This document shows positions 1 through 40,203 of a stretch of 40,203 bases of DNA, piece by piece; the stretch's first letter is position 1; the number at the start of each line of letters is the position of its first letter. A model generated the notes under the pieces. It searched no databases, was not told where the DNA came from, and worked only from the letters and a program-made list of their open reading frames with translations. The stretch lies in assembly GCA_964194995.1 (NCBI GenBank), contig CAXMPS010000054.1:1-40203 (forward strand), in the 5' to 3' direction. The translations under genes and the position numbers were made by a program. Origin of the DNA: an uncultured Gammaproteobacteria bacterium (GTDB taxonomy: Bacteria; Actinomycetota; Acidimicrobiia; Spongiisociales; ZC4RG35).

Positions 1-319
1 AGAAGGCCAGGGCCGCGAAGTCGACCTCGACCTGCTCCTCGATGTGTCCGACGGCATCAGCATCGGGCTGGCTTGGCCACCAAAGATGACGACCATCTGC
101 CCGCTGGGGCCATCGGCGGTGTCCCCGGTGATCGCCCTACGGGACTACTTCCGGGACGAGGTCATGGAGCACGTCCGTCTCGGCCGGTGCCCTCTGGCGA
201 CAAGAAGCGAAGCGAAACGAGGTGGCCCGGAGGGCCGGAGAGGGAAAGGCCGAGAGGCCGAGAGGGGTCGTCCCTCCGAGGTGAGGGGTCGTCCCCCAGA
301 AGAAGCAGGCACGACATGA
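1..319 (+). CDS. nuoF: NADH-quinone oxidoreductase subunit F, 3' end only (5'-truncated by window)
   Basis: Frame open from base 2: EGQGREVDLDLLLDV...TTICPLG...EHVRLGRCP matches the NuoF C-terminus (last N3 Cys in TTICPLG); TGA overlaps the nuoG ATG (ATGA 316-319). Confidence 0.9.
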   Translation, partial: EGQGREVDLDLLLDVSDGISIGLAWPPKMTTICPLGPSAVSPVIALRDYFRDEVMEHVRLGRCPLATRSEAKRGGPEGRRGKGREAERGRPSEVRGRPPEEAGTT

Positions 320-2742
320 CCGAGTCGGTCCGCGTAACCATCGACGGTCAGGAGCGCGATGTCCCGGCAGGGGAGCTGATCATCCAGGCCGCCCAGGACA
401 AAGGGACCTATATCCCTCGCTTCTGCTGGCACGAGCGGATGAATCCGGTCGGTATGTGTCGGATGTGCCTCGTCGAGGTCGAGTCGCCCCGGGGCCCGAT
501 GCTGGTGACTGCATGCACCAACACGGTGGTCGACGGGATGAGCGTTGACACCAAGGGCCCTACGGTGAAGAAAGCGCAGGAAGCGATACTCGAGTTCCTG
601 CTGGCCAACCACCCGCTCGACTGCCCTGTCTGCGACAAGGGCGGGGAGTGTCCGCTTCAGGATCAGGCCATGTCACATGGTCCTGGTGATAGCCGGTTTG
701 TCGAGATCAAGCGGAACTACGAGAAGCCGATTCCCATTTCGGATCTGGTGCTTCTCGACCGGGAGCGGTGCATCCTCTGCGCCCGTTGCACCAGATTCTC
801 CGATGAGATCAGCGGCGACCCGTTGATCGAGTTTCAGGAGCGAGGCAACGAGACCGAGATCAACACCTTCCCCGACCTTCCCTTCTCTTCCTATTTCTCA
901 GGCAACACGGTGCAGATCTGTCCGGTCGGCGCACTCACGGCCAAGCCCTATCGATTCCGCGCCCGCCCCTGGGATCTGTCCCAGGTAGAGAGCTCGGGGA
1001 TGTTCGACACTTCCCATCCGAGAATCTCGATCCACTCCAGTCAGAACGAGATTCTTCGGATCGTGGGGGTCGACAACGACGCCACCAACCACGGCTGGCT
1101 GTCCGACAAGGACCGTTTCGGCTTCGAGTATCTCCGTTCTGATGATCGGCTCACGACGCCGCTGGTGAAAAGGGACGGTGAGCTGGTTGCGGTTGGTTGG
1201 GCCGAGGCCCTCGACATTGTGGCCAATCGCATTGATCTCATTTCGGAGGAGGACGGCGGTTCGGCATTTGGGGTGATCGGCGGCGCTAGAGGGACCAACG
1301 AGGATGCCTACGCCCTATCCAAATTCTCCCGAGTCACGCTCGGAACCAACAATGTCGATTGCCGGATGGACGACGCCCTATCGTCCCACTTCCTTGCTGG
1401 TTCGGTTGATCGGGCGCTCATCTCCGATCTCGATACCGCGGACACGATCCTGATCTGGGCGGCTGATCTCAAAGAAGAGCACCCCAACCTCTATCTAAGG
1501 GCCCGTCGGGCAGCCCAGGAATTGGGCGTCAAACTGATCATTGTTCACCCGCGCGCCACCGGTCTCGATGATCGGGCAACCCACAAGCTCCACTACCGAC
1601 CGGGAGGAGGATTTGCCCTCCTCGACGAGATCGCAGACGGCGTTCACCCGGAGGTAGCGAGTGCGCTTGCCGCGCAGAAGGTCGTCGTCATCGTCGGTCA
1701 GTCGTCATTCGCCGACGACCCGAAGCTTGCAGAGTCTGTAGCTGCACTGGTTCGGAGCAAGGCCGGCACGGTTCGAATCATGCCCATGGCGCGAAGGGCC
1801 AATACTTTTGGAGCATTGGACATGGGTCTCGGACCCGACCTCCTCCCGGGTCGGGTGAGTGTCGGTGCGATCGGCTGTGCCAACCTCGCTGAGGCTTGGG
1901 GCGAGTTCCCGACCTCGCCCGGTAAGGACACCAGGTTGATTCTCGAGGGACTGGACGACGGTGAAATCCGTTTTCTGCTTCTCGTGGGCGCCGACCCGGT
2001 GAACGATCTCCCGAATAGCAGCATTGCCCGGGATGCTCTCGAGGTGGCCGAGTACGTGGTCTCCATTGATCTATTCCTGAACGATTCGAACGCTGATGCT
2101 GATGTGATCCTCCCGGCGCTCGGCTTCGCTGAGAAAGAGGGCCTTGTTACCAACGTCGAGGGACGGGTTCAGAAGGTCAATGCGATCAGCCCGGGCCCGG
2201 GCCAGGCCCGCGCTGATTGGTCGATCATCGTCGACATCGCCGACCGGGTCGGCAGGCCTCTCGGCCTGGCATCAGCGGAGATTATCGCCAAGGAGATTGC
2301 CGAGGTTGCCCCTGCCTATGAGGGAGTGACCTGGGATCTGCTCGAATGGGACGAGCGCGATGGCGTGGTTGTCCCGATCCACGGAAGCCAGGAGATCAAC
2401 CACATTCCCGTGTCGCTGGCCGGTCCGCGGGCACCGGGCGCAGGCCTGACCCTGCACGTGGCGAGAACCCTCTACGACGACGGGGTGTTGATGAGGCACA
2501 GCCCCTCGCTGCACCGGCTTGCTCCCGGTCCGCTGGTCCATCTCAATCCGGAGGACGCCCGTCGGCTTGGCGCACAGGACGGTCGTCCAATGAGGGTCGT
2601 CACCAAACACGGCGAAGGGGACTTGGCGGCTGTCATCGATGAAGACACGCCTGAGGGTGTGGTGTTTGTCCCGTTCAACCAGCCCGGCGGGGTGTCACTC
2701 GGCACCGATCCGGTTGTCAGAGTCACTGCGGTGAGCGGATGA
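316..2742 (+). CDS. nuoG: NADH-quinone oxidoreductase subunit G
   Basis: PRFCWH, CRMCLVE, HPLDCPVCDKGGECPLQD and CILCARC Fe-S motifs plus C-terminal molybdopterin-fold domain. Start moved from 73 to ATG 316 (MTESVRVTIDG), coupled to nuoF. Confidence 0.96.
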   Translation: MTESVRVTIDGQERDVPAGELIIQAAQDKGTYIPRFCWHERMNPVGMCRMCLVEVESPRGPMLVTACTNTVVDGMSVDTKGPTVKKAQEAILEFLLANHPLDCPVCDKGGECPLQDQAMSHGPGDSRFVEIKRNYEKPIPISDLVLLDRERCILCARCTRFSDEISGDPLIEFQERGNETEINTFPDLPFSSYFSGNTVQICPVGALTAKPYRFRARPWDLSQVESSGMFDTSHPRISIHSSQNEILRIVGVDNDATNHGWLSDKDRFGFEYLRSDDRLTTPLVKRDGELVAVGWAEALDIVANRIDLISEEDGGSAFGVIGGARGTNEDAYALSKFSRVTLGTNNVDCRMDDALSSHFLAGSVDRALISDLDTADTILIWAADLKEEHPNLYLRARRAAQELGVKLIIVHPRATGLDDRATHKLHYRPGGGFALLDEIADGVHPEVASALAAQKVVVIVGQSSFADDPKLAESVAALVRSKAGTVRIMPMARRANTFGALDMGLGPDLLPGRVSVGAIGCANLAEAWGEFPTSPGKDTRLILEGLDDGEIRFLLLVGADPVNDLPNSSIARDALEVAEYVVSIDLFLNDSNADADVILPALGFAEKEGLVTNVEGRVQKVNAISPGPGQARADWSIIVDIADRVGRPLGLASAEIIAKEIAEVAPAYEGVTWDLLEWDERDGVVVPIHGSQEINHIPVSLAGPRAPGAGLTLHVARTLYDDGVLMRHSPSLHRLAPGPLVHLNPEDARRLGAQDGRPMRVVTKHGEGDLAAVIDEDTPEGVVFVPFNQPGGVSLGTDPVVRVTAVSG

Positions 2743-3845
2743 GCTGGCCGGAATTCTGGATCGTCGTCCTCAGGGTGGTTCTGACATTCGGGCTGCTTCT
2801 GGTGGTCACGATCCTCAATGTGTGGGCCGAGAGGAAGATCCTTGCCAAGATGCAGAGCCGGATCGGCCCGAGCCGCGCCGGCCCGTACGGGATCCTCCAG
2901 ACTCTTGCAGACGGCATGAAGCTCTTCTTCAAGGAGTCGATCACTCCGCGCAAGGTGGAGCTGGGCATGTACATCCTCGCCCCCTTCCTGGCTGTAATCC
3001 CTGCATTCCTCATCTTCATGATGGTTCCGTGGGGGCGTCCATTCACGATCGGAGGCCACGAAGTGGCCCTCCAAGGGACCGACTTGAATGTCGGGCTGCT
3101 CTTCATCCTGGCGATGTCATCGATGGCGGTGTATGCCGTTGTTCTCGCCGGTTGGTCATCTGGATCCAAGTATCCGCTGATCGGTGGAGTCCGGGCGACG
3201 GCGCAGGCGATTTCCTACGAGGCGGCGATGGGGCTTGCGATGGTGGCTGTGGTCATGTTCAGCGCGACTCAGGGCGATGGCGGCACCCTTTCCCTTGCCG
3301 AGATCGTCGAGAGACAGTCCGGGACCTGGGGTGATCTGTTCCCTGCCCTCCAACCCGTGCTCCAGTTCGTCCCACGATGGAATGTGTTCCCACAGATCGT
3401 GGCCTTCGTGATTTTCTTCATCGCCATCGTGGCCGAGACCAACCGCGCGCCGTTCGACCTCGTTGAAGCCGAACAGGAAATTGTCGGTGGATTCCACACC
3501 GAGTATTCGGGGATGAGATTCGCGATGTTCTTCCTGGCCGAGTACATCAACATCTTCTCGATGTCGGCCATCGCAGCGACACTTTTCCTGGGAGGGTGGA
3601 CCGGTCCGACGTTTGATGGCGTCCTCCCCGGGATCGTGTCGGCTGTTTTGCCCACGATCTACTTTCTGGCGAAGACCTACTTCCTGGTCTTCCTCTTCTT
3701 CTGGCTCAGGGCAACTCTGCCGCGTCTCAGGTACGACCAGTTGATGCAGCTTGGCTGGAAGCGGCTGATCCCCGGTGCCTTGGGATGGCTGATCGTTTCG
3801 ACGCTGGTTATCAGTTTCCGCCAATTCGGACCACCTTGGAGTTAG
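2739..3845 (+). CDS. nuoH: NADH-quinone oxidoreductase subunit H
   Basis: ERK...[46 protein letters not shown] motifs. Confidence 0.97.
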
Positions 3846-3847
3846 TC

Positions 3848-4504
3848 GTGGGAGTATTGACAGAACTACTCAAAGGCCTCCGGGTCACCGGCCGAACCAT
3901 GATCGGGACCATCACAGGCTCGGAGCTGGTCACGACCAGATACCCCTCGGAGATGAGGGAGAAGCCGCAGCGATTTCATGGGCGCCACGTTCTCAATCGT
4001 TACCCCGACGGCATGGAGAAGTGCATCGGTTGTGAACTTTGCGCCGGTGCTTGCCCGGCCAAGTGCATCTATGTGCGCGGGCAGGACAACGATCCCGAGA
4101 ATCCCACCTCGCCCGGCGAACGCTTCGGCTTCGTGTACGAGATCAACATGCTGAGGTGCATCTTCTGCGCGTTGTGTGTGGAGGCCTGCCCGACCGAGGC
4201 CATCACCATGACTTCTCTCTTCGAGATGTCCTCGACGAATCGAGAAGATGCGATCTACACCAGGGAGACTCTGTTGATGGATCCTGTCGGCAAGGTTCCG
4301 CACATGTTCCCGGAAGACGAACTTGCCGATCTGGGGGAGCTTGATACCGCGGATGGTTGGCTCAAGGCGACTTCGCCATCAGGTGTTGCCGCCTATGAGG
4401 GCGTCGAGATGTGGAGGGGAACTCCAGGCCCGGCCAACTGGGACCCAGAACCTTCCCAGGATGTGCGCGACGAGCGGACATCGGAGGAGGACGCCGATGG
4501 TTGA
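3848..4504 (+). CDS. nuoI: NADH-quinone oxidoreductase subunit I
   Basis: [12 protein letters not shown] and [12 protein letters not shown] [4Fe-4S] motifs; start taken as GTG 3848 just after the nuoH stop. Confidence 0.95.
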
Positions 4505-5018
4505 GGGAATCCTCTTCGTTCTCATGGCGATGACTGCCCTTGCCGGCGCCGTGACAGTGGTCGTCGCTAGAAACCCCGTGTATTCGGCGATGGGCCTGTT
4601 GGGGACTCTTTTCTCGGTGGCGGTTCTATATGTCGCCCAGCTCGCTCATTTTGTGGCCGCCGTTCAGGTGATCGTTTACGCCGGTGCGGTATTGACACTG
4701 TTTCTCTTCGTCATCATGTTCATAGGTGTTGACACGTCCGACGACAGAGACGAGCGACTCCCGAAACAGCGGTTCTGGGTCGGCATCATGGCTGGTGTCA
4801 TCGTTCTTCTCGCCGGCGGGATCACACTGGGTGGCAACTTCAATTGGGTGCCAGCCGCGATCGAAACCAATCCGGAGGCCACCAATGGGACGATTCAGGC
4901 CATTGCCGAGCCGCTCTTCACCGATTGGGTCCTGGCATTTGAGGCGACGGCGCTTCTATTGACGATCTCGGCCGCGGGTGCGATCGCCCTCGCCCACTTC
5001 AAGGGACAACGATCGTGA
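4497..5018 (+). CDS. nuoJ: NADH-quinone oxidoreductase subunit J
   Basis: NPVYSA and [18 protein letters not shown]; ATG 4497 preceded by GGAGGAGG. Confidence 0.95.
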
Positions 5019-5320
5019 TTGTTGCCGCTGGGTACTACATGGCGCTCGCCGCCGCGCTCTTCGTGATTGGTGCGCTCGGGATGCTTCTTCGACGGAACGT
5101 CCTCGTCATGTTCATGTGCATCGAATTGATGCTCAACGCGGTCAACCTGACGCTGATCTCAGCCGGTCGGGCCCTCAACGATCTGAACGGTCAGGTAGCG
5201 GTCTTCTTCATCCTGGTGGTAGCCGCGGCTGAAGTAGTAGTGGGGTTGGCCATCATCGTTGCGATCTTCCGTCGACGCTCCACAGCGTCGATCGACGAGT
5301 TGAGCGACCTACGCGGATGA
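5015..5320 (+). CDS. nuoK: NADH-quinone oxidoreductase subunit K
   Basis: [15 protein letters not shown] and [11 protein letters not shown]. Confidence 0.97.
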
Positions 5321-7200
5321 CCGACTTCCTGTGGTTGGTGATTGCCCTGCCGTTGGCTGGTGCGGTGCTGCTCCACTTCCTGGGGCGCTTTGTCGGGGAG
5401 CCACGGAGTGGCTGGCTGGCGTCCCTGGCAAGCACATCCGCGTTTGTCGTTGCTCTTGTCGCGGCTTGGCCGTTCATCCAAGGCGGCGAGCATTCCACCA
5501 CCGTGTTGTTGTGGGAATGGATGCCGGCCATCGGGGCCAACCTCGAACTGCTCTGGGATCCGCTTGCAGCGCTGATGGTCCTGGTCGTGACCGGTGTCGG
5601 ATCTCTGATCCATTTCTTTGCCATCGGATACATGCGTGGCGACGACCGCTTCCACCGATTCTTCACAAGCCTCAATTTGTTCATGGCTTCGATGCTGACG
5701 CTGGTCCTGGCCGGCAACTACGCCATGCTATTCCTGGGGTGGGAGTTGGTCGGTCTCAGTTCGTACCTGTTGATCGGTTTCTGGTTCACCCGCCCGTCTG
5801 CCGCGGCTGCCGCCAAGAAGGCCTTCATCGTCAACAGGATCGGCGACTTCGGGTTCATGATCGCCTTGATGCTGGTGTTCACTGCGTTCGGCACCCTTTC
5901 GTATGCCGGAATCTTTGAGAGAGCCGATGAGGTCTTGAGCGTCGGCATGGCGACGGCGATCGGGCTCCTGATGCTTGTCGGGGCAGCCGGAAAATCGGCC
6001 CAGGTCCCACTGTATGTCTGGCTGCCCGACGCAATGGAGGGCCCAACGCCTGTCTCGGCGCTGATCCATGCCGCCACCATGGTTACCGCGGGTGTCTATC
6101 TCATAGCTCGGTCGGGTGCGATCTTCGAGATCGCACCGATCGCGTCGACCACCGTGGCCACAGTTGGAGCCATCACCGCGCTCTGGGCGGCGACCATCGC
6201 CCTTGCCCAACGGGATATCAAGAAGGTTCTCGCTTACTCCACGATTTCGCAGCTGGGCTACATGTTTCTCGCCGTAGGCGCCGGTGCATATGTGGCGGGG
6301 GTCTTTCATCTGGTGACTCACGCGCTCTTCAAGGCGCTCCTGTTCCTGGGTGCGGGCTCGGTCATCCACGCGATGAGTGACGAGCAGGACATGCACAAGA
6401 TGGGTGGTCTCCTCAAGAAAATGCCGACCACCGCGATCACCATGGGCGTCGGGACTCTGGCGATTGCGGGGATACCGCCCCTTGCAGGATTCTGGTCGAA
6501 GGACGAGATCCTTGGTTCGGCGTTTGCTGACGGCGGATGGTTCTCGGCTCTTTGGATTGTCGGGCTGGTCACAGTTTTGATCACGGCTTTTTACATGGTC
6601 CGTCAGTGGGTCTTGGTTTTCCTTGGTGAGCCGCGATGGAGCCAGGACACGTCGCCGCATGAGTCTCCTCGGATAATGACCATCCCCCTCATCATCCTGG
6701 CCGGCTTGTCGGTGGTGGGGGGACTGCTGAACACACCCTTCGCGCTCGCCCTGGAACACTTCCTCGAGCCCAGCTTCGAGTACGTCACCCTCCAGAATCC
6801 CCCTGAGGGGCTGGCGATGTTTGCCGTGCTTGCGGGACTTTCCGTGATGGCCGGCCTTATCGGAGGCGGGTTGGGGTACGTCGCCTACAACCGGCCGAAA
6901 GAGAGATGGCTCGATTTCGAGGATGGTTTCGAGCCTCTCTGGGGCACCTGGGAGCAGGCGTACTGGGTGGACGATCTCTATGGTGCCGCCATCGTCGCTC
7001 CAGGCAAGAAGGCCGCTGAAGTGGCAGCTTTCGGAATCGACTTGCCCATAATCGACGGGGCCGTCAACGGTGTCGGCGCGGCTGTGCGTCGCATTGGCGA
7101 GCTGGCCCGTCCTCTTCAAACCGGGTACGTGCGCAACTACGGAGTCCTGTTCCTTGGGGGAACCTTGGTCGTCGTGATTTGGTTGGTAGCGGGATCGTGA
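5317..7200 (+). CDS. nuoL: NADH-quinone oxidoreductase subunit L
   Basis: [48 protein letters not shown]. Confidence 0.97.
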
Positions 7201-7207
7201 GCTTCCA

Positions 7208-8737
7208 ATGCTGACCGCGCTGATCCTCCTTCCGGTTGCAGCGGCCGTCGTGATGATGGTGGTGCCGGGGCGTCGCAAAGAGCTTCACCTTCCTCTGGGG
7301 ATTGCCCTTTCCGTCCTGCCGCTGGCTCTTGCCGGGTACGTCTTCTGGATCTTTGAGCCGGCTCCAGGCTTTCAACTCGTCGAGTTGGTGTCGTGGTACG
7401 AGCCGTGGGGGATCAACTGGTTCCTGGGGATCGACGGGATCTCACTTCCGATGGTGGTCCTAACAACGTTCCTGGTGCCGATCGCCCTAGCTGCTTCGAC
7501 GTCGATCAAGACCAAGACGAAAGAGTTCGTGGTTTACACCCTCCTTCTCGAGGCGGGCATGATCGGCGTTTTCCTCGCCCTCGACCTTTTTCTGTTCTTT
7601 GTGTTCTTCGAAGCGATCTTGATTCCGATGTACTTCATCATCGGGATCTGGGGGGGCGAGCGGCGGGTCTACGCGGCCGTGAAGTTCTTCATATATACCG
7701 CCCTGGGGTCGGCGCTCATGTTGGGCGGGATCATCGCCTTGGCGGTCAGTTACTCATCACAGTTCGGCTCGCCTTCCTTTGCTCTAGGCGATCTGGCCAA
7801 CGTCGATCTGTCGCCTGGGTCGGCGAGGTGGCTGTTCGCCGCATTCGCCCTGGCATTTGCGATAAAGGTGCCACTGTTTCCTTTTCATACGTGGCTTCCC
7901 GACGCTCACGTGGAGGCCCCAACCGGAGGTTCGGTGCTGCTGGCCGGTGTGCTCCTGAAACTGGGAACGTACGGACTGCTGCGGTTCAATCTGACACTCT
8001 TCCCCGAGGCCTCCGTTGAGGCCGTGCCCATCATGGGGACCTTGGCCGTCGTCGGGATCATCTATGGGGCAGTGGTGTCCGTCGTCCAACCTGACCTGAA
8101 GAAACTCGTTGCCTACTCGTCGGTGAGCCATCTCGGCTTCATCGTCCTCGGGACTTTCGCCCTCACCTCAGGTGGTCTTCAGGGCGCGGTCATTCAGAAC
8201 GTGAACCACGGGCTGACAACGGGGGCGCTCTTCCTCCTGGTGGGCATGATCTACGAACGTCGTCATACCAAGAAGATCGAGGACTTTGGCGGCCTCCAGA
8301 AGGTCATGCCTATCTACGCCGGTTTCTTCCTGTTCATGATCTTCGCCTCGATCGGACTCCCGGGCCTCAATGGTTTCGTTGGCGAGTTTCTCATCCTCAT
8401 CGGCAGTTACACGACCTTGCCGTCCCTCGCAGTGGTCGCCGCGGGCGGCGTGATTCTCGCCGCCATCTACTTGCTGTGGGCATACGAGCGGGTGTTCACC
8501 GGGGTTCCCGAGAAAGAAGAGAACAAGGCACTGTCCGACCTGTCAGCCAGGGAAATCAGTTTGCTCGCGCCGATCGTGGCCCTGGTCCTTGTCCTTGGGC
8601 TCTTTCCCGGCGTACTGCTCGACAAGATTGCGCCGTCGACGGAAGCCGTTCTCGACTACATCGAAGATGAAACCGCATACGTGGTGCCCGAGCCGGGCCG
8701 ACTGGGCGATGTGTACGTGGCCGGGGAGGGCCGCTGA
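7208..8737 (+). CDS. nuoM: NADH-quinone oxidoreductase subunit M
   Basis: LGIDGIS, KVPLFPFHTWLPDAHVEAP, KLGTYG, GLPGLNGFVGEF. Confidence 0.97.
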   Translation: MLTALILLPVAAAVVMMVVPGRRKELHLPLGIALSVLPLALAGYVFWIFEPAPGFQLVELVSWYEPWGINWFLGIDGISLPMVVLTTFLVPIALAASTSIKTKTKEFVVYTLLLEAGMIGVFLALDLFLFFVFFEAILIPMYFIIGIWGGERRVYAAVKFFIYTALGSALMLGGIIALAVSYSSQFGSPSFALGDLANVDLSPGSARWLFAAFALAFAIKVPLFPFHTWLPDAHVEAPTGGSVLLAGVLLKLGTYGLLRFNLTLFPEASVEAVPIMGTLAVVGIIYGAVVSVVQPDLKKLVAYSSVSHLGFIVLGTFALTSGGLQGAVIQNVNHGLTTGALFLLVGMIYERRHTKKIEDFGGLQKVMPIYAGFFLFMIFASIGLPGLNGFVGEFLILIGSYTTLPSLAVVAAGGVILAAIYLLWAYERVFTGVPEKEENKALSDLSAREISLLAPIVALVLVLGLFPGVLLDKIAPSTEAVLDYIEDETAYVVPEPGRLGDVYVAGEGR

Positions 8738-10197
8738 TGATCACCCCACCTGAGATCTCTTGGATCGCGATTGCACCCGATCTGATTCTCGCTCTGGGGG
8801 CTGCAGTTGTTCTCCTTGTCGATGTCCAGTGGAAACCTGCCGTCCGTGTTCTCGGTATGGTGACGGGATTCTCCCTGGTCCTCGCTGTCGGGGCCACTCT
8901 GGTTCAGAAAATGGCCGCGGAGGATGCTGTGCTTGCGGCTGATCCGGGGTCGTTGGTTGCCTTCTCAGGAATGATCCTGATGGATGGGTTTGCCGTTTTC
9001 GCAAGATTCGCCTTGCTTGGCGCCACCGCTCTTGGTGTCCTCGCCGGTTGGCGCTACATCGAGGGCCTCGGGCGTCGCGGCGCCGAGGCGCTGGCCCTAA
9101 TCATGCTGGCTACCGCCGGCTTCTCGATCATGGTGGCTTCAAACAATCTGGTGATGATGTTCCTCGGACTCGAGGTGGGCTCCATCGCCCTCTACGTGCT
9201 GGCAGGGATGAGCAGGGAACGTCCCGAGTCGGATGAGGCGGCGATCAAGTACTTCCTCCTTGGTTCGTTTGCCTCTGCATTCTTCATATACGGCGTGGCT
9301 CTGATCTACGCCGGCACTGGACAGTTCGCCGTCCTGAACATCCGGGCCTTCTTCGACCAATTCGTAGTCACCAGCCCCGCAGTTGTTTACATCGGCATCG
9401 GTTTGGTCGTCGCCGGACTCGGGTTCAAGGTCTCAGCAGCGCCCTTCCACTCGTGGGCTCCCGACGTGTATCAGGGCGCTCCCGCAGGTGTGGTGGGGTA
9501 CATGGCTGCGGTCGCGAAGATTGCAGGGTTCGCTGCCATGGCGAGGATCCTGCTCACCGCTCTGGGTGACCTCGATAGCACCTGGCTCCCGATCGTGGCG
9601 GCGCTCGCCGCGCTCTCCATGCTCGTCGGGTCGACCTTCGCCCTGGTTCAGGGAGACGTCAGGAGAATGCTGGCCTACTCGGGTGTTGCACACGCCGGCT
9701 TCATCATGACCGGTGTGGTGGGTGGCGAAACGCAGGGCATTCTTTTCTATCTGGCCGTCTATGCGGTGCAGCTTCTGGGCGCGTTTGCCGTGGTGGTAGC
9801 TGTCAGTGGAGCTAGCGGAGCTCGTTCTTCCATTGATGACTATCGGGGTCTTGCGCGTCGAAGCCCCGGATTGGCGGGGTCTTTCGCTGTCCTGCTGCTG
9901 GGGATGGCGGGCTTGCCACTGACATCGGGATTCATCGCCAAGTTCGGTGTGTTTGCCGACGCTTGGAACAGCGGATATGAGTGGCTGGTTGTCGTGGCCG
10001 TCCTCGCATCCGTTATTGCGTTCGCTTTCTATTTGCGCATCATCGTCGCTATGTACATGGATGAGGCCGATGTCGAGGCACCGGCCCTGGTACCCACTGT
10101 TCGCTGGGTTGTCGGCCTCACCGTGGTGGCCACGATTGCCTGGGGGATCTTCCCGGGGTCGCTTCTCGATCTGGCTGCAAATGCGCTGCCGCTATAG
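8737..10197 (+). CDS. nuoN: NADH-quinone oxidoreductase subunit N
   Basis: EAAIKYFLLG, FKVSAAPFHSWAPDVYQGAP, RMLAYS, GLPLTSGFIAKF. Confidence 0.97.
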   Translation: MITPPEISWIAIAPDLILALGAAVVLLVDVQWKPAVRVLGMVTGFSLVLAVGATLVQKMAAEDAVLAADPGSLVAFSGMILMDGFAVFARFALLGATALGVLAGWRYIEGLGRRGAEALALIMLATAGFSIMVASNNLVMMFLGLEVGSIALYVLAGMSRERPESDEAAIKYFLLGSFASAFFIYGVALIYAGTGQFAVLNIRAFFDQFVVTSPAVVYIGIGLVVAGLGFKVSAAPFHSWAPDVYQGAPAGVVGYMAAVAKIAGFAAMARILLTALGDLDSTWLPIVAALAALSMLVGSTFALVQGDVRRMLAYSGVAHAGFIMTGVVGGETQGILFYLAVYAVQLLGAFAVVVAVSGASGARSSIDDYRGLARRSPGLAGSFAVLLLGMAGLPLTSGFIAKFGVFADAWNSGYEWLVVVAVLASVIAFAFYLRIIVAMYMDEADVEAPALVPTVRWVVGLTVVATIAWGIFPGSLLDLAANALPL

Positions 10198-10360
10198 GAG
10201 CCCGCTGAATAATGCATGCCACTCATTCCGACGACCCAGTTCATCGCCACTCGCGGTGTCCTCGGCGCCGCCATTCCGCCACAAGGAGTGGCGAAACCTC
10301 CTCCTTGCGAGTGACGCGCCTGGCCGCCGATCTGAGCAACGGCATCAATCAGCAGACTCC
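10197..10360 (+). mobile_element. MITE-like palindromic repeat, copy 1 (164 bp)
   Basis: Imperfect 19-bp terminal inverted repeats (GGAGCCCGCTGAATAATGC ... GCATCAATCAGCAGACTCC), TA on both sides; aligns end to end with 16368-16530 (reverse) and 33644-33806. Confidence 0.85.
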
Positions 10361-11510
10361 TAGGCGGGCCACCAGCGCGCTTCTCTTCGTCGCCGTATTC
10401 CTGGCCGTTACCGCCGCGACGGCCGAGTCGGCGCTAGCGGCTGAAACCGCTTCGTCGGATGTCGTGGTGATCCGGGAAGACGTGGTCGTCGAGGATGATC
10501 TTTATGCCACCGGGATCCGGGTTGTGGTCGAGGGAAGGATCGAGGGCGACCTCATCGCATTCGCCGCTGAAGAGGTTGTGATCGAAGGCGTGGTGACCGG
10601 GAGCGTCTTCGCCGCGACTCAACAGGTCTCTGTCAGCGGTGAGGTCGGCGAGTCATTGCGGGTGAGCGCAACAAGCGTCGATGTCTCGGGGACGGTTGGA
10701 AAAGACCTGGTCGTCGTCAGTTTGGGGTTGGACGTCACCGAGGACGCGGAGATTGGTGGCGACGTCCTCATTTGGGCATGGGGCGCATCCGTTGCCGGGA
10801 CCATCGGGGGCGACCTGACCGCCACTCAGCGCGACCTCGAGCTCGCTGGTTCGGTCGGGGGTGAGGTCGAGGTCACTGTCACCCATCTGACCATCACAGG
10901 CCCGCTGACAGTGGGCGGCGATTTGGCATACCGGTCTGAGTCGCCTGCGACCGGGCTGGAACACGTAGAGGTCGGCGGCGTGGTGGTTCACAAGAGCCCA
11001 CTAGCCCCGAATATTCGGGTGCGTGCCCTTGGTCTTTTGGCGAGAGCCCTTGTTGCGCTCGCACTCACCGCTACCTCGATCCTGGTCGCGTTGGGGTGGC
11101 CGGGGAGGACGGAGCAGGCGGCAAAGCGAGCCAGGTCTGATTGGCTTCGCTCCTACGGCATCGGGTTTCTTGTCATCTTCTCGCCGATCCTGATCATCGG
11201 GGTCAGCGCGCTGATCGTCGCGATTGCTCCGGCAGCCGCATCGCTGCCTTTGCTGGCGGTTCTGGTTCCGGTTGCCATCGTCCTGGCAGGCCTGGTCATG
11301 GCTTTCTCGCTGGTGGCCGGGGCACCCTCGGTGCTCATGCTCGGCCGCCTTCTCCGGGGGAGCCTGGGGATATACGGGGCCATCGTCGCCGGCTCTGCGT
11401 TGGTGAGCCTGGTGTGGTTTCTCCCGATTGTTGGTTGGTTGGTTCCGTTGATCGTGCTTCCCCTCGGAGCTGGGTCCTGGATCGTGGCCAGTCGCATCAA
11501 GCCGGATTGA
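10212..11510 (+). CDS. Beta-helical repeat (polymer-forming/bactofilin-like) membrane protein; 5' end disrupted by the repeat element, start uncertain
   Basis: Signal-peptide-like RRATSALLFVAVFLAVTAATAESALA, V/I-x-G-x-V-x-G-D repeats, then several C-terminal TM helices. The first ~50 codons of the ORF are element-derived. Confidence 0.65.
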   Translation: MHATHSDDPVHRHSRCPRRRHSATRSGETSSLRVTRLAADLSNGINQQTPRRATSALLFVAVFLAVTAATAESALAAETASSDVVVIREDVVVEDDLYATGIRVVVEGRIEGDLIAFAAEEVVIEGVVTGSVFAATQQVSVSGEVGESLRVSATSVDVSGTVGKDLVVVSLGLDVTEDAEIGGDVLIWAWGASVAGTIGGDLTATQRDLELAGSVGGEVEVTVTHLTITGPLTVGGDLAYRSESPATGLEHVEVGGVVVHKSPLAPNIRVRALGLLARALVALALTATSILVALGWPGRTEQAAKRARSDWLRSYGIGFLVIFSPILIIGVSALIVAIAPAAASLPLLAVLVPVAIVLAGLVMAFSLVAGAPSVLMLGRLLRGSLGIYGAIVAGSALVSLVWFLPIVGWLVPLIVLPLGAGSWIVASRIKPD

Positions 11511-11519
11511 ACCTCTCCT

Positions 11520-11882
11520 TCAGATGGCGCTGACCGCCCGGCCGAGGGTGTCGACGATCACGTCTTTCTTGACAAGGCCGGAATGGCGCCATCGCTGATG
11601 GATGCCGGCCGGAGAGGGGTTGAGGACAACAAAGGTCGGCGTCGACCTGACCTTGAACTTGTGGAACAAGTCAGGCACTGCTTCGAGGCTGGCCTTGATG
11701 ACGATTGCCTCCTTCTGAAACTCCTCCGAGACCTCGTCGATGATGCCATCCATGACTTTGCAGGGGCTGCACCCATACTTCCAGAAGTCGATGAGTATCG
11801 GCTTCCCCTCACTCAGCACGTCAGCGAAATCGTCGAGAGTCTTGAGCTGTTCCGCCCGGTGTCGCCGCTTGAAAAGAGCCAT
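11520..11882 (-). CDS. Thioredoxin-family protein
   Basis: LIDFWKYGCSPCK (CxxC) and cis-Pro region STPTF; start at ATG 11882, 7 nt after a GAGAAT -10-like box. Confidence 0.85.
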   Translation of the reverse strand: MALFKRRHRAEQLKTLDDFADVLSEGKPILIDFWKYGCSPCKVMDGIIDEVSEEFQKEAIVIKASLEAVPDLFHKFKVRSTPTFVVLNPSPAGIHQRWRHSGLVKKDVIVDTLGRAVSAI

Positions 11883-11970
11883 GGGCGTCATTCTCGTGGA
11901 GAAGTGGCCCATATCCAACCGAGCGTCGGTGTTCCGATGATTCAGATTGCGCAATATTGTGGGAGGACTG

Positions 11971-12975
11971 ATGCCTTCACCAACCGACCGATTCGATCGC
12001 CCCATCCGCGATCTCCGTGTCTCCGTCACGGACCGATGCAATTTTCGTTGCACCTATTGCATGCCCAAGGAGCTCTTTGGCAAAGACTACGAGTTTCTGC
12101 CCAGGACCGATCTGCTGAGTTTCGAGGAGATCGCAGTGATCGTCACGGCGTTCGCGCAACGGGGGGCTGAAAAGGTCAGGATCACCGGAGGGGAGCCCCT
12201 GCTGAGAAAAGGTATCGAGGATCTCATTGCCAAGATCAGCGGGATAGACGGAGTTCGTGACCTGACTCTCACGACCAACGGCTCTTTGCTTGTCAGAAAG
12301 GCCGAATCCCTTGCCGCCGCTGGGTTGGACCGTGTAACTGTGAGCCTTGATGCCGTTGATGAGAAGACGTTCCAGAAGATGAACGACGTGGGCTTCCCGG
12401 TGTCGGCTGTGCTCGATGCCATCGAGGTGGCCGCGTCGGCGGGATTGGGACCAATCAAGATCAATTGTGTCGTCCAGAAAGGTGTCAACGATCACGCAGT
12501 GCCCGAGATGGCGGCCCATTTCAAGGGAACCGGGCACATCGTGAGATTCATCGAGTACATGGATGTGGGAACCACCAACGGCTGGCGCCTCGACGACGTC
12601 CTTCCGGCCAGCGAGATTATCGACATGATCCACGAGATACATCCAGTTGAACCGCTTGCCCCCAACTATCCCGGAGAAGTTGCCAACCGGTTCCGCTATC
12701 TCGATGGCGACGGTGAGGTCGGCGTCATCGCCTCGGTCACCAAGCCTTTCTGCGGATCATGCACGCGAGCTCGGGTCTCCGCCGAGGGGTCGCTCTATAC
12801 CTGTCTGTTCGCTTCGAAGGGCGAGGACCTGAGGGGAGCGATCAGATCGGGCATCGATGTGGGCGAGGTCATCGACAGGGTGTGGTCCGACCGTGACGAC
12901 CGCTACTCGGAGATCAGGTCATCGCAGACGGTTCGAATCGGCGCGCCCGTGGAGATGAGTTACATCGGGGGCTGA
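11971..12975 (+). CDS. moaA: GTP 3',8-cyclase MoaA (radical SAM)
   Basis: LRVSVTDRCNFRCTYC, TGGEPL, C-terminal CGSC...C cluster and terminal MSYIGG; ATG after GGGAGG. Confidence 0.96.
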   Translation: MPSPTDRFDRPIRDLRVSVTDRCNFRCTYCMPKELFGKDYEFLPRTDLLSFEEIAVIVTAFAQRGAEKVRITGGEPLLRKGIEDLIAKISGIDGVRDLTLTTNGSLLVRKAESLAAAGLDRVTVSLDAVDEKTFQKMNDVGFPVSAVLDAIEVAASAGLGPIKINCVVQKGVNDHAVPEMAAHFKGTGHIVRFIEYMDVGTTNGWRLDDVLPASEIIDMIHEIHPVEPLAPNYPGEVANRFRYLDGDGEVGVIASVTKPFCGSCTRARVSAEGSLYTCLFASKGEDLRGAIRSGIDVGEVIDRVWSDRDDRYSEIRSSQTVRIGAPVEMSYIGG

Positions 12976-13021
12976 GTTTCTTGGCGTCGTCGAGGTTTGG
13001 CCCGGCCAGATCAGCAGCCTT

Positions 13022-13732
13022 CTAACTCTCCGGCTGTTGGGTGCTGCCGGCTTCTACAACCTCTCGTGGCCCGCGATGACGGCCGCCCGATGCGACTCGA
13101 TATCCGGCCCAGATGAGAGTGACGGCCACTAGAAGGGACAGTGCAAACGCGCTCCCCTCTCCGAGGGCAAGGCCAGTCCCGCCGGACGCGGCGGCGAAGG
13201 TGCCGGCCACGATCAGAAGGTTGCCCCACACCAGGTGTCGGCTCTTCCTCCAGAAACGAACGATGCTCACCACCGCCAGGATCACGAGGATCGTGGACCC
13301 CATGGCTCCGCCGATGATCGCAAAGAGCTGCGGCCCGAAACCCGATGCGAAGATGTCGTGCGGCACGCCGGAGTCCGGCAACGGGTTGGCGAAGGGGACT
13401 GTGGTGACGAGGGTGGTCGCGATTGCTGTGAACGCGCCGAGAAGAATGGCCATCACGTTTCCGGAGCGTCTGCCAACGACGAGGAACATTGATCCCAGGG
13501 CGAGATACGGAATATTGAGGATGGCACCGAACAGGTAGAAGGCCCGATAGACCGGCCCGGTCCAGCCGAAGGTGAGGCCGATATAGAACGCCCAAGTGGC
13601 GATGGCGAACATCGTCATTCCGATTCCGTAGGCGGTGATGTGGGGCCGGGGTCGGCTGCGGTAGCTCACCCAGAGGTCAGCGGAGAAGGCTGTGGCGGCT
13701 AGAGCGGCGAGGAGAGCGAGCGCCGAATCCAT
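13022..13732 (-). CDS. Hypothetical multi-pass membrane protein
   Basis: 236 aa with about 7 hydrophobic segments; fills the gap between the ABC ATPase and moaA. Confidence 0.8.
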   Translation of the reverse strand: MDSALALLAALAATAFSADLWVSYRSRPRPHITAYGIGMTMFAIATWAFYIGLTFGWTGPVYRAFYLFGAILNIPYLALGSMFLVVGRRSGNVMAILLGAFTAIATTLVTTVPFANPLPDSGVPHDIFASGFGPQLFAIIGGAMGSTILVILAVVSIVRFWRKSRHLVWGNLLIVAGTFAAASGGTGLALGEGSAFALSLLVAVTLIWAGYRVASGGRHRGPREVVEAGSTQQPES

Positions 13733-13743
13733 GACCAGGGAGG

Positions 13744-14769
13744 CTACGTTCCTCGGGGATAGACCCGGGCATCAGTCGCCCGAGCACGGCATTTCTGCCC
13801 GGCGGTGTAGCGAGGCCGTGGTCCGATCCTCGATCTGACCCTCGTCCCTTCGCCCACAGCGAGGGTGACTAGCTGGTCGTGGCCGAAGAATTCGACGTTG
13901 GCTACCACGGCATTTGATGTCTCGCCAAGGGAGATCTGGACATTTTCGGGGCGGATCACCACGAGGACCGGTCCCTTGAGGTCGGTCTTGAATCGGCCCA
14001 ACGGCGTGTCGGCGTATCCACGATGGGCGGTAGCGGGGAGCACATCGGCATCGCCGAGAAACTCGGCGATCCAAGGGTTGGCCGGGTTGCTGTACAGCTC
14101 CGCAGGGGCGTCCGCCTGGAGAACTCGCCCATCCTTCATCACTGCGACGATATCCGATGTCGCCAGCGCTTCCTCCTGGTCGTGGGTCACGAACACTGCG
14201 GTGATCCTTGCTTCGGTCAGGATCATCCGCAGCTCGCGCCTGACCCGATCTCGGAGTGCGGCATCCAGGTTGGAGAAGGGCTCGTCGAGGAGGATTACGT
14301 CAGGTTTGGGGGCCAGCGCCCGGGCCAGAGCCACTCTTTGCTGCTCTCCACCGGAAAGCTCATTGGGCATCCTGTCGTCGAGTCCCTGCAGCCCTACAAG
14401 CTCGAGTACTGCGTCGATCCTGCGAGTCCCTTTTCTTCGAGACAGCCCATAGGCCACATTTGCCCGCACAGTCATGTGGGGGAAGAGGGCGTAATCCTGG
14501 AAGACCATTCCGACCTTGCGCCTCTCAGGCGGGACGAAGGTCCCGTTGCCGAGAACTCGCCGGCCCCGGATGTCGACGACTCCCTCGGCACCCTCGAATC
14601 CGGCGATGACGCGCAGTGCGGTGGTCTTCCCGCAGCCAGAAGGTCCGAGCAGCGTCAAAAGACCGCCCTCCCAGACGTCGAGGCTGAAATGGTCGAGTGC
14701 GATGTCGTCGTCGTATGACTTGGACAGGTCGCGAGCTCGGATGGCTAGTTGGTCAGTCGCGGAGGTCAC
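13744..14769 (-). CDS. Fe(III)-type ABC transporter ATP-binding protein (FbpC/PotA family)
   Basis: GPSGCGKT, LSGGEQQR, LLDEPFS, VTHDQEEA; C-terminal TOBE-like region. Confidence 0.93.
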   Translation of the reverse strand: MTSATDQLAIRARDLSKSYDDDIALDHFSLDVWEGGLLTLLGPSGCGKTTALRVIAGFEGAEGVVDIRGRRVLGNGTFVPPERRKVGMVFQDYALFPHMTVRANVAYGLSRRKGTRRIDAVLELVGLQGLDDRMPNELSGGEQQRVALARALAPKPDVILLDEPFSNLDAALRDRVRRELRMILTEARITAVFVTHDQEEALATSDIVAVMKDGRVLQADAPAELYSNPANPWIAEFLGDADVLPATAHRGYADTPLGRFKTDLKGPVLVVIRPENVQISLGETSNAVVANVEFFGHDQLVTLAVGEGTRVRSRIGPRPRYTAGQKCRARATDARVYPRGT

Positions 14770-16351
14770 GGAACATCAGCGCCAAGAGTGGCACGATCGA
14801 CACGGCAAGCAAGGCCAGACTGGCCACGGACGCCCGCGTGTAGAACCCTTCGCCCGTCGTGCTCCAAATCCTGATCGCCAAGGTCTCGAAGCCGTTGGGG
14901 CGGAGCAACAGCGTCGCTGGCAGCTCCTTCATCACTGAAAGAAAGACCAGAGCGGCACCAGCCATGAGCCCGGGGGTCGCAAGGGGGATCGTCACCCTTC
15001 GCAAGGTCGCCAAAGGGCCTCTCCCGAGACCCCGGGAAGCATCCTCCAAGTCGGGGCTCGCTCTCCGCAGGGAATCTTGAGTTGAGCTCATCGTCTGAGC
15101 GAGGAACATCACGACATAAGTGGCCAGAAGCAGCCCCAAGCTCTGGTAAATCGGTCTGGCCCACGCCAGAGCGAACCCGACAACGGCGACACCGACGGTG
15201 ATATGGGGAAGGGCGTATGTTGCCCACACCGCCGTGTCCGCGGCGTCGGACAGCTTGCCTTTTCGGCGCGTTGTGATCATTGCAATCGGGAAGGCGGCGA
15301 AGGCGGCAATTGTCGCCGCGCCGATCGAGACACCCACTGATCGAATTGTCTCCTCCCACACCGTTCCCAGCTCCTGCCCCGCGCCAAGTCCGCGTGTCAG
15401 CCAGAAAATGAGAACTGAGACCGGGATGACGATCGACAGTGTGGTGAGGCTGCCCAGGAAGGCGAGGGCACCAATTCGACTCACCCGTTTGAGAGACAAC
15501 ATCTTTCGAATTCGCTTGACCCGGGGGGCGTGGTAGCTCGCTCGACTCCTGGTCCGGCGCTCCACCAGCAGGATTCCCAGCGCTAGGACCATGAGAATCA
15601 GCGACAGCACCGCAGCCGGCTGACGGTCGATTTGGCCTTCGTAGAGGGTGAAGATGGCCCGAGTGAACGTGTCGTATCTGAGCAGGGAGACTGCCCCGAA
15701 GTCTGAGATGGTGTAGAGACCGACCATGAGACCGGCGGAGACAAGAGCAGGCCGGAGCTGGGGGAGAGTCACTGTGAAGAAGACTCTCCTTTGGCTCGCC
15801 CCCAAGCCGGTGGCGGCGTCTTCGGTGGCGGGATCGATCAGGCGCAGTCCCGGGGTCACGATGAGGTGTGCCATTGGAGAGAGAAACACCGACAAGGCCA
15901 GCCACGCCCCAACAAACCCGTAGGGGGTGGGGATGTCGAACCCGACCCAGCTCGAGATGAGACCTGTCGGCCCTGTGGCGCCAATGATGGTGAGAGCGGC
16001 TACATAGCTTGGCATCACCAGAGGGAGGGCGGCGAGGATCATCCATATCCGACGCCAGGGGACGTCAGTGCGGCTTGTCAGCCATGCGGTAGCGGTTCCC
16101 AGGGAGAGGGCCGTAATCGTGACGGCGACGGTCAAGGCCAGTGTCGCCACGAAAAGCTCCCAGAGACGATCCAAGGGCACGGGTGTTCCGGTGCCTTTGG
16201 TGACCACCTGCCAGACGAGGCTGATCGGAGGGATCAGAACCGGCAACAGGACGATCCCGGCCGCAGTCCACCAGCCCCGCCCACCCGGGCGCCGCTGCTG
16301 CCGAGTCGTGGTCTTCGTCCCCGGTGAGACGACCAGAGGCCCGGCGACCAT
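14753..16351 (-). CDS. Fe(III)-type ABC transporter permease (FbpB-like, duplicated domain)
   Basis: Two EAA-like loops (EDAATGLGA, EDASRGLG), SDFGAV and KELPATL; start taken at ATG 16351 just outside repeat copy 2. Confidence 0.9.
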   Translation of the reverse strand: MVAGPLVVSPGTKTTTRQQRRPGGRGWWTAAGIVLLPVLIPPISLVWQVVTKGTGTPVPLDRLWELFVATLALTVAVTITALSLGTATAWLTSRTDVPWRRIWMILAALPLVMPSYVAALTIIGATGPTGLISSWVGFDIPTPYGFVGAWLALSVFLSPMAHLIVTPGLRLIDPATEDAATGLGASQRRVFFTVTLPQLRPALVSAGLMVGLYTISDFGAVSLLRYDTFTRAIFTLYEGQIDRQPAAVLSLILMVLALGILLVERRTRSRASYHAPRVKRIRKMLSLKRVSRIGALAFLGSLTTLSIVIPVSVLIFWLTRGLGAGQELGTVWEETIRSVGVSIGAATIAAFAAFPIAMITTRRKGKLSDAADTAVWATYALPHITVGVAVVGFALAWARPIYQSLGLLLATYVVMFLAQTMSSTQDSLRRASPDLEDASRGLGRGPLATLRRVTIPLATPGLMAGAALVFLSVMKELPATLLLRPNGFETLAIRIWSTTGEGFYTRASVASLALLAVSIVPLLALMFRDLRD

Positions 16352-16367
16352 CAGCAGCTCGCCCCTG

Positions 16368-16530
16368 GGAGTCTGCTGGGTAATGCCGTTGCTCGGATCG
16401 GCGGCCAGGCGCGCCACTCGCAAGGACGAGGTTTCGCCACTCCTTGGGGTGGAATGGCGGGGCCGAGGGCACCGTGAGTGGCGATGACCTGGCCGTCGAG
16501 ATGGGTGACATGCATTGCTCGGCGGGCTCC
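16368..16530 (-). mobile_element. MITE-like palindromic repeat, copy 2 (163 bp)
   Basis: Reverse-strand copy starting at the G of the TAG stop of the binding-protein gene; about 88% identical to copy 3 by manual count (19 differences). Confidence 0.85.
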
Positions 16531-17519
16531 TACACAAGACCCGCCTCGGCGACGAGTCGCGCGGCGACACCGAGCACGTCGGCCAGAGCCGAGAGGTTTA
16601 TGTCCGGTGCGTTGATTTCCGAGAGCTGGGGGAGTCCCTCAGCCGGGTCGACACCCTCGATCAAGGGGAACTCGAAGGTCTCCTTGGCGAAGTACGTCTG
16701 CGCTGCCGGCGTGAGCAGAAACTCGACGAACTCCCCGGCTGCGGTCGGCATGTTGGTTTCAGAGAGGATGGCGACTCCGGCGGGCATGACAAGAGTTCCC
16801 ACGTCGCCCGCCGGTATGAACCAGTTTTCGGAATCGTCCCCTTCGCCCTCGGCGCGGAGACGCAAAAGGTAGTAGTGGTTTACCAGCCCGCCTTCGATCT
16901 CACCGGAGTCGGCGGCGGCCACTATCGGGCTGTTCTTGGGGTAATCGATCGGGTCGTTGGCGGCAAGGGCCTCGAGCCATTCGAGAGTCGCCTCTTCGCC
17001 CCTTTCGAGGATCATTGCCGAAACAAACGCCAGGAATGACCCATTGGTAGGAGCAACACCGACCTGGCCGGCCCAGACCGGGTCGATGACGTCATCGATG
17101 GTGCTGGGGAGCGGCAGATCGCTCCCGGTGTTGTAGACAAAGGTGCGAACCCGCCCCGAAGTGCCGACCCAGCGACCTTGGTCGTCGGCGAATTTGTCAT
17201 CAACCAGGACGAGGACGTCGGAGGGAAGAACTGTCAACATGTCCGCGACCGAGCCAAGCGACGCGGGGTCTTGCGCGAAGAAGATGTCGGCTTCTGTTCT
17301 CTCGCCTTCCTCGATCAGAGTGGCGGCCAACTCGGTCGACCCGCCGTACCGGACTTCCACCTCGATCCCGGTGTCCTCGGTGAAGTCATCGATCAGCGGC
17401 TGGACCAACTCCTCCGACCGCCCCGAATAGACCACGAGGGGACCATCGGCCGCATCTGTCCCGGAGCACGAGGCGAGGATCAGGCCGCCGAGAAGAGTCA
17501 ACGCAAACAGTCTTTTCAA
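16530..17519 (-). CDS. Fe(III) ABC transporter substrate-binding lipoprotein (FbpA/FutA-like)
   Basis: Lipobox LASC, VYSGR, GRVR and LVNHYY (tandem Tyr iron ligands); TTG 17519 with AGGAG 7 nt upstream. Confidence 0.9.
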   Translation of the reverse strand: MKRLFALTLLGGLILASCSGTDAADGPLVVYSGRSEELVQPLIDDFTEDTGIEVEVRYGGSTELAATLIEEGERTEADIFFAQDPASLGSVADMLTVLPSDVLVLVDDKFADDQGRWVGTSGRVRTFVYNTGSDLPLPSTIDDVIDPVWAGQVGVAPTNGSFLAFVSAMILERGEEATLEWLEALAANDPIDYPKNSPIVAAADSGEIEGGLVNHYYLLRLRAEGEGDDSENWFIPAGDVGTLVMPAGVAILSETNMPTAAGEFVEFLLTPAAQTYFAKETFEFPLIEGVDPAEGLPQLSEINAPDINLSALADVLGVAARLVAEAGLV

Positions 17520-17531
17520 CCGAGAGCTCCT

Positions 17532-17557
17532 GAGATCGTTAGTTACCGAACGATCTC
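17532..17557. promoter_or_regulatory. Inverted repeat upstream of the iron ABC operon, candidate operator or leader hairpin
   Basis: GAGATCGTT-AGTTACCG-AACGATCTC, perfect 9-bp arms just upstream of the RBS. Confidence 0.4.
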
Positions 17558-17624
17558 GAAATCTATTACCGCCGAGACCGCTCTGCAACATTTTCTGCCA
17601 ACTCTCGGCGCCCGCTCTCGCTGC

Positions 17625-17669
17625 GTTGCTCGTGCTTAACGTCCCGGAAATCGGGACGTCTTGCACGAC
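17625..17669 (+). repeat. REP-like hairpin, left of the DUF559 gene
   Basis: GTTGCTCGTGCTTAACGTCCCG-GAAAT-CGGGACGTCTTGCACGAC; inverted copy at 18626-18670. Confidence 0.8.
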
Positions 17670-17718
17670 AGTGGACAAACGGGTTGAAGTTGGGTCGGTT
17701 TGGTGGCATTAGTCGGGT

Positions 17719-18648
17719 GTGGGGGATGATCGGCTGATCGATGTGTTCGCCTCGCGTCAGTACGGGGCGTTCAGTGTTGCCCAGGTCAGGGAGGCGGGTC
17801 TTGATCGCAGGGCGGTGAGTCGGCGCATTGCCACAGGGGCCTGGGTGAAGCTATGCCCGGGCGCATACGCGCTCACTTCGGCTCCGCCCATCTGGGAGCG
17901 GCAGCTCTCCGCCGCCGTGCTCAGCAGGTCGCGCGCCGTCGTGGCGGGCGCTTCGGCCGCCTATCTGCATCGATTCCAGGGTTTCGGCACGGAGCGTCCG
18001 GTGATCATGGTGCCGTGGAGCGGGAACGGCAGATCGCCTATCGCCAGAGTGATCCGATCCACGTTCTTTCTGACGGTGTCGACCGAGAGGAAGATGGCGT
18101 TCGTGACGACAACAGCGGCGGAGACCCTGCTGACGCTTGCCGCCTCTTGGAAAGAACCCAAGCTCGCCTCCTTGCTCGATGATTGTCTGCTGACCGGCAA
18201 GGTGAAGATCGATGAATTCGACCCGATTTTCGATCGTATCGTCGGGGCTCGGCTGGCCGGAGCGGGCCGGCTGCGCACATTGGTCGAACAGCGCCTTCCA
18301 GACGTTTTCGAGATCGGAGCTACCTATCTGGAGCGTTGTCTTCAACGCGTGCTCACCGACGATCGGATCCCGTCCTGGTCACAGGAACACCCGTTCTCGA
18401 TCAATGGGGCGCCTGGACGGGTAGACGCATTCATTCCCCACTGGCTACTGGTGGTCGAAGCAGACAGCCGTCGATGGCACGCCCGCCAAGCGGATTTCGA
18501 ATCCGATCGACGCCGGGACAACGGCCTTGCGGCTCAGGGAATACAGGTCTTGCGTTTCTCTTATTCGATGCTGACCAAGAGTCCCGAGCGGTGCTTGGTC
18601 AACATTCTCGACGTTGGAGAACACCGTCGTGCAGATGGTCCTGTTTAA
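17719..18648 (+). CDS. AbiEi-like N-terminal domain plus DUF559 (Vsr-like PD-(D/E)xK) endonuclease domain protein
   Basis: N-terminal RQYGAFS...AG...GAW...PGAY typical of actinobacterial AbiEi-like domains; C-terminal RVDA...LVVEADSRRWH...DRRRDN.L...G..VLRF typical of DUF559. Confidence 0.85.
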   Translation: MGDDRLIDVFASRQYGAFSVAQVREAGLDRRAVSRRIATGAWVKLCPGAYALTSAPPIWERQLSAAVLSRSRAVVAGASAAYLHRFQGFGTERPVIMVPWSGNGRSPIARVIRSTFFLTVSTERKMAFVTTTAAETLLTLAASWKEPKLASLLDDCLLTGKVKIDEFDPIFDRIVGARLAGAGRLRTLVEQRLPDVFEIGATYLERCLQRVLTDDRIPSWSQEHPFSINGAPGRVDAFIPHWLLVVEADSRRWHARQADFESDRRRDNGLAAQGIQVLRFSYSMLTKSPERCLVNILDVGEHRRADGPV

Positions 18649-18670
18649 CGGGACGTTACGCACGAGCAAC
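18626..18670 (-). repeat. REP-like hairpin, right of the DUF559 gene
   Basis: Reverse complement GTTGCTCGTGCGTAACGTCCCG-TTAAA-CAGGACCATCTGCACGAC; outer 22 bp match the left copy 21/22, 36/45 overall. Confidence 0.8.
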
Positions 18671-18677
18671 CAAAGTC

Positions 18678-19751
18678 TCACCCGACCAGTAGCGGGATCT
18701 CCACCTCCCGAGGGTCGAGTCCCCCGTGGTAGGCGCGGAGACGCTTGTCGAAGCCCGGGGGAAGGATGACTTTGCCTTTCGGCGCCATCACGAGGGCGTC
18801 TCCGACTCTCGCGCGAGCCGGGATTGCCAACGTGCCCTGGTACAGGGTGGTCGGATCGATCAGGTCGCCTCCGGTCAGCGAGGCGAAATCCTCGATCAGG
18901 TCACGGGCACCCCAGAGATGGACACCGCGGGTGTCACCGCCGAACCGGAGGGAGTCGAACCGCGGCTCCCTCACCAGCAACTTGTCCGAGTCGCTGTATT
19001 CGATCAACCCGTGGTCGGCGATCCCGATCAGGGCGACCCCAGGCGGGATACGAGAGGCCAATTCCTGCCAGACCCCGGCGGCGTACCGCATGGCTTCGGC
19101 GAACTCGGACGAATCGAGGCCGTGAACGTGGCCGGCGAAGTCGATCTGCCAGACGTAGGTGAAGATGAATCGTTTCTTCTCACCGGACAGTTGAACCGTC
19201 GCCTCCACGACGTCGCGGTCATCCCAGGCCGGCTCGAACCGGGCGCCGCGATAGAGCATCCGAGTCAGAGGGCTCCCCTGGAACGCAGCGGGCTGAACGG
19301 TGATCGGTTCGATGCCCTGGCCGCGAAGTCGCTCCCAGAGGTTCGGCCTGGGGAGGACGGAACCGTATGCGTGGGAGACCGGCCTCCCAGAAAGGTCGAC
19401 CCACTTCAGAGTGTTCACAACCTTGTCGAGATCGGGCAGCCACATCAGATGTGCGACGAGGCCATGCTCACCGGGGGCCAGACCCGTGGCCACGGTTGAG
19501 AGGGCGACGCTGGTCGTCGTTGGGAAAGGAGATTGGAGAACACCGCGATTCGACTCCCGGAAGACTGTGGCGTCGGGGTGATCCAACTGGGCTGTCCCCA
19601 AACCATCAAACAGAACAACGACATAGGTGTCCGCATCCGGAATCGACGCTGCGAGGTCAGGCTGCAGTCCGGAGAGGGAAGCCTCTCCTGTCATTCGGTG
19701 CTCCAACTCGCCCATCAGGTCGTTCAGATTGTTGGACGGCCGGAGCGACAT
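18678..19751 (-). CDS. Alkaline-phosphatase-superfamily nucleotide pyrophosphatase/phosphodiesterase
   Basis: LFDGLG, FPTTTS nucleophile region, DFAGH, ADHG and YHGG metal ligands. Confidence 0.88.
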   Translation of the reverse strand: MSLRPSNNLNDLMGELEHRMTGEASLSGLQPDLAASIPDADTYVVVLFDGLGTAQLDHPDATVFRESNRGVLQSPFPTTTSVALSTVATGLAPGEHGLVAHLMWLPDLDKVVNTLKWVDLSGRPVSHAYGSVLPRPNLWERLRGQGIEPITVQPAAFQGSPLTRMLYRGARFEPAWDDRDVVEATVQLSGEKKRFIFTYVWQIDFAGHVHGLDSSEFAEAMRYAAGVWQELASRIPPGVALIGIADHGLIEYSDSDKLLVREPRFDSLRFGGDTRGVHLWGARDLIEDFASLTGGDLIDPTTLYQGTLAIPARARVGDALVMAPKGKVILPPGFDKRLRAYHGGLDPREVEIPLLVG

Positions 19752-19809
19752 GGAGCGCAGGCTAGATCGTGCTGGAGTTTCGGCCGATGGCAGTTGATGA
19801 AAACCTGAC

Positions 19810-19838
19810 TTCGACCAGCAATCAGGCCTGCATATACT
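19810..19838 (+). promoter_or_regulatory. Candidate housekeeping-sigma promoter for the second nuo operon
   Basis: TTCGAC-N17-TATACT upstream of AGAGG and the nuoA ATG. Confidence 0.45.
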
Positions 19839-19871
19839 CGCCCGCGATCGTTCCCGTCGACACTTAGAGGC

Positions 19872-20237
19872 ATGAGCCCATACTTTGAGAGCTATCTGAC
19901 AGTCGGTGCCTTCGCTGCCCTAGGCGCCGTTTTGGTGCTGGGCATGCTCGGCATCGCGGCCGTCTTGCGTCCTACCAATCCCACTGCGGCCAAAAAGCTG
20001 ACCTATGAGTGTGGTGTCGATCCGGTTGGATCGGGCTGGAGCCAAACCTACGTCCGCTACTACGTTTTCGGGCTCCTCTTTGTCATCTTTGACGTGGAGG
20101 CCGTGTTCATCTTCCCGTGGGCGATCATCCTCGAGCGTCTCGGCGTTTTCGGGCTGGTGGAGATGCTGATCTTCATCTTTATCCTGGTTCTTGGCCTGGT
20201 CTACGCAATCCGCAAGGGAGTGCTCGAGTGGGAGTAG
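19872..20237 (+). CDS. nuoA: Complex I-like subunit A (second operon)
   Basis: TYECGVDP and [15 protein letters not shown]. Confidence 0.96.
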
Positions 20238-20725
20238 TCCAGAAGTTCGGGGCCCCCAAGCCAGTCAGCTGGCTTCTCAACTGGTCCCGGAAGTATTCGC
20301 TCTGGATGTTCCAGTTTGGCCTGGCCTGCTGCGCCATCGAGATGATGGCCGCATCCGGGCCACGGTATGACTTCATGCGATTCGGGATCATCCCCTTGCC
20401 GGCCTCGCCCCGGCAGGCCGATCTCATGATTGTCGCAGGCACGGTCACCGACAAGATGGCCCCTTCAGTGAAGCGACTGTACGACCAGATGCCCGAACCG
20501 AAGTATGTGATCTCGATGGGCTCCTGCGCCAATTGCGGCGGGCCCTACTGGGATTCCTACTCGGTGACCAAGGGGGTCGACCAGGTGATCCCCGTTGACG
20601 TCTACGTGCCGGGCTGCCCGCCTCGCCCCGAGGCGCTGATGGACGGAATCGTCCTTCTCCAGAAGAAGATCCAGGGCGAGAACATCAAAGAGAAGTGGAA
20701 TCAGCGTGACCACGAGCCCGTCTGA
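20228..20725 (+). CDS. nuoB: Complex I-like subunit B (second operon)
   Basis: [34 protein letters not shown] (N2 cluster); GTG 20228 overlaps the nuoA end. Confidence 0.95.
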
Positions 20726-21293
20726 TTCTGATATCGCCGCCCATCCACTCCAGGAGTACGCCGATTCGGTTGCAGAGGCCGTGGGCGGAACTCCCGAGAT
20801 CCACTTCGACACGGTCAAGGTGAAGGTGGATCCGTCCAACTGGGTGTCCACGTTTCAAGCCGCGCGTGACCGGCTCGACCTGGTGTTCTTCTCCTGGCTG
20901 TCGGCAACCGACTGGTCGAACGATGTGGCGGCCGGCGACCCTCTCAGTGAGGAGGTGGAGGAACGGTTCGAGGTGTTGGCGACGGTGGGCGACCTGACCG
21001 AGGGAAATCGGGTGACATTCTCCACTGACATCTCCAAGGAGGAAGCCGAGATCGATTCGCTCGTCGAGGTATACGTCGGCGCCAACTGGCATGAGCGTGA
21101 GACGGCCGAGATGTTTGGCATCCAATTCGCCGGCCATCCGGACCTGTCGAAAATGTACCTCCCGGATGAGTTCATCGGAAACCCCCTCCGGAAGAGCTAT
21201 CCATTGCTGAGCCGCGAGGTCAAACCGTGGCCGGGAAAGGTGGACGTCGAGGCCATGCCCGAAGGCCCCTCACTCGAGAATCCCGAGGCTTGA
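20706..21293 (+). CDS. nuoC: Complex I-like subunit C (second operon)
   Basis: [20 protein letters not shown] and [10 protein letters not shown]. Confidence 0.94.
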
Positions 21294-21294
21294 C

Positions 21295-22485
21295 GTGGTA
21301 GTGGATCAAGACCTCGCCCATCATCTCTCCGAAGTCGCCGTCTCCGTTGAGTTGGAGACGCCCGACATGACCTTGAACATCGGACCGCAGCACCCATCCA
21401 CTCACGGAGTCCTCCGCCTGATTGCGCAGATCGACGGGGAGCGCGCCTACGACGTCAAGCCGGTTATCGGGTACATGCATCGCGGGTACGAGAAGCTCTC
21501 CGAGGTGCGCACCTACCCCCAAATAACCGCGCTCATCAACCGCATCGACTGGGTCTCCGGCTATGCCAACGAGATCCCGTTCATAGTGGCTGCCGAGAAA
21601 CTCATGGAGATAGAAGTCCCGGAGCGGGCCCAATACATCCGTCTCATCCTCACCGAGATGGCCCGGATCTCGTCACACCTCATCTTCATGGCCTCCTACC
21701 CCCTGGAGTTGGGGGGCGCCACCCCGCTCTTCTTTGCACTACGTGAGAGAGAGCGTGTTCTCGACCTTCTCGAAAGTGTCACGGGGGGTCGCTTTCACCC
21801 GAATTTCAACCGGATCGGTGGGGTGAAGCCCGCGTCCGGGTCGGGCTCGACAACCCGTAAGGAAATCCAGGACCTCCCGGCCGGGTTTCTTACCCAGACA
21901 AGAGAAGCGATGGCAAAAGTACTCGGGGTTTGCGAGGAGCTCGAGGCCCTGGTTGCCGCCAACGAGATCTTCCTGGCTCGGACCAAGGGCATTGGGCTGC
22001 TCCCTCCGGAGGTGGCCGCCGCCTACGGCGTCTCCGGTCCCAATATCCGTGCTTCGGGGGTGCAGTTCGACATTCGCAAGGTGGAGAACTATCTGCCATA
22101 TGACCAGTTCGATTGGGAGGTGCCGGTCGGAGAGAACGGAGACTGCTGGGATCGGTGGTGGGTGAGGCTGACTGAGATTCGCCAGTCGGCTTCGATCATC
22201 CAGCAGGCCGTCGACGGGATCCCGTCCGGTCCCCTCCAGGCCAAGGTTCCCAAGGTGATCAAGGTTCCCGAAGGCCAAACCTATGTGAGGGCCGAGAACC
22301 CGAAAGGTGAGATGGGTTACTACCTGGTCTCCGACGGCGGCTCGGGCCCGTACCGGCTCAAGATACGCTCGGCCAGCTTCTCCAACATCTCGATCCTTCC
22401 CTGGATTCTCGAGGGCATCCTGATTCCGGACATCATCGCAGTGATGGGAAGTCTCGACTTCGTGCTCGGGGACGTGGATAGATGA
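21295..22485 (+). CDS. nuoD: Complex I-like subunit D (second operon)
   Basis: GPQHPSTHGVLRL, GYMHRGYEK, ENPKGE and terminal [11 protein letters not shown]; no NiFe CxxC motifs. Confidence 0.95.
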   Translation: MVVDQDLAHHLSEVAVSVELETPDMTLNIGPQHPSTHGVLRLIAQIDGERAYDVKPVIGYMHRGYEKLSEVRTYPQITALINRIDWVSGYANEIPFIVAAEKLMEIEVPERAQYIRLILTEMARISSHLIFMASYPLELGGATPLFFALRERERVLDLLESVTGGRFHPNFNRIGGVKPASGSGSTTRKEIQDLPAGFLTQTREAMAKVLGVCEELEALVAANEIFLARTKGIGLLPPEVAAAYGVSGPNIRASGVQFDIRKVENYLPYDQFDWEVPVGENGDCWDRWWVRLTEIRQSASIIQQAVDGIPSGPLQAKVPKVIKVPEGQTYVRAENPKGEMGYYLVSDGGSGPYRLKIRSASFSNISILPWILEGILIPDIIAVMGSLDFVLGDVDR

Positions 22486-23489
22486 CCACGTTCGTAACCG
22501 AACTCTTCTCCAACTTCTGGGTGTCGCTTGCCGCCAAGCTGGCTCTTGTAGCCATGATGATTCCACTGATCGGAATGGTGATCGGGTTCGCCGAGATGAA
22601 GCTCTCGGCGAAGATGCAGTCCCGGATCGGTCCCTATTTCGCCGGGGGTCGGTGGGGATGGGCTCAGCTCATTGCGGACGGCGTCAAATTCTTCCAAAAG
22701 GAAGACCTCATTCCCGAAGACGCAGATCGTCCCGTCTTCAAGTCTGCGCCGCTTCTGGTGCTTGTCGGAACCGTCGCCCTATTCGTCGTGATCCCGTTCG
22801 GCCCAGGCTTGATCTTCCGCGACCTCTCTGTGGGCATCTTCTACGCCCTGGCTATTTCCTCGATCAGCACGATCGGTGTCCTCATGGCGGGATGGTCCTC
22901 GGCCAACAAGTACTCGCTCATGGGCGGACTTCGCGCCGCCGGGCAGCTCATTGCCTACGAACTACCCCTCGTGCTCGCCGTCGTGGGCTCGGTGATCATG
23001 GCCGGAACACTCAGCATGAGTGGCATCGTTGAGGCGCAGATCGCTGCCGGCTACCCCTTTGTGATCCTCCAGGTCGTCGGATTCGCGATCTTCATGATCG
23101 CCGCCCTCGCCGAGTTGACCCGGATCCCGTTCGACATGCCCATCGCCGAGTCGGAGCTGGTCATGGGGTATCTCACCGAATACTCAGGCTTCAGGTTTCT
23201 CTTCTTCTTCCTCGCCGAGTTCGCCAACATGTTCACGATGTCGGCCATCGCCGCCACACTGTTCCTGGGCGGTTATTGGCTGCCCGGCATCCCCGAGTCC
23301 GTTCTCGAATTCGCCGGTCCCGTTATCCTCATCGGCAAGGTCTTCATCCTGTCGTTCGTCATGATTTGGTTCCGCTGGACCTTCCCCCGTTTCCGGGAAG
23401 ATCAGCTTCAGACTCTGGCGTGGAAGTGGTTGATCCCGATCGCACTGGCCAACATTGTGATAACCGCCGTTCTCAAGGTTCTTCTCTGA
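22482..23489 (+). CDS. nuoH: Complex I-like subunit H (second operon)
   Basis: [36 protein letters not shown]. Confidence 0.96.
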
Positions 23490-23989
23490 TGGCCAACGGC
23501 AACGGCTCACGCACTCTCCTGGGCATGGGGATGGTGAAAGGTCTCTTCGTGACCATCACGACGATGTTCAAGACCATCTTCCTCCCGAAGAAGCACCTGG
23601 CGACAGTCAACTATCCCAAGGTCAAGGAGACCCCAGCCCCGCGGGCCCGCGGGGTCATCGCCCTCGATCAGGAGGCCTGCACGGTCTGCATGCTTTGTGC
23701 CCGGCAGTGCCCCGACTGGTGCATCTACATCGAGGGCCATAAGGAGGAGCAGCCTCCTTCCAAGCCCGGCGGCCGGATCAAGGTGAGGGCGACGCTGGAT
23801 CGCTTCGACATCGACTACGCCCTATGCATGTACTGCGGGATCTGTGTCGAAGTTTGCCCGTTCGATGCGCTCTTCTGGACACCCGAGTATGAGTACTCGG
23901 AGACCCAGATGGGAGAGATGCTGCACGACATGGATCGGCTTCAGGATTGGATGAAGACGGTCCCCGAGGTCCCGGCGCTGGAACCGTGA
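23489..23989 (+). CDS. nuoI: Complex I-like subunit I (second operon)
   Basis: [12 protein letters not shown] and [12 protein letters not shown]; ATG overlaps the nuoH TGA. Confidence 0.94.
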
Positions 23990-24071
23990 TGCTGGTTCAG
24001 CTGAATTTCGATTCAGCCCTTCAGTCGATGAGTCGTGTTAGCCGCCGCATGGGAGCAGAGCAGGTGGCGGC

Positions 24072-24623
24072 TTGACCTTTTCCGCCTGGATATCCGAGCC
24101 GATCAACTGGGTCTTTCTCCTTGTGGGACTGATCGTGCTCGTGTCAGGATTCCGTGTCGTGACCGCCAAGAACGTCGTGCACGCGGCTCTGCTGCTGGTG
24201 GCCGCCCTCGCCGGAACCGCAGGACTCTTTCTCATGCTCGCGGCGGAGTTCGTCGCCTGGGTGCTGGTCCTGGTTTACATCGGAGCGGTGATCGTGCTGT
24301 TCCTATTCGGAATCATGATCACCCGCGCTCCGACCGGTCAGGATGAGGGTCTCGATTCCGAGAAGAAGATTGTCCCCGCCCTGCTTTCGGTTGGCGTCTT
24401 CTTGTTGATGGCCTGGGCGTCGATCGACGCCTTCAGCACCACGCTGGTGGGCGGGACGGGGGATCCGATTTCGACCGAGTTGATCGGCGAGTCTCTGCTT
24501 GGCAGATTCGTCATCCCGTTCGAGGTGGTCTCCTTCGTCCTGTTGGCGGCGCTGATCGGCAGTATCACTCTGGCCCGCAAGGACCTCACGCCAATCGAGG
24601 AAGAGGAAGGACAGCGGGTCTGA
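24072..24623 (+). CDS. nuoJ: Complex I-like subunit J (second operon)
   Basis: NVVHAAL, VYIGAVIVLFLFGIM, PFEVVS; TTG start (in-frame stop at 24039 limits extension). Confidence 0.93.
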   Translation: MTFSAWISEPINWVFLLVGLIVLVSGFRVVTAKNVVHAALLLVAALAGTAGLFLMLAAEFVAWVLVLVYIGAVIVLFLFGIMITRAPTGQDEGLDSEKKIVPALLSVGVFLLMAWASIDAFSTTLVGGTGDPISTELIGESLLGRFVIPFEVVSFVLLAALIGSITLARKDLTPIEEEEGQRV

Positions 24624-24928
24624 TGATTCTGAACCAGTTCCTCATCCTGGCGGCGGCTCTTTTCGCCTTCGGCATCTATGGCCTGCTGGTCCGAAGGAAC
24701 ATCGTGCTGATCCTCCTCTCTGTTGAGTTGATGCTCACCGCCGTAAATATCAACTTCATCGCCTTCGAGTCCGTCTTTCGCAGCTCCGACGCCATAGGCC
24801 AGGTTTTCACCATCTTCATAATCACCGTCGCCGCCGCCGAGGTGGGCATCGGGCTGGCGATCGTGCTGATGATCTTCAGGAACCGTAAGTCCGCCAACGT
24901 CGACGACCTCAGACTGATGAGGTACTGA
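24623..24928 (+). CDS. nuoK: Complex I-like subunit K (second operon)
   Basis: RRNI...SVELML and AAAEVGIGLAI. Confidence 0.96.
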   Translation: MILNQFLILAAALFAFGIYGLLVRRNIVLILLSVELMLTAVNINFIAFESVFRSSDAIGQVFTIFIITVAAAEVGIGLAIVLMIFRNRKSANVDDLRLMRY

Positions 24929-26955
24929 TGCAGTCTGGTTTCCTCATTCTGGCCCAGGAGGCGCACGAGATCCAGGCGGGTGACGGTGGCTGGTGGGCCG
25001 ACACCGCCGGCATCATGCTGGTCCTTCCTTTGGGGGCCTTTCTGCTGATCCTGGCAGTTGGAAAGAGGATGAAGTACGACGGAGGGGAAATCGCCATCGG
25101 GGCTCTCGCGATAAATGCGGTCTGGGCCAGCGTGCTGATGGTCCTCAACATGACAGAGGGTGTTCTCACCCAGACCACATTCGTGATCGGACGCATTGGC
25201 AGCGGCCTCGTCTTCGAGCTGGGATGGATCGTCGACGGGCTCTCGATCCTGATGTACTTCCTCGTCTCGGTGGTGGGGCTTCTCGTCTTCATCTACGCCG
25301 TCGGTTACATGAAGGGCGACCGTCGGGTGCCCTGGTTCTTCGCCGCCTTTTCCCTGTTCGCCGGCTCGATGTTGGTTCTGGTTGGTGCGCCGAACCTGGT
25401 GCAAATGATTATCGGATGGGAGGGCGTAGGTCTCGCTTCCTACCTGCTGATCGGGTTCTATTGGGAGGACATCGCCAACGTCAAGGCCGGCAACAAGGCG
25501 TTCCTCGTCAACAAGGTGGCGGACGTCGGCCTCGTTCTCGGCGCGATCATCCTCGCCCTCGCCGTCGGATCCTTCGATTTCTTCGACATCAACGAGGCCG
25601 CGATCTCGGGGAATGCAGAACTCGGGGCGGTAGCCGTAGTGGGAGCCCTGCTTCTTTTCTTCGGCGCGATGGGAAAGAGTGCCGTGTTCCCGCTTCACAT
25701 CTGGCTGCCCGACGCTATGGCGGGGCCGACTCCGGTCTCGGCGCTGATGCATGCGGCGACCATGGTCACCGCCGGCGTGTATCTCATGGCCCGAATGTTT
25801 CCGCTGTATCAGAACATGGCACAGGAAGCTCGGACCCCGATGATCGTCCTCGGCGCGATAACCCTGTTTGGAGTCGGCTTGCTGGCCCTGGTCGCGAAGG
25901 ACATCAAGAGACTCCTGGCGTACTCGACTGTCTCCCAACTCGGGTACATGATGACCGCGATCGCCGCTGGTGGCTACACGGCCAGCATGTTCCATTTGTT
26001 TACGCATGCCTTTTTCAAGGCTCTGCTCTTCCTCTGTGCCGGCTCGGTAATTCATGCCGTCCACTCCAACAACATGAGCGACATGGGCGGTCTCCGCAAG
26101 TACATGCCCAGGACGTACTGGACCTGGATCGCTGGGTCCCTGGCCCTTGCCGGAGTTGGGCTTTCCGGGTTCTGGTCGAAGGATGAAATCCTCTCGACTG
26201 TGGGTAACGAGGGATACCAGTTCGTAATGTGGGTGGCGATCGCGGGGGCTTTCGTGACGGCTTTCTACATGGCACGCGCCACCGCTCTCACCTTTCACGG
26301 CAGTTACAAGGGCCAACGGGAGCCGCACGAGTCGCCGAGCGTGATGACCGTGCCGCTGATACTGCTCGCGATACCGACTGTCTTCGCCGGCCTCCTCAAC
26401 ATACCGGGCTTCTCCTGGCCGGCCATAGGAAACTTCACCGAGTGGCTGGCGGTTCGGATCGTTCCAATGGGTGATCATCATGCCGAGTCCATCGACTGGC
26501 TCATCGCCGGTATCGGTCTGCTGGCAGCAGTCGCCGGCATTGCCGTCGGCTGGGCGATATTCTCCAAGGACCGAGACAGACAAGAAGATCGCGACCTGTT
26601 CGAGATCCCCGTCTTCTATCCGCTCTTCAGGCGAGGCTATTACATCGATGACGTCGCCCTTGGTGTAGTTGGCGCCACCAATGGGCCCATCGCCCGTTTC
26701 GTCGATTGGACCAACACCCACATACTTGATGCGATCGTCAACGGGGTGGGCATGGCGGTCAAGCACCTGGGCGGGTTTGTCTACGGCGTCATTGACCAGA
26801 GGGGTGTTGATGGCGTTGTTCACGGAGTGTCGGCGGCAGCCGACGGCGCCGGCTCCGTTTTGCGCAAGATGCAGACCGGCCGAGTTCAGCAATATGCGGC
26901 GTCCTTCGTTGCAGGGGCGCTCATCTTGGTAGTCGTGTTCGTGTTCGTCCTATAG
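24928..26955 (+). CDS. nuoL: Complex I-like subunit L (second operon)
   Basis: [42 protein letters not shown]. Confidence 0.96.
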   Translation: MQSGFLILAQEAHEIQAGDGGWWADTAGIMLVLPLGAFLLILAVGKRMKYDGGEIAIGALAINAVWASVLMVLNMTEGVLTQTTFVIGRIGSGLVFELGWIVDGLSILMYFLVSVVGLLVFIYAVGYMKGDRRVPWFFAAFSLFAGSMLVLVGAPNLVQMIIGWEGVGLASYLLIGFYWEDIANVKAGNKAFLVNKVADVGLVLGAIILALAVGSFDFFDINEAAISGNAELGAVAVVGALLLFFGAMGKSAVFPLHIWLPDAMAGPTPVSALMHAATMVTAGVYLMARMFPLYQNMAQEARTPMIVLGAITLFGVGLLALVAKDIKRLLAYSTVSQLGYMMTAIAAGGYTASMFHLFTHAFFKALLFLCAGSVIHAVHSNNMSDMGGLRKYMPRTYWTWIAGSLALAGVGLSGFWSKDEILSTVGNEGYQFVMWVAIAGAFVTAFYMARATALTFHGSYKGQREPHESPSVMTVPLILLAIPTVFAGLLNIPGFSWPAIGNFTEWLAVRIVPMGDHHAESIDWLIAGIGLLAAVAGIAVGWAIFSKDRDRQEDRDLFEIPVFYPLFRRGYYIDDVALGVVGATNGPIARFVDWTNTHILDAIVNGVGMAVKHLGGFVYGVIDQRGVDGVVHGVSAAADGAGSVLRKMQTGRVQQYAASFVAGALILVVVFVFVL

Positions 26956-26970
26956 GAGAGGCTGATAGCG

Positions 26971-28590
26971 ATGGAATGGTTCGAAAGTTGGGGCGTCTCA
27001 CTGATTGTGTTCTTGCCCCTCGCGGGGGTCCTTCTCCTCGGCTTGATACCCAAGGCCAACGAGAACGCCCTGAAGCGGACGGCTCTGCTCGTGTCGCTGG
27101 CCGTTTTTGCCCTGTCGCTGGTACTCATCGGGCAGTTCGATTTCGGCGGCGGTCGGTACAACACGTATCAGTTCGAGGTGAATCAGACCTGGATCGGCTC
27201 CATAAATGCCAACTACCACATTGGCGTCGACGGAATCAGCCTGCCTCTCCTGGTTCTGTCCACCTTCGTGATGTTGCTGGCGGTTATCTACTCCTGGAAC
27301 AACTGGGACGAGCCCAAGAACCCCAAGGCTTTCCTGATCCTCATGATGATCCTGGCGACCGGGATGAACGGAACCTTTGTTGCCCTCGACCTCGTCCTGT
27401 TCTTTGTCTTCTTCGAGATTGTGTTGCTTCCGATGTACTTCATGATCGGAATCTGGGGCGACCGCACTCCACGAAGGATCCCGGGATTCAGCAGGGACGT
27501 GGAGACGAGGCTCTATGCCTCGATCAAGTTCTTCCTGTTCACTTTGTTCGGGTCGGCCTTCATGCTGCTTGGCTTCCTCGCCCTCTACTTCGAATCGGCG
27601 AGCTTCGGGGAGCGCACCTTCGATATCGTGCAGTTGACGGAGCTCGGTGCCTTGGGCTCCTTCACCGGCAGCTTTGCTTTCTGGGTTTTTGGGGCGATGT
27701 TCCTCGGGTTTGCAATCAAGGTGCCGATGTGGCCCTTCCACACTTGGCTCCCGGACGCTCATACGGCTGCGCCGACAGTCGGCTCTGTTCTCTTGGCGGC
27801 GATTCTCCTGAAGCTCGGCTCATACGGCTTCATCCGAATCGCCTTGCCGATCCTCCCCGACGAGGCGAGAAACTGGGCCCCGGCCATCGCCATTCTCGCG
27901 GTCATTGGGATCATCTACGGATCGCTGGCCTGTCTGGCTCAGACCGATTTGAAGCGCCTCATCGCCTTTTCCTCAGTGGGCCACATGGGCTTTGTGATGC
28001 TTGGAATCGCGACCCTGACCGACATCGGGATCAACGCGGCCATCATTGGGATGGTTGCCCACGGTCTGATCACAGGTCTGCTCTTTTTCCTTGCCGGCTC
28101 GATGCACCATCGCTACCACACCAGGGATATGGCGCGCCTTGGTGGCAACCTGAAACTGATGCCCGTGTTGGGCGGAATACTTGCGTTCACGGCGATGGCG
28201 TCACTGGGCCTGCCGGGGCTGGCAGGGTTCTGGGGCGAGTTCATGTCGCTTGTCAGTGCCTACAACCCGCTTGACGGCCTGTCGCTCGGCGTCTTCCGCA
28301 CCTCGATGGTCTTGGCCGCGATCGGGACCGTCCTGACAGCCGGCTACATGTTGTGGATGTTGCAGAAGGTCAACCTGGGTGAGCCGGCCGACGAGTGGCA
28401 GAGTCACGAGTTCCACGATGTGGATCGGTTCGAGATAGCGGCCTGGGTGCCGCTCATAATCCTGATCGTCGTGATTGGCTTCTATCCAAACGTCGTCTTC
28501 AGCGCCACCACCGACACCGTCACCTCGCTGGTCGACATGGTGTTCAACGGCGATGCGACCGCTGCGCTGACCAGTTTGAAAGGCGGCTGA
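26971..28590 (+). CDS. nuoM: Complex I-like subunit M (second operon)
   Basis: GVDGIS, KVPMWPFHTWLPDAH, KLGSYG, GLPGLAGFWGEF. Confidence 0.96.
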   Translation: MEWFESWGVSLIVFLPLAGVLLLGLIPKANENALKRTALLVSLAVFALSLVLIGQFDFGGGRYNTYQFEVNQTWIGSINANYHIGVDGISLPLLVLSTFVMLLAVIYSWNNWDEPKNPKAFLILMMILATGMNGTFVALDLVLFFVFFEIVLLPMYFMIGIWGDRTPRRIPGFSRDVETRLYASIKFFLFTLFGSAFMLLGFLALYFESASFGERTFDIVQLTELGALGSFTGSFAFWVFGAMFLGFAIKVPMWPFHTWLPDAHTAAPTVGSVLLAAILLKLGSYGFIRIALPILPDEARNWAPAIAILAVIGIIYGSLACLAQTDLKRLIAFSSVGHMGFVMLGIATLTDIGINAAIIGMVAHGLITGLLFFLAGSMHHRYHTRDMARLGGNLKLMPVLGGILAFTAMASLGLPGLAGFWGEFMSLVSAYNPLDGLSLGVFRTSMVLAAIGTVLTAGYMLWMLQKVNLGEPADEWQSHEFHDVDRFEIAAWVPLIILIVVIGFYPNVVFSATTDTVTSLVDMVFNGDATAALTSLKGG

Positions 28591-28593
28591 TCG

Positions 28594-30078
28594 GTGACAT
28601 TCACCATCGACTACCTGGCTCTGGCGCCCGAACTGGTGATCGTCGGGACGTTGTTGGTTGTGTTCACGCTGGACATGATTCTCACCCGGCCCAAGAAGTT
28701 CTGGATCGCGACCGCCGCCGTCGCGGGAACAGCACTGGCTGCCATCCCTCTGGTGATCCTCGGCGTCCAAGGGGAAACCCGATCCATGTTCGACGGTTCG
28801 TATGTGGTCGATGAGTTTGCCCTGGTCCTCAAAGGCCTGTTCATCGTTGCGGCCTATCTGGTCCTGCTGATGTCCCATCACTACATCGAGTCAGACCGCT
28901 ATTACCAGGGTGAGTACTACTTCCTCCTCCTGGCGTCGGTCCTGGGCTCCTTGGTGATGGCGTCCTCACGGGATCTGATCATCCTCTTCATCGGGCTCGA
29001 GTTGACGACCGCACCATTGTTCCTCCTCGCTGGATGGAGAAAAGGAGACTCCAAGTCCAATGAGGCGTCTTTGAAGTACTTCATCCTCGGAGTCCTCTCA
29101 ACGGCGATCCTGCTCTACGGCATGTCATTCCTCTACGGGTTGACTGGCGAGATCACCTTCAGCGGTCTGGCTGAGGCCACCGCCGGGCGGGGAGACGAGC
29201 CGGCGATGGTCATGGCAATTCTCTTTGTGATCGTTGGTTTCGGCTTCAAGATCGCCGCGGTTCCATTCCACTTCTGGGCGCCTGACACATATGAGGGCGC
29301 ACCGACGCCGATCACCGCCTACCTGTCGGTCAACTCCAAGATTGCCGGTTTCGTGGCCTTGTTGCTGATGCTGTACCTCGCCCTTCCCGGCGTTTCGGAG
29401 GTGTGGGCGCCCGCGCTCTGGATCCTTGCTGCCCTCTCGATGACGATTGGGAACCTGTCGGCGTTGCGACAAACGAACATTGTTCGACTACTGGCCTATT
29501 CGTCTGTGGCTCAGGCCGGATTCATGTTGGTGCCGTTCGCCGCGGCCGCCGTTGTCGGGGCCGATCTGGAAGAGGCCTTTGCCGCGACAGTCGTTTATCT
29601 CGCGATCTACGCCGTGATGAACCTGGGCGCCTTTGCCGTGGTGATCGCAGGAGCCCGCAAGACGGGTTCAGGCGAATTGCCGGCCTGGTCTGGTCTCGCT
29701 CAGGTCGATTCGAGGCTTGGTGTTCTGGTTGCGGTGTTCTTCTTCAGCCTTGCCGGGATTCCCCCGTTGGCCGGATGGTTCGCCAAGTTCGCCATGTTCC
29801 GCTCGGTGATGATCGCCGGCGGGGAGGCAACAGTCGCTCTGGCGGTGATTGCCGCGGTCAACGCTGTTATCGCGCTGTACTACTACGCCAAGGTGGTCAA
29901 GACCGTTTGGGTGGACGACCCCACCGGGGAGTTTGCCGAAGGTGTGGAAGCGGCGCCGGCCGGTTCTTTGCGTTTGGCGCTGGGGGTCTCATTGACTCTC
30001 ACCGTTGTCATCGGGTTCTTCCCCGCTCTGGTCACCTTCGTGGGTGACGCCTCCCGGGTAATTGCCGCGGGCGGCTGA
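28594..30078 (+). CDS. nuoN: Complex I-like subunit N (second operon)
   Basis: EASLKYFILG, FKIAAVPFHFWAPDTYEGAP, GIPPLAGWFAKF. Confidence 0.96.
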   Translation: MTFTIDYLALAPELVIVGTLLVVFTLDMILTRPKKFWIATAAVAGTALAAIPLVILGVQGETRSMFDGSYVVDEFALVLKGLFIVAAYLVLLMSHHYIESDRYYQGEYYFLLLASVLGSLVMASSRDLIILFIGLELTTAPLFLLAGWRKGDSKSNEASLKYFILGVLSTAILLYGMSFLYGLTGEITFSGLAEATAGRGDEPAMVMAILFVIVGFGFKIAAVPFHFWAPDTYEGAPTPITAYLSVNSKIAGFVALLLMLYLALPGVSEVWAPALWILAALSMTIGNLSALRQTNIVRLLAYSSVAQAGFMLVPFAAAAVVGADLEEAFAATVVYLAIYAVMNLGAFAVVIAGARKTGSGELPAWSGLAQVDSRLGVLVAVFFFSLAGIPPLAGWFAKFAMFRSVMIAGGEATVALAVIAAVNAVIALYYYAKVVKTVWVDDPTGEFAEGVEAAPAGSLRLALGVSLTLTVVIGFFPALVTFVGDASRVIAAGG

Positions 30079-30081
30079 CGC

Positions 30082-30261
30082 CTACTCAGCCGGCAGCTGA
30101 CCGTATCCGCCCCCAAAATTGTCAGCCATGCTGCTGCCGATTGATCTCAATCCTTCGGCCGCATCTCTCAGAGGATTGCCCTCGGGCAGCGAAGGGCCGA
30201 TCAGAGCAAGGGCAGCGACAAAAACAAGCACAAAAGCAATAAGCGTCAGCGAGCGGCGCAT
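30082..30261 (-). CDS. Small 59-aa protein with N-terminal TM/signal segment (not in ORF track)
   Basis: Hand translation: MRRSLTLIAFVLVFVAALALIGPSLPEGNPLRDAAEGLRSIGSSMADNFGGGYGQLPAE*; TAGCCT -10 box 6 nt before ATG; fits the gap without overlap. Confidence 0.65.
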   Translation of the reverse strand: MRRSLTLIAFVLVFVAALALIGPSLPEGNPLRDAAEGLRSIGSSMADNFGGGYGQLPAE

Positions 30262-30307
30262 GCGAACAGGCTACCGATCTCAAACTTGGGCTCGAATACC
30301 CACCAGC

Positions 30308-30886
30308 TCATGCCTTAACACGGCTCCGATGGAGTGAGCGATATTCCCGATCGATGAGCGACCAAAGGGAATGATCAATCCAGTTACCCCGGATGAGCAG
30401 TTCCTCGCGGAGTACCCCTTCACGGGTGAAGCCGAGTTTCTCGGCTACTCGGTCGGATGCGTCGTTTCCAACAGCGATCCGAAGGGTCACTTTGTGATAA
30501 CTCAGGGCTGTGAAGGCCTCCTCGAGCAGCCGGCCCACCGCCTCCGTGCAGATTCCCCTGGAGATCTCGTCGCTTCGTACCCAGTAACCGAATTCGGCGA
30601 TCTTCCCTAGCTGCGACACCGTCCACATTGAGACGTTGCCGACGTGACGATCGGGTTGTTCCTTGAACCTCACCGAGTAGTCCCAGGCCCGATCCTCCTT
30701 CCAAGCCTGAAGGGAGTCGCGGATGAAGGCGTTGGTGTCTCCATGCTCGTAGTCGAGGCGCGCCCACGGGAGCCACTGGTTCAGGTCGGGGAGCGAGCTC
30801 CTTATCGCATCGTCGAGCGTGTTGTGGTCGCGGCGCGAGAACCGCTGCAGGATGAGTCGGTCTGTCTCTAGTTGTGATCTTGGCAC
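30308..30886 (-). CDS. GNAT N-acetyltransferase, RimJ/RimL family
   Basis: LETDRLIL, EFGYWV...RGICTEA, N.AS.RVAEKLGF..EG. Confidence 0.9.
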   Translation of the reverse strand: MPRSQLETDRLILQRFSRRDHNTLDDAIRSSLPDLNQWLPWARLDYEHGDTNAFIRDSLQAWKEDRAWDYSVRFKEQPDRHVGNVSMWTVSQLGKIAEFGYWVRSDEISRGICTEAVGRLLEEAFTALSYHKVTLRIAVGNDASDRVAEKLGFTREGVLREELLIRGNWIDHSLWSLIDREYRSLHRSRVKA

Positions 30887-30892
30887 CCGGTC

Positions 30893-30914
30893 AGGTTATC
30901 CGCGCCCTTAACCT
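30893..30914. promoter_or_regulatory. Back-to-back -10 boxes for divergent GNAT and Nudix genes
   Basis: AGGTTA-N10-TAACCT: TAACCT on the minus strand 6 nt before the GNAT GTG and on the plus strand 9 nt before the Nudix ATG. Confidence 0.5.
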
Positions 30915-30923
30915 GTGCGCCTC

Positions 30924-31457
30924 ATGTGGGACAGCCTCCATCTAATCGCCGCACATCCGGCACCCGGTGACCGGGCAATGGCGGCAGTCCTCGCTCCCCT
31001 CTACGAGGACGACAGCGGCAGGATAAGGGTCGTGCTCACCAAGCGCCCCGACACCATGCCGACTCACGCCGGACATATCGCTTTTCCCGGTGGTCGTGCC
31101 CATCCTGAAGACGATGGCCCGGTAGACACAGCGCTTCGTGAGGCGCATGAGGAGGTGGGGATCGAGCGAGACCAGGTCGAGGTTCTCGGCTTTCTCCCTG
31201 CGATCGACACGGTCGAATTCAGTCCTCTGGTTGTCCCGGTCGTTGGCAGGATCAGCACTCCGCTTGGGCTCGTTCTCTCCGAGCGCGAGGTCGTGAAGGT
31301 ATACGCGCCGCTCCTCTTGGATCTGGCTGACGAGTCGAAGTGGTGGTCTGTCCCTTGGGATGGCCGGCAGATCTGGTACTACGAACTCGAAGGCGACACC
31401 CTTTGGGGGGCGACAGCCTGGATGATTCGCACAATGCTCGGTCTCCTAGACAGGTAG
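30924..31457 (+). CDS. Nudix hydrolase, CoA pyrophosphatase type
   Basis: LTKR...HAGHIAFPGG plus Nudix box ALREAHEEVG and C-terminal LWGATA; start ATG 30924 or GTG 30915. Confidence 0.9.
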   Translation: MWDSLHLIAAHPAPGDRAMAAVLAPLYEDDSGRIRVVLTKRPDTMPTHAGHIAFPGGRAHPEDDGPVDTALREAHEEVGIERDQVEVLGFLPAIDTVEFSPLVVPVVGRISTPLGLVLSEREVVKVYAPLLLDLADESKWWSVPWDGRQIWYYELEGDTLWGATAWMIRTMLGLLDR

Positions 31458-31582
31458 ACCCAACCTGGCCCGCTCCTCCTGAGTGCGGCAACGCCACCCA
31501 CGCTGGGACACTGTCAAGAATTCGACCCGACGGCTCCGTTGTGTCTCGGCCGACATAGAATGCTCGATTCGGGCAACCTCGG

Positions 31583-32653
31583 GTGGAGAACTTGCGAAGG
31601 AAACTCCTAATCGGCGCTGGACTAGTCGCACTCCTGCTCCTGGCAACAGGGGCCACTTTCGCCTTGTCGACCTGGGGTGAGGTAAACCGGGTTTCGATCG
31701 ACCGCCCCGTCTCAGCCGGTGTCGAAGCCGCTGCTGAGCCCGCGGCGGAATCCGAGCCAGACGTCGATCCGGAGACCGGAGTAACGATCCCCCCAAGCGA
31801 TGGTGGTCTGGACGTCTTCTTGTTGGTCGGATCGGACTCGAGGGACGCACTTGAAGACGTGGAAGGGTTCGGCGAATTCGTTGGTGAGCGAGCAGACGTG
31901 GTGATGGTGATGATTCGGCCCCACGATGGCTCTACCGCTGCAATGCTCTCCCTTCCCCGCGATCTGCTGGTTGAAGATATCTGTGGAGGCGATGATCATC
32001 GGCTCAATGACGCACTCGAGGGTTGCGGTGACGCGATGAACGGCGCCACGGCTCTGACCCTGAGCGTGGAGTCGATCTTGGGGATCACCGTGGATCATCT
32101 TGCTCTTGTCGACCTTGCCGGCTTCCAGGGGGTCGTGGATGCCGTCGGTGGCTATGAGATCTGTCTGGAGCGACAAGTGCGCGATCAAAAGGCCAACCTC
32201 GAGCTTCCCGCCGGCTGCACTCAGGCCTCCGGCGAGCAGACTCTTGCCTGGATGAGATCGCGAAGCACACAGGAACTCACGGCGTCGGGATGGCGGGTCG
32301 TTCCGGGGGTCAGCGACCTGACACGCAACGAACGACAGCGCGTGTTCATGGTTTCGATGTTGTCGAGACTCTCAGACTTCGGCAGTCCTCAGGACATTGC
32401 AGCGGTGGCCCAGGCGGTGGCTCCGAATGTGACTGTGGACTCGGAATTGACCCTTGTTGACGCCGTTAGCTTGGCTTGGACCATGCGGGGTCTCGGCACC
32501 GGTTCGGTCAACACGCTCGAAGTCCCGGTTATGAATGTCACGACCGCCTCGGGAGCGGCAGTCCTGGTTGCGACAGTCGATGTCTCCGAGATCGTGGCCT
32601 CGTATCTCTCGCCCGAGTCGGCCGCCAACGCCTCCCCTACATTCTCCAAGTAG
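31583..32653 (+). CDS. LCP (LytR-CpsA-Psr) family cell-envelope phosphotransferase
   Basis: N-terminal TM, LLVGSDSR, RADVVM, SLPRDL, AWMRSR, DLTRNERQ. Confidence 0.92.
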   Translation: MENLRRKLLIGAGLVALLLLATGATFALSTWGEVNRVSIDRPVSAGVEAAAEPAAESEPDVDPETGVTIPPSDGGLDVFLLVGSDSRDALEDVEGFGEFVGERADVVMVMIRPHDGSTAAMLSLPRDLLVEDICGGDDHRLNDALEGCGDAMNGATALTLSVESILGITVDHLALVDLAGFQGVVDAVGGYEICLERQVRDQKANLELPAGCTQASGEQTLAWMRSRSTQELTASGWRVVPGVSDLTRNERQRVFMVSMLSRLSDFGSPQDIAAVAQAVAPNVTVDSELTLVDAVSLAWTMRGLGTGSVNTLEVPVMNVTTASGAAVLVATVDVSEIVASYLSPESAANASPTFSK

Positions 32654-32663
32654 GACTGGTGCG

Positions 32664-33644
32664 GTGACCAACAAGCAGCGAGTGTTTTCAGGCATCCAGC
32701 CCACTGGGGGCCTTCCCCACGTGGGCAACTATGTCGGCGCGCTGAACAATTGGGTCGAGATGCAGGCTGATTACGACACGATCTATTGCGTCGTCGACCT
32801 TCACTCGATGACCATTCCCTACGATCCTCATGAGTTCAAGCAGGCGAGGATCGACACAGCCAAGATGTTGCTCGCCGTGGGTGTCGACCCGGGAACGTCG
32901 CTTCTCTACTACCAGGCCGATGTTCTCCAGCACGTCGAACTGGCCTGGATACTCTCCACGATCACCGGCCTCGGTCAGTTGGAGAGGATGACCCAGTTCA
33001 AGGAGAAGTCCGACCGGGCGGGCAAGAATCTGGGACTCCTGGCCTATCCCGTTTTGATGGCGGCCGACATCTTGATCCACAAGGTGCATGCGGTCCCGGT
33101 CGGGGATGACCAGGCACAACACCTCGAACTCGCCCGTGACCTCGCGATGCGCTTCAACGCCAGGTTCGGTGATGAGTTTCCCGTTCCGGATCGGATCACT
33201 CCAGGGGTCGGGGCACGGGTGATGTCCCTCACTGATCCAACAACGAAAATGTCTGGCTCTGATCCGAGCGGGAAATCTCGCATCCTCTTGAATGACTCTC
33301 CTGACATCATCGTCAGAAAGGTCAGGTCTGCGGTGACCGACACTGGGTCGCAGGTCGTCTACGACCCTGATGGCAAGCCAGGGATCTCGAATCTCCTCGA
33401 ATTGTTCAGTTTCTTCACCGGTCGATCGATCGATTCTCTTGCAGACGAGTACGTCGATGCTGGCTACGGGACGTTCAAGGCCGCCGTCGGCGAGGCAATC
33501 TCCGAGGGTCTCGGGCCGATCAGGGAACGCTACGAAGCCGTCGATGATGGCGAGGTTTCCTTGATCATGCGGCGGGGCGCCGAGGAAGCTCGTGATCGTG
33601 CCGAGATGGAGATGAAGTCGGTCCGGGAGAAGATCGGGCTATAG
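32664..33644 (+). CDS. trpS: Tryptophan--tRNA ligase
   Basis: FSGIQPTG, HVGNY (HIGH), YPVLMAADIL, VPVGDDQ, KMSGS; start at GTG 32664 after the LCP stop. Confidence 0.95.
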   Translation: MTNKQRVFSGIQPTGGLPHVGNYVGALNNWVEMQADYDTIYCVVDLHSMTIPYDPHEFKQARIDTAKMLLAVGVDPGTSLLYYQADVLQHVELAWILSTITGLGQLERMTQFKEKSDRAGKNLGLLAYPVLMAADILIHKVHAVPVGDDQAQHLELARDLAMRFNARFGDEFPVPDRITPGVGARVMSLTDPTTKMSGSDPSGKSRILLNDSPDIIVRKVRSAVTDTGSQVVYDPDGKPGISNLLELFSFFTGRSIDSLADEYVDAGYGTFKAAVGEAISEGLGPIRERYEAVDDGEVSLIMRRGAEEARDRAEMEMKSVREKIGL

Positions 33645-33806
33645 GAGCCCGCTGAACAATGCATGTCACTTATCTCGACGACCATGTCATCGCCACTCGC
33701 GGTGTCCTCGGCTCCGCCATTCCGATCCGAGGAGTGGCGAAACCTCGTTCTTGCGAGTGGCGCGCCTGGCCGCCGATCTGACCGACGGCATTATCCAACA
33801 GACTCC
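33644..33806 (+). mobile_element. MITE-like palindromic repeat, copy 3 (163 bp)
   Basis: Begins at the G of the trpS TAG; GGAGCCCGCTGAACAATGC ... GCATTATCCAACAGACTCC; about 87% identical to copy 1 by manual count. Confidence 0.85.
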
Positions 33807-33811
33807 TGGTC

Positions 33812-33827
33812 GCCCGCTGAACAATGC
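33812..33827 (+). repeat. Solo copy of the element's left end
   Basis: GCCCGCTGAACAATGC, identical to 33647-33662. Confidence 0.8.
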
Positions 33828-33829
33828 CT

Positions 33830-34537
33830 CTAACCCGTGACGGACTCGAGTAGCTCCTGGGGAATCAGCAGGGCTATGGCGGCAAGCAGGTTGAACCCGG
33901 AGTGGAGAAAGATCGCGGGCCCGAGCCGCCCGGTTCTGAGAGTGACCCAGGCGAGGATCAGCCCGATCACGAACAGCTGAGGCAGGACGACCAATGCGGC
34001 CGCTGCCAGGGCATCCGGGGCGAGGCCGAGCATGTGGAAGGCAGCGAAGACCAAGGCAGTCACCACCATGATTGTGCGGCGTCCCTTGCTTCCCAGGGCT
34101 TTGAGGAGCACCCCACGGAATATGAGCTCCTCGGTAACCGGGGCCAGAACAACCGCCACCACCACGGCTGCGATCCGGGCGGGAGTCGTTTCCAATGCGG
34201 AGATCGCGTCACCGATCTGCTGGGCTGAGTCGCCTTCTGGGAAAAGGCGAGTGGTGAGGGGCAGGAACAAGACCGCCAGGACCAGTTGAAAAAGGAGTCC
34301 CAGCGCGAGATAGCGGAAGTCGCCTCCTTCGATGACAAAGCCGAGGTCCCCTTCATCGCGGTTGCGGCCCAGTAGCCAAAGCACAAATAGATGCCCTGCA
34401 TACTGACCGGCTAGTCCCATGACCAGAAGAAACTCGCTGTTTCCCAGCGCGAGGCCGACGGCTAGGAATACACCCGCTCCAAGGAAACCGCCGAGCACCA
34501 CGAGGACGAAGTCGACGATTGACCATGATCGAGGCAC
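33830..34537 (-). CDS. CPBP/CAAX-type intramembrane glutamic endopeptidase
   Basis: EELIFRG, FAAFH and HSGFN motifs; start GTG 34537 chosen from a TAGGCT box 8 nt upstream. Confidence 0.9.
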   Translation of the reverse strand: MPRSWSIVDFVLVVLGGFLGAGVFLAVGLALGNSEFLLVMGLAGQYAGHLFVLWLLGRNRDEGDLGFVIEGGDFRYLALGLLFQLVLAVLFLPLTTRLFPEGDSAQQIGDAISALETTPARIAAVVVAVVLAPVTEELIFRGVLLKALGSKGRRTIMVVTALVFAAFHMLGLAPDALAAAALVVLPQLFVIGLILAWVTLRTGRLGPAIFLHSGFNLLAAIALLIPQELLESVTG

Positions 34538-34599
34538 GGCGGCGGAGCCTACAGGTCTGCTACTACCCTGCGAGAAACGTCGGCGGAGGTTGCTCGGAA

Positions 34600-35757
34600 G
34601 TGGAAATCGATATCGGTATCGGTAAGTCAGGCCGCAAGGCATTCGGATTCGACGATATCGCGATCGTCCCGTCACGCAGGACGCGAGATCCTGATGATGT
34701 CGATATCTCCTGGCAGCTCGACGCGTTCAAGTTCACGCTCCCGATGATGGGCTCGGCCATGGATTCGGCCATCAGCCCTACTACGGCGGTGCGGATCGGT
34801 CGGCTTGGGGGCCTTGCCGTCCTAAACCTCGAGGGCTTGTGGACCCGTCATGAAGACCCGGAGCCTTACTTCGAGGAGATTGCCGAGCTCTCGAAGGAAA
34901 AGGCCACACTGCGGATGCAGGAGATCTACCTCGAACCCGTGAAGCCTGATCTGATTGGTCAGCGAGTCGCCGAGATCAAGGGGCAGGGCGTAGTGACAGC
35001 CGGGAGTCTCACCCCGCAACATGTCCGCTCGTGGGCGCCGAGCGCGCTTACTTCGGGCCTCGATGTGTTGGTGATCCAGGGAACCGTGGTGTCTGCCGAG
35101 CACGTCTCGAGCCGCGAGGAGCCTCTGGACCTCAAGCAGTACATCGCCGGTTCCGAGGTTCCCGTGATCATTGGCGGATGCGCCAGCTATTCCACGGCCT
35201 TGCACCTGATGCGCACCGGAGCCGTGGGCGTCTTGGTCGGAGTCGGCCCTGGCGCGGCCTGTACCACCAGGGCGGTCTTGGGCGTAGGTGTTCCTCAGGC
35301 CACGGCCATCGCAGACGCGGCGGGGGCCCGTATTCGCTATCTCGACGAGACGGGACGATACGTCCATGTGATCGCCGATGGCGGAATGCGGACCGGAGGT
35401 GACGTGTCGAAGGCGATTGCATGTGGTGCCGACGCAGTCATGATCGGATCCCCACTGGCGTCAGCCACCGAAGCCCCGGGGCAGGGGTTCCATTGGGGCA
35501 TGGCCACGTTCCACCCAACGCTGCCCAGAGGGGCGCGAGTGGAGGTGGGCGACCGTGGCACTCTCCAGGAGATAATGGTCGGGCCGGCCCATGAGAACGA
35601 TGGCAAGCTCAATCTGTTTGGAGCCCTCCAGGTATCGATGGCCACCACCGGATACTCAAACGTCAAGGAATTCCAGAAGGCAGAAGTGATGATCGCCCCA
35701 TCGCTCCAGACGGAGGGCAAGTCCCTCCAGCGCAGCCAGCATGTCGGCATGGGATAG
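34600..35757 (+). CDS. guaB3: GuaB3-family IMP dehydrogenase-related protein
   Basis: IAIVPSRRTRDP, LNLEGL, GPGAACTTR, IADGG; no CBS pair; GTG 34600 after GGAGGT; upstream of guaA. Confidence 0.9.
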   Translation: MEIDIGIGKSGRKAFGFDDIAIVPSRRTRDPDDVDISWQLDAFKFTLPMMGSAMDSAISPTTAVRIGRLGGLAVLNLEGLWTRHEDPEPYFEEIAELSKEKATLRMQEIYLEPVKPDLIGQRVAEIKGQGVVTAGSLTPQHVRSWAPSALTSGLDVLVIQGTVVSAEHVSSREEPLDLKQYIAGSEVPVIIGGCASYSTALHLMRTGAVGVLVGVGPGAACTTRAVLGVGVPQATAIADAAGARIRYLDETGRYVHVIADGGMRTGGDVSKAIACGADAVMIGSPLASATEAPGQGFHWGMATFHPTLPRGARVEVGDRGTLQEIMVGPAHENDGKLNLFGALQVSMATTGYSNVKEFQKAEVMIAPSLQTEGKSLQRSQHVGMG

Positions 35758-35794
35758 GGCTGCTTCGGCAGGCAACAAGCAACAGGTTTAAGTA

Positions 35795-37360
35795 GTGCCC
35801 ACAGGCGACAAACCTCAAGATTCCACCCGAGGGACCAGATCTGTGCTGGTATTGGACTTTGGGGCCCAGTACTCGCAACTGATCGCCAGACGGGTCCGTG
35901 AGGCCCATGTCCATTCCGAGATCGTCTCCCGAGATATCTCGCTAGAAGAGATCGCAATCCGCCGCCCACTCGGTCTCATCCTGTCAGGCGGCCCGGCCTC
36001 GGTCTACGCCGAGAACGCCTACAGCATGAATCCGGCGATCCTCGATCTGGGGATACCCATTCTCGGGATCTGTTACGGCCATCAGCTTCTCGCCGACCTG
36101 GCCGGAGGCAAGGTAGCCAACACCGGCGATGCCGAATACGGGAGCACCAGTCTGGAGATAACCGCGGGTTCCGTATTGCTAAAGGACCTTCCGGCCTCGC
36201 AAGAGGTTTGGATGTCCCATCAGGACCAGGTTGTTGAGCCTCCGGACGGCTTTGTCTCCGTTGCAACTACCGGCGGAGCAAAGGTCGCAGCCATGGAAGA
36301 CCTCGAACGCGGCCTGTTCGGCGTTCAGTTCCATCCCGAGGTGGCTCACACCCCTCGAGGGGGGGAGATCCTCAGGCGGTTCCTCCGCGAGGTTTGTGGC
36401 GCCTCGCCCACCTGGACCTCGCATTCCATCATTGAGAATCAGGTGGCGCTCATACGGTCGGAGGTGGGCGACGGCAAGGTTGTTTGCGGTCTATCCGGCG
36501 GTGTGGACTCGGCAGTGGCGGCAGCCATCGTCAGCCAGGCTGTCGGGGATCAACTGACCTGTATCTTCGTTGACCATGGGTTGCTTCGTGCCGGCGAAGC
36601 GGAGCAGGTCGAGGAAACGTTCCGCACCAACTTCGATGTCGAACTGATTCATGTCAAGGCACAGGACCGATTCCTGGATGCGCTGAGCGGCGTCACCGAC
36701 CCGGAGCAGAAGCGAAAGATCATTGGAGAGACCTTCATAAGAGTCTTCGAAGAAGCGGCCAACACGGTCGGCGACGCTTCGTTCCTGGTTCAGGGGACCC
36801 TTTACCCGGATGTGATCGAATCGGGATCAGGCTCAGCAGCAACCATCAAGACCCATCACAACGTAGGCGGGCTTCCAGAGGACATGGCTTTCGTCCTGAT
36901 CGAGCCACTTCGGAACCTGTTCAAGGACGAGGTGCGCACCGTGGGCGAGGATCTGGGGTTACCCGAAGAGATCGTCTGGCGCCAACCCTTCCCGGGCCCG
37001 GGTCTCGCGGTGCGAATCATCGGCGAGGTAACTCTGGATCGTCTCGAGCTACTCCGCTCCGCAGATCAGATCGTTTTGGAGGAAATTCGTCGCGCTGGCC
37101 TTTATCGGGAGATCTGGCAGGCGTTTGCCGTGCTCCCAGCGGTGAAGACGGTTGGGGTCCAGGGGGACGGGCGCACCTACGCATATCCGGTGGTGGTGCG
37201 TGCGGTCACCTCTGAGGATGCGATGACCGCTGACTGGGCCCGGCTGCCGTACGAGGTCCTGGAGAGGATCTCGAGCCGGATCATTAACGAAGTGCCCGGG
37301 ATCAATCGAGTCGCCTATGACATCTCATCCAAGCCACCGGCAACAATCGAGTGGGAGTGA
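35795..37360 (+). CDS. guaA: GMP synthase (glutamine-hydrolysing); start uncertain
   Basis: [47 protein letters not shown]. Confidence 0.97.
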
Positions 37361-37394
37361 TCGGCTGCGTCGTAGCAGTGGCCCGTTCGGTTCA

Positions 37395-37422
37395 TTCAGT
37401 AGGGCTAGCGCGCTGCCGATAA
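37395..37422 (+). promoter_or_regulatory. Sigma-28 (FliA/WhiG)-like promoter before cheA
   Basis: TTCAG-N15-GCCGATAA; the -10 element is a perfect match to the sigma-28 consensus. Confidence 0.6.
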
Positions 37423-37450
37423 GGAGTTGATCGGCCAGGGAAATCCGCTT

Positions 37451-39457
37451 TTGGACAACAACAATCCGGACCTGAACCGTATCTTCCGCGACGAGTTGGA
37501 AGAGCGGTCAACTCGTCTCGTCGCGGGCGCCCGTAGCCTGCGCGACCGGACTCTCGCTGCCACATCGGTCCCCGACCTGATCCGGGATGCTCACACGATC
37601 AAGGGGTCGGCCGGGCTTCTTCGCCACGACGTGATCCGCGATGTGTCGGCCCGTCTGGAGCAACTTTGGAAGATGGTGTTCGAGGGATATGCCCCGCCAC
37701 CCGAGGTGGTGGTCGCGATGGAGGCGACGGCAGGTCGGATTCTCCAATCGTTTGATGAGGACGATTACGACCATCTCGCCGAGGTGGGCGAGACCCTGAT
37801 CGGCGCCCTGGAGGAGTCGGGTGAACCCACCGAGCTTGTTCCGCTTCGTCAGCCTGAGCCGGGGAGCCTCGGTGGCCTTCTCTCGTCTGTCTCCGAGTCT
37901 TTGCTGGGCGGCGCGACCCGGGTCGATACGGGCGAGCTCTACCGGCTGATCAATCGAATCGTTGAGGTTTCTCTCGACGCCGAAGCCCTTACTGATCTTG
38001 CGCTCGTATCAATCGAAGGGTCGGATCAGAAACTCGTCCGCCGCACCTGGCGGAGTCAGTTGGAGAAGCTGAGCGACTCCATTGGGGATATTCAGGAGCA
38101 GGCGGTCGCCCTGGCCAACGTTTCCTTCAGGGATGCGACGGCGACGTTCCCCCAGTTCCTTCGCTACCTCGGCCGAAGAATGGGAAAGGACGTTCGTTTT
38201 GAGCTGGTGGGCGAGGACGTGCAGCTCGATCGGCAGATCGTTGACTTGCTCCGGGAGCCGTTGCGCCATCTTCTCGTCAACGCCGTTGATCACGGAATCG
38301 AGCCACCAGAGGAGCGAGTCAAGGCAGGTAAGCCGGCAACCGGCACAGTCCAGGTTGGCTCGCGGCTGATAGAGGACGGGGTCGAAGTGATGGTCAGCGA
38401 CGATGGCGCGGGTGTCGACTGGGACACGGTGGCCGACCTGGCGTCGCGTCAAGGGCTTCCCTACGTCCGATCGGATCTCGTTCCGATTCTGTTCCACGAG
38501 CGGTTCTCCACCATCAAAGAGGTCTCCGATTTCTCAGGCGAGGGCGACGGCCTTGCCGCCGCGCGCGAAGCAGTCGAGCAAGTCAACGGAGTCATCCATA
38601 TCGAGTCGAGAAGGGGGCAAGGTACGAGAGTGCTTATGACCCTTCCCCTTTCAATGGTGCTTCAGAATGTGGTCGTGGTGGCTACGGGCGACCAGTTCTG
38701 GGGTCTCCCCGAAGCCTTTGTGGAGGATTCCATGCCCCTGGCGAAGGCGGAGATAAGGGTTACCGACAGTGGCCGGGTGGTTCGGATCAAATCGGATGCG
38801 GTCCCATGCATATCCTTGTCCGAGGCCGTTGGTTCCGACGGCGAGGCCGAAGAGTCGGAACTGTTGCTGGTGGGGACCCATTCGGGCCTGGTCGCTGTGA
38901 CCGTGAGTGAGCTGATCGATCGTCGCCGGGTGGCGGTGAAGAGTCTTGGACCCATCCTCGAAGGTTCAGGTCATGTGACCGGCGCCGCACTGTTGGGCGG
39001 TGGCCAGGTTCTGGTGGTGCTTGATCCCAACTTCCTTGGAGTCATGGCTCGGCGACGCCCGAAACTCGCCACTCAACGACCGCGTGTTCTGGTTGTAGAC
39101 GACTCGGCTGGTGTGCGTCAGCTCCTTTCCGCCACCCTGAATGGCGCCGGGTTCGAGGTCGAGGTCGCCGGTGGCGCCAGAGAAGCGGTCGTGGCGATGG
39201 CCAATGACGGGTTCGACGCACTGGTCGTCGACTATTCGATGCCCCGATCCAACGGCGTCGAGTTGGTCCGAGCCCTGCGCGCGTCGGAGGTTCGAGTTCC
39301 CATCGTCATGGTTTCAGGTGTGGCTACCCCCGAAGAGAAGCAGGCGGCCTGGCAGGTAGGGGTAGATGCCTACCTTGACAAGTTTGATCTACGGCAAGGA
39401 GTCCTGACCAGCACCCTGAAAAGCCTGATCGGGATGGACGAAGAGGACACGGGCTAG
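37451..39457 (+). CDS. cheA: Hybrid CheA-like histidine kinase (Hpt, HATPase, CheW-like, REC); start TTG 37451 or 37427
   Basis: AHTIKGSA (Hpt), HLLVNAVDHG, DDGAG, FST, CheW-like domain (GAALLGGG), receiver VVDDS...VDYSMP...YLDK. Confidence 0.88.
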   Translation: MDNNNPDLNRIFRDELEERSTRLVAGARSLRDRTLAATSVPDLIRDAHTIKGSAGLLRHDVIRDVSARLEQLWKMVFEGYAPPPEVVVAMEATAGRILQSFDEDDYDHLAEVGETLIGALEESGEPTELVPLRQPEPGSLGGLLSSVSESLLGGATRVDTGELYRLINRIVEVSLDAEALTDLALVSIEGSDQKLVRRTWRSQLEKLSDSIGDIQEQAVALANVSFRDATATFPQFLRYLGRRMGKDVRFELVGEDVQLDRQIVDLLREPLRHLLVNAVDHGIEPPEERVKAGKPATGTVQVGSRLIEDGVEVMVSDDGAGVDWDTVADLASRQGLPYVRSDLVPILFHERFSTIKEVSDFSGEGDGLAAAREAVEQVNGVIHIESRRGQGTRVLMTLPLSMVLQNVVVVATGDQFWGLPEAFVEDSMPLAKAEIRVTDSGRVVRIKSDAVPCISLSEAVGSDGEAEESELLLVGTHSGLVAVTVSELIDRRRVAVKSLGPILEGSGHVTGAALLGGGQVLVVLDPNFLGVMARRRPKLATQRPRVLVVDDSAGVRQLLSATLNGAGFEVEVAGGAREAVVAMANDGFDALVVDYSMPRSNGVELVRALRASEVRVPIVMVSGVATPEEKQAAWQVGVDAYLDKFDLRQGVLTSTLKSLIGMDEEDTG

Positions 39458-39512
39458 CTTCACACCTCGCAGAAAATGCGAAAGGCCGCGAGTACCTGCT
39501 ATCGCAGCGGCC

Positions 39513-39540
39513 TTCAGGTAAGTGCTGATCGACCCGATAT
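39513..39540 (+). promoter_or_regulatory. Sigma-28-like promoter before the histidine kinase
   Basis: TTCAG-N15-CCCGATAT, same spacing as the cheA promoter. Confidence 0.5.
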
Positions 39541-39550
39541 TTACAACTAC

Positions 39551-40203
39551 ATGCTTGGTTTACCGCGCATTCCGGAGCTTCTGACCTACATACTTCCCCT
39601 GGTGGGGATAGCGGGTGTCCTCTGGGCGTTCTCGATCACCTCGCATGGGCGCGAACGGGAGCGGGAGGTGCGACGCCTTTCCGAGGAGGCCCACAGCATC
39701 AAGAACGACTTCGTGGCGATGGTCAGCCATGAGCTCCGAACCCCGTTGACTTCAATCGCAGGGTTCGCCGACACCCTGGTTCAGTCGTGGAAAGAGCTCC
39801 CTCGCGAGGAAGTCGACGAATTCCTCTCCATCATCGACCGCCAGGCGATCTATCTAGGCGACCTGGTCGAAGACGTATTGGTGATCCCTCGTCTCGAGGC
39901 CGATCGGATGCGTTTCCACAACGAGCTGTTCGACTTGGGCGACCTCATCGAAGATGTTGCCAAGATGGTATTCCCCAACGGGGGAAAAAAGAGCTCGCTG
40001 GTGTCACTACCAGACGGAGTTCGGGTCAATGCCGATCGACGCCGTGTTCAGCAGGTGATTCGAAACCTGATGGAAAACGCCCGCAAGTACGGGGGCGACC
40101 AGATCATGGTGGAGGGTTTCGTGATGGGAGACCAGTACCTCATCATCATCTCGGACAACGGACCAGGCGTTCCTGACGAAGAGACTCAGAGAGTCTTTGA
40201 GAA
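39551..40203 (+). CDS. Membrane-anchored HisKA histidine kinase, 3'-truncated by window (not in ORF track)
   Basis: Hand translation from ATG 39551: MLGLPRIPELLTYILPLVGIAGVLWAF..., H-box VSHELRTPL, N-box NLMENARKY, G1 DNGPG. Confidence 0.92.
   Translation, partial: MLGLPRIPELLTYILPLVGIAGVLWAFSITSHGREREREVRRLSEEAHSIKNDFVAMVSHELRTPLTSIAGFADTLVQSWKELPREEVDEFLSIIDRQAIYLGDLVEDVLVIPRLEADRMRFHNELFDLGDLIEDVAKMVFPNGGKKSSLVSLPDGVRVNADRRRVQQVIRNLMENARKYGGDQIMVEGFVMGDQYLIIISDNGPGVPDEETQRVFE

Follow-up and report, generated by a model that had tools for sequence, protein, structure and literature searches.

A 163-bp MITE family of uncultured marine Acidimicrobiia with IS1182-type ends, CTAG targets, and junctions that rebuild TAG stop codons

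Three repeats of about 163 bp lie in the window, the 40,203-nucleotide stretch of DNA analyzed here (contig C54), and each begins at the G of the TAG that closes a long ORF: a nuoN-like gene, a solute-binding-protein gene, and a Trp/Tyr-tRNA synthetase gene. The locus raises the questions of what these repeats are, what moves them, and why they sit flush on stop codons. The original prediction, made from the letters of the window, described MITE-like copies with GGAG...CTCC ends and 19-bp imperfect terminal inverted repeats, and on these points it was accurate: the copies lie where they had been placed, all three have those ends, pairwise identity is 86.8 to 88.5%, and 16 of the 19 terminal positions agree in the consensus. 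The relevant features are listed here.

8737-10197, plus strand: nuoN-like gene (Proton_antipo_M); TAG stop rebuilt by copy 1
10195-10196 and 10361-10362: TA flanks of copy 1, left and right
10197-10360, plus strand: MITE copy 1, 164 bp, with an extra C near position 40
10212-11510, plus strand: secreted-protein ORF downstream of the nuoN-like gene
14753-16351, minus strand: ABC permease gene; ATG at 16351, 17 nt past the right end of copy 2
16366-16367 and 16531-16532: flanks of copy 2, right CA (decayed duplicate) and left TA
16368-16530, minus strand: MITE copy 2, 163 bp, between the solute-binding-protein and permease genes of one ABC operon
16530-17678, minus strand: solute-binding-protein gene; TAG rebuilt by copy 2
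31440-31460, no strand assigned: empty CTAG site, GTC-TAG-G on the minus strand; a full copy stands there in the congener G003
32535-33644, plus strand: class I Trp/Tyr tRNA synthetase gene; TAG rebuilt by copy 3
33642-33643 and 33807-33808: flanks of copy 3, left TA and right TG (decayed duplicate)
33644-33806, plus strand: MITE copy 3, 163 bp; its first G completes the stop codon of the synthetase gene
33809-33827, plus strand: solo terminal-repeat remnant directly after copy 3, with 2 mismatches to the 19-nt pattern

The window belongs to an Acidimicrobiia MAG (herein G000; 75.6% complete, 2.37 Mb). The element is 161 to 164 bp long, has no conserved coding capacity, and carries terminal inverted repeats of 19 to 22 nt with GGAGYCYGCTGAA-type ends. 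In G000 there are 29 full-length copies along with 10 short two-ended forms (37 to 76 bp) and further solo ends; a reversed-pattern control gave 0 matches, so the repeat is present far beyond chance, and the expectation of a nonautonomous, high-copy element is borne out. Matches occur in 7 of the 41 genomes searched, G000 counted, and the MITE-bearing genomes include G000, G003, G015, and G020. Within the genus of G000, at least 20 copies are found in G003 and 0 in G001 and G002. The repeats are short and noncoding, end in terminal repeats, are dispersed as variable copies, and show a duplicated target when compared with empty sites; they are a MITE, a small noncoding mobile element of uncultured marine Acidimicrobiia. 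As far as our searches go it belongs to no named family, in agreement with the first reading of the window: Rfam gave 0 matches at the gathering score for the whole window and 0 at E up to 1 for positions 33600 through 33850. This is a new MITE family of an ordinary kind and not a new kind of system.

Comparison with G003 reveals empty sites at all three window positions, two of them a clean single CTAG. Where G000 reads TA-element-TA, TA-element-CA, or TA-element-TG, G003 shows a single TA, a difference that supports the proposed TA duplication on insertion and matches the flanks reported for the window (TA on the left in all three copies; TA, CA, and TG on the right). At the copy 1 site, where the first G of the element completes the TAG of the nuoN-like gene, the orthologous sequence without the element in G003 is CTC-TAG-T, and C-TAG is also found there in the congeners G001 and G002. 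The copy 2 site reads GTC-TAG-TGAGGAG...ATG in G003, with no element (4 nt there versus 169); as the permease ATG lies 17 nt from copy 2, this insertion is inside an operon. In the reverse direction, the window has one clean unoccupied site (31440 through 31460) opposite a full copy in G003 (locus L095), with flanks 87 to 92% identical. The copy 3 site without the element reads TAG-TACTCC-TAG in G003, which may be a footprint, a remnant, or native sequence. The remnant that follows copy 3 in the window, overlooked in the first reading, is probably the leftover of a second, tandem copy.

The terminal repeats of the MITE match the ends of an insertion sequence (IS) of the IS1182 family, about 1.76 kb long and common in Acidimicrobiia. 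Transposases of this IS score above the cut-off of the NCBIfam IS1182 model (NF033551; cut-off 270 bits) at G029:C89 (326), L176 (320), and L178 (318). Relatives of this transposase were examined at 80 loci: 73 have the MITE-type repeat at no more than 4 mismatches, and in 47 an inverted pair of repeats brackets the transposase gene at a spacing of 1699 to 1784 bp; the search for a transposase gene with the same ends, suggested at the outset, thus found one. The IS is mobile: the unit in G029 is absent at the orthologous site of G040, where one TA stands. Two contigs of G000 carry its ends, C333 (positions 1 through 149, which match the initial 149 nt of the L176 unit at 98.7% identity) and C153 (positions 1 through 64, 95.3% identical to the last 64 nt); both lie at contig starts, i.e., at contig breaks, and judging from these two fragments the IS appears to be present, though unassembled, in G000. 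At 17 of 19 positions the right-repeat consensus of the MITE has the same base as the end of the IS on C333, and single MITE ends reach 18 to 19 of 19; for the left repeat, agreement with the ends of the IS is only 14 of 19; inside the repeats, no resemblance between MITE and IS was found.

No transposase gene of the IS is assembled in G000 (tblastn), and G003 and G015 gave no IS1182 match; these absences are weak evidence given that G000, G003, and G015 are MAGs (75.6%, 89%, and 96% complete). A search of G000 and G003 for paired repeats returned no autonomous copy at the IS distance, and genome-wide searches with DDE_3, DDE_Tnp_1, and IS1182 had no match on contig C54, in line with the earlier statement that the window lacks a transposase. 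Several candidates were set aside: an IS5-family transposase on C417 has unrelated repeats; on G020:C20 a MITE-like end is found 50 nt from an IS1182-family element, but the repeats of that element are its own and different; a diverged interior-like fragment at C236 (17274 through 17383) sits at the 5′ end of an ORF for a membrane protein and is no transposase; L136, a contig of 2247 bp on which the core appears at each end, has a pair of direct MITE copies that flank two ordinary genes, with no transposase; and L057 is a solo repeat beside ordinary genes.

The flanks of distinct IS copies are CTAG in 36 of 39 cases, with one TTAA, one CTAA, and one unreadable. At a CTAG target, a 2-bp TA duplication joined to G...C ends reads the same as a 4-bp CTAG duplication, and the sole IS copy that argues for TA (2 bp) is L212, in TTAA. 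Published IS1182 members, in the passages available, are described with a 4-bp direct repeat (ISPse1; PMC3281130) and the target GGCC (ISPsy36; PMC8027508), which points to four bases rather than TA and counts against the TA reading.

We consider it likely that this is a 163-bp MITE with IS1182-family ends, moved in trans, that targets CTAG and rebuilds stop codons on insertion. The DDE transposase of the IS, supplied in trans, would bind the MITE repeats and direct insertion to the TA within the palindromic target CTAG, or in rare cases TTAA or CTAA, with duplication of TA. Since G is the first base of the element and C the last, CTAG is restored at both junctions, so that insertion into a TAG stop leaves the gene intact. 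CTAG occurs 2199 times against 8427 expected, about fourfold under-represented, and roughly one-fifth of nongenic CTAGs are stop codons; a paper on Halobacterium CTAG methylation (PMC7002104) proved not relevant. Target choice together with purifying selection would then leave one-third to one-half of surviving copies flush on stops, in either orientation, and old copies would decay in place as the flanking TA or CTAG mutates and the hairpin interior is deleted to give the short forms. Two asymmetries of the MITE lack an explanation under the IS1182 account: C-TA is found at 23 of 48 left ends versus TA-G at 28 of 32 right ends (p = 3e-4), and the flanking TA is retained on the left in 25 of 29 G000 copies versus 13 of 28 on the right.

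The link of the element to stop codons is real: 13 of 28 copies stand on stop codons, versus 19% expected for nongenic CTAG sites (p = 9e-4), and TAG is recreated at the junction as had been proposed. The fixed orientation claimed alongside did not survive the larger sample. Left and right ends lie exactly on called stops in 10 and 4 cases in G000, 2 and 4 in G003, and 1 and 1 in G020, which sums to 13 left versus 9 right over the three genomes (p = 0.52); orientation relative to transcription is 25 versus 16 (p = 0.21). The shared orientation of all three window copies is a small-sample coincidence. The combination of G...C ends and a rare palindrome overlapping TAG provides a mechanistic account of repeats flush on stops in streamlined, uncultured marine actinobacteria.

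TA duplication within CTAG is the classical signature of IS630, and a mobilizer of the IS630/Tc1-mariner type would account for element-free sites that are CTAG, with TA duplicated on insertion. In the accessible parts of the literature, IS630 and ISY100 duplicate TA, and a title in a reference list describes an IS630-associated composite transposon preferring TA in 5′-CTAG-3′ (PMC2170065); the RUP element is attributed to IS630-Spn1 (PMC2229807). However, G000, G003, G015, and G020 yielded no DDE_3 match; of 11 DDE_3 loci returned for relatives, the 8 from published genomes were inspected (3 from unpublished genomes being left out), and their ends are unrelated, every repeat there having at least 5 mismatches of 19, while 73 of the 80 IS1182-family loci carry the MITE repeat. 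An IS630-type mobilizer is accordingly improbable in our view, and the mobilizer is probably of the IS1182 type; of the original proposal of an IS5- or IS630-like enzyme, the first half stands, IS1182 being an IS5 relative whose ends the repeats match, and the second does not. Less credible still is a REP/REPIN-like identity, with a Y1 enzyme (RAYT or IS200-IS605 type) moving the element as single-stranded DNA and inserting it beside TAG in one orientation and without duplication. The flanks are indeed asymmetric, with a variable left neighbor base and TA-G in 28 of 32 right ends, and the ends bear an inverted TAGGAG tag, but the terminal repeats are not palindromic units themselves, both ends contact stop codons, a TA duplication is present, in 47 of 80 loci a DDE transposase gene lies between a pair of such ends, and IS copies with these ends lie in symmetric CTAG in 36 of 39 cases.

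A further reading accepts mobility and adds that selection maintains the interior of the hairpin as a functional module, making the family partly domesticated rather than purely selfish; the interior could act in read-through transcripts as an RNA structure with effects on stability, processing, or coupling, or it could bind a host factor. Between the G000 and G020 consensus sequences, the interior arms (positions 20 through 65 and 101 through 144) are 89% identical, the terminal repeats 63 to 74%, and the apex 51%. Over 49 copies, 90.8% of cells are paired versus 34 to 46% with partners slid, and 25 pairs, interior and apex pairs included, changed on both sides versus 9 to 19. The predicted RNA fold has −96.4 kcal/mol on the minus strand (z = −10.4) and −63.2 on the plus strand (z = −2.96), and copy 1 now contains the candidate in-frame starts identified for the downstream secreted-protein gene. 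Against this, hairpins over the whole length are usual for MITEs; variation within G000 and G003 is nearly flat (0.058 in the interior versus 0.067 and 0.085 in the repeats); the few families of copies imply few independent events behind the compensatory changes; the unbiased arm alignment gives 10 G-U pairs on the minus strand versus 3 on the plus strand (p = 0.09); deletions have removed the interior at 4 orthologous sites; the two orientations relative to transcription number 25 versus 16 (p = 0.21); and the hairpin has no Rfam match even at E = 1. On balance we think it unlikely that the interior is functional besides mobility, and similarly doubtful that the ∼120-nt interior is a selected RNA or DNA module carried by IS1182 ends and built into the 5′ end of a gene at copy 1; if true, the elements would be portable transcript-end or operon-spacer hairpins of Acidimicrobiia. 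The IS1182 account does not explain why conservation between genera is higher in the interior than in the terminal repeats. A conserved mini-ORF of 40 codons from an ATG in the left repeat was ruled out by indels between families that shift its frame; a 1-nt length difference does so in the G020 family, whose 162 bp also rule out a design in which 163 + 2 = 165 bp keeps the reading frame. An apparent 12:0 strand bias of G-U pairs was an artifact of folding that strand (10:3 in the unbiased alignment).

Among known systems, ERIC/YPAL of enterobacteria are hairpin-forming MITEs of 100 to 170 bp with TA targets, cotranscribed and found in full and internally deleted forms; their sequences are unrelated to the present element. 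The following comparisons rest on the available portions of the cited papers. The ISMac2-partnered MITEs of Methanosarcina acetivorans, listed as IS1182-derived (160 and 169 bp; PMC3852290), resemble it in length, in tens of copies, and in terminal repeats common to an IS1182-family partner. A short palindromic target is also reported for one member of the IS1182 family (ISPsy36, GGCC; PMC8027508). Unlike the ISMac2 MITEs, the present element has a bacterial host (Acidimicrobiia), junctions that rebuild TAG stops, and an interior unrelated to the IS that forms one long hairpin; it targets CTAG and apparently duplicates TA, compared with 4 bp for ISPse1 (PMC3281130) and entries of 4 and 0 for the ISMac2 MITEs (PMC3852290). 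RUP of Streptococcus pneumoniae is likewise a noncoding MITE (107 bp) that inserts at TA and has terminal repeats resembling those of an IS in its own genome, but its transposase is IS630 rather than IS1182, and the text available reports no stop-codon association (PMC2229807). In Pseudomonas syringae, MITEPsy1, for which an origin from ISPsy2 (IS5 family) has been proposed, is an IS5-superfamily MITE with a CTAG (or YTAA) target that differs in its length (100 nt), unrelated repeats, 4-nt duplication, and few copies (PMC3189936). Correia/nemis elements of Neisseria share the 100- to 170-bp hairpin form, TA targets, cotranscription with neighboring genes, and full-length and internally deleted forms; their sequence is unrelated, the passages available name no mobilizer, and promoter, IHF, and RNase III functions are described (PMC2229807).

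The element and its IS, the latter of the likely enzyme family IS1182, interrupt MAG assemblies, and annotators of Acidimicrobiia genomes should mask the element. Open frames run through it, and gene callers consequently place start codons inside it. At copy 1, the ancestral start of the secreted-protein ORF (10212 through 11510) is gone, and the in-frame starts that precede the signal peptide (located by eye), ATG at 10212, TTG at 10305, and GTG at 10311, all lie within the element.

Three copies of the ~163-bp miniature element (MITE) lie at the positions and on the strands originally noted, with pairwise identities of 86.8 to 88.5%. In each, the first G (the left end) is also the last base of the TAG stop of a long ORF; as already described, TA borders all three on the left, and TA, CA, and TG, respectively, on the right.

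10197-10360, + strand: MITE copy 1; first G completes the TAG of a Proton_antipo_M (nuoN-like) gene; right flank TA
16368-16530, - strand: MITE copy 2; first G completes the TAG of a solute-binding-protein gene; right flank CA
33644-33806, + strand: MITE copy 3; first G completes the TAG of a class I Trp/Tyr-tRNA synthetase gene; right flank TG
33809-33827: 19-nt terminal-repeat remnant after copy 3

Two paralogous nuo (NADH:quinone oxidoreductase) operons occupy 1-10197 and 19872-30078 on one strand and share 107- to 133-nt segments (72 to 76% identical) at a spacing of ~19.7 kb. A 49-nt inverted repeat, 80% complementary (17625-17673 and 18622-18670), lies on either side of an ORF at 17719-18648.

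The source genome G000 (a 2.37-Mb metagenome-assembled genome, MAG; 519 contigs, 75.6% complete, 60.7% G+C), of which the window is contig C54, contains 29 full-length copies by BLAST (161 to 164 bp, one cut by a contig end), in line with the high copy number anticipated from the window. A pattern search with the 19-nt repeat adds 10 short two-ended forms (37 to 76 bp) and further solo ends. Among 41 genomes, G000 counted, 7 have matches: G003, of the same genus, has at least 20 (87 to 93% identity); G015 has 4, tandem copies among them; G020 carries at least 20 matches of a diverged 162-bp family (~73% identity); and G029, G040, and G022 hold partial or diverged matches. This search found no matches in G001 and G002, also of the same genus. 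Public records matching the repeat or its core exactly are nearly all titled as Acidimicrobiia or Actinomycetota MAGs.

Empty sites were sought in the relatives and found: all three window sites lack the element in G003, with flanks 86 to 92% identical, and two are clean. Site 1 reads CTC-TAG-T in G003 versus TA-element-TA-G in G000, and site 2 reads GTC-TAG-T versus TA-element-CA-G; site 3 in G003 is TAG-TACTCC-TAG. Judged from these alignments, insertion at sites 1 and 2 appears to have duplicated the TA of the native TAG stop, inside CTAG, and the single TA at both clean sites bears out the decayed TA duplication proposed at the outset. The base preceding TA at sites 1, 2, and 3 is C in G003 and A, G, and A, respectively, in G000; G001 and G002 share the C at site 1. 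The flanks are asymmetric, with C-TA at 23 of 48 left ends versus TA-G at 28 of 32 right ends (p = 3e-4). In the reverse comparison, both flanks could be located in G000 for 12 of 18 full G003 copies. One of these sites is occupied in both genomes (C4), one is a clean unoccupied CTAG in G000 (in the window, near 31440-31460), and ~3 hold remnants in G000; at 4 sites G003 has the full form and G000 a short form, so that the short forms are products of internal deletion in situ. The rest are ambiguous. Each insertion converts one CTAG into two, which fits the tandem copies in G015 and at locus L066. CTAG is strongly under-represented in G000 (2199 observed versus 8427 expected from base composition). 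Several decayed right flanks in G000 are CCTGG or CCAGG, a pattern that very-short-patch-type repair would leave.

The mobilizing enzyme had been proposed to be IS5- or IS630-like. TA is duplicated by IS630 and ISY100 (PMC2170065, where the title of a cited work names CTAG as a preferred site), and RUP is attributed to IS630-Spn1 (PMC2229807). DDE_3 (IS630) genes occur in 7 of 41 relatives, a tally that counts the unpublished G027 and G038; none was found in the MITE-rich genomes G000, G003, G015, and G020. At the 8 DDE_3 loci inspected, all from published relatives, the ends are unrelated to the MITE repeats. These searches give the IS630 option no support. A search of MITE-bearing relatives for DDE_Tnp_1 led to a unit in G029 that has a different kind of transposase:

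L148:1429-3095 (G029:C89): IS1182-family unit, 1667 bp, flanks C-TA...TA-G

Its ORF encodes an IS1182-family transposase (NF033551, 326 bits; cut-off 270) with the Pfam domains DDE_Tnp_1, DDE_Tnp_1_6, and DUF772. The orthologous site in G040 lacks the unit and has a single TA; between these two genomes the unit is present or absent as one piece. Its two ends are unlike: the left is of the GGAGTGTGGGTC type, and the right, which is similar to the MITE repeat, has a MITE-type 17-mer outside an inner GTGGGG-type repeat. Using this transposase as a probe against one genome per species, we obtained 80 loci, almost all from Acidimicrobiia. A MITE-type repeat (≤4 mismatches of 19) is present at 73 of them; an inverted pair brackets the gene at 1699 to 1784 bp in 47, one end only is found in 26, and neither end in 7. 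Against the IS1182 model, the transposases of the IS unit L176 and of L178 reach 320 and 318 bits. Among 39 distinct insertion sequence (IS) copies, the insertion site is CTAG in 36, TTAA in one, CTAA in one, and a decayed flank in one.

No paired repeats at IS distance were found in G000 or G003. Both ends of this IS are present in G000, each at a contig start: C333:1-149 matches the initial 149 nt of the L176 unit with 98.7% identity, and C153:1-64 matches the final 64 nt of that unit with 95.3% identity. The assembly lacks the body of the gene, which is usual for a multicopy IS in a MAG. The MITE right-repeat consensus agrees with the C333 IS end at 17 of 19 positions (individual ends, 18 to 19 of 19) and the left repeat at 14 of 19. 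On these sequence comparisons, the evidence points to IS1182, not IS630, as the mobilizer of the MITE family here. G000 also has a second, unrelated transposase gene of the IS5 family (C417:1-1325; a 332-aa open frame) with its own inverted repeats at ~113 and ~1197.

Systems of this kind, in which an IS partner can be identified for a MITE, are ordinary. A table for Methanosarcina acetivorans lists IS1182-derived MITEs of 160 and 169 bp (PMC3852290). Of IS1182-family elements in the literature, ISPse1 has a 4-bp direct repeat (PMC3281130) and ISPsy36 the target GGCC (PMC8027508); the IS5-family-linked MITEPsy1 inserts at CTAG or YTAA (PMC3189936). A literature search pairing “Acidimicrobiia” with “miniature inverted” found nothing.

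The association with stop codons holds genome-wide. A self-trained ORF caller gave 2288 genes in G000 (stops TGA 1250, TAG 548, TAA 241), and by these rough gene calls an element end falls exactly on a stop in 13 of 28 complete copies (10 left, 4 right; one copy both). Under the null model, stop codons make up 19% of the non-genic CTAG sites in G000 (178 of 935; any TA, 7.7%), so that the excess is 2.4-fold (p = 9e-4). With 6 of 18 copies in G003 (2 left, 4 right) and 2 of 16 in G020 (1 left, 1 right), the pooled count is 21 of 62 (p = 0.004). Insertions on the promoter side, if selected against, would raise this excess further. The fixed orientation also claimed did not survive: across the three genomes 13 left and 9 right ends lie on stops (p = 0.52), and a hand tally of codirectional gene contexts gives 25 plus and 16 minus orientations (p = 0.21). 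By hand recount in G000, TA is kept on the left in 25 of 29 copies and on the right in 13 of 28. In three G000 copies with a mutated right-hand TA, the converging gene continues for five codons inside the element before it meets a TAA within the right repeat; no such back-up stop exists in the corresponding frame of the left repeat. The better retention of the left TA may be partly because only the right repeat offers this back-up.

Copy 1 bears on its downstream neighbor, a secreted-protein gene. The start codon of this gene overlaps the end of nuoN in G001 and G002 (an ATG), and in G003 it is an ATG 30 nt past the TAG; in G000 the G003-type ATG is now AGC, and ~20 nt of spacer is lost. Every in-frame start candidate for the gene (10212-11510) that was picked out by eye ahead of the signal peptide is within copy 1:

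10212: ATG
10305: TTG
10311: GTG

At window 10195-10365 the element plus TA amounts to 165 bp (55 codons); on the plus strand, the MITE consensus can be read through without a stop in two of three frames. The called start of the right-hand neighbor is inside the element in 6 of 28 G000 copies; 5 of these calls share one TTG, which lies 56 nt away from the right end.

Over its full length the MITE is a single long hairpin with imperfect pairing. Folding energies for copy 3 are -96.4 kcal/mol (z = -10.4) for the minus-strand RNA and -63.2 kcal/mol (z = -2.96) for the plus-strand RNA. Of the cells in 49 copies drawn from several genera, 90.8% are paired versus 34 to 46% with slid partners, and 25 pairs are changed on both sides versus 9 to 19. 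The interior is better conserved than the ends: when the consensus sequences of G000 and G020 are compared, identity is 89% in the interior arms, 63 to 74% in the terminal repeats, and 51% at the apex. With the arms aligned in an unbiased way, G-U pairs number 10 on the minus strand versus 3 on the plus (p = 0.09). Selection on the interior for a function is possible but unproven.

On two public Acidimicrobiia MAG contigs (L047:4448-4852 and L060:546-871), one to three nested copies of a different small, GC-rich hairpin repeat have expanded the MITE copies to 405 and 326 bp. On another, L136:1-2247, two direct G020-type copies flank two ordinary genes that, judged by eye, look like ATP-grasp RimK-like and desuccinylase-like genes; coverage per the contig title is ~fourfold above that of neighbors. 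This segment, bounded by MITEs, may have been duplicated or be mobile. Several public MAG contigs end inside the MITE, and it and the IS1182-family element both fragment these assemblies.

What the first reader, a model, noticed from the sequence alone, without database searches (positions are those of the whole stretch)
16368..16530. The element folds as one long rod, but only on the strand antisense to the upstream gene
Seen in copy 2, + strand: terminal 19-bp stem fully paired with 5 G-T wobbles; GTTGCTCG/TGGGTGAC; a GA/GA internal loop; TCGGCGGCCAGG/CCTGGCCGTCGA; CGCCACTCGC/GTGAGTGGCG; a purine-rich bubble; GGTTTCGCCACTCC/GGAATGGCGGGGCC; 7-nt loop. Across the three terminal stems, 13 of 14 non-Watson-Crick positions (7 distinct columns) are G-T on this strand and A-C on the mRNA strand. 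One column covaries (G-C in copy 2, A-T in copy 3), and the apical loop is the most variable part. The bias follows the element, not the chromosome strand. Inference: selection on a single-stranded RNA or DNA structure (antisense RNA, or strand-specific recombinase substrate), or insertions survive only when the mRNA carries the weaker fold.
Basis: partly seen in the sequence, partly recalled or inferred. Interest (0 to 1): 0.75.

Follow-up and report, generated by a model that had tools for sequence, protein, structure and literature searches.

The report
Miniature transposon folding on one strand
This is one copy of a small non-coding jumping element of uncultured Acidimicrobiia that lands on stop codons and is built so that only one of its two strands folds into a long hairpin; that bias belongs to the element, not to the direction of the neighbouring genes.

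Summary
Window 16368-16530 folds as one rod on the + strand (-116.1 kcal/mol, z -7.7) and poorly on the - strand (-75.6, z -2.2).

It is one of 29 near-full copies in this genome of a ~163-bp repeat with terminal inverted repeats and TA flanks. The family occurs in many Acidimicrobiia genomes. All three window copies sit where a same-genus genome has an empty C-TA-G site whose TAG is a stop codon. So it is a mobile MITE that duplicates TA.

The strand bias is a family trait:
- The consensus has 12 G.T against 4 A.C, plus three tandem G.A.
- 28 of 28 local copies and 96 of 97 foreign copies fold better on the same strand.
- Covariation is strong.
- New substitutions favour G.T over A.C, 136:78 on terminal branches and 53:11 on internal branches.

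The title's rule, fold only antisense to the upstream gene, does not generalise. My crude gene calls give 9 against 8 in this genome and 56 against 31 pooled.

Best reading: selection on a single-stranded fold of the element itself. RNA or ssDNA cannot be told apart. No transposase partner was found. A look-up by sequence in this scan's earlier notes found nothing.

The parts
16368..16530 (+). Copy 2 of the element (163 nt). The rod-forming strand is the + strand.
   Evidence: Folds. Aligned with 28 other genomic copies. The site is empty in same-genus genome G003.
16368..16388 (+). 'T-type' terminal inverted repeat (GGAGTCTGCTG...) of copy 2
   Evidence: Alignment of 29 copies. It pairs with 16510-16530 through G.T wobbles.
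16510..16530 (+). 'C-type' terminal inverted repeat of copy 2. On the - strand it reads GGAGCCCGCC...
   Evidence: It differs from the T-type end by T/C transitions that give G.T on the + strand.
16444..16450 (+). 7-nt apical loop (TTGGGGT), the most variable part of the element
   Evidence: Structure; variability.
16531..16532 (.). TA flank next to the C-type end. With the first G of the element it forms the TAG stop (16532-16530, - strand) of the solute-binding-protein gene.
   Evidence: The empty site in G003 reads C-TA-G.
16366..16367 (.). Degenerate second copy of the TA duplication. It reads TG on the + strand, CA on the - strand.
16533..17678 (-). Upstream gene: ABC-type solute-binding protein. 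It ends on the element's TA+G.
   Evidence: ORF. Pfam SBP_bac_6, SBP_bac_11, SBP_bac_1 and SBP_bac_8.
14756..16351 (-). Downstream gene: ABC transporter permease. Its likely ATG at 16351-16349 lies 16 nt past the element. The longer ORF 14753-16570 through the element is probably an artefact of the element's open frame.
   Evidence: Pfam BPD_transp_1. The G003 empty site has the same ATG 13 nt after the stop.
10197..10360 (-). Copy 1 (164 nt). The rod strand is the - strand. TA flanks lie at 10195-10196 and 10361-10362. TAG at 10195-10197 is the stop of the NuoN-like gene 8737-10197.
   Evidence: -94.7 against -64.4. Pfam Proton_antipo_M. The site is empty in G003.
33644..33806 (-). Copy 3 (163 nt). 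The rod strand is the - strand. TA lies at 33642-33643. TAG at 33642-33644 is the stop of the Trp/Tyr-tRNA synthetase gene 32535-33644. The convergent Rce1-like gene ends at 33830.
   Evidence: -98.8 against -65.8. Pfam. The site is empty in G003.
33809..33829 (+). 21-nt remnant that repeats the C-type end, directly after copy 3
   Evidence: Read. Absent from the G003 empty site.

Best explanation
Window 16368-16530 is one insertion of a non-autonomous miniature inverted-repeat transposable element (MITE). It is about 163 bp long and belongs to a family spread through uncultured Acidimicrobiia.

How it inserts. The element inserts at a TA, preferably within C-TA-G, and duplicates the TA. Both of its ends begin with GGAG, so either end rebuilds a TAG. 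An insertion into the TA of a TAG or TAA stop codon therefore leaves the upstream protein unchanged. This explains why so many copies abut stop codons.

The fold. The whole element is an imperfect palindrome. Its imperfections are almost all G.T and tandem G.A on one strand, the 'rod' strand, so that strand folds into one long hairpin and the complement folds much less well. This asymmetry is a heritable property of the family. It is kept by selection: changes that give G.T are tolerated, and changes that give A.C or transversion mismatches are under-represented. The effect is strongest on branches of the family tree that left several descendants.

What I infer. A single-stranded, folded form of the rod strand matters for the element's own propagation or persistence. 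That form could be ssDNA exposed at transposition or replication, or a transcript of that strand. The asymmetry is not a consequence of how copies lie relative to host genes. That orientation is only mildly biased.

Shown: the element's identity and mobility, the family-wide asymmetry, the covariation and the substitution bias. Inferred: that the selected object is a single-stranded fold tied to propagation. Unknown: whether it is RNA or DNA, and which enzyme moves the element.

My confidence by part: MITE identity and mobility about 0.9; asymmetry is family-wide and selected about 0.8; not set by gene orientation about 0.85; the selected fold is tied to propagation about 0.45.
For: Family and mobility
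- This genome holds 29 near-full copies at 86-92% identity, plus shorter matches.
- The termini are GGAGTCTGCTGAATAATGCC... and ...GCATTGTTCAGCGGGCTCC.
- Of 117 copies with intact ends, 75 have TA on the left and 82 on the right. 66 have CTA on the left; on the right 54 have TAG and 18 have TAA. 116 of the 117 lie at distinct sites.
- All 3 window sites are empty in same-genus genome G003, where each reads C-TA-G with TAG as a stop codon.
- The family was found in 12 of 61 genomes in the relatives search (G000 plus 60 relatives), patchily. An exact-pattern scan found at least 111 stretches, nearly all in Acidimicrobiia records.
- At least 10 deletion derivatives of 37-76 nt keep one end of each type.
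- Stop overlap: 36 of 78 genes arriving at the C-type end and 22 of 53 arriving at the T-type end stop exactly on TA+G.

Asymmetry
- Copy 2 gives -116.1 against -75.6 kcal/mol.
- 28 of 28 local copies fold better on the rod strand, mean -96.2 against -65.1. The consensus gives -110.9 against -75.9.
- In relatives, rod beats anti in 26 of 26 (G020), 11 of 11 (G033), 4 of 4, 3 of 3, 3 of 3 and 3 of 3 copies. In other public genomes it does so in 96 of 97.
- Strand-symmetric pairing of the consensus gives 54 Watson-Crick, 12 G.T, 4 A.C, 6 G.A in three tandems, 2 G.G and 1 T.C. The other genome consensuses give 10-16 G.T against 3-4 A.C.

Covariation and substitution bias
- On 148 copies, 96.9% of cells pair against 88.4% in shuffles. 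24 of 36 pairs show double changes. The covariation score is 0.335 against 0.172, and 0 of 500 shuffles reach it. Slid partners pair in 30-46% of cells.
- The same pairs on the other strand reach 80.1%. Cells are 953 G.T against 63 A.C.
- Within nine genomes, variants seen in one copy go to G.T 55 times and to A.C 36 times. Variants shared by several copies go 47 against 15.
- Tree parsimony gives G.T against A.C of 136:78 on terminal and 53:11 on internal branches (Fisher p 0.0036). Transversion mismatches number 162 on terminal and 20 on internal branches.

Not a known RNA
- Rfam gives 0 matches at gathering score and 0 at E up to 1.
Against: - No transposase with matching ends was found. 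There is no DDE_3 (PF13358) match in G000, which is 75.6% complete. Five element-rich relatives gave one match, in G033, and no matching terminal repeats lie near it. So the mechanism of movement is unproven.
- TA duplication with terminal inverted repeats is what double-stranded cut-and-paste elements produce (recalled). Such transposition has no known need for a folded single strand.
- At the level of one consensus, 12 G.T against 4 A.C is only p 0.077. The strength of the case comes from replication across lineages.
- Copies within a family are related. The structure used was predicted on the rod strand and leans towards G.U. The tree is built from about 165 nt.
- Terminal branches are also biased (136:78). 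So selection on inserted copies, meaning a host-level function, is not excluded.
- Orientation against genes and flank GC skew are not random: 56 against 31, and mean skew -0.013. Some survivorship filter therefore acts on insertions.
- Gene calls are my own crude codon-score caller.
Confidence: 0.6

Rival explanations
1. Host-level RNA element. The rod strand is transcribed, either by read-through from neighbouring genes or from a start inside the element. The long hairpin then acts on RNA as an antisense RNA to the gene that ends at the C-type end, as an RNase III or 3'-end processing site, or as an mRNA stabiliser or terminator. Selection for this RNA keeps the G.U pairs.
For: - G.U and tandem G.A are typical RNA helix imperfections (recalled). 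The RNA fold of the rod strand is very stable, z -7.7.
- Terminal branches also favour G.T, 136:78.
- 22 of 154 copies lie between convergent genes, where both strands would be transcribed.
- Two runs labelled as RNA hold fragments of the element's interior. In both, the fragment begins at window 16398, directly next to adapter sequence. This is a weak hint, from contigs only.
- Known MITEs (Correia, ERIC) affect mRNA through hairpins, promoters and RNase III or RNase E. For this I read parts 1-2 of PMC2229807 and saw only the abstract of PMC2649163 in the listing.
Against: - No sigma-70-like promoter and no intrinsic terminator were found in 16250-16650. There is no Rfam match.
- Inserted copies decay freely. 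On terminal branches, 240 of 376 changes at Watson-Crick pairs break the rod.
- The sites are young and differ even between species of one genus: 3 of 3 are empty in G003. So no conserved locus-specific function is visible.
- If the hairpin helped the mRNA, one would expect mRNAs to carry the rod. The observed bias is the other way, 31 against 56.
- The RNA runs give no strand and may hold DNA.
Confidence: 0.2
2. Survivorship by orientation. The element inserts in either orientation, but only insertions that put the weakly folding strand into the mRNA survive. On this view the association between strand and gene is the primary fact.
For: - In the window, 3 of 3 copies put the weak strand into the mRNA of the upstream gene.
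- Pooled, co-directional contexts split 40 against 22 (p 0.030). Contexts with an arriving gene on one side only split 56 against 31 (p 0.0097).
- These are independent insertions: 116 distinct sites out of 117.
Against: - In this genome the split is 9 against 8. 31 of the 87 one-sided contexts carry the rod in the mRNA, and 22 further copies lie between convergent genes. So it is a mild filter, not a rule.
- It cannot explain why the element is asymmetric in the first place, nor why new G.T are favoured over A.C within the family.
- Gene calls are crude.
Confidence: 0.1
3. No selection on structure. The asymmetry is a mutational footprint, for example C-to-T deamination of one strand in the source copies, combined with inheritance from one master sequence.
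For: - All 12 consensus wobbles could derive from C-to-T on the rod strand.
- The consensus wobbles are shared by descent.
- The rod strand is G-rich: G 61, C 43.
Against: - The bias recurs on many independent branches and in a subfamily about 73% identical, which has new wobble positions and a replaced apical hairpin.
- Copies lie in both orientations relative to genes and to each other. Same-contig pairs are 3 in the same and 8 in opposite orientation. So a strand-specific mutation pressure should average out.
- Three tandem G.A mismatches need transversions.
- Double compensatory changes are frequent: 451 cells against 110 in shuffles.
Confidence: 0.07

Closest known systems
Correia / NEMIS elements (CREE) of Neisseria
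   Same: Both are non-coding, have terminal inverted repeats, carry TA at the termini with target duplication, occur in many dispersed copies, have internal-deletion size variants, and give transcripts predicted to fold as long stem-loops (PMC2229807, parts 1-2 read). Here: 163 bp, TA flanks, and 37-76 nt derivatives.
   Different: Correia elements are A+T-rich and carry an IHF site and promoters (PMC2229807). This family is G+C-rich (G 61, C 43, T 30, A 29), and no promoter-like site was found. The papers I read do not describe a strand-specific G.T excess for Correia elements. No sequence similarity was tested.
RUP of Streptococcus pneumoniae (mobilised by IS630-Spn1) and IS630/Tc1-mariner elements
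   Same: Insertion at TA with TA duplication. The preference for C-TA-G (66 of 75 CTA, 54 of 82 TAG) matches the IS630 target as I recall it. RUP is the best-argued case of a bacterial MITE moved by an IS630 transposase (PMC2229807).
   Different: No IS630-type transposase with matching ends was found. [quoted passage not shown] Here one frame is open through the consensus (my own reading of the consensus; not run through a translation tool).
ERIC / IRU of enterobacteria
   Same: An imperfect palindrome of similar size (127 bp), co-transcribed with neighbouring genes. The effect of its hairpin on mRNA depends on orientation (PMC2229807).
   Different: For ERIC the orientation effect is experimental. 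Here there is only a 1.8 to 1 orientation bias. The phyla differ. No sequence relation was tested.
Rickettsia palindromic elements (RPE)
   Same: A palindromic mobile element whose length allows in-frame read-through. Here 163 + 2 = 165 nt = 55 codons with one open frame, and ORF 10212-11510 runs from copy 1 into the downstream gene.
   Different: RPEs are found inside conserved proteins (PMC2229807). Here nearly all copies are at gene ends. I did not demonstrate any copy inside a conserved protein.
Integron attC sites and IS200/IS605 ends (strand-specific folded ssDNA substrates)
   Same: This is a functional analogy only. In these systems one particular strand must fold to be recombined (recalled).
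   Different: Those have no TA duplication and no full-length terminal inverted repeats of this kind, and they are shorter. Here TIRs and a TSD are present. Neighbouring copies do not share an orientation, 3 same against 8 opposite.

Membership tests
Bacterial MITE (criteria as listed in Delihas 2008, PMC2229807) | Small (under about 200 bp) and without a protein gene of its own | tested here: met
   161-164 nt in the 28 full copies. No Pfam-bearing ORF was sought inside it. One open frame of 55 codons only.
Bacterial MITE (criteria as listed in Delihas 2008, PMC2229807) | Terminal inverted repeats | tested here: met
   The terminal 19 nt pair end to end, 14-15 Watson-Crick plus 3-5 G.T.
Bacterial MITE (criteria as listed in Delihas 2008, PMC2229807) | TA at the termini and target-site duplication | tested here: met
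   Left TA in 75 of 117 and right TA in 82 of 117 copies. The three empty sites in G003 each hold a single C-TA-G.
Bacterial MITE (criteria as listed in Delihas 2008, PMC2229807) | Many dispersed copies, and filled/empty polymorphism between related genomes | tested here: met
   29 near-full copies in G000. 116 distinct sites out of 117. 3 of 3 window sites empty in G003. No match in 2 of 3 same-genus genomes, G001 and G002.
Bacterial MITE (criteria as listed in Delihas 2008, PMC2229807) | A+T-rich | tested here: not met
   The consensus has G 61, C 43, T 30, A 29. YPAL is also listed in the review as not A+T-rich, so this is not a strict criterion.
Bacterial MITE (criteria as listed in Delihas 2008, PMC2229807) | Transcript folds as a long stem-loop | tested here: met
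   Predicted only: -116.1 kcal/mol, z -7.7. Transcription itself is not shown.
MITE mobilised by an IS630/Tc1-mariner transposase | TA duplication at a CTAG-like target | tested here: met
MITE mobilised by an IS630/Tc1-mariner transposase | An autonomous element with the same terminal repeats and a DDE_3 transposase | tested here: inconclusive
   PF13358 gave 0 matches in G000 (75.6% complete) and 1 match in 5 relatives (G033). No matching ends lie within the 2.5 kb held around that match. Other transposase families were not searched.
REP / REPIN with RAYT | Short (20-40 nt) palindromes with a conserved tetranucleotide tag and no target duplication | tested here: not met
   163 nt with a TA duplication. 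RAYT genes were not searched.
IS200/IS605-derived palindromic elements (ssDNA transposition) | No terminal inverted repeats, no target duplication, orientation tied to replication | tested here: not met
   TIRs and TSD are present. Same-contig neighbours are 3 in the same and 8 in opposite orientation.
Any curated RNA family (Rfam 15) | Match to a covariance model | tested here: not met
   0 matches at gathering score in the whole window. 0 matches at E up to 1 in 16300-16600.

The most novel reading that the evidence does not exclude
A TA-duplicating, inverted-repeat MITE whose spread depends on a strand-specific folded single strand. Either the enzyme that moves it acts on the hairpin formed by one DNA strand, as integrases do at attC sites or TnpA does at IS608 ends, which would be a mode not known for TA-targeting elements. 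Or the element makes a rod RNA of about 125-160 nt that is needed for, or regulates, its own propagation. The purging of A.C but not G.T on internal branches (53:11) would be the evolutionary trace of that requirement.
Probability: 0.2. Interest if true: 0.7.

Novelty: new member of a known kind. Interest (0 to 1): 0.45.

Why it matters
It adds a well-defined, recently mobile MITE family to a class of bacteria known almost only from metagenomes. No paper in the searchable library joins 'Acidimicrobiia' with 'miniature inverted'.

It shows how a TA-targeting element stays harmless in a G+C-rich, gene-dense genome. It lands on the TA of stop codons and rebuilds the stop with its own first base.

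The element breaks assemblies and creates long spurious ORFs, for example 14753-16570, so annotators should know about it.

The strand-specific conservation of pairing is the unusual part. Pairing is replicated across lineages and is strongest in the lineages that multiplied. This gives a concrete, testable hint that a single-stranded form takes part in the life of a class of elements usually thought to move as double-stranded DNA.

Tried and rejected
- Known RNA family: none found.
- Promoter or intrinsic terminator in or beside copy 2: none found.
- Transposase partner: the DDE_3 search was negative in G000. One hit in G033 had no matching ends nearby. A search of G000 for pairs of element ends 0.7-2.5 kb apart gave only short derivatives and solo ends, several of them at contig edges.
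- 4-bp (YTAR) or 3-bp duplication models: rejected. The inner G and C are constant while the outer bases vary.
- Replication-determined orientation: not supported in G000, where same-contig pairs are 3 same and 8 opposite. A weak negative flank GC skew remains unexplained.
- Expression:
  - The run search returned mostly DNA metagenomes and two RNA-labelled runs kept only as contigs.
  - Laying them gave no strand, level or ends that can be trusted. It gave only the shared fragment start at 16398.
  - One DNA contig in run X3 joins 16352 to 16526 at depth 3.2. This agrees with the empty site seen in G003 but is weak on its own.
- My first guess that the gene after copy 1 originally started at an ATG overlapping the NuoN-like gene was dropped. 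G003 showed a start 30 nt after the stop.
I computed DNA-parameter folds in a script instead.
- Literature: searches found no description of this family, and none of a G.T strand bias in a MITE. PMC2267715 (passages read) only remarks that stem-loop repeats usually fold on both strands unless GU pairing is essential. PMC3493969 held nothing relevant.
Full report
WHAT IS THERE

As RNA, the + strand of 16355-16535 forms one rod of -116.1 kcal/mol (z -7.70; 0 of 200 dinucleotide shuffles fold as well). The - strand reaches only -75.6 kcal/mol (z -2.24; 5 of 200). The rod is made of these parts:
- a terminal stem of 21 pairs, 19 of them inside the element, with 5 G.T;
- an 8-pair stem;
- a GA/GA internal loop;
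- a long helix;
- a purine-rich bubble;
- an apical helix;
- the 7-nt loop TTGGGGT at 16444-16450.

The three terminal stems in the window hold 13 G.T, 1 other mismatch and no A.C.

The window holds three copies: 10197-10360, 16368-16530 and 33644-33806. The first and third are inverted relative to the second.

A REPEAT FAMILY WITH THE ANATOMY OF A MITE

The genome is an incomplete assembly of 2.37 Mb in 519 contigs, 75.6% complete and 60.7% G+C. It holds 29 near-full copies at 86-92% identity to copy 2, one of them cut by a contig end, plus shorter matches.

Aligned, the copies are 161-164 nt long. They begin GGAGTCTGCTGAATAATGCC and end GCATTGTTCAGCGGGCTCC. The ends are inverted repeats that differ by T/C transitions. 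I call them the T-type end and the C-type end.

The flanks are TA on both sides. I pooled 154 distinct full copies from 30 genomes, of which 117 have both ends intact. Of those 117:
- 75 have TA on the left and 82 on the right;
- the base outside is C on the left in 66;
- the base outside on the right is G in 54 and A in 18;
- 116 of the 117 lie at different sites.

At least ten shorter derivatives of 37-76 nt keep one end of each type. Five of about 60 nt appear, by my reading of the sequences printed, to share the same internal breakpoint.

MOBILITY

G003 is a genome of the same genus whose flanks are about 90% identical, and it carries its own 25 or more copies elsewhere. In G003 all three window sites are empty. 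The empty sites read C-TA-G, and in each the TAG is the stop codon of the upstream gene. Pfam identifies those genes:
- an ABC solute-binding protein gene, for copy 2;
- a Proton_antipo_M (NuoN-like) gene, for copy 1;
- a class I Trp/Tyr-tRNA synthetase gene, for copy 3.

So the element inserted into the TA of the stop codon and duplicated it. Because both ends start with G, TA+G restores a TAG stop.

With my own crude codon-score gene caller, 36 of 78 genes that run into the C-type end stop exactly on that TAG, and so do 22 of 53 that run into the T-type end. A further 7 and 10 stop within the first 16 nt of the element. In particular, the T-type end carries an in-frame TAA six codons in. I read this as the reason why its TA flank is less conserved in G000 than the TA flank at the C-type end.

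The family is patchy among relatives. It was found in 12 of the 61 genomes in the relatives search (G000 plus 60 relatives), and it gave no match in two of three same-genus genomes. An exact-pattern scan of one genome per species found at least 111 stretches, nearly all in records titled Acidimicrobiia or Actinomycetota.

THE STRAND ASYMMETRY BELONGS TO THE FAMILY

- All 28 full local copies fold better on the same element strand, mean -96.2 against -65.1 kcal/mol, with a smallest difference of 13.9. The consensus gives -110.9 against -75.9.
- The same holds in relatives: 26 of 26, 11 of 11, 4 of 4, 3 of 3, 3 of 3 and 3 of 3 copies. Only two poor copies in G041 split 1 of 2.
- It holds in 96 of 97 copies from other public genomes and in all ten short derivatives, one of them only marginally.
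- The consensus fold has 55 Watson-Crick and 12 G.T pairs.

Folding one strand favours G.T by construction. So I also aligned the consensus with its own reverse complement, scoring both kinds of transition mismatch alike. That gave 54 Watson-Crick, 12 G.T, 4 A.C (all in loop regions), 6 G.A in three tandems, 2 G.G and 1 T.C. Six other genome consensuses give 10-16 G.T against 3-4 A.C.

The G020 subfamily is only about 73% identical and has a different apical hairpin. It keeps the asymmetry (-110.9 against -81.0) and has partly new wobble positions.

But the pattern is replicated across lineages.

EVIDENCE FOR SELECTION

On an alignment of 148 copies, RNAalifold keeps 36 pairs, and 24 of them show changes on both sides. 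For this structure:
- 96.9% of cells form standard pairs, against 88.4% in 500 shuffles;
- the covariation score is 0.335 against 0.172;
- no shuffle reaches the observed values;
- sliding the partner by 1-3 columns gives 30-46%.

The same pairs read on the other strand give 80.1%. The cells are 953 G.T against 63 A.C, and 29 pairs have more G.T than A.C against 4 the other way.

Within nine genomes, using the strand-symmetric pairing, variants at Watson-Crick pairs that occur in one copy go to G.T 55 times and to A.C 36 times (p 0.059). Variants shared by several copies go 47 against 15 (p 6e-5).

On a FastTree phylogeny with parsimony over 81 symmetric pair positions:
- terminal branches show 136 against 78;
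- internal branches show 53 against 11 (Fisher p 0.0036);
- transversion mismatches number 162 on terminal and 20 on internal branches.

Under strand-symmetric mutation both transition outcomes are equally likely. The copies lie in both orientations. I therefore read this as purifying selection for pairing of the rod strand, strongest in lineages that went on to multiply.

Caveats: the copies are related, the tree rests on about 165 nt, and the structure was predicted on the rod strand.

WHAT THE ASYMMETRY IS NOT

It is not tied to the neighbouring gene. In the window the rod strand is antisense to the upstream gene in 3 of 3 copies. In the whole genome, contexts with one clear direction split 9 against 8. 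Pooled figures are:
- co-directional contexts: 40 against 22 (p 0.030);
- all contexts with an arriving gene on one side only: 56 against 31 (p 0.0097);
- between convergent genes: 22 copies.

So there is a mild preference, about 1.8 to 1, for the weakly folding strand to be in the mRNA. This fits some cost of a very stable hairpin inside operons, but it is no rule.

The asymmetry is not a known RNA, and no promoter-like or terminator-like site is present.

Orientation does not follow the chromosome strand. Same-contig neighbours in G000 are 3 in the same and 8 in opposite orientation. A small negative GC skew of the flanks read in rod orientation remains unexplained. The mean is -0.013, and it is also seen in convergent contexts.

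MECHANISM: SHOWN AND INFERRED

Shown:
- a TA-duplicating, inverted-repeat, non-coding mobile element;
- a family-wide asymmetry that is conserved and supported by covariation.

Inferred:
- one strand has to fold when single-stranded;
- this matters mainly for propagation.

Not decided: whether the folded strand is RNA or DNA. DNA energy parameters give the same asymmetry, -42.3 against -32.3, with 152 of 154 copies favouring the rod strand.

The runs that hold this DNA are mostly metagenomes. Two runs labelled RNA are kept only as contigs. They hold fragments of the element's interior that begin at 16398, directly next to adapter sequence, in both runs. They give no strand and may contain DNA.

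No transposase partner was found. As far as I recall, a need for a folded single strand is not known for TA-targeting cut-and-paste elements. That is the main reason for caution.

COMPARISON WITH WHAT IS KNOWN

By the criteria of the Delihas review (PMC2229807, parts 1-2 read) this is a bacterial MITE of the Correia, ERIC, RUP, RPE and YPAL kind. It is small and has inverted repeats, TA termini with duplication, many copies, and a long predicted stem-loop. It differs in being G+C-rich.

The C-TA-G target and the TA duplication point to an IS630/Tc1-like transposase, as proposed for RUP. That defining link is untested here.

Orientation-dependent effects on mRNA are known for ERIC. Promoters and RNase III sites are known for Correia elements (PMC2229807; for PMC2649163 I saw only the abstract in a listing).

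I found no description of this family. I also found no description of a strand-specific excess of G.T in a MITE. PMC2267715 only notes that stem-loop repeats usually fold on both strands unless GU pairing is essential (passages read). Supplementary files could not be read.

VERDICT

Its strand-specific structural conservation is worth an experiment.

Noticed in passing
window 10181-10400, and L237 (G003): In G003 the gene downstream of the NuoN-like gene starts at an ATG 30 nt after the stop. In G000 that codon reads AGC, and ORF 10212-11510 runs from inside copy 1 into the gene. So the start codon and N-terminus may now come from the element, or the gene may be disabled. Pfam finds no family for the protein.
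   Followed up: partly
window 33809-33829: A 21-nt remnant that repeats the C-type end lies directly after the T-type end of copy 3. It is absent from the 5-nt empty site in G003. It may be a solo end or the trace of an earlier insertion.
   Followed up: partly
element consensus (all copies): 163 nt plus the 2-nt duplication makes 165 nt, or 55 codons. One frame of the non-rod strand is open through the consensus. The other two frames stop at codon 1 (TAG) or codon 4 (TGA). This is read by eye from the consensus. It creates long spurious ORFs such as 14753-16570.
   Followed up: partly
G000 contigs C316, C33, C335, C512, C113, C80, C236, C260, C302, C341: Deletion derivatives of 37-76 nt are made of the two ends only. 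Five of about 60 nt share, by my reading of the printed sequences, the same internal breakpoint, which suggests the short form itself multiplied.
   Followed up: partly
G033 and G026: All 10 full copies in G033 lie on the + strand of 6 contigs. 13 of 15 matches in G026 lie on the - strand. This is unexplained. It may relate to the weak negative flank GC skew in rod orientation.
   Followed up: partly
window 16398 (runs X19, X20): Two RNA-labelled metatranscriptome runs from different studies each hold a contig in which adapter sequence is followed directly by element sequence starting at 16398. That position is the first base after the GA/GA loop. It could be a discrete RNA end or a short-insert artefact.
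   Followed up: no
window 3468-9800 and 23145-29648: Direct repeats D2, D3, D4 and D6, 72-76% identical and spaced about 19.7-19.8 kb apart, indicate two paralogous gene runs. Only one gene of the first run was checked: Proton_antipo_M.
   Followed up: no
window 17625-17673 and 18622-18670: A 49-nt inverted repeat, 80% complementary, brackets ORF 17719-18648. It is unrelated to the element.
   Followed up: no

Follow-up and report, generated by a model that had tools for sequence, protein, structure and literature searches.

The stretch of DNA analyzed here (the window: 40,203 nucleotides, contig C54 of an Acidimicrobiia metagenome-assembled genome) contains a gene for a nuclease fusion protein with a copy of one palindromic repeat on either side. 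What kind of unit is this? We judge it probable, on balance, that it is a partnership between an enzyme and its repeats of the REP/RAYT kind, built on an unrelated enzyme of putative function, an AbiEi-EDxHD nuclease. The analysis shows that such genes and repeats are paired cassette by cassette, that the repeats are dispersed and diverge by lineage along with the protein, that the catalytic motif is intact, and that the gene is syntenic and under purifying selection. These observations point to an undescribed nuclease-repeat partnership that resembles the REP/RAYT systems of other bacteria.

The nuclease gene, its product and its flanking repeats

The source genome (labeled G000) comprises 2.37 Mb in 519 contigs, is 75.6% complete and has a G+C content of 61%. 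The features of the locus are collected in Table 1. Between both repeat copies lie only the nuclease ORF and the 45 nt upstream of it. The neighboring genes encode a solute-binding protein and a type I phosphodiesterase; the former likely starts at a TTG at 17522, which is preceded by GGAG and leads into a signal-peptide-like sequence. The left repeat lies where the iron-type ABC operon and the nuclease gene diverge; 7 nt separate the right repeat from the stop codon of the phosphodiesterase gene, which is convergent. Neither an AbiEii nucleotidyltransferase partner nor a methylase adjoins the nuclease gene. No direct repeat that could represent a target duplication abuts the outer ends of the repeat pair. 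A scan of 17450-18800 for sigma-70-like promoters and T-tract terminators returned 0 and 0 sites.

Table 1. Positions, in the window, of the nuclease gene, its predicted domains, its flanking repeats and its neighbors
Feature	Positions	Strand	Remarks
Solute-binding gene of iron-type ABC operon	16530-17678 (ORF as listed)	-	divergent from nuclease gene
Left family A repeat, ~49-nt oriented palindrome	17625..17673	+	conserved 5' arm 17625-17646; ends 45 nt before GTG start
AbiEi-like / EDxHD nuclease fusion gene	17719..18648	+	309 aa; GTG start; TAA stop in right repeat
AbiEi-like DNA-binding module (predicted), ~residues 1-195	17719..18303	+	winged helix + AbiEi C-terminal domain
EDxHD / Vsr-like PD-(D/E)xK nuclease domain (predicted), ~residues 202-303	18322..18627	+	D236, E247, D249, H254, D263 present
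Right family A repeat, inverted	18622..18670	-	conserved 5' arm is the outer 18649-18670; inner arm degraded
Type I phosphodiesterase gene	18678-19751	-	convergent with nuclease gene

A repeat search of the window recovered the pair as two arms of 49 nt, 80% complementary and 948 nt apart. The outer 22 nt of both copies match at 21/22 positions, with a single T/G difference, and the 22-mer of the outer arm occurs exactly twice in the window vs. 0.00 times expected (100 shuffles). Thus, an earlier, sequence-only reading of this DNA, which had described an inverted pair of hairpins enclosing the nuclease gene alone, with the TAA in the right-hand loop, no target duplication and no adjacent AbiEii, was accurate at the locus. 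That reading had also given both hairpins the same structure. Each copy is indeed an imperfect palindrome, in which a 4-nt internal loop separates TCGTGC from CGTCCCG and a 5-nt A/T-rich loop leads to the return arm. In single-stranded form, the left copy has a folding energy of -16 kcal/mol (z -4.4; 0/200 shuffles as good). The right copy folds weakly (-9.5 kcal/mol, z -1.5, 19/200 shuffles as good for the + strand; z -0.5 for the - strand). The stop codon, at 18646-18648, coincides with the loop of the right copy, whose inner arm therefore encodes the last nine codons of the gene; this arm has drifted, which is why the copy folds weakly. A pair-restoring change in the right copy, T18642C, is present in contigs of other samples.

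A solo copy of the same family, on contig C288 of the source genome, folds strongly as a single strand (z -4.25). One oriented consensus fits the left, right and C288 copies with 57-59 bits, vs. 18-25 bits when reversed. The element therefore has a head, GTTGCTCGTGCKTAACGTCCCG, and both heads in the window point outward.

Pfam places AbiEi_4 at residues 10-53 and DUF559 at residues 242-298 of the 309-aa protein, and detects no transposase domain in it. All nine models matched by PADLOC are AbiEi models, and a search of NCBIfam matched no family. An AlphaFold2 model (mean pLDDT 90.6) was compared with known structures using Foldseek. The N-terminal ~195 residues matched the whole of AbiEi 6y8q (E 9.6e-6, 198 columns) and Rv2827c (1zel); the last ~100 residues matched the catalytic domain of I-Bth0305I (3r3p, target TM 0.80) and the DUF559 protein 3hrl. 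Vsr was more distant (1cw0 and 1vsr, probability 0.99, target TM 0.52-0.54). Similarly, a profile search of PDB sequences returned 3hrl (3.4e-7) and 3r3p (3.5e-5), with Vsr weak (E 0.11-0.61). In an alignment of 34 homologs that are 21-92% identical to the query, D236, E247, H254 and D263 are invariant, and D249 is found in at least 90% of the rows. By its motifs and its modeled fold, the protein thus joins a whole AbiEi-like DNA-binding module to an EDxHD nuclease (Vsr-like, of the I-Bth0305I type) that is intact and predicted to be active. The earlier proposal of a Vsr-like nuclease fused to a DNA-binding domain agrees with the EDxHD residues and with the 3r3p and 6y8q matches.

A homodimer model of the protein narrowly passes our mark, scoring 0.42 vs. 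0.01 for the best of three controls. This mark was reached by 20/30 same-chain-pair proteins and by 1/23 single-chain proteins; a custom alignment was used, and these counts are only rough. The runs agree in at least 82% of contacts, the partner pLDDT is at least 82, and the modeled interface, within the nuclease domain (residues 249-303), is symmetric. Since 3r3p is a two-chain entry with the same fold, the pass may reflect no more than likeness to that known structure. I-Bth0305I itself is described, in the accessible portion of PMC3239194, as a homodimer with a footprint of ~60 bp around a pseudopalindrome.

Pairing of genes and repeats among homologs

How often do related genes carry such a pair? 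Protein matches in 41 related genomes (86 rows listed) furnished 70 loci for study. The 16 left out were six further matches of the unpublished genome G027 and ten short or broken pieces: G002:C18 (two), G019:C75, G019:C199, G028:C130, G028:C136, G002:C25, G005:C98, G004:C85 and G017:C4. For each locus, the interval -300 to +90 relative to the match start was compared with the same interval relative to the match end, on both strands, by local alignment (match +2, mismatch -3). At 398 random gene-sized ORF positions of the source genome, this test yields a 95th percentile of 27 and a 99th percentile of 50. The results are given in Table 2.

Table 2. Loci with matching flanks, by set and alignment score
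Set	n	Score at least 35	Score above 50
Homologs, 41 related genomes	70	64	55
Homologs without unpublished locus L020	69	63	54
Named Acidimicrobiia records with at least 250 nt in both flanks (74/80)	74	60	46
Phylum-wide sample, full flanks	27	10	10
Phylum-wide sample, published genomes only	24	10	10
All gene-sized ORF positions, source genome	613	10	
Mismatched flanks (left of one cassette vs. right of another)	400	6	2

In the class Acidimicrobiia, most of the related genes each have a matching repeat pair of their own. It had been proposed that the nuclease gene forms one specific unit with the hairpins beside it, and the recurrence of this layout in 64 of the 70 and 60 of the 74 loci upholds that proposal; the two figures are not independent, as the named-record set probably overlaps in part with the 41-genome set. 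Six of the 70 loci missed; in three of these, contig ends truncate the flanks. The source-genome paralog on contig C472, also a miss, has two tandem hairpins upstream, and its contig ends inside another hairpin downstream; G003:C33 has a hairpin downstream and a collapsed one upstream. In the phylum-wide sample, the protein family is present in 56/121 genomes, and the bracketing rate there shows that the layout is frequent, not universal, outside Acidimicrobiia.

Two aspects of the layout in the window do not generalize. The pair in the window is inverted; across the family, the direct orientation scores better in 36 cassettes and the inverted one in 28. The mismatched bubble in the stem had been suggested as a Vsr-type substrate; many cognate hairpins, such as those of G002, L017 and L077, have perfect stems with no internal loop.

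The number of paralogs per genome ranges from three in the source genome up to 15 elsewhere. The sequence-only reading had asked whether other DUF559 paralogs possess cognate hairpins of their own, and whether hairpin copies occur elsewhere in the genome. Both are the case. Each of the three source-genome paralogs carries its own family (A with the window gene, B with the C369 gene and D with the C472 gene), and copies of the repeats are found at gene ends, in the manner of REP sequences. Family A starts with GTTGCTCGTGC and family B with GAGCGTGTGCA.

Family A numbers three close copies and one diverged copy in the source genome. Two flank the nuclease gene, the solo copy on C288 starts 2 nt after the stop of an msrA-like gene, and the diverged copy is on C11. 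Of the 41 related genomes, only G003 has close copies (1-2 mismatches), namely the same family A cassette and a solo copy that begins 3 nt downstream of a different stop codon; the site orthologous to this solo copy is absent from the G000 assembly. 3-mismatch matches occur singly in two related genomes, and a reversed control pattern gave as many. In contigs from other samples, matches to the hairpin only, with foreign flanks, were found in at least three contigs of X2 and one of X1. Local depth is raised at these hairpins, so the count of assembled contigs is a minimum. We regard family A in the source genome as a small, ageing family whose right copy has decayed. The paucity of its copies there, together with a right copy that barely folds, counts against a partnership.

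Other families are larger. The G002 cassette has two direct copies (53/54 identical) of a 54-nt perfect hairpin that differs from family A, and forward matches to the arm motif of this hairpin number 35 in G002 and reverse matches 29, vs. 0 and 1 for the control; matches in G000, G001 and G003 are at chance level only. Family B has 12 copies in the source genome, and for 10 of them the stop of an ORF of 150 aa or more is no farther than 65 nt away. Matches to its arm motif number 19+19 (G000) and 21+22 (G003), clearly more than the reversed-pattern controls gave, and are at control level in G001 and G002. Families A and B were thus found only in G000 and G003, the window-gene proteins of which are about 93% identical. 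The outer 9-10 bp of both family B arms are invariant, and the center varies. In an alignment of 18 of the 20 family B copies (G003 L130 and L150 were dropped as orthologs of rows present), 89.5% of cells are paired, and covariation is within the shuffle range (170/500 as high); nothing in this alignment would indicate selection for the hairpin as such. Family D comprises about 11 hairpins, as judged by exact 11-mers.

The commonest repeat of the source genome, family C (76 core matches), has no partner among the three DUF559 paralogs of this 76%-complete assembly. Such repeats can therefore exist without a DUF559 enzyme. The abundance of this partnerless family and the phylum-wide bracketing in 10/27 loci count against a partnership.

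Could the flanking of the nuclease gene be a chance product of generic REP-like repeats that accumulate in intergenic DNA? Double flanking does occur: family C brackets seven ordinary gene-sized ORFs in the source genome. These seven, two DUF559 cassettes and one something else make up the ten of 613 positions that reach a score of 35, leaving 8/611 for non-DUF559 control positions. That rate, and the 6/400 for mismatched pairs, stand against a same-family pair in 64/70 cassettes. Moreover, two of only three to four family A copies in the source genome flank the nuclease gene. Coincidence is thus very improbable, and the controls bring it close to refuted.

The repeats could also be purely regulatory or insulating sites. 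The AbiEi module would repress its own, potentially toxic nuclease gene through the upstream palindrome as operator, the downstream copy would terminate or loop, and the dispersed copies would be a small regulon or by-products. AbiEi antitoxins autoregulate via inverted repeats in their own promoters. The match of the N-terminal 195 residues to a whole AbiEi, the position of the upstream copy 45 nt before the start codon, and outer arms that are conserved as sequence with no covariation all agree with this explanation. However, the ~35 near-identical G002 copies at unrelated gene ends and the 12 of family B are too many and too uniform for operators, no sigma-70-like promoter or T-tract terminator was detected at either copy in the window, and the conserved, intact nuclease center is left unexplained. 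We consider a purely regulatory role unlikely.

Inheritance of the gene and turnover of the repeats

The sequence-only reading had proposed that the gene unit is itself mobile. A comparison with related genomes does not bear this out. Collinearity between G003 and the window extends across the entire region, at ~92% nucleotide identity; the encoded proteins are 96% (phosphodiesterase), 93.5% (nuclease) and 92% (binding protein) identical. The corresponding identities to G002 are ~59%, 47.5% and 73%. A named Acidimicrobiia record, L121, has a 58% homolog that adjoins the phosphodiesterase gene. In total, the nuclease gene occupies the same slot in four genomes (G000, G003, G002 and L121). Between G000 and G003, dN/dS is 0.080 for the nuclease gene and 0.086 and 0.141 for its neighbors, indicating that the gene is under purifying selection, as they are. 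A tblastn search of 72,556 plasmid records found no relatives. Contigs of four public runs (X1, X2, X4 and X5) contained no joints that skip the cassette or the hairpin, although contigs cannot prove absence. We conclude that the nuclease gene is a chromosomal resident and not visibly mobile.

Patchy presence and empty sites had been put forward as a further check. In G001, both neighbors are kept and the nuclease gene is absent from between them. The slot holds other content there: a cyclase-STAND gene (883 aa), a DUF402 gene and, beside the phosphodiesterase stop, two tandem hairpins of another family.

These data also bear on whether the whole unit, hairpin-gene-hairpin, is a self-contained mobile or homing cassette, the nuclease of which cuts empty hairpins and is copied into them by repair; solo hairpins would then be targets or scars. 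The catalytic domain is of the EDxHD homing-endonuclease type, solo repeat copies exist, a genome may have as many as 15 paralogs, and the gene is missing from its slot in G001. In addition, the closest homologs from other genera (L014-L017, 41-48% identity) have neither window neighbor in their 1.5-kb flanks. Against this, the neighbors of the shared slot diverge in step with the gene, dN/dS is like theirs, plasmid relatives were not found in the records searched, and the outer ends have no target duplication. Insertion into a palindrome, furthermore, would leave half-sites, not two whole palindromes, and the mixture of direct and inverted cassettes is predicted neither by terminal inverted repeats nor by target duplication. 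A mobile cassette is thus quite unlikely in our estimation.

The repeats are less static than the gene. Comparing G000 with G003, the left repeat differs from its ortholog at 3/49 positions, and so does the right one, close to the divergence of the surrounding DNA. In G002, the two members of the pair hardly differ from one another or from dozens of copies dispersed in that genome; the family can thus renew the flanking copies. Differences between G000 and G003 were seen at three repeat sites. At the msrA site, G003 is without 35 nt of the interior and keeps GTT...ACGCACGACGGT; upstream of the C369 gene, it is without 33 nt and keeps GAGCG|CACACGCT. The third, a family B site, is present in G003 and reduced to GCTC in G000. 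We rejected insertion as an explanation of these differences, as the short alleles keep different amounts of the stem base. The differing breakpoints lead us to read all three as deletions of palindrome interiors, not as the footprints of one insertion mechanism. On this reading, none of the three is a repeat gain. That no gain was caught, and that family B covaries no more than shuffles do, are observations that count against a partnership.

A putative repeat-enzyme partnership among known systems

In the partnership that we favor, the palindromic repeat family that brackets a gene would be the family recognized by the encoded protein. The protein would dimerize via its nuclease domains, and its two AbiEi modules would recognize the conserved outer arms of the ~50-bp palindrome, which could be in duplex form or extruded as a cruciform. 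The nuclease would nick or cut near the center of the palindrome. Repair from other copies would keep the family uniform and would occasionally seed or remove copies. The two gene-adjacent copies may double as operator-like sites through which the AbiEi module autoregulates; they may also be the trace left by an enzyme that acts close to the gene encoding it. We infer dimer binding, central cutting and operator use from the behavior of I-Bth0305I, to the extent that the available text of PMC3239194 covers it, from the dimer model and from the invariant outer 9-10 bp of family B.

The REP/REPIN-RAYT systems of Proteobacteria share several features with the window unit: the enzyme gene is chromosomal, of low copy number and inherited vertically in the manner of a host gene; copies of a short palindromic repeat lie on both sides of it and are also scattered at gene ends; and every enzyme lineage comes with a repeat family of its own. 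To our knowledge, a hydrolytic PD-(D/E)xK nuclease alone cannot perform the strand transfer of HUH enzymes, which counts against a partnership. RAYTs are HUH Y1 transposases, whereas the window enzyme combines an AbiEi module with a nuclease of predicted hydrolytic EDxHD PD-(D/E)xK type. A search for the Y1 transposase (PF01797) found none in G000-G003 (76-95% complete); the same search matched 6/14 control genomes. Flanking copies in nuclease cassettes are direct about as often as inverted, there are several paralogs per genome, each with its own family, and copy numbers in the source genome are low. The RAYT-type repeats treated in the accessible part of PMC3733652 have a conserved GTAG or CGTC tag at their 5' ends; this tag is absent from the 5' ends of families A and B, and the window-type repeats differ from RAYT-type ones in this respect. 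That RAYTs behave like host genes is stated in the portion of PMC5581495 at hand.

The EDxHD homing endonucleases, as represented by I-Bth0305I (3r3p), have the same catalytic fold and E-D-x-H-D residues. According to the available text of PMC3239194, I-Bth0305I is likewise multidomain and homodimeric, with an N-terminal DNA-binding part and a long pseudopalindromic target; the window dimer, which would form via the nuclease domain, is a model. The window gene differs in being outside any intron, intein or phage, between chromosomal genes in a conserved slot. It is also syntenic, under purifying selection and bracketed by two whole palindromes, and its putative DNA-binding module is AbiEi-like.

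With the AbiEi of the AbiE type IV toxin-antitoxin system (6y8q; Rv2827c, 1zel), the likeness is that the N-terminal ~195 residues match the whole fold. The palindromic DNA beside the window gene presumably resembles AbiEi operators. Unlike the AbiE genes, however, the window gene has no adjacent AbiEii, its module is fused to a nuclease, and its repeats lie on both sides and elsewhere. The Vsr very-short-patch repair endonuclease shares a distantly related nuclease fold, and several sources name the homologs accordingly; yet the profile match is weak, and the window protein has a large N-terminal DNA-binding module. Vsr acts on T:G mismatches and has a Dcm-type methylase as its partner; we found no link to such mismatches, and many cognate hairpins contain no mismatch. 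Finally, an IS/MITE-type transposon differs from the window unit, which has neither a target-site duplication nor a transposase domain, and from its family repeats, which are often direct.

Our search of titles and abstracts in the accessible literature found no paper on the DUF559 gene-repeat layout. By title, the EDxHD literature is all on homing enzymes. PMC12306157 and PMC3733652, in their accessible parts, name no such repeat-partner enzyme.

The present results bear on the origin and spread of REP-like palindromes outside RAYT-bearing Proteobacteria. They tie a large, unstudied family, known in annotations only by the names "very short patch repair endonuclease" and "AbiEi antitoxin domain protein", gene by gene to palindromes of its own. 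This pairing gives the proteins a testable substrate and the repeats a candidate enzyme, and one genome offers several natural specificity pairs whose parts could be swapped. The enzymes would also be a new source of rare-cutting nucleases, should they cut long palindromic sites. A broader, more tentative possibility, which we hold as doubtful, is that Actinomycetota possess a second, HUH-independent class of repeat-enzyme system, in which homodimeric AbiEi-EDxHD nucleases would generate, homogenize and prune their own ~50-bp palindromes by site-specific cutting and templated repair, with several orthogonal pairs per genome. Were this true, it would constitute a new origin mechanism for REP-like DNA and would provide a natural set of long-site, programmable-looking nucleases.

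Divergence and content of the nuclease-gene slot

Compared with its counterpart in the close, collinear genome G003, the nuclease gene (window positions 17719-18645) had a dS of 0.41, higher than the values of 0.24 and 0.28 obtained for its two neighbours. Despite this higher dS, its dN/dS in the same comparison was as low as that of both neighbours. In G001, a sister species, the slot between the binding-protein gene of the ABC operon and the phosphodiesterase gene holds other content in place of the nuclease gene. The phosphodiesterase orthologue of G002, a second sister species, was matched in two pieces (residues 1-252 and 248-357) in different frames, possibly reflecting a frameshift or an assembly error.

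Features of the window genome (G000) and its relatives
Feature	Genome, contig or locus	Position	Remark
883-aa adenylate-cyclase/STAND NTPase gene	G001:C86 (L044)	within 1657-4998	slot
DUF402 gene	G001:C86 (L044)	within 1657-4998	slot
Two tandem hairpins, GCGTGTGCA type	G001:C86 (L044)	within 1657-4998	slot; adjoin phosphodiesterase stop
Phosphodiesterase orthologue	G002:C5 (L043)	2622-3675	two-piece match
Hairpin site differing from G003	G000 C288	23800-23850
Hairpin site differing from G003	G000 C369	1874-1924
Hairpin site differing from G003	G000 C18	571-584
Stretch with TetR-like reading frame	G000 C260	9004-9669	lacking at the orthologous position in G003
22-nt palindrome GATCGTTAGTTACCGAACGATC	window	17534-17555
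Sequence similar to GATCGTTAGTTACCGAACGATC	G001 (L044)	~1569-1590
Sequence similar to GATCGTTAGTTACCGAACGATC	G002 (L043)	~4886-4910

Hairpin repeats across the genome

At three hairpin sites, G000 and G003 differ by clean interior gaps of 33-43 nt, with the stem base alone remaining; palindrome centres seem to be lost frequently. Immediately after a family B hairpin (the repeat that flanks a DUF559 paralogue), G000 carries about 666 nt with a TetR-like reading frame that G003 lacks at the orthologous position.

In this assembly, the start of contig C128 and the ends of contigs C472 and C207 fall at or next to hairpin repeats, so the repeat copy numbers for G000 are lower bounds. Family C, a short and abundant repeat with the core GCGCATATGTGCCGATATGCGC (76 core matches in G000), brackets ordinary genes on C13, C108, C331, C347, C354, C442 and other contigs; no DUF559 partner for it was found in the G000 assembly.

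A palindrome beside the ABC operon

The palindrome GATCGTTAGTTACCGAACGATC lies between the left hairpin and the start of the ABC operon, and sequences resembling it occupy the equivalent position in G001 and G002. It may be an operator for an iron regulator of the IdeR/DtxR type.
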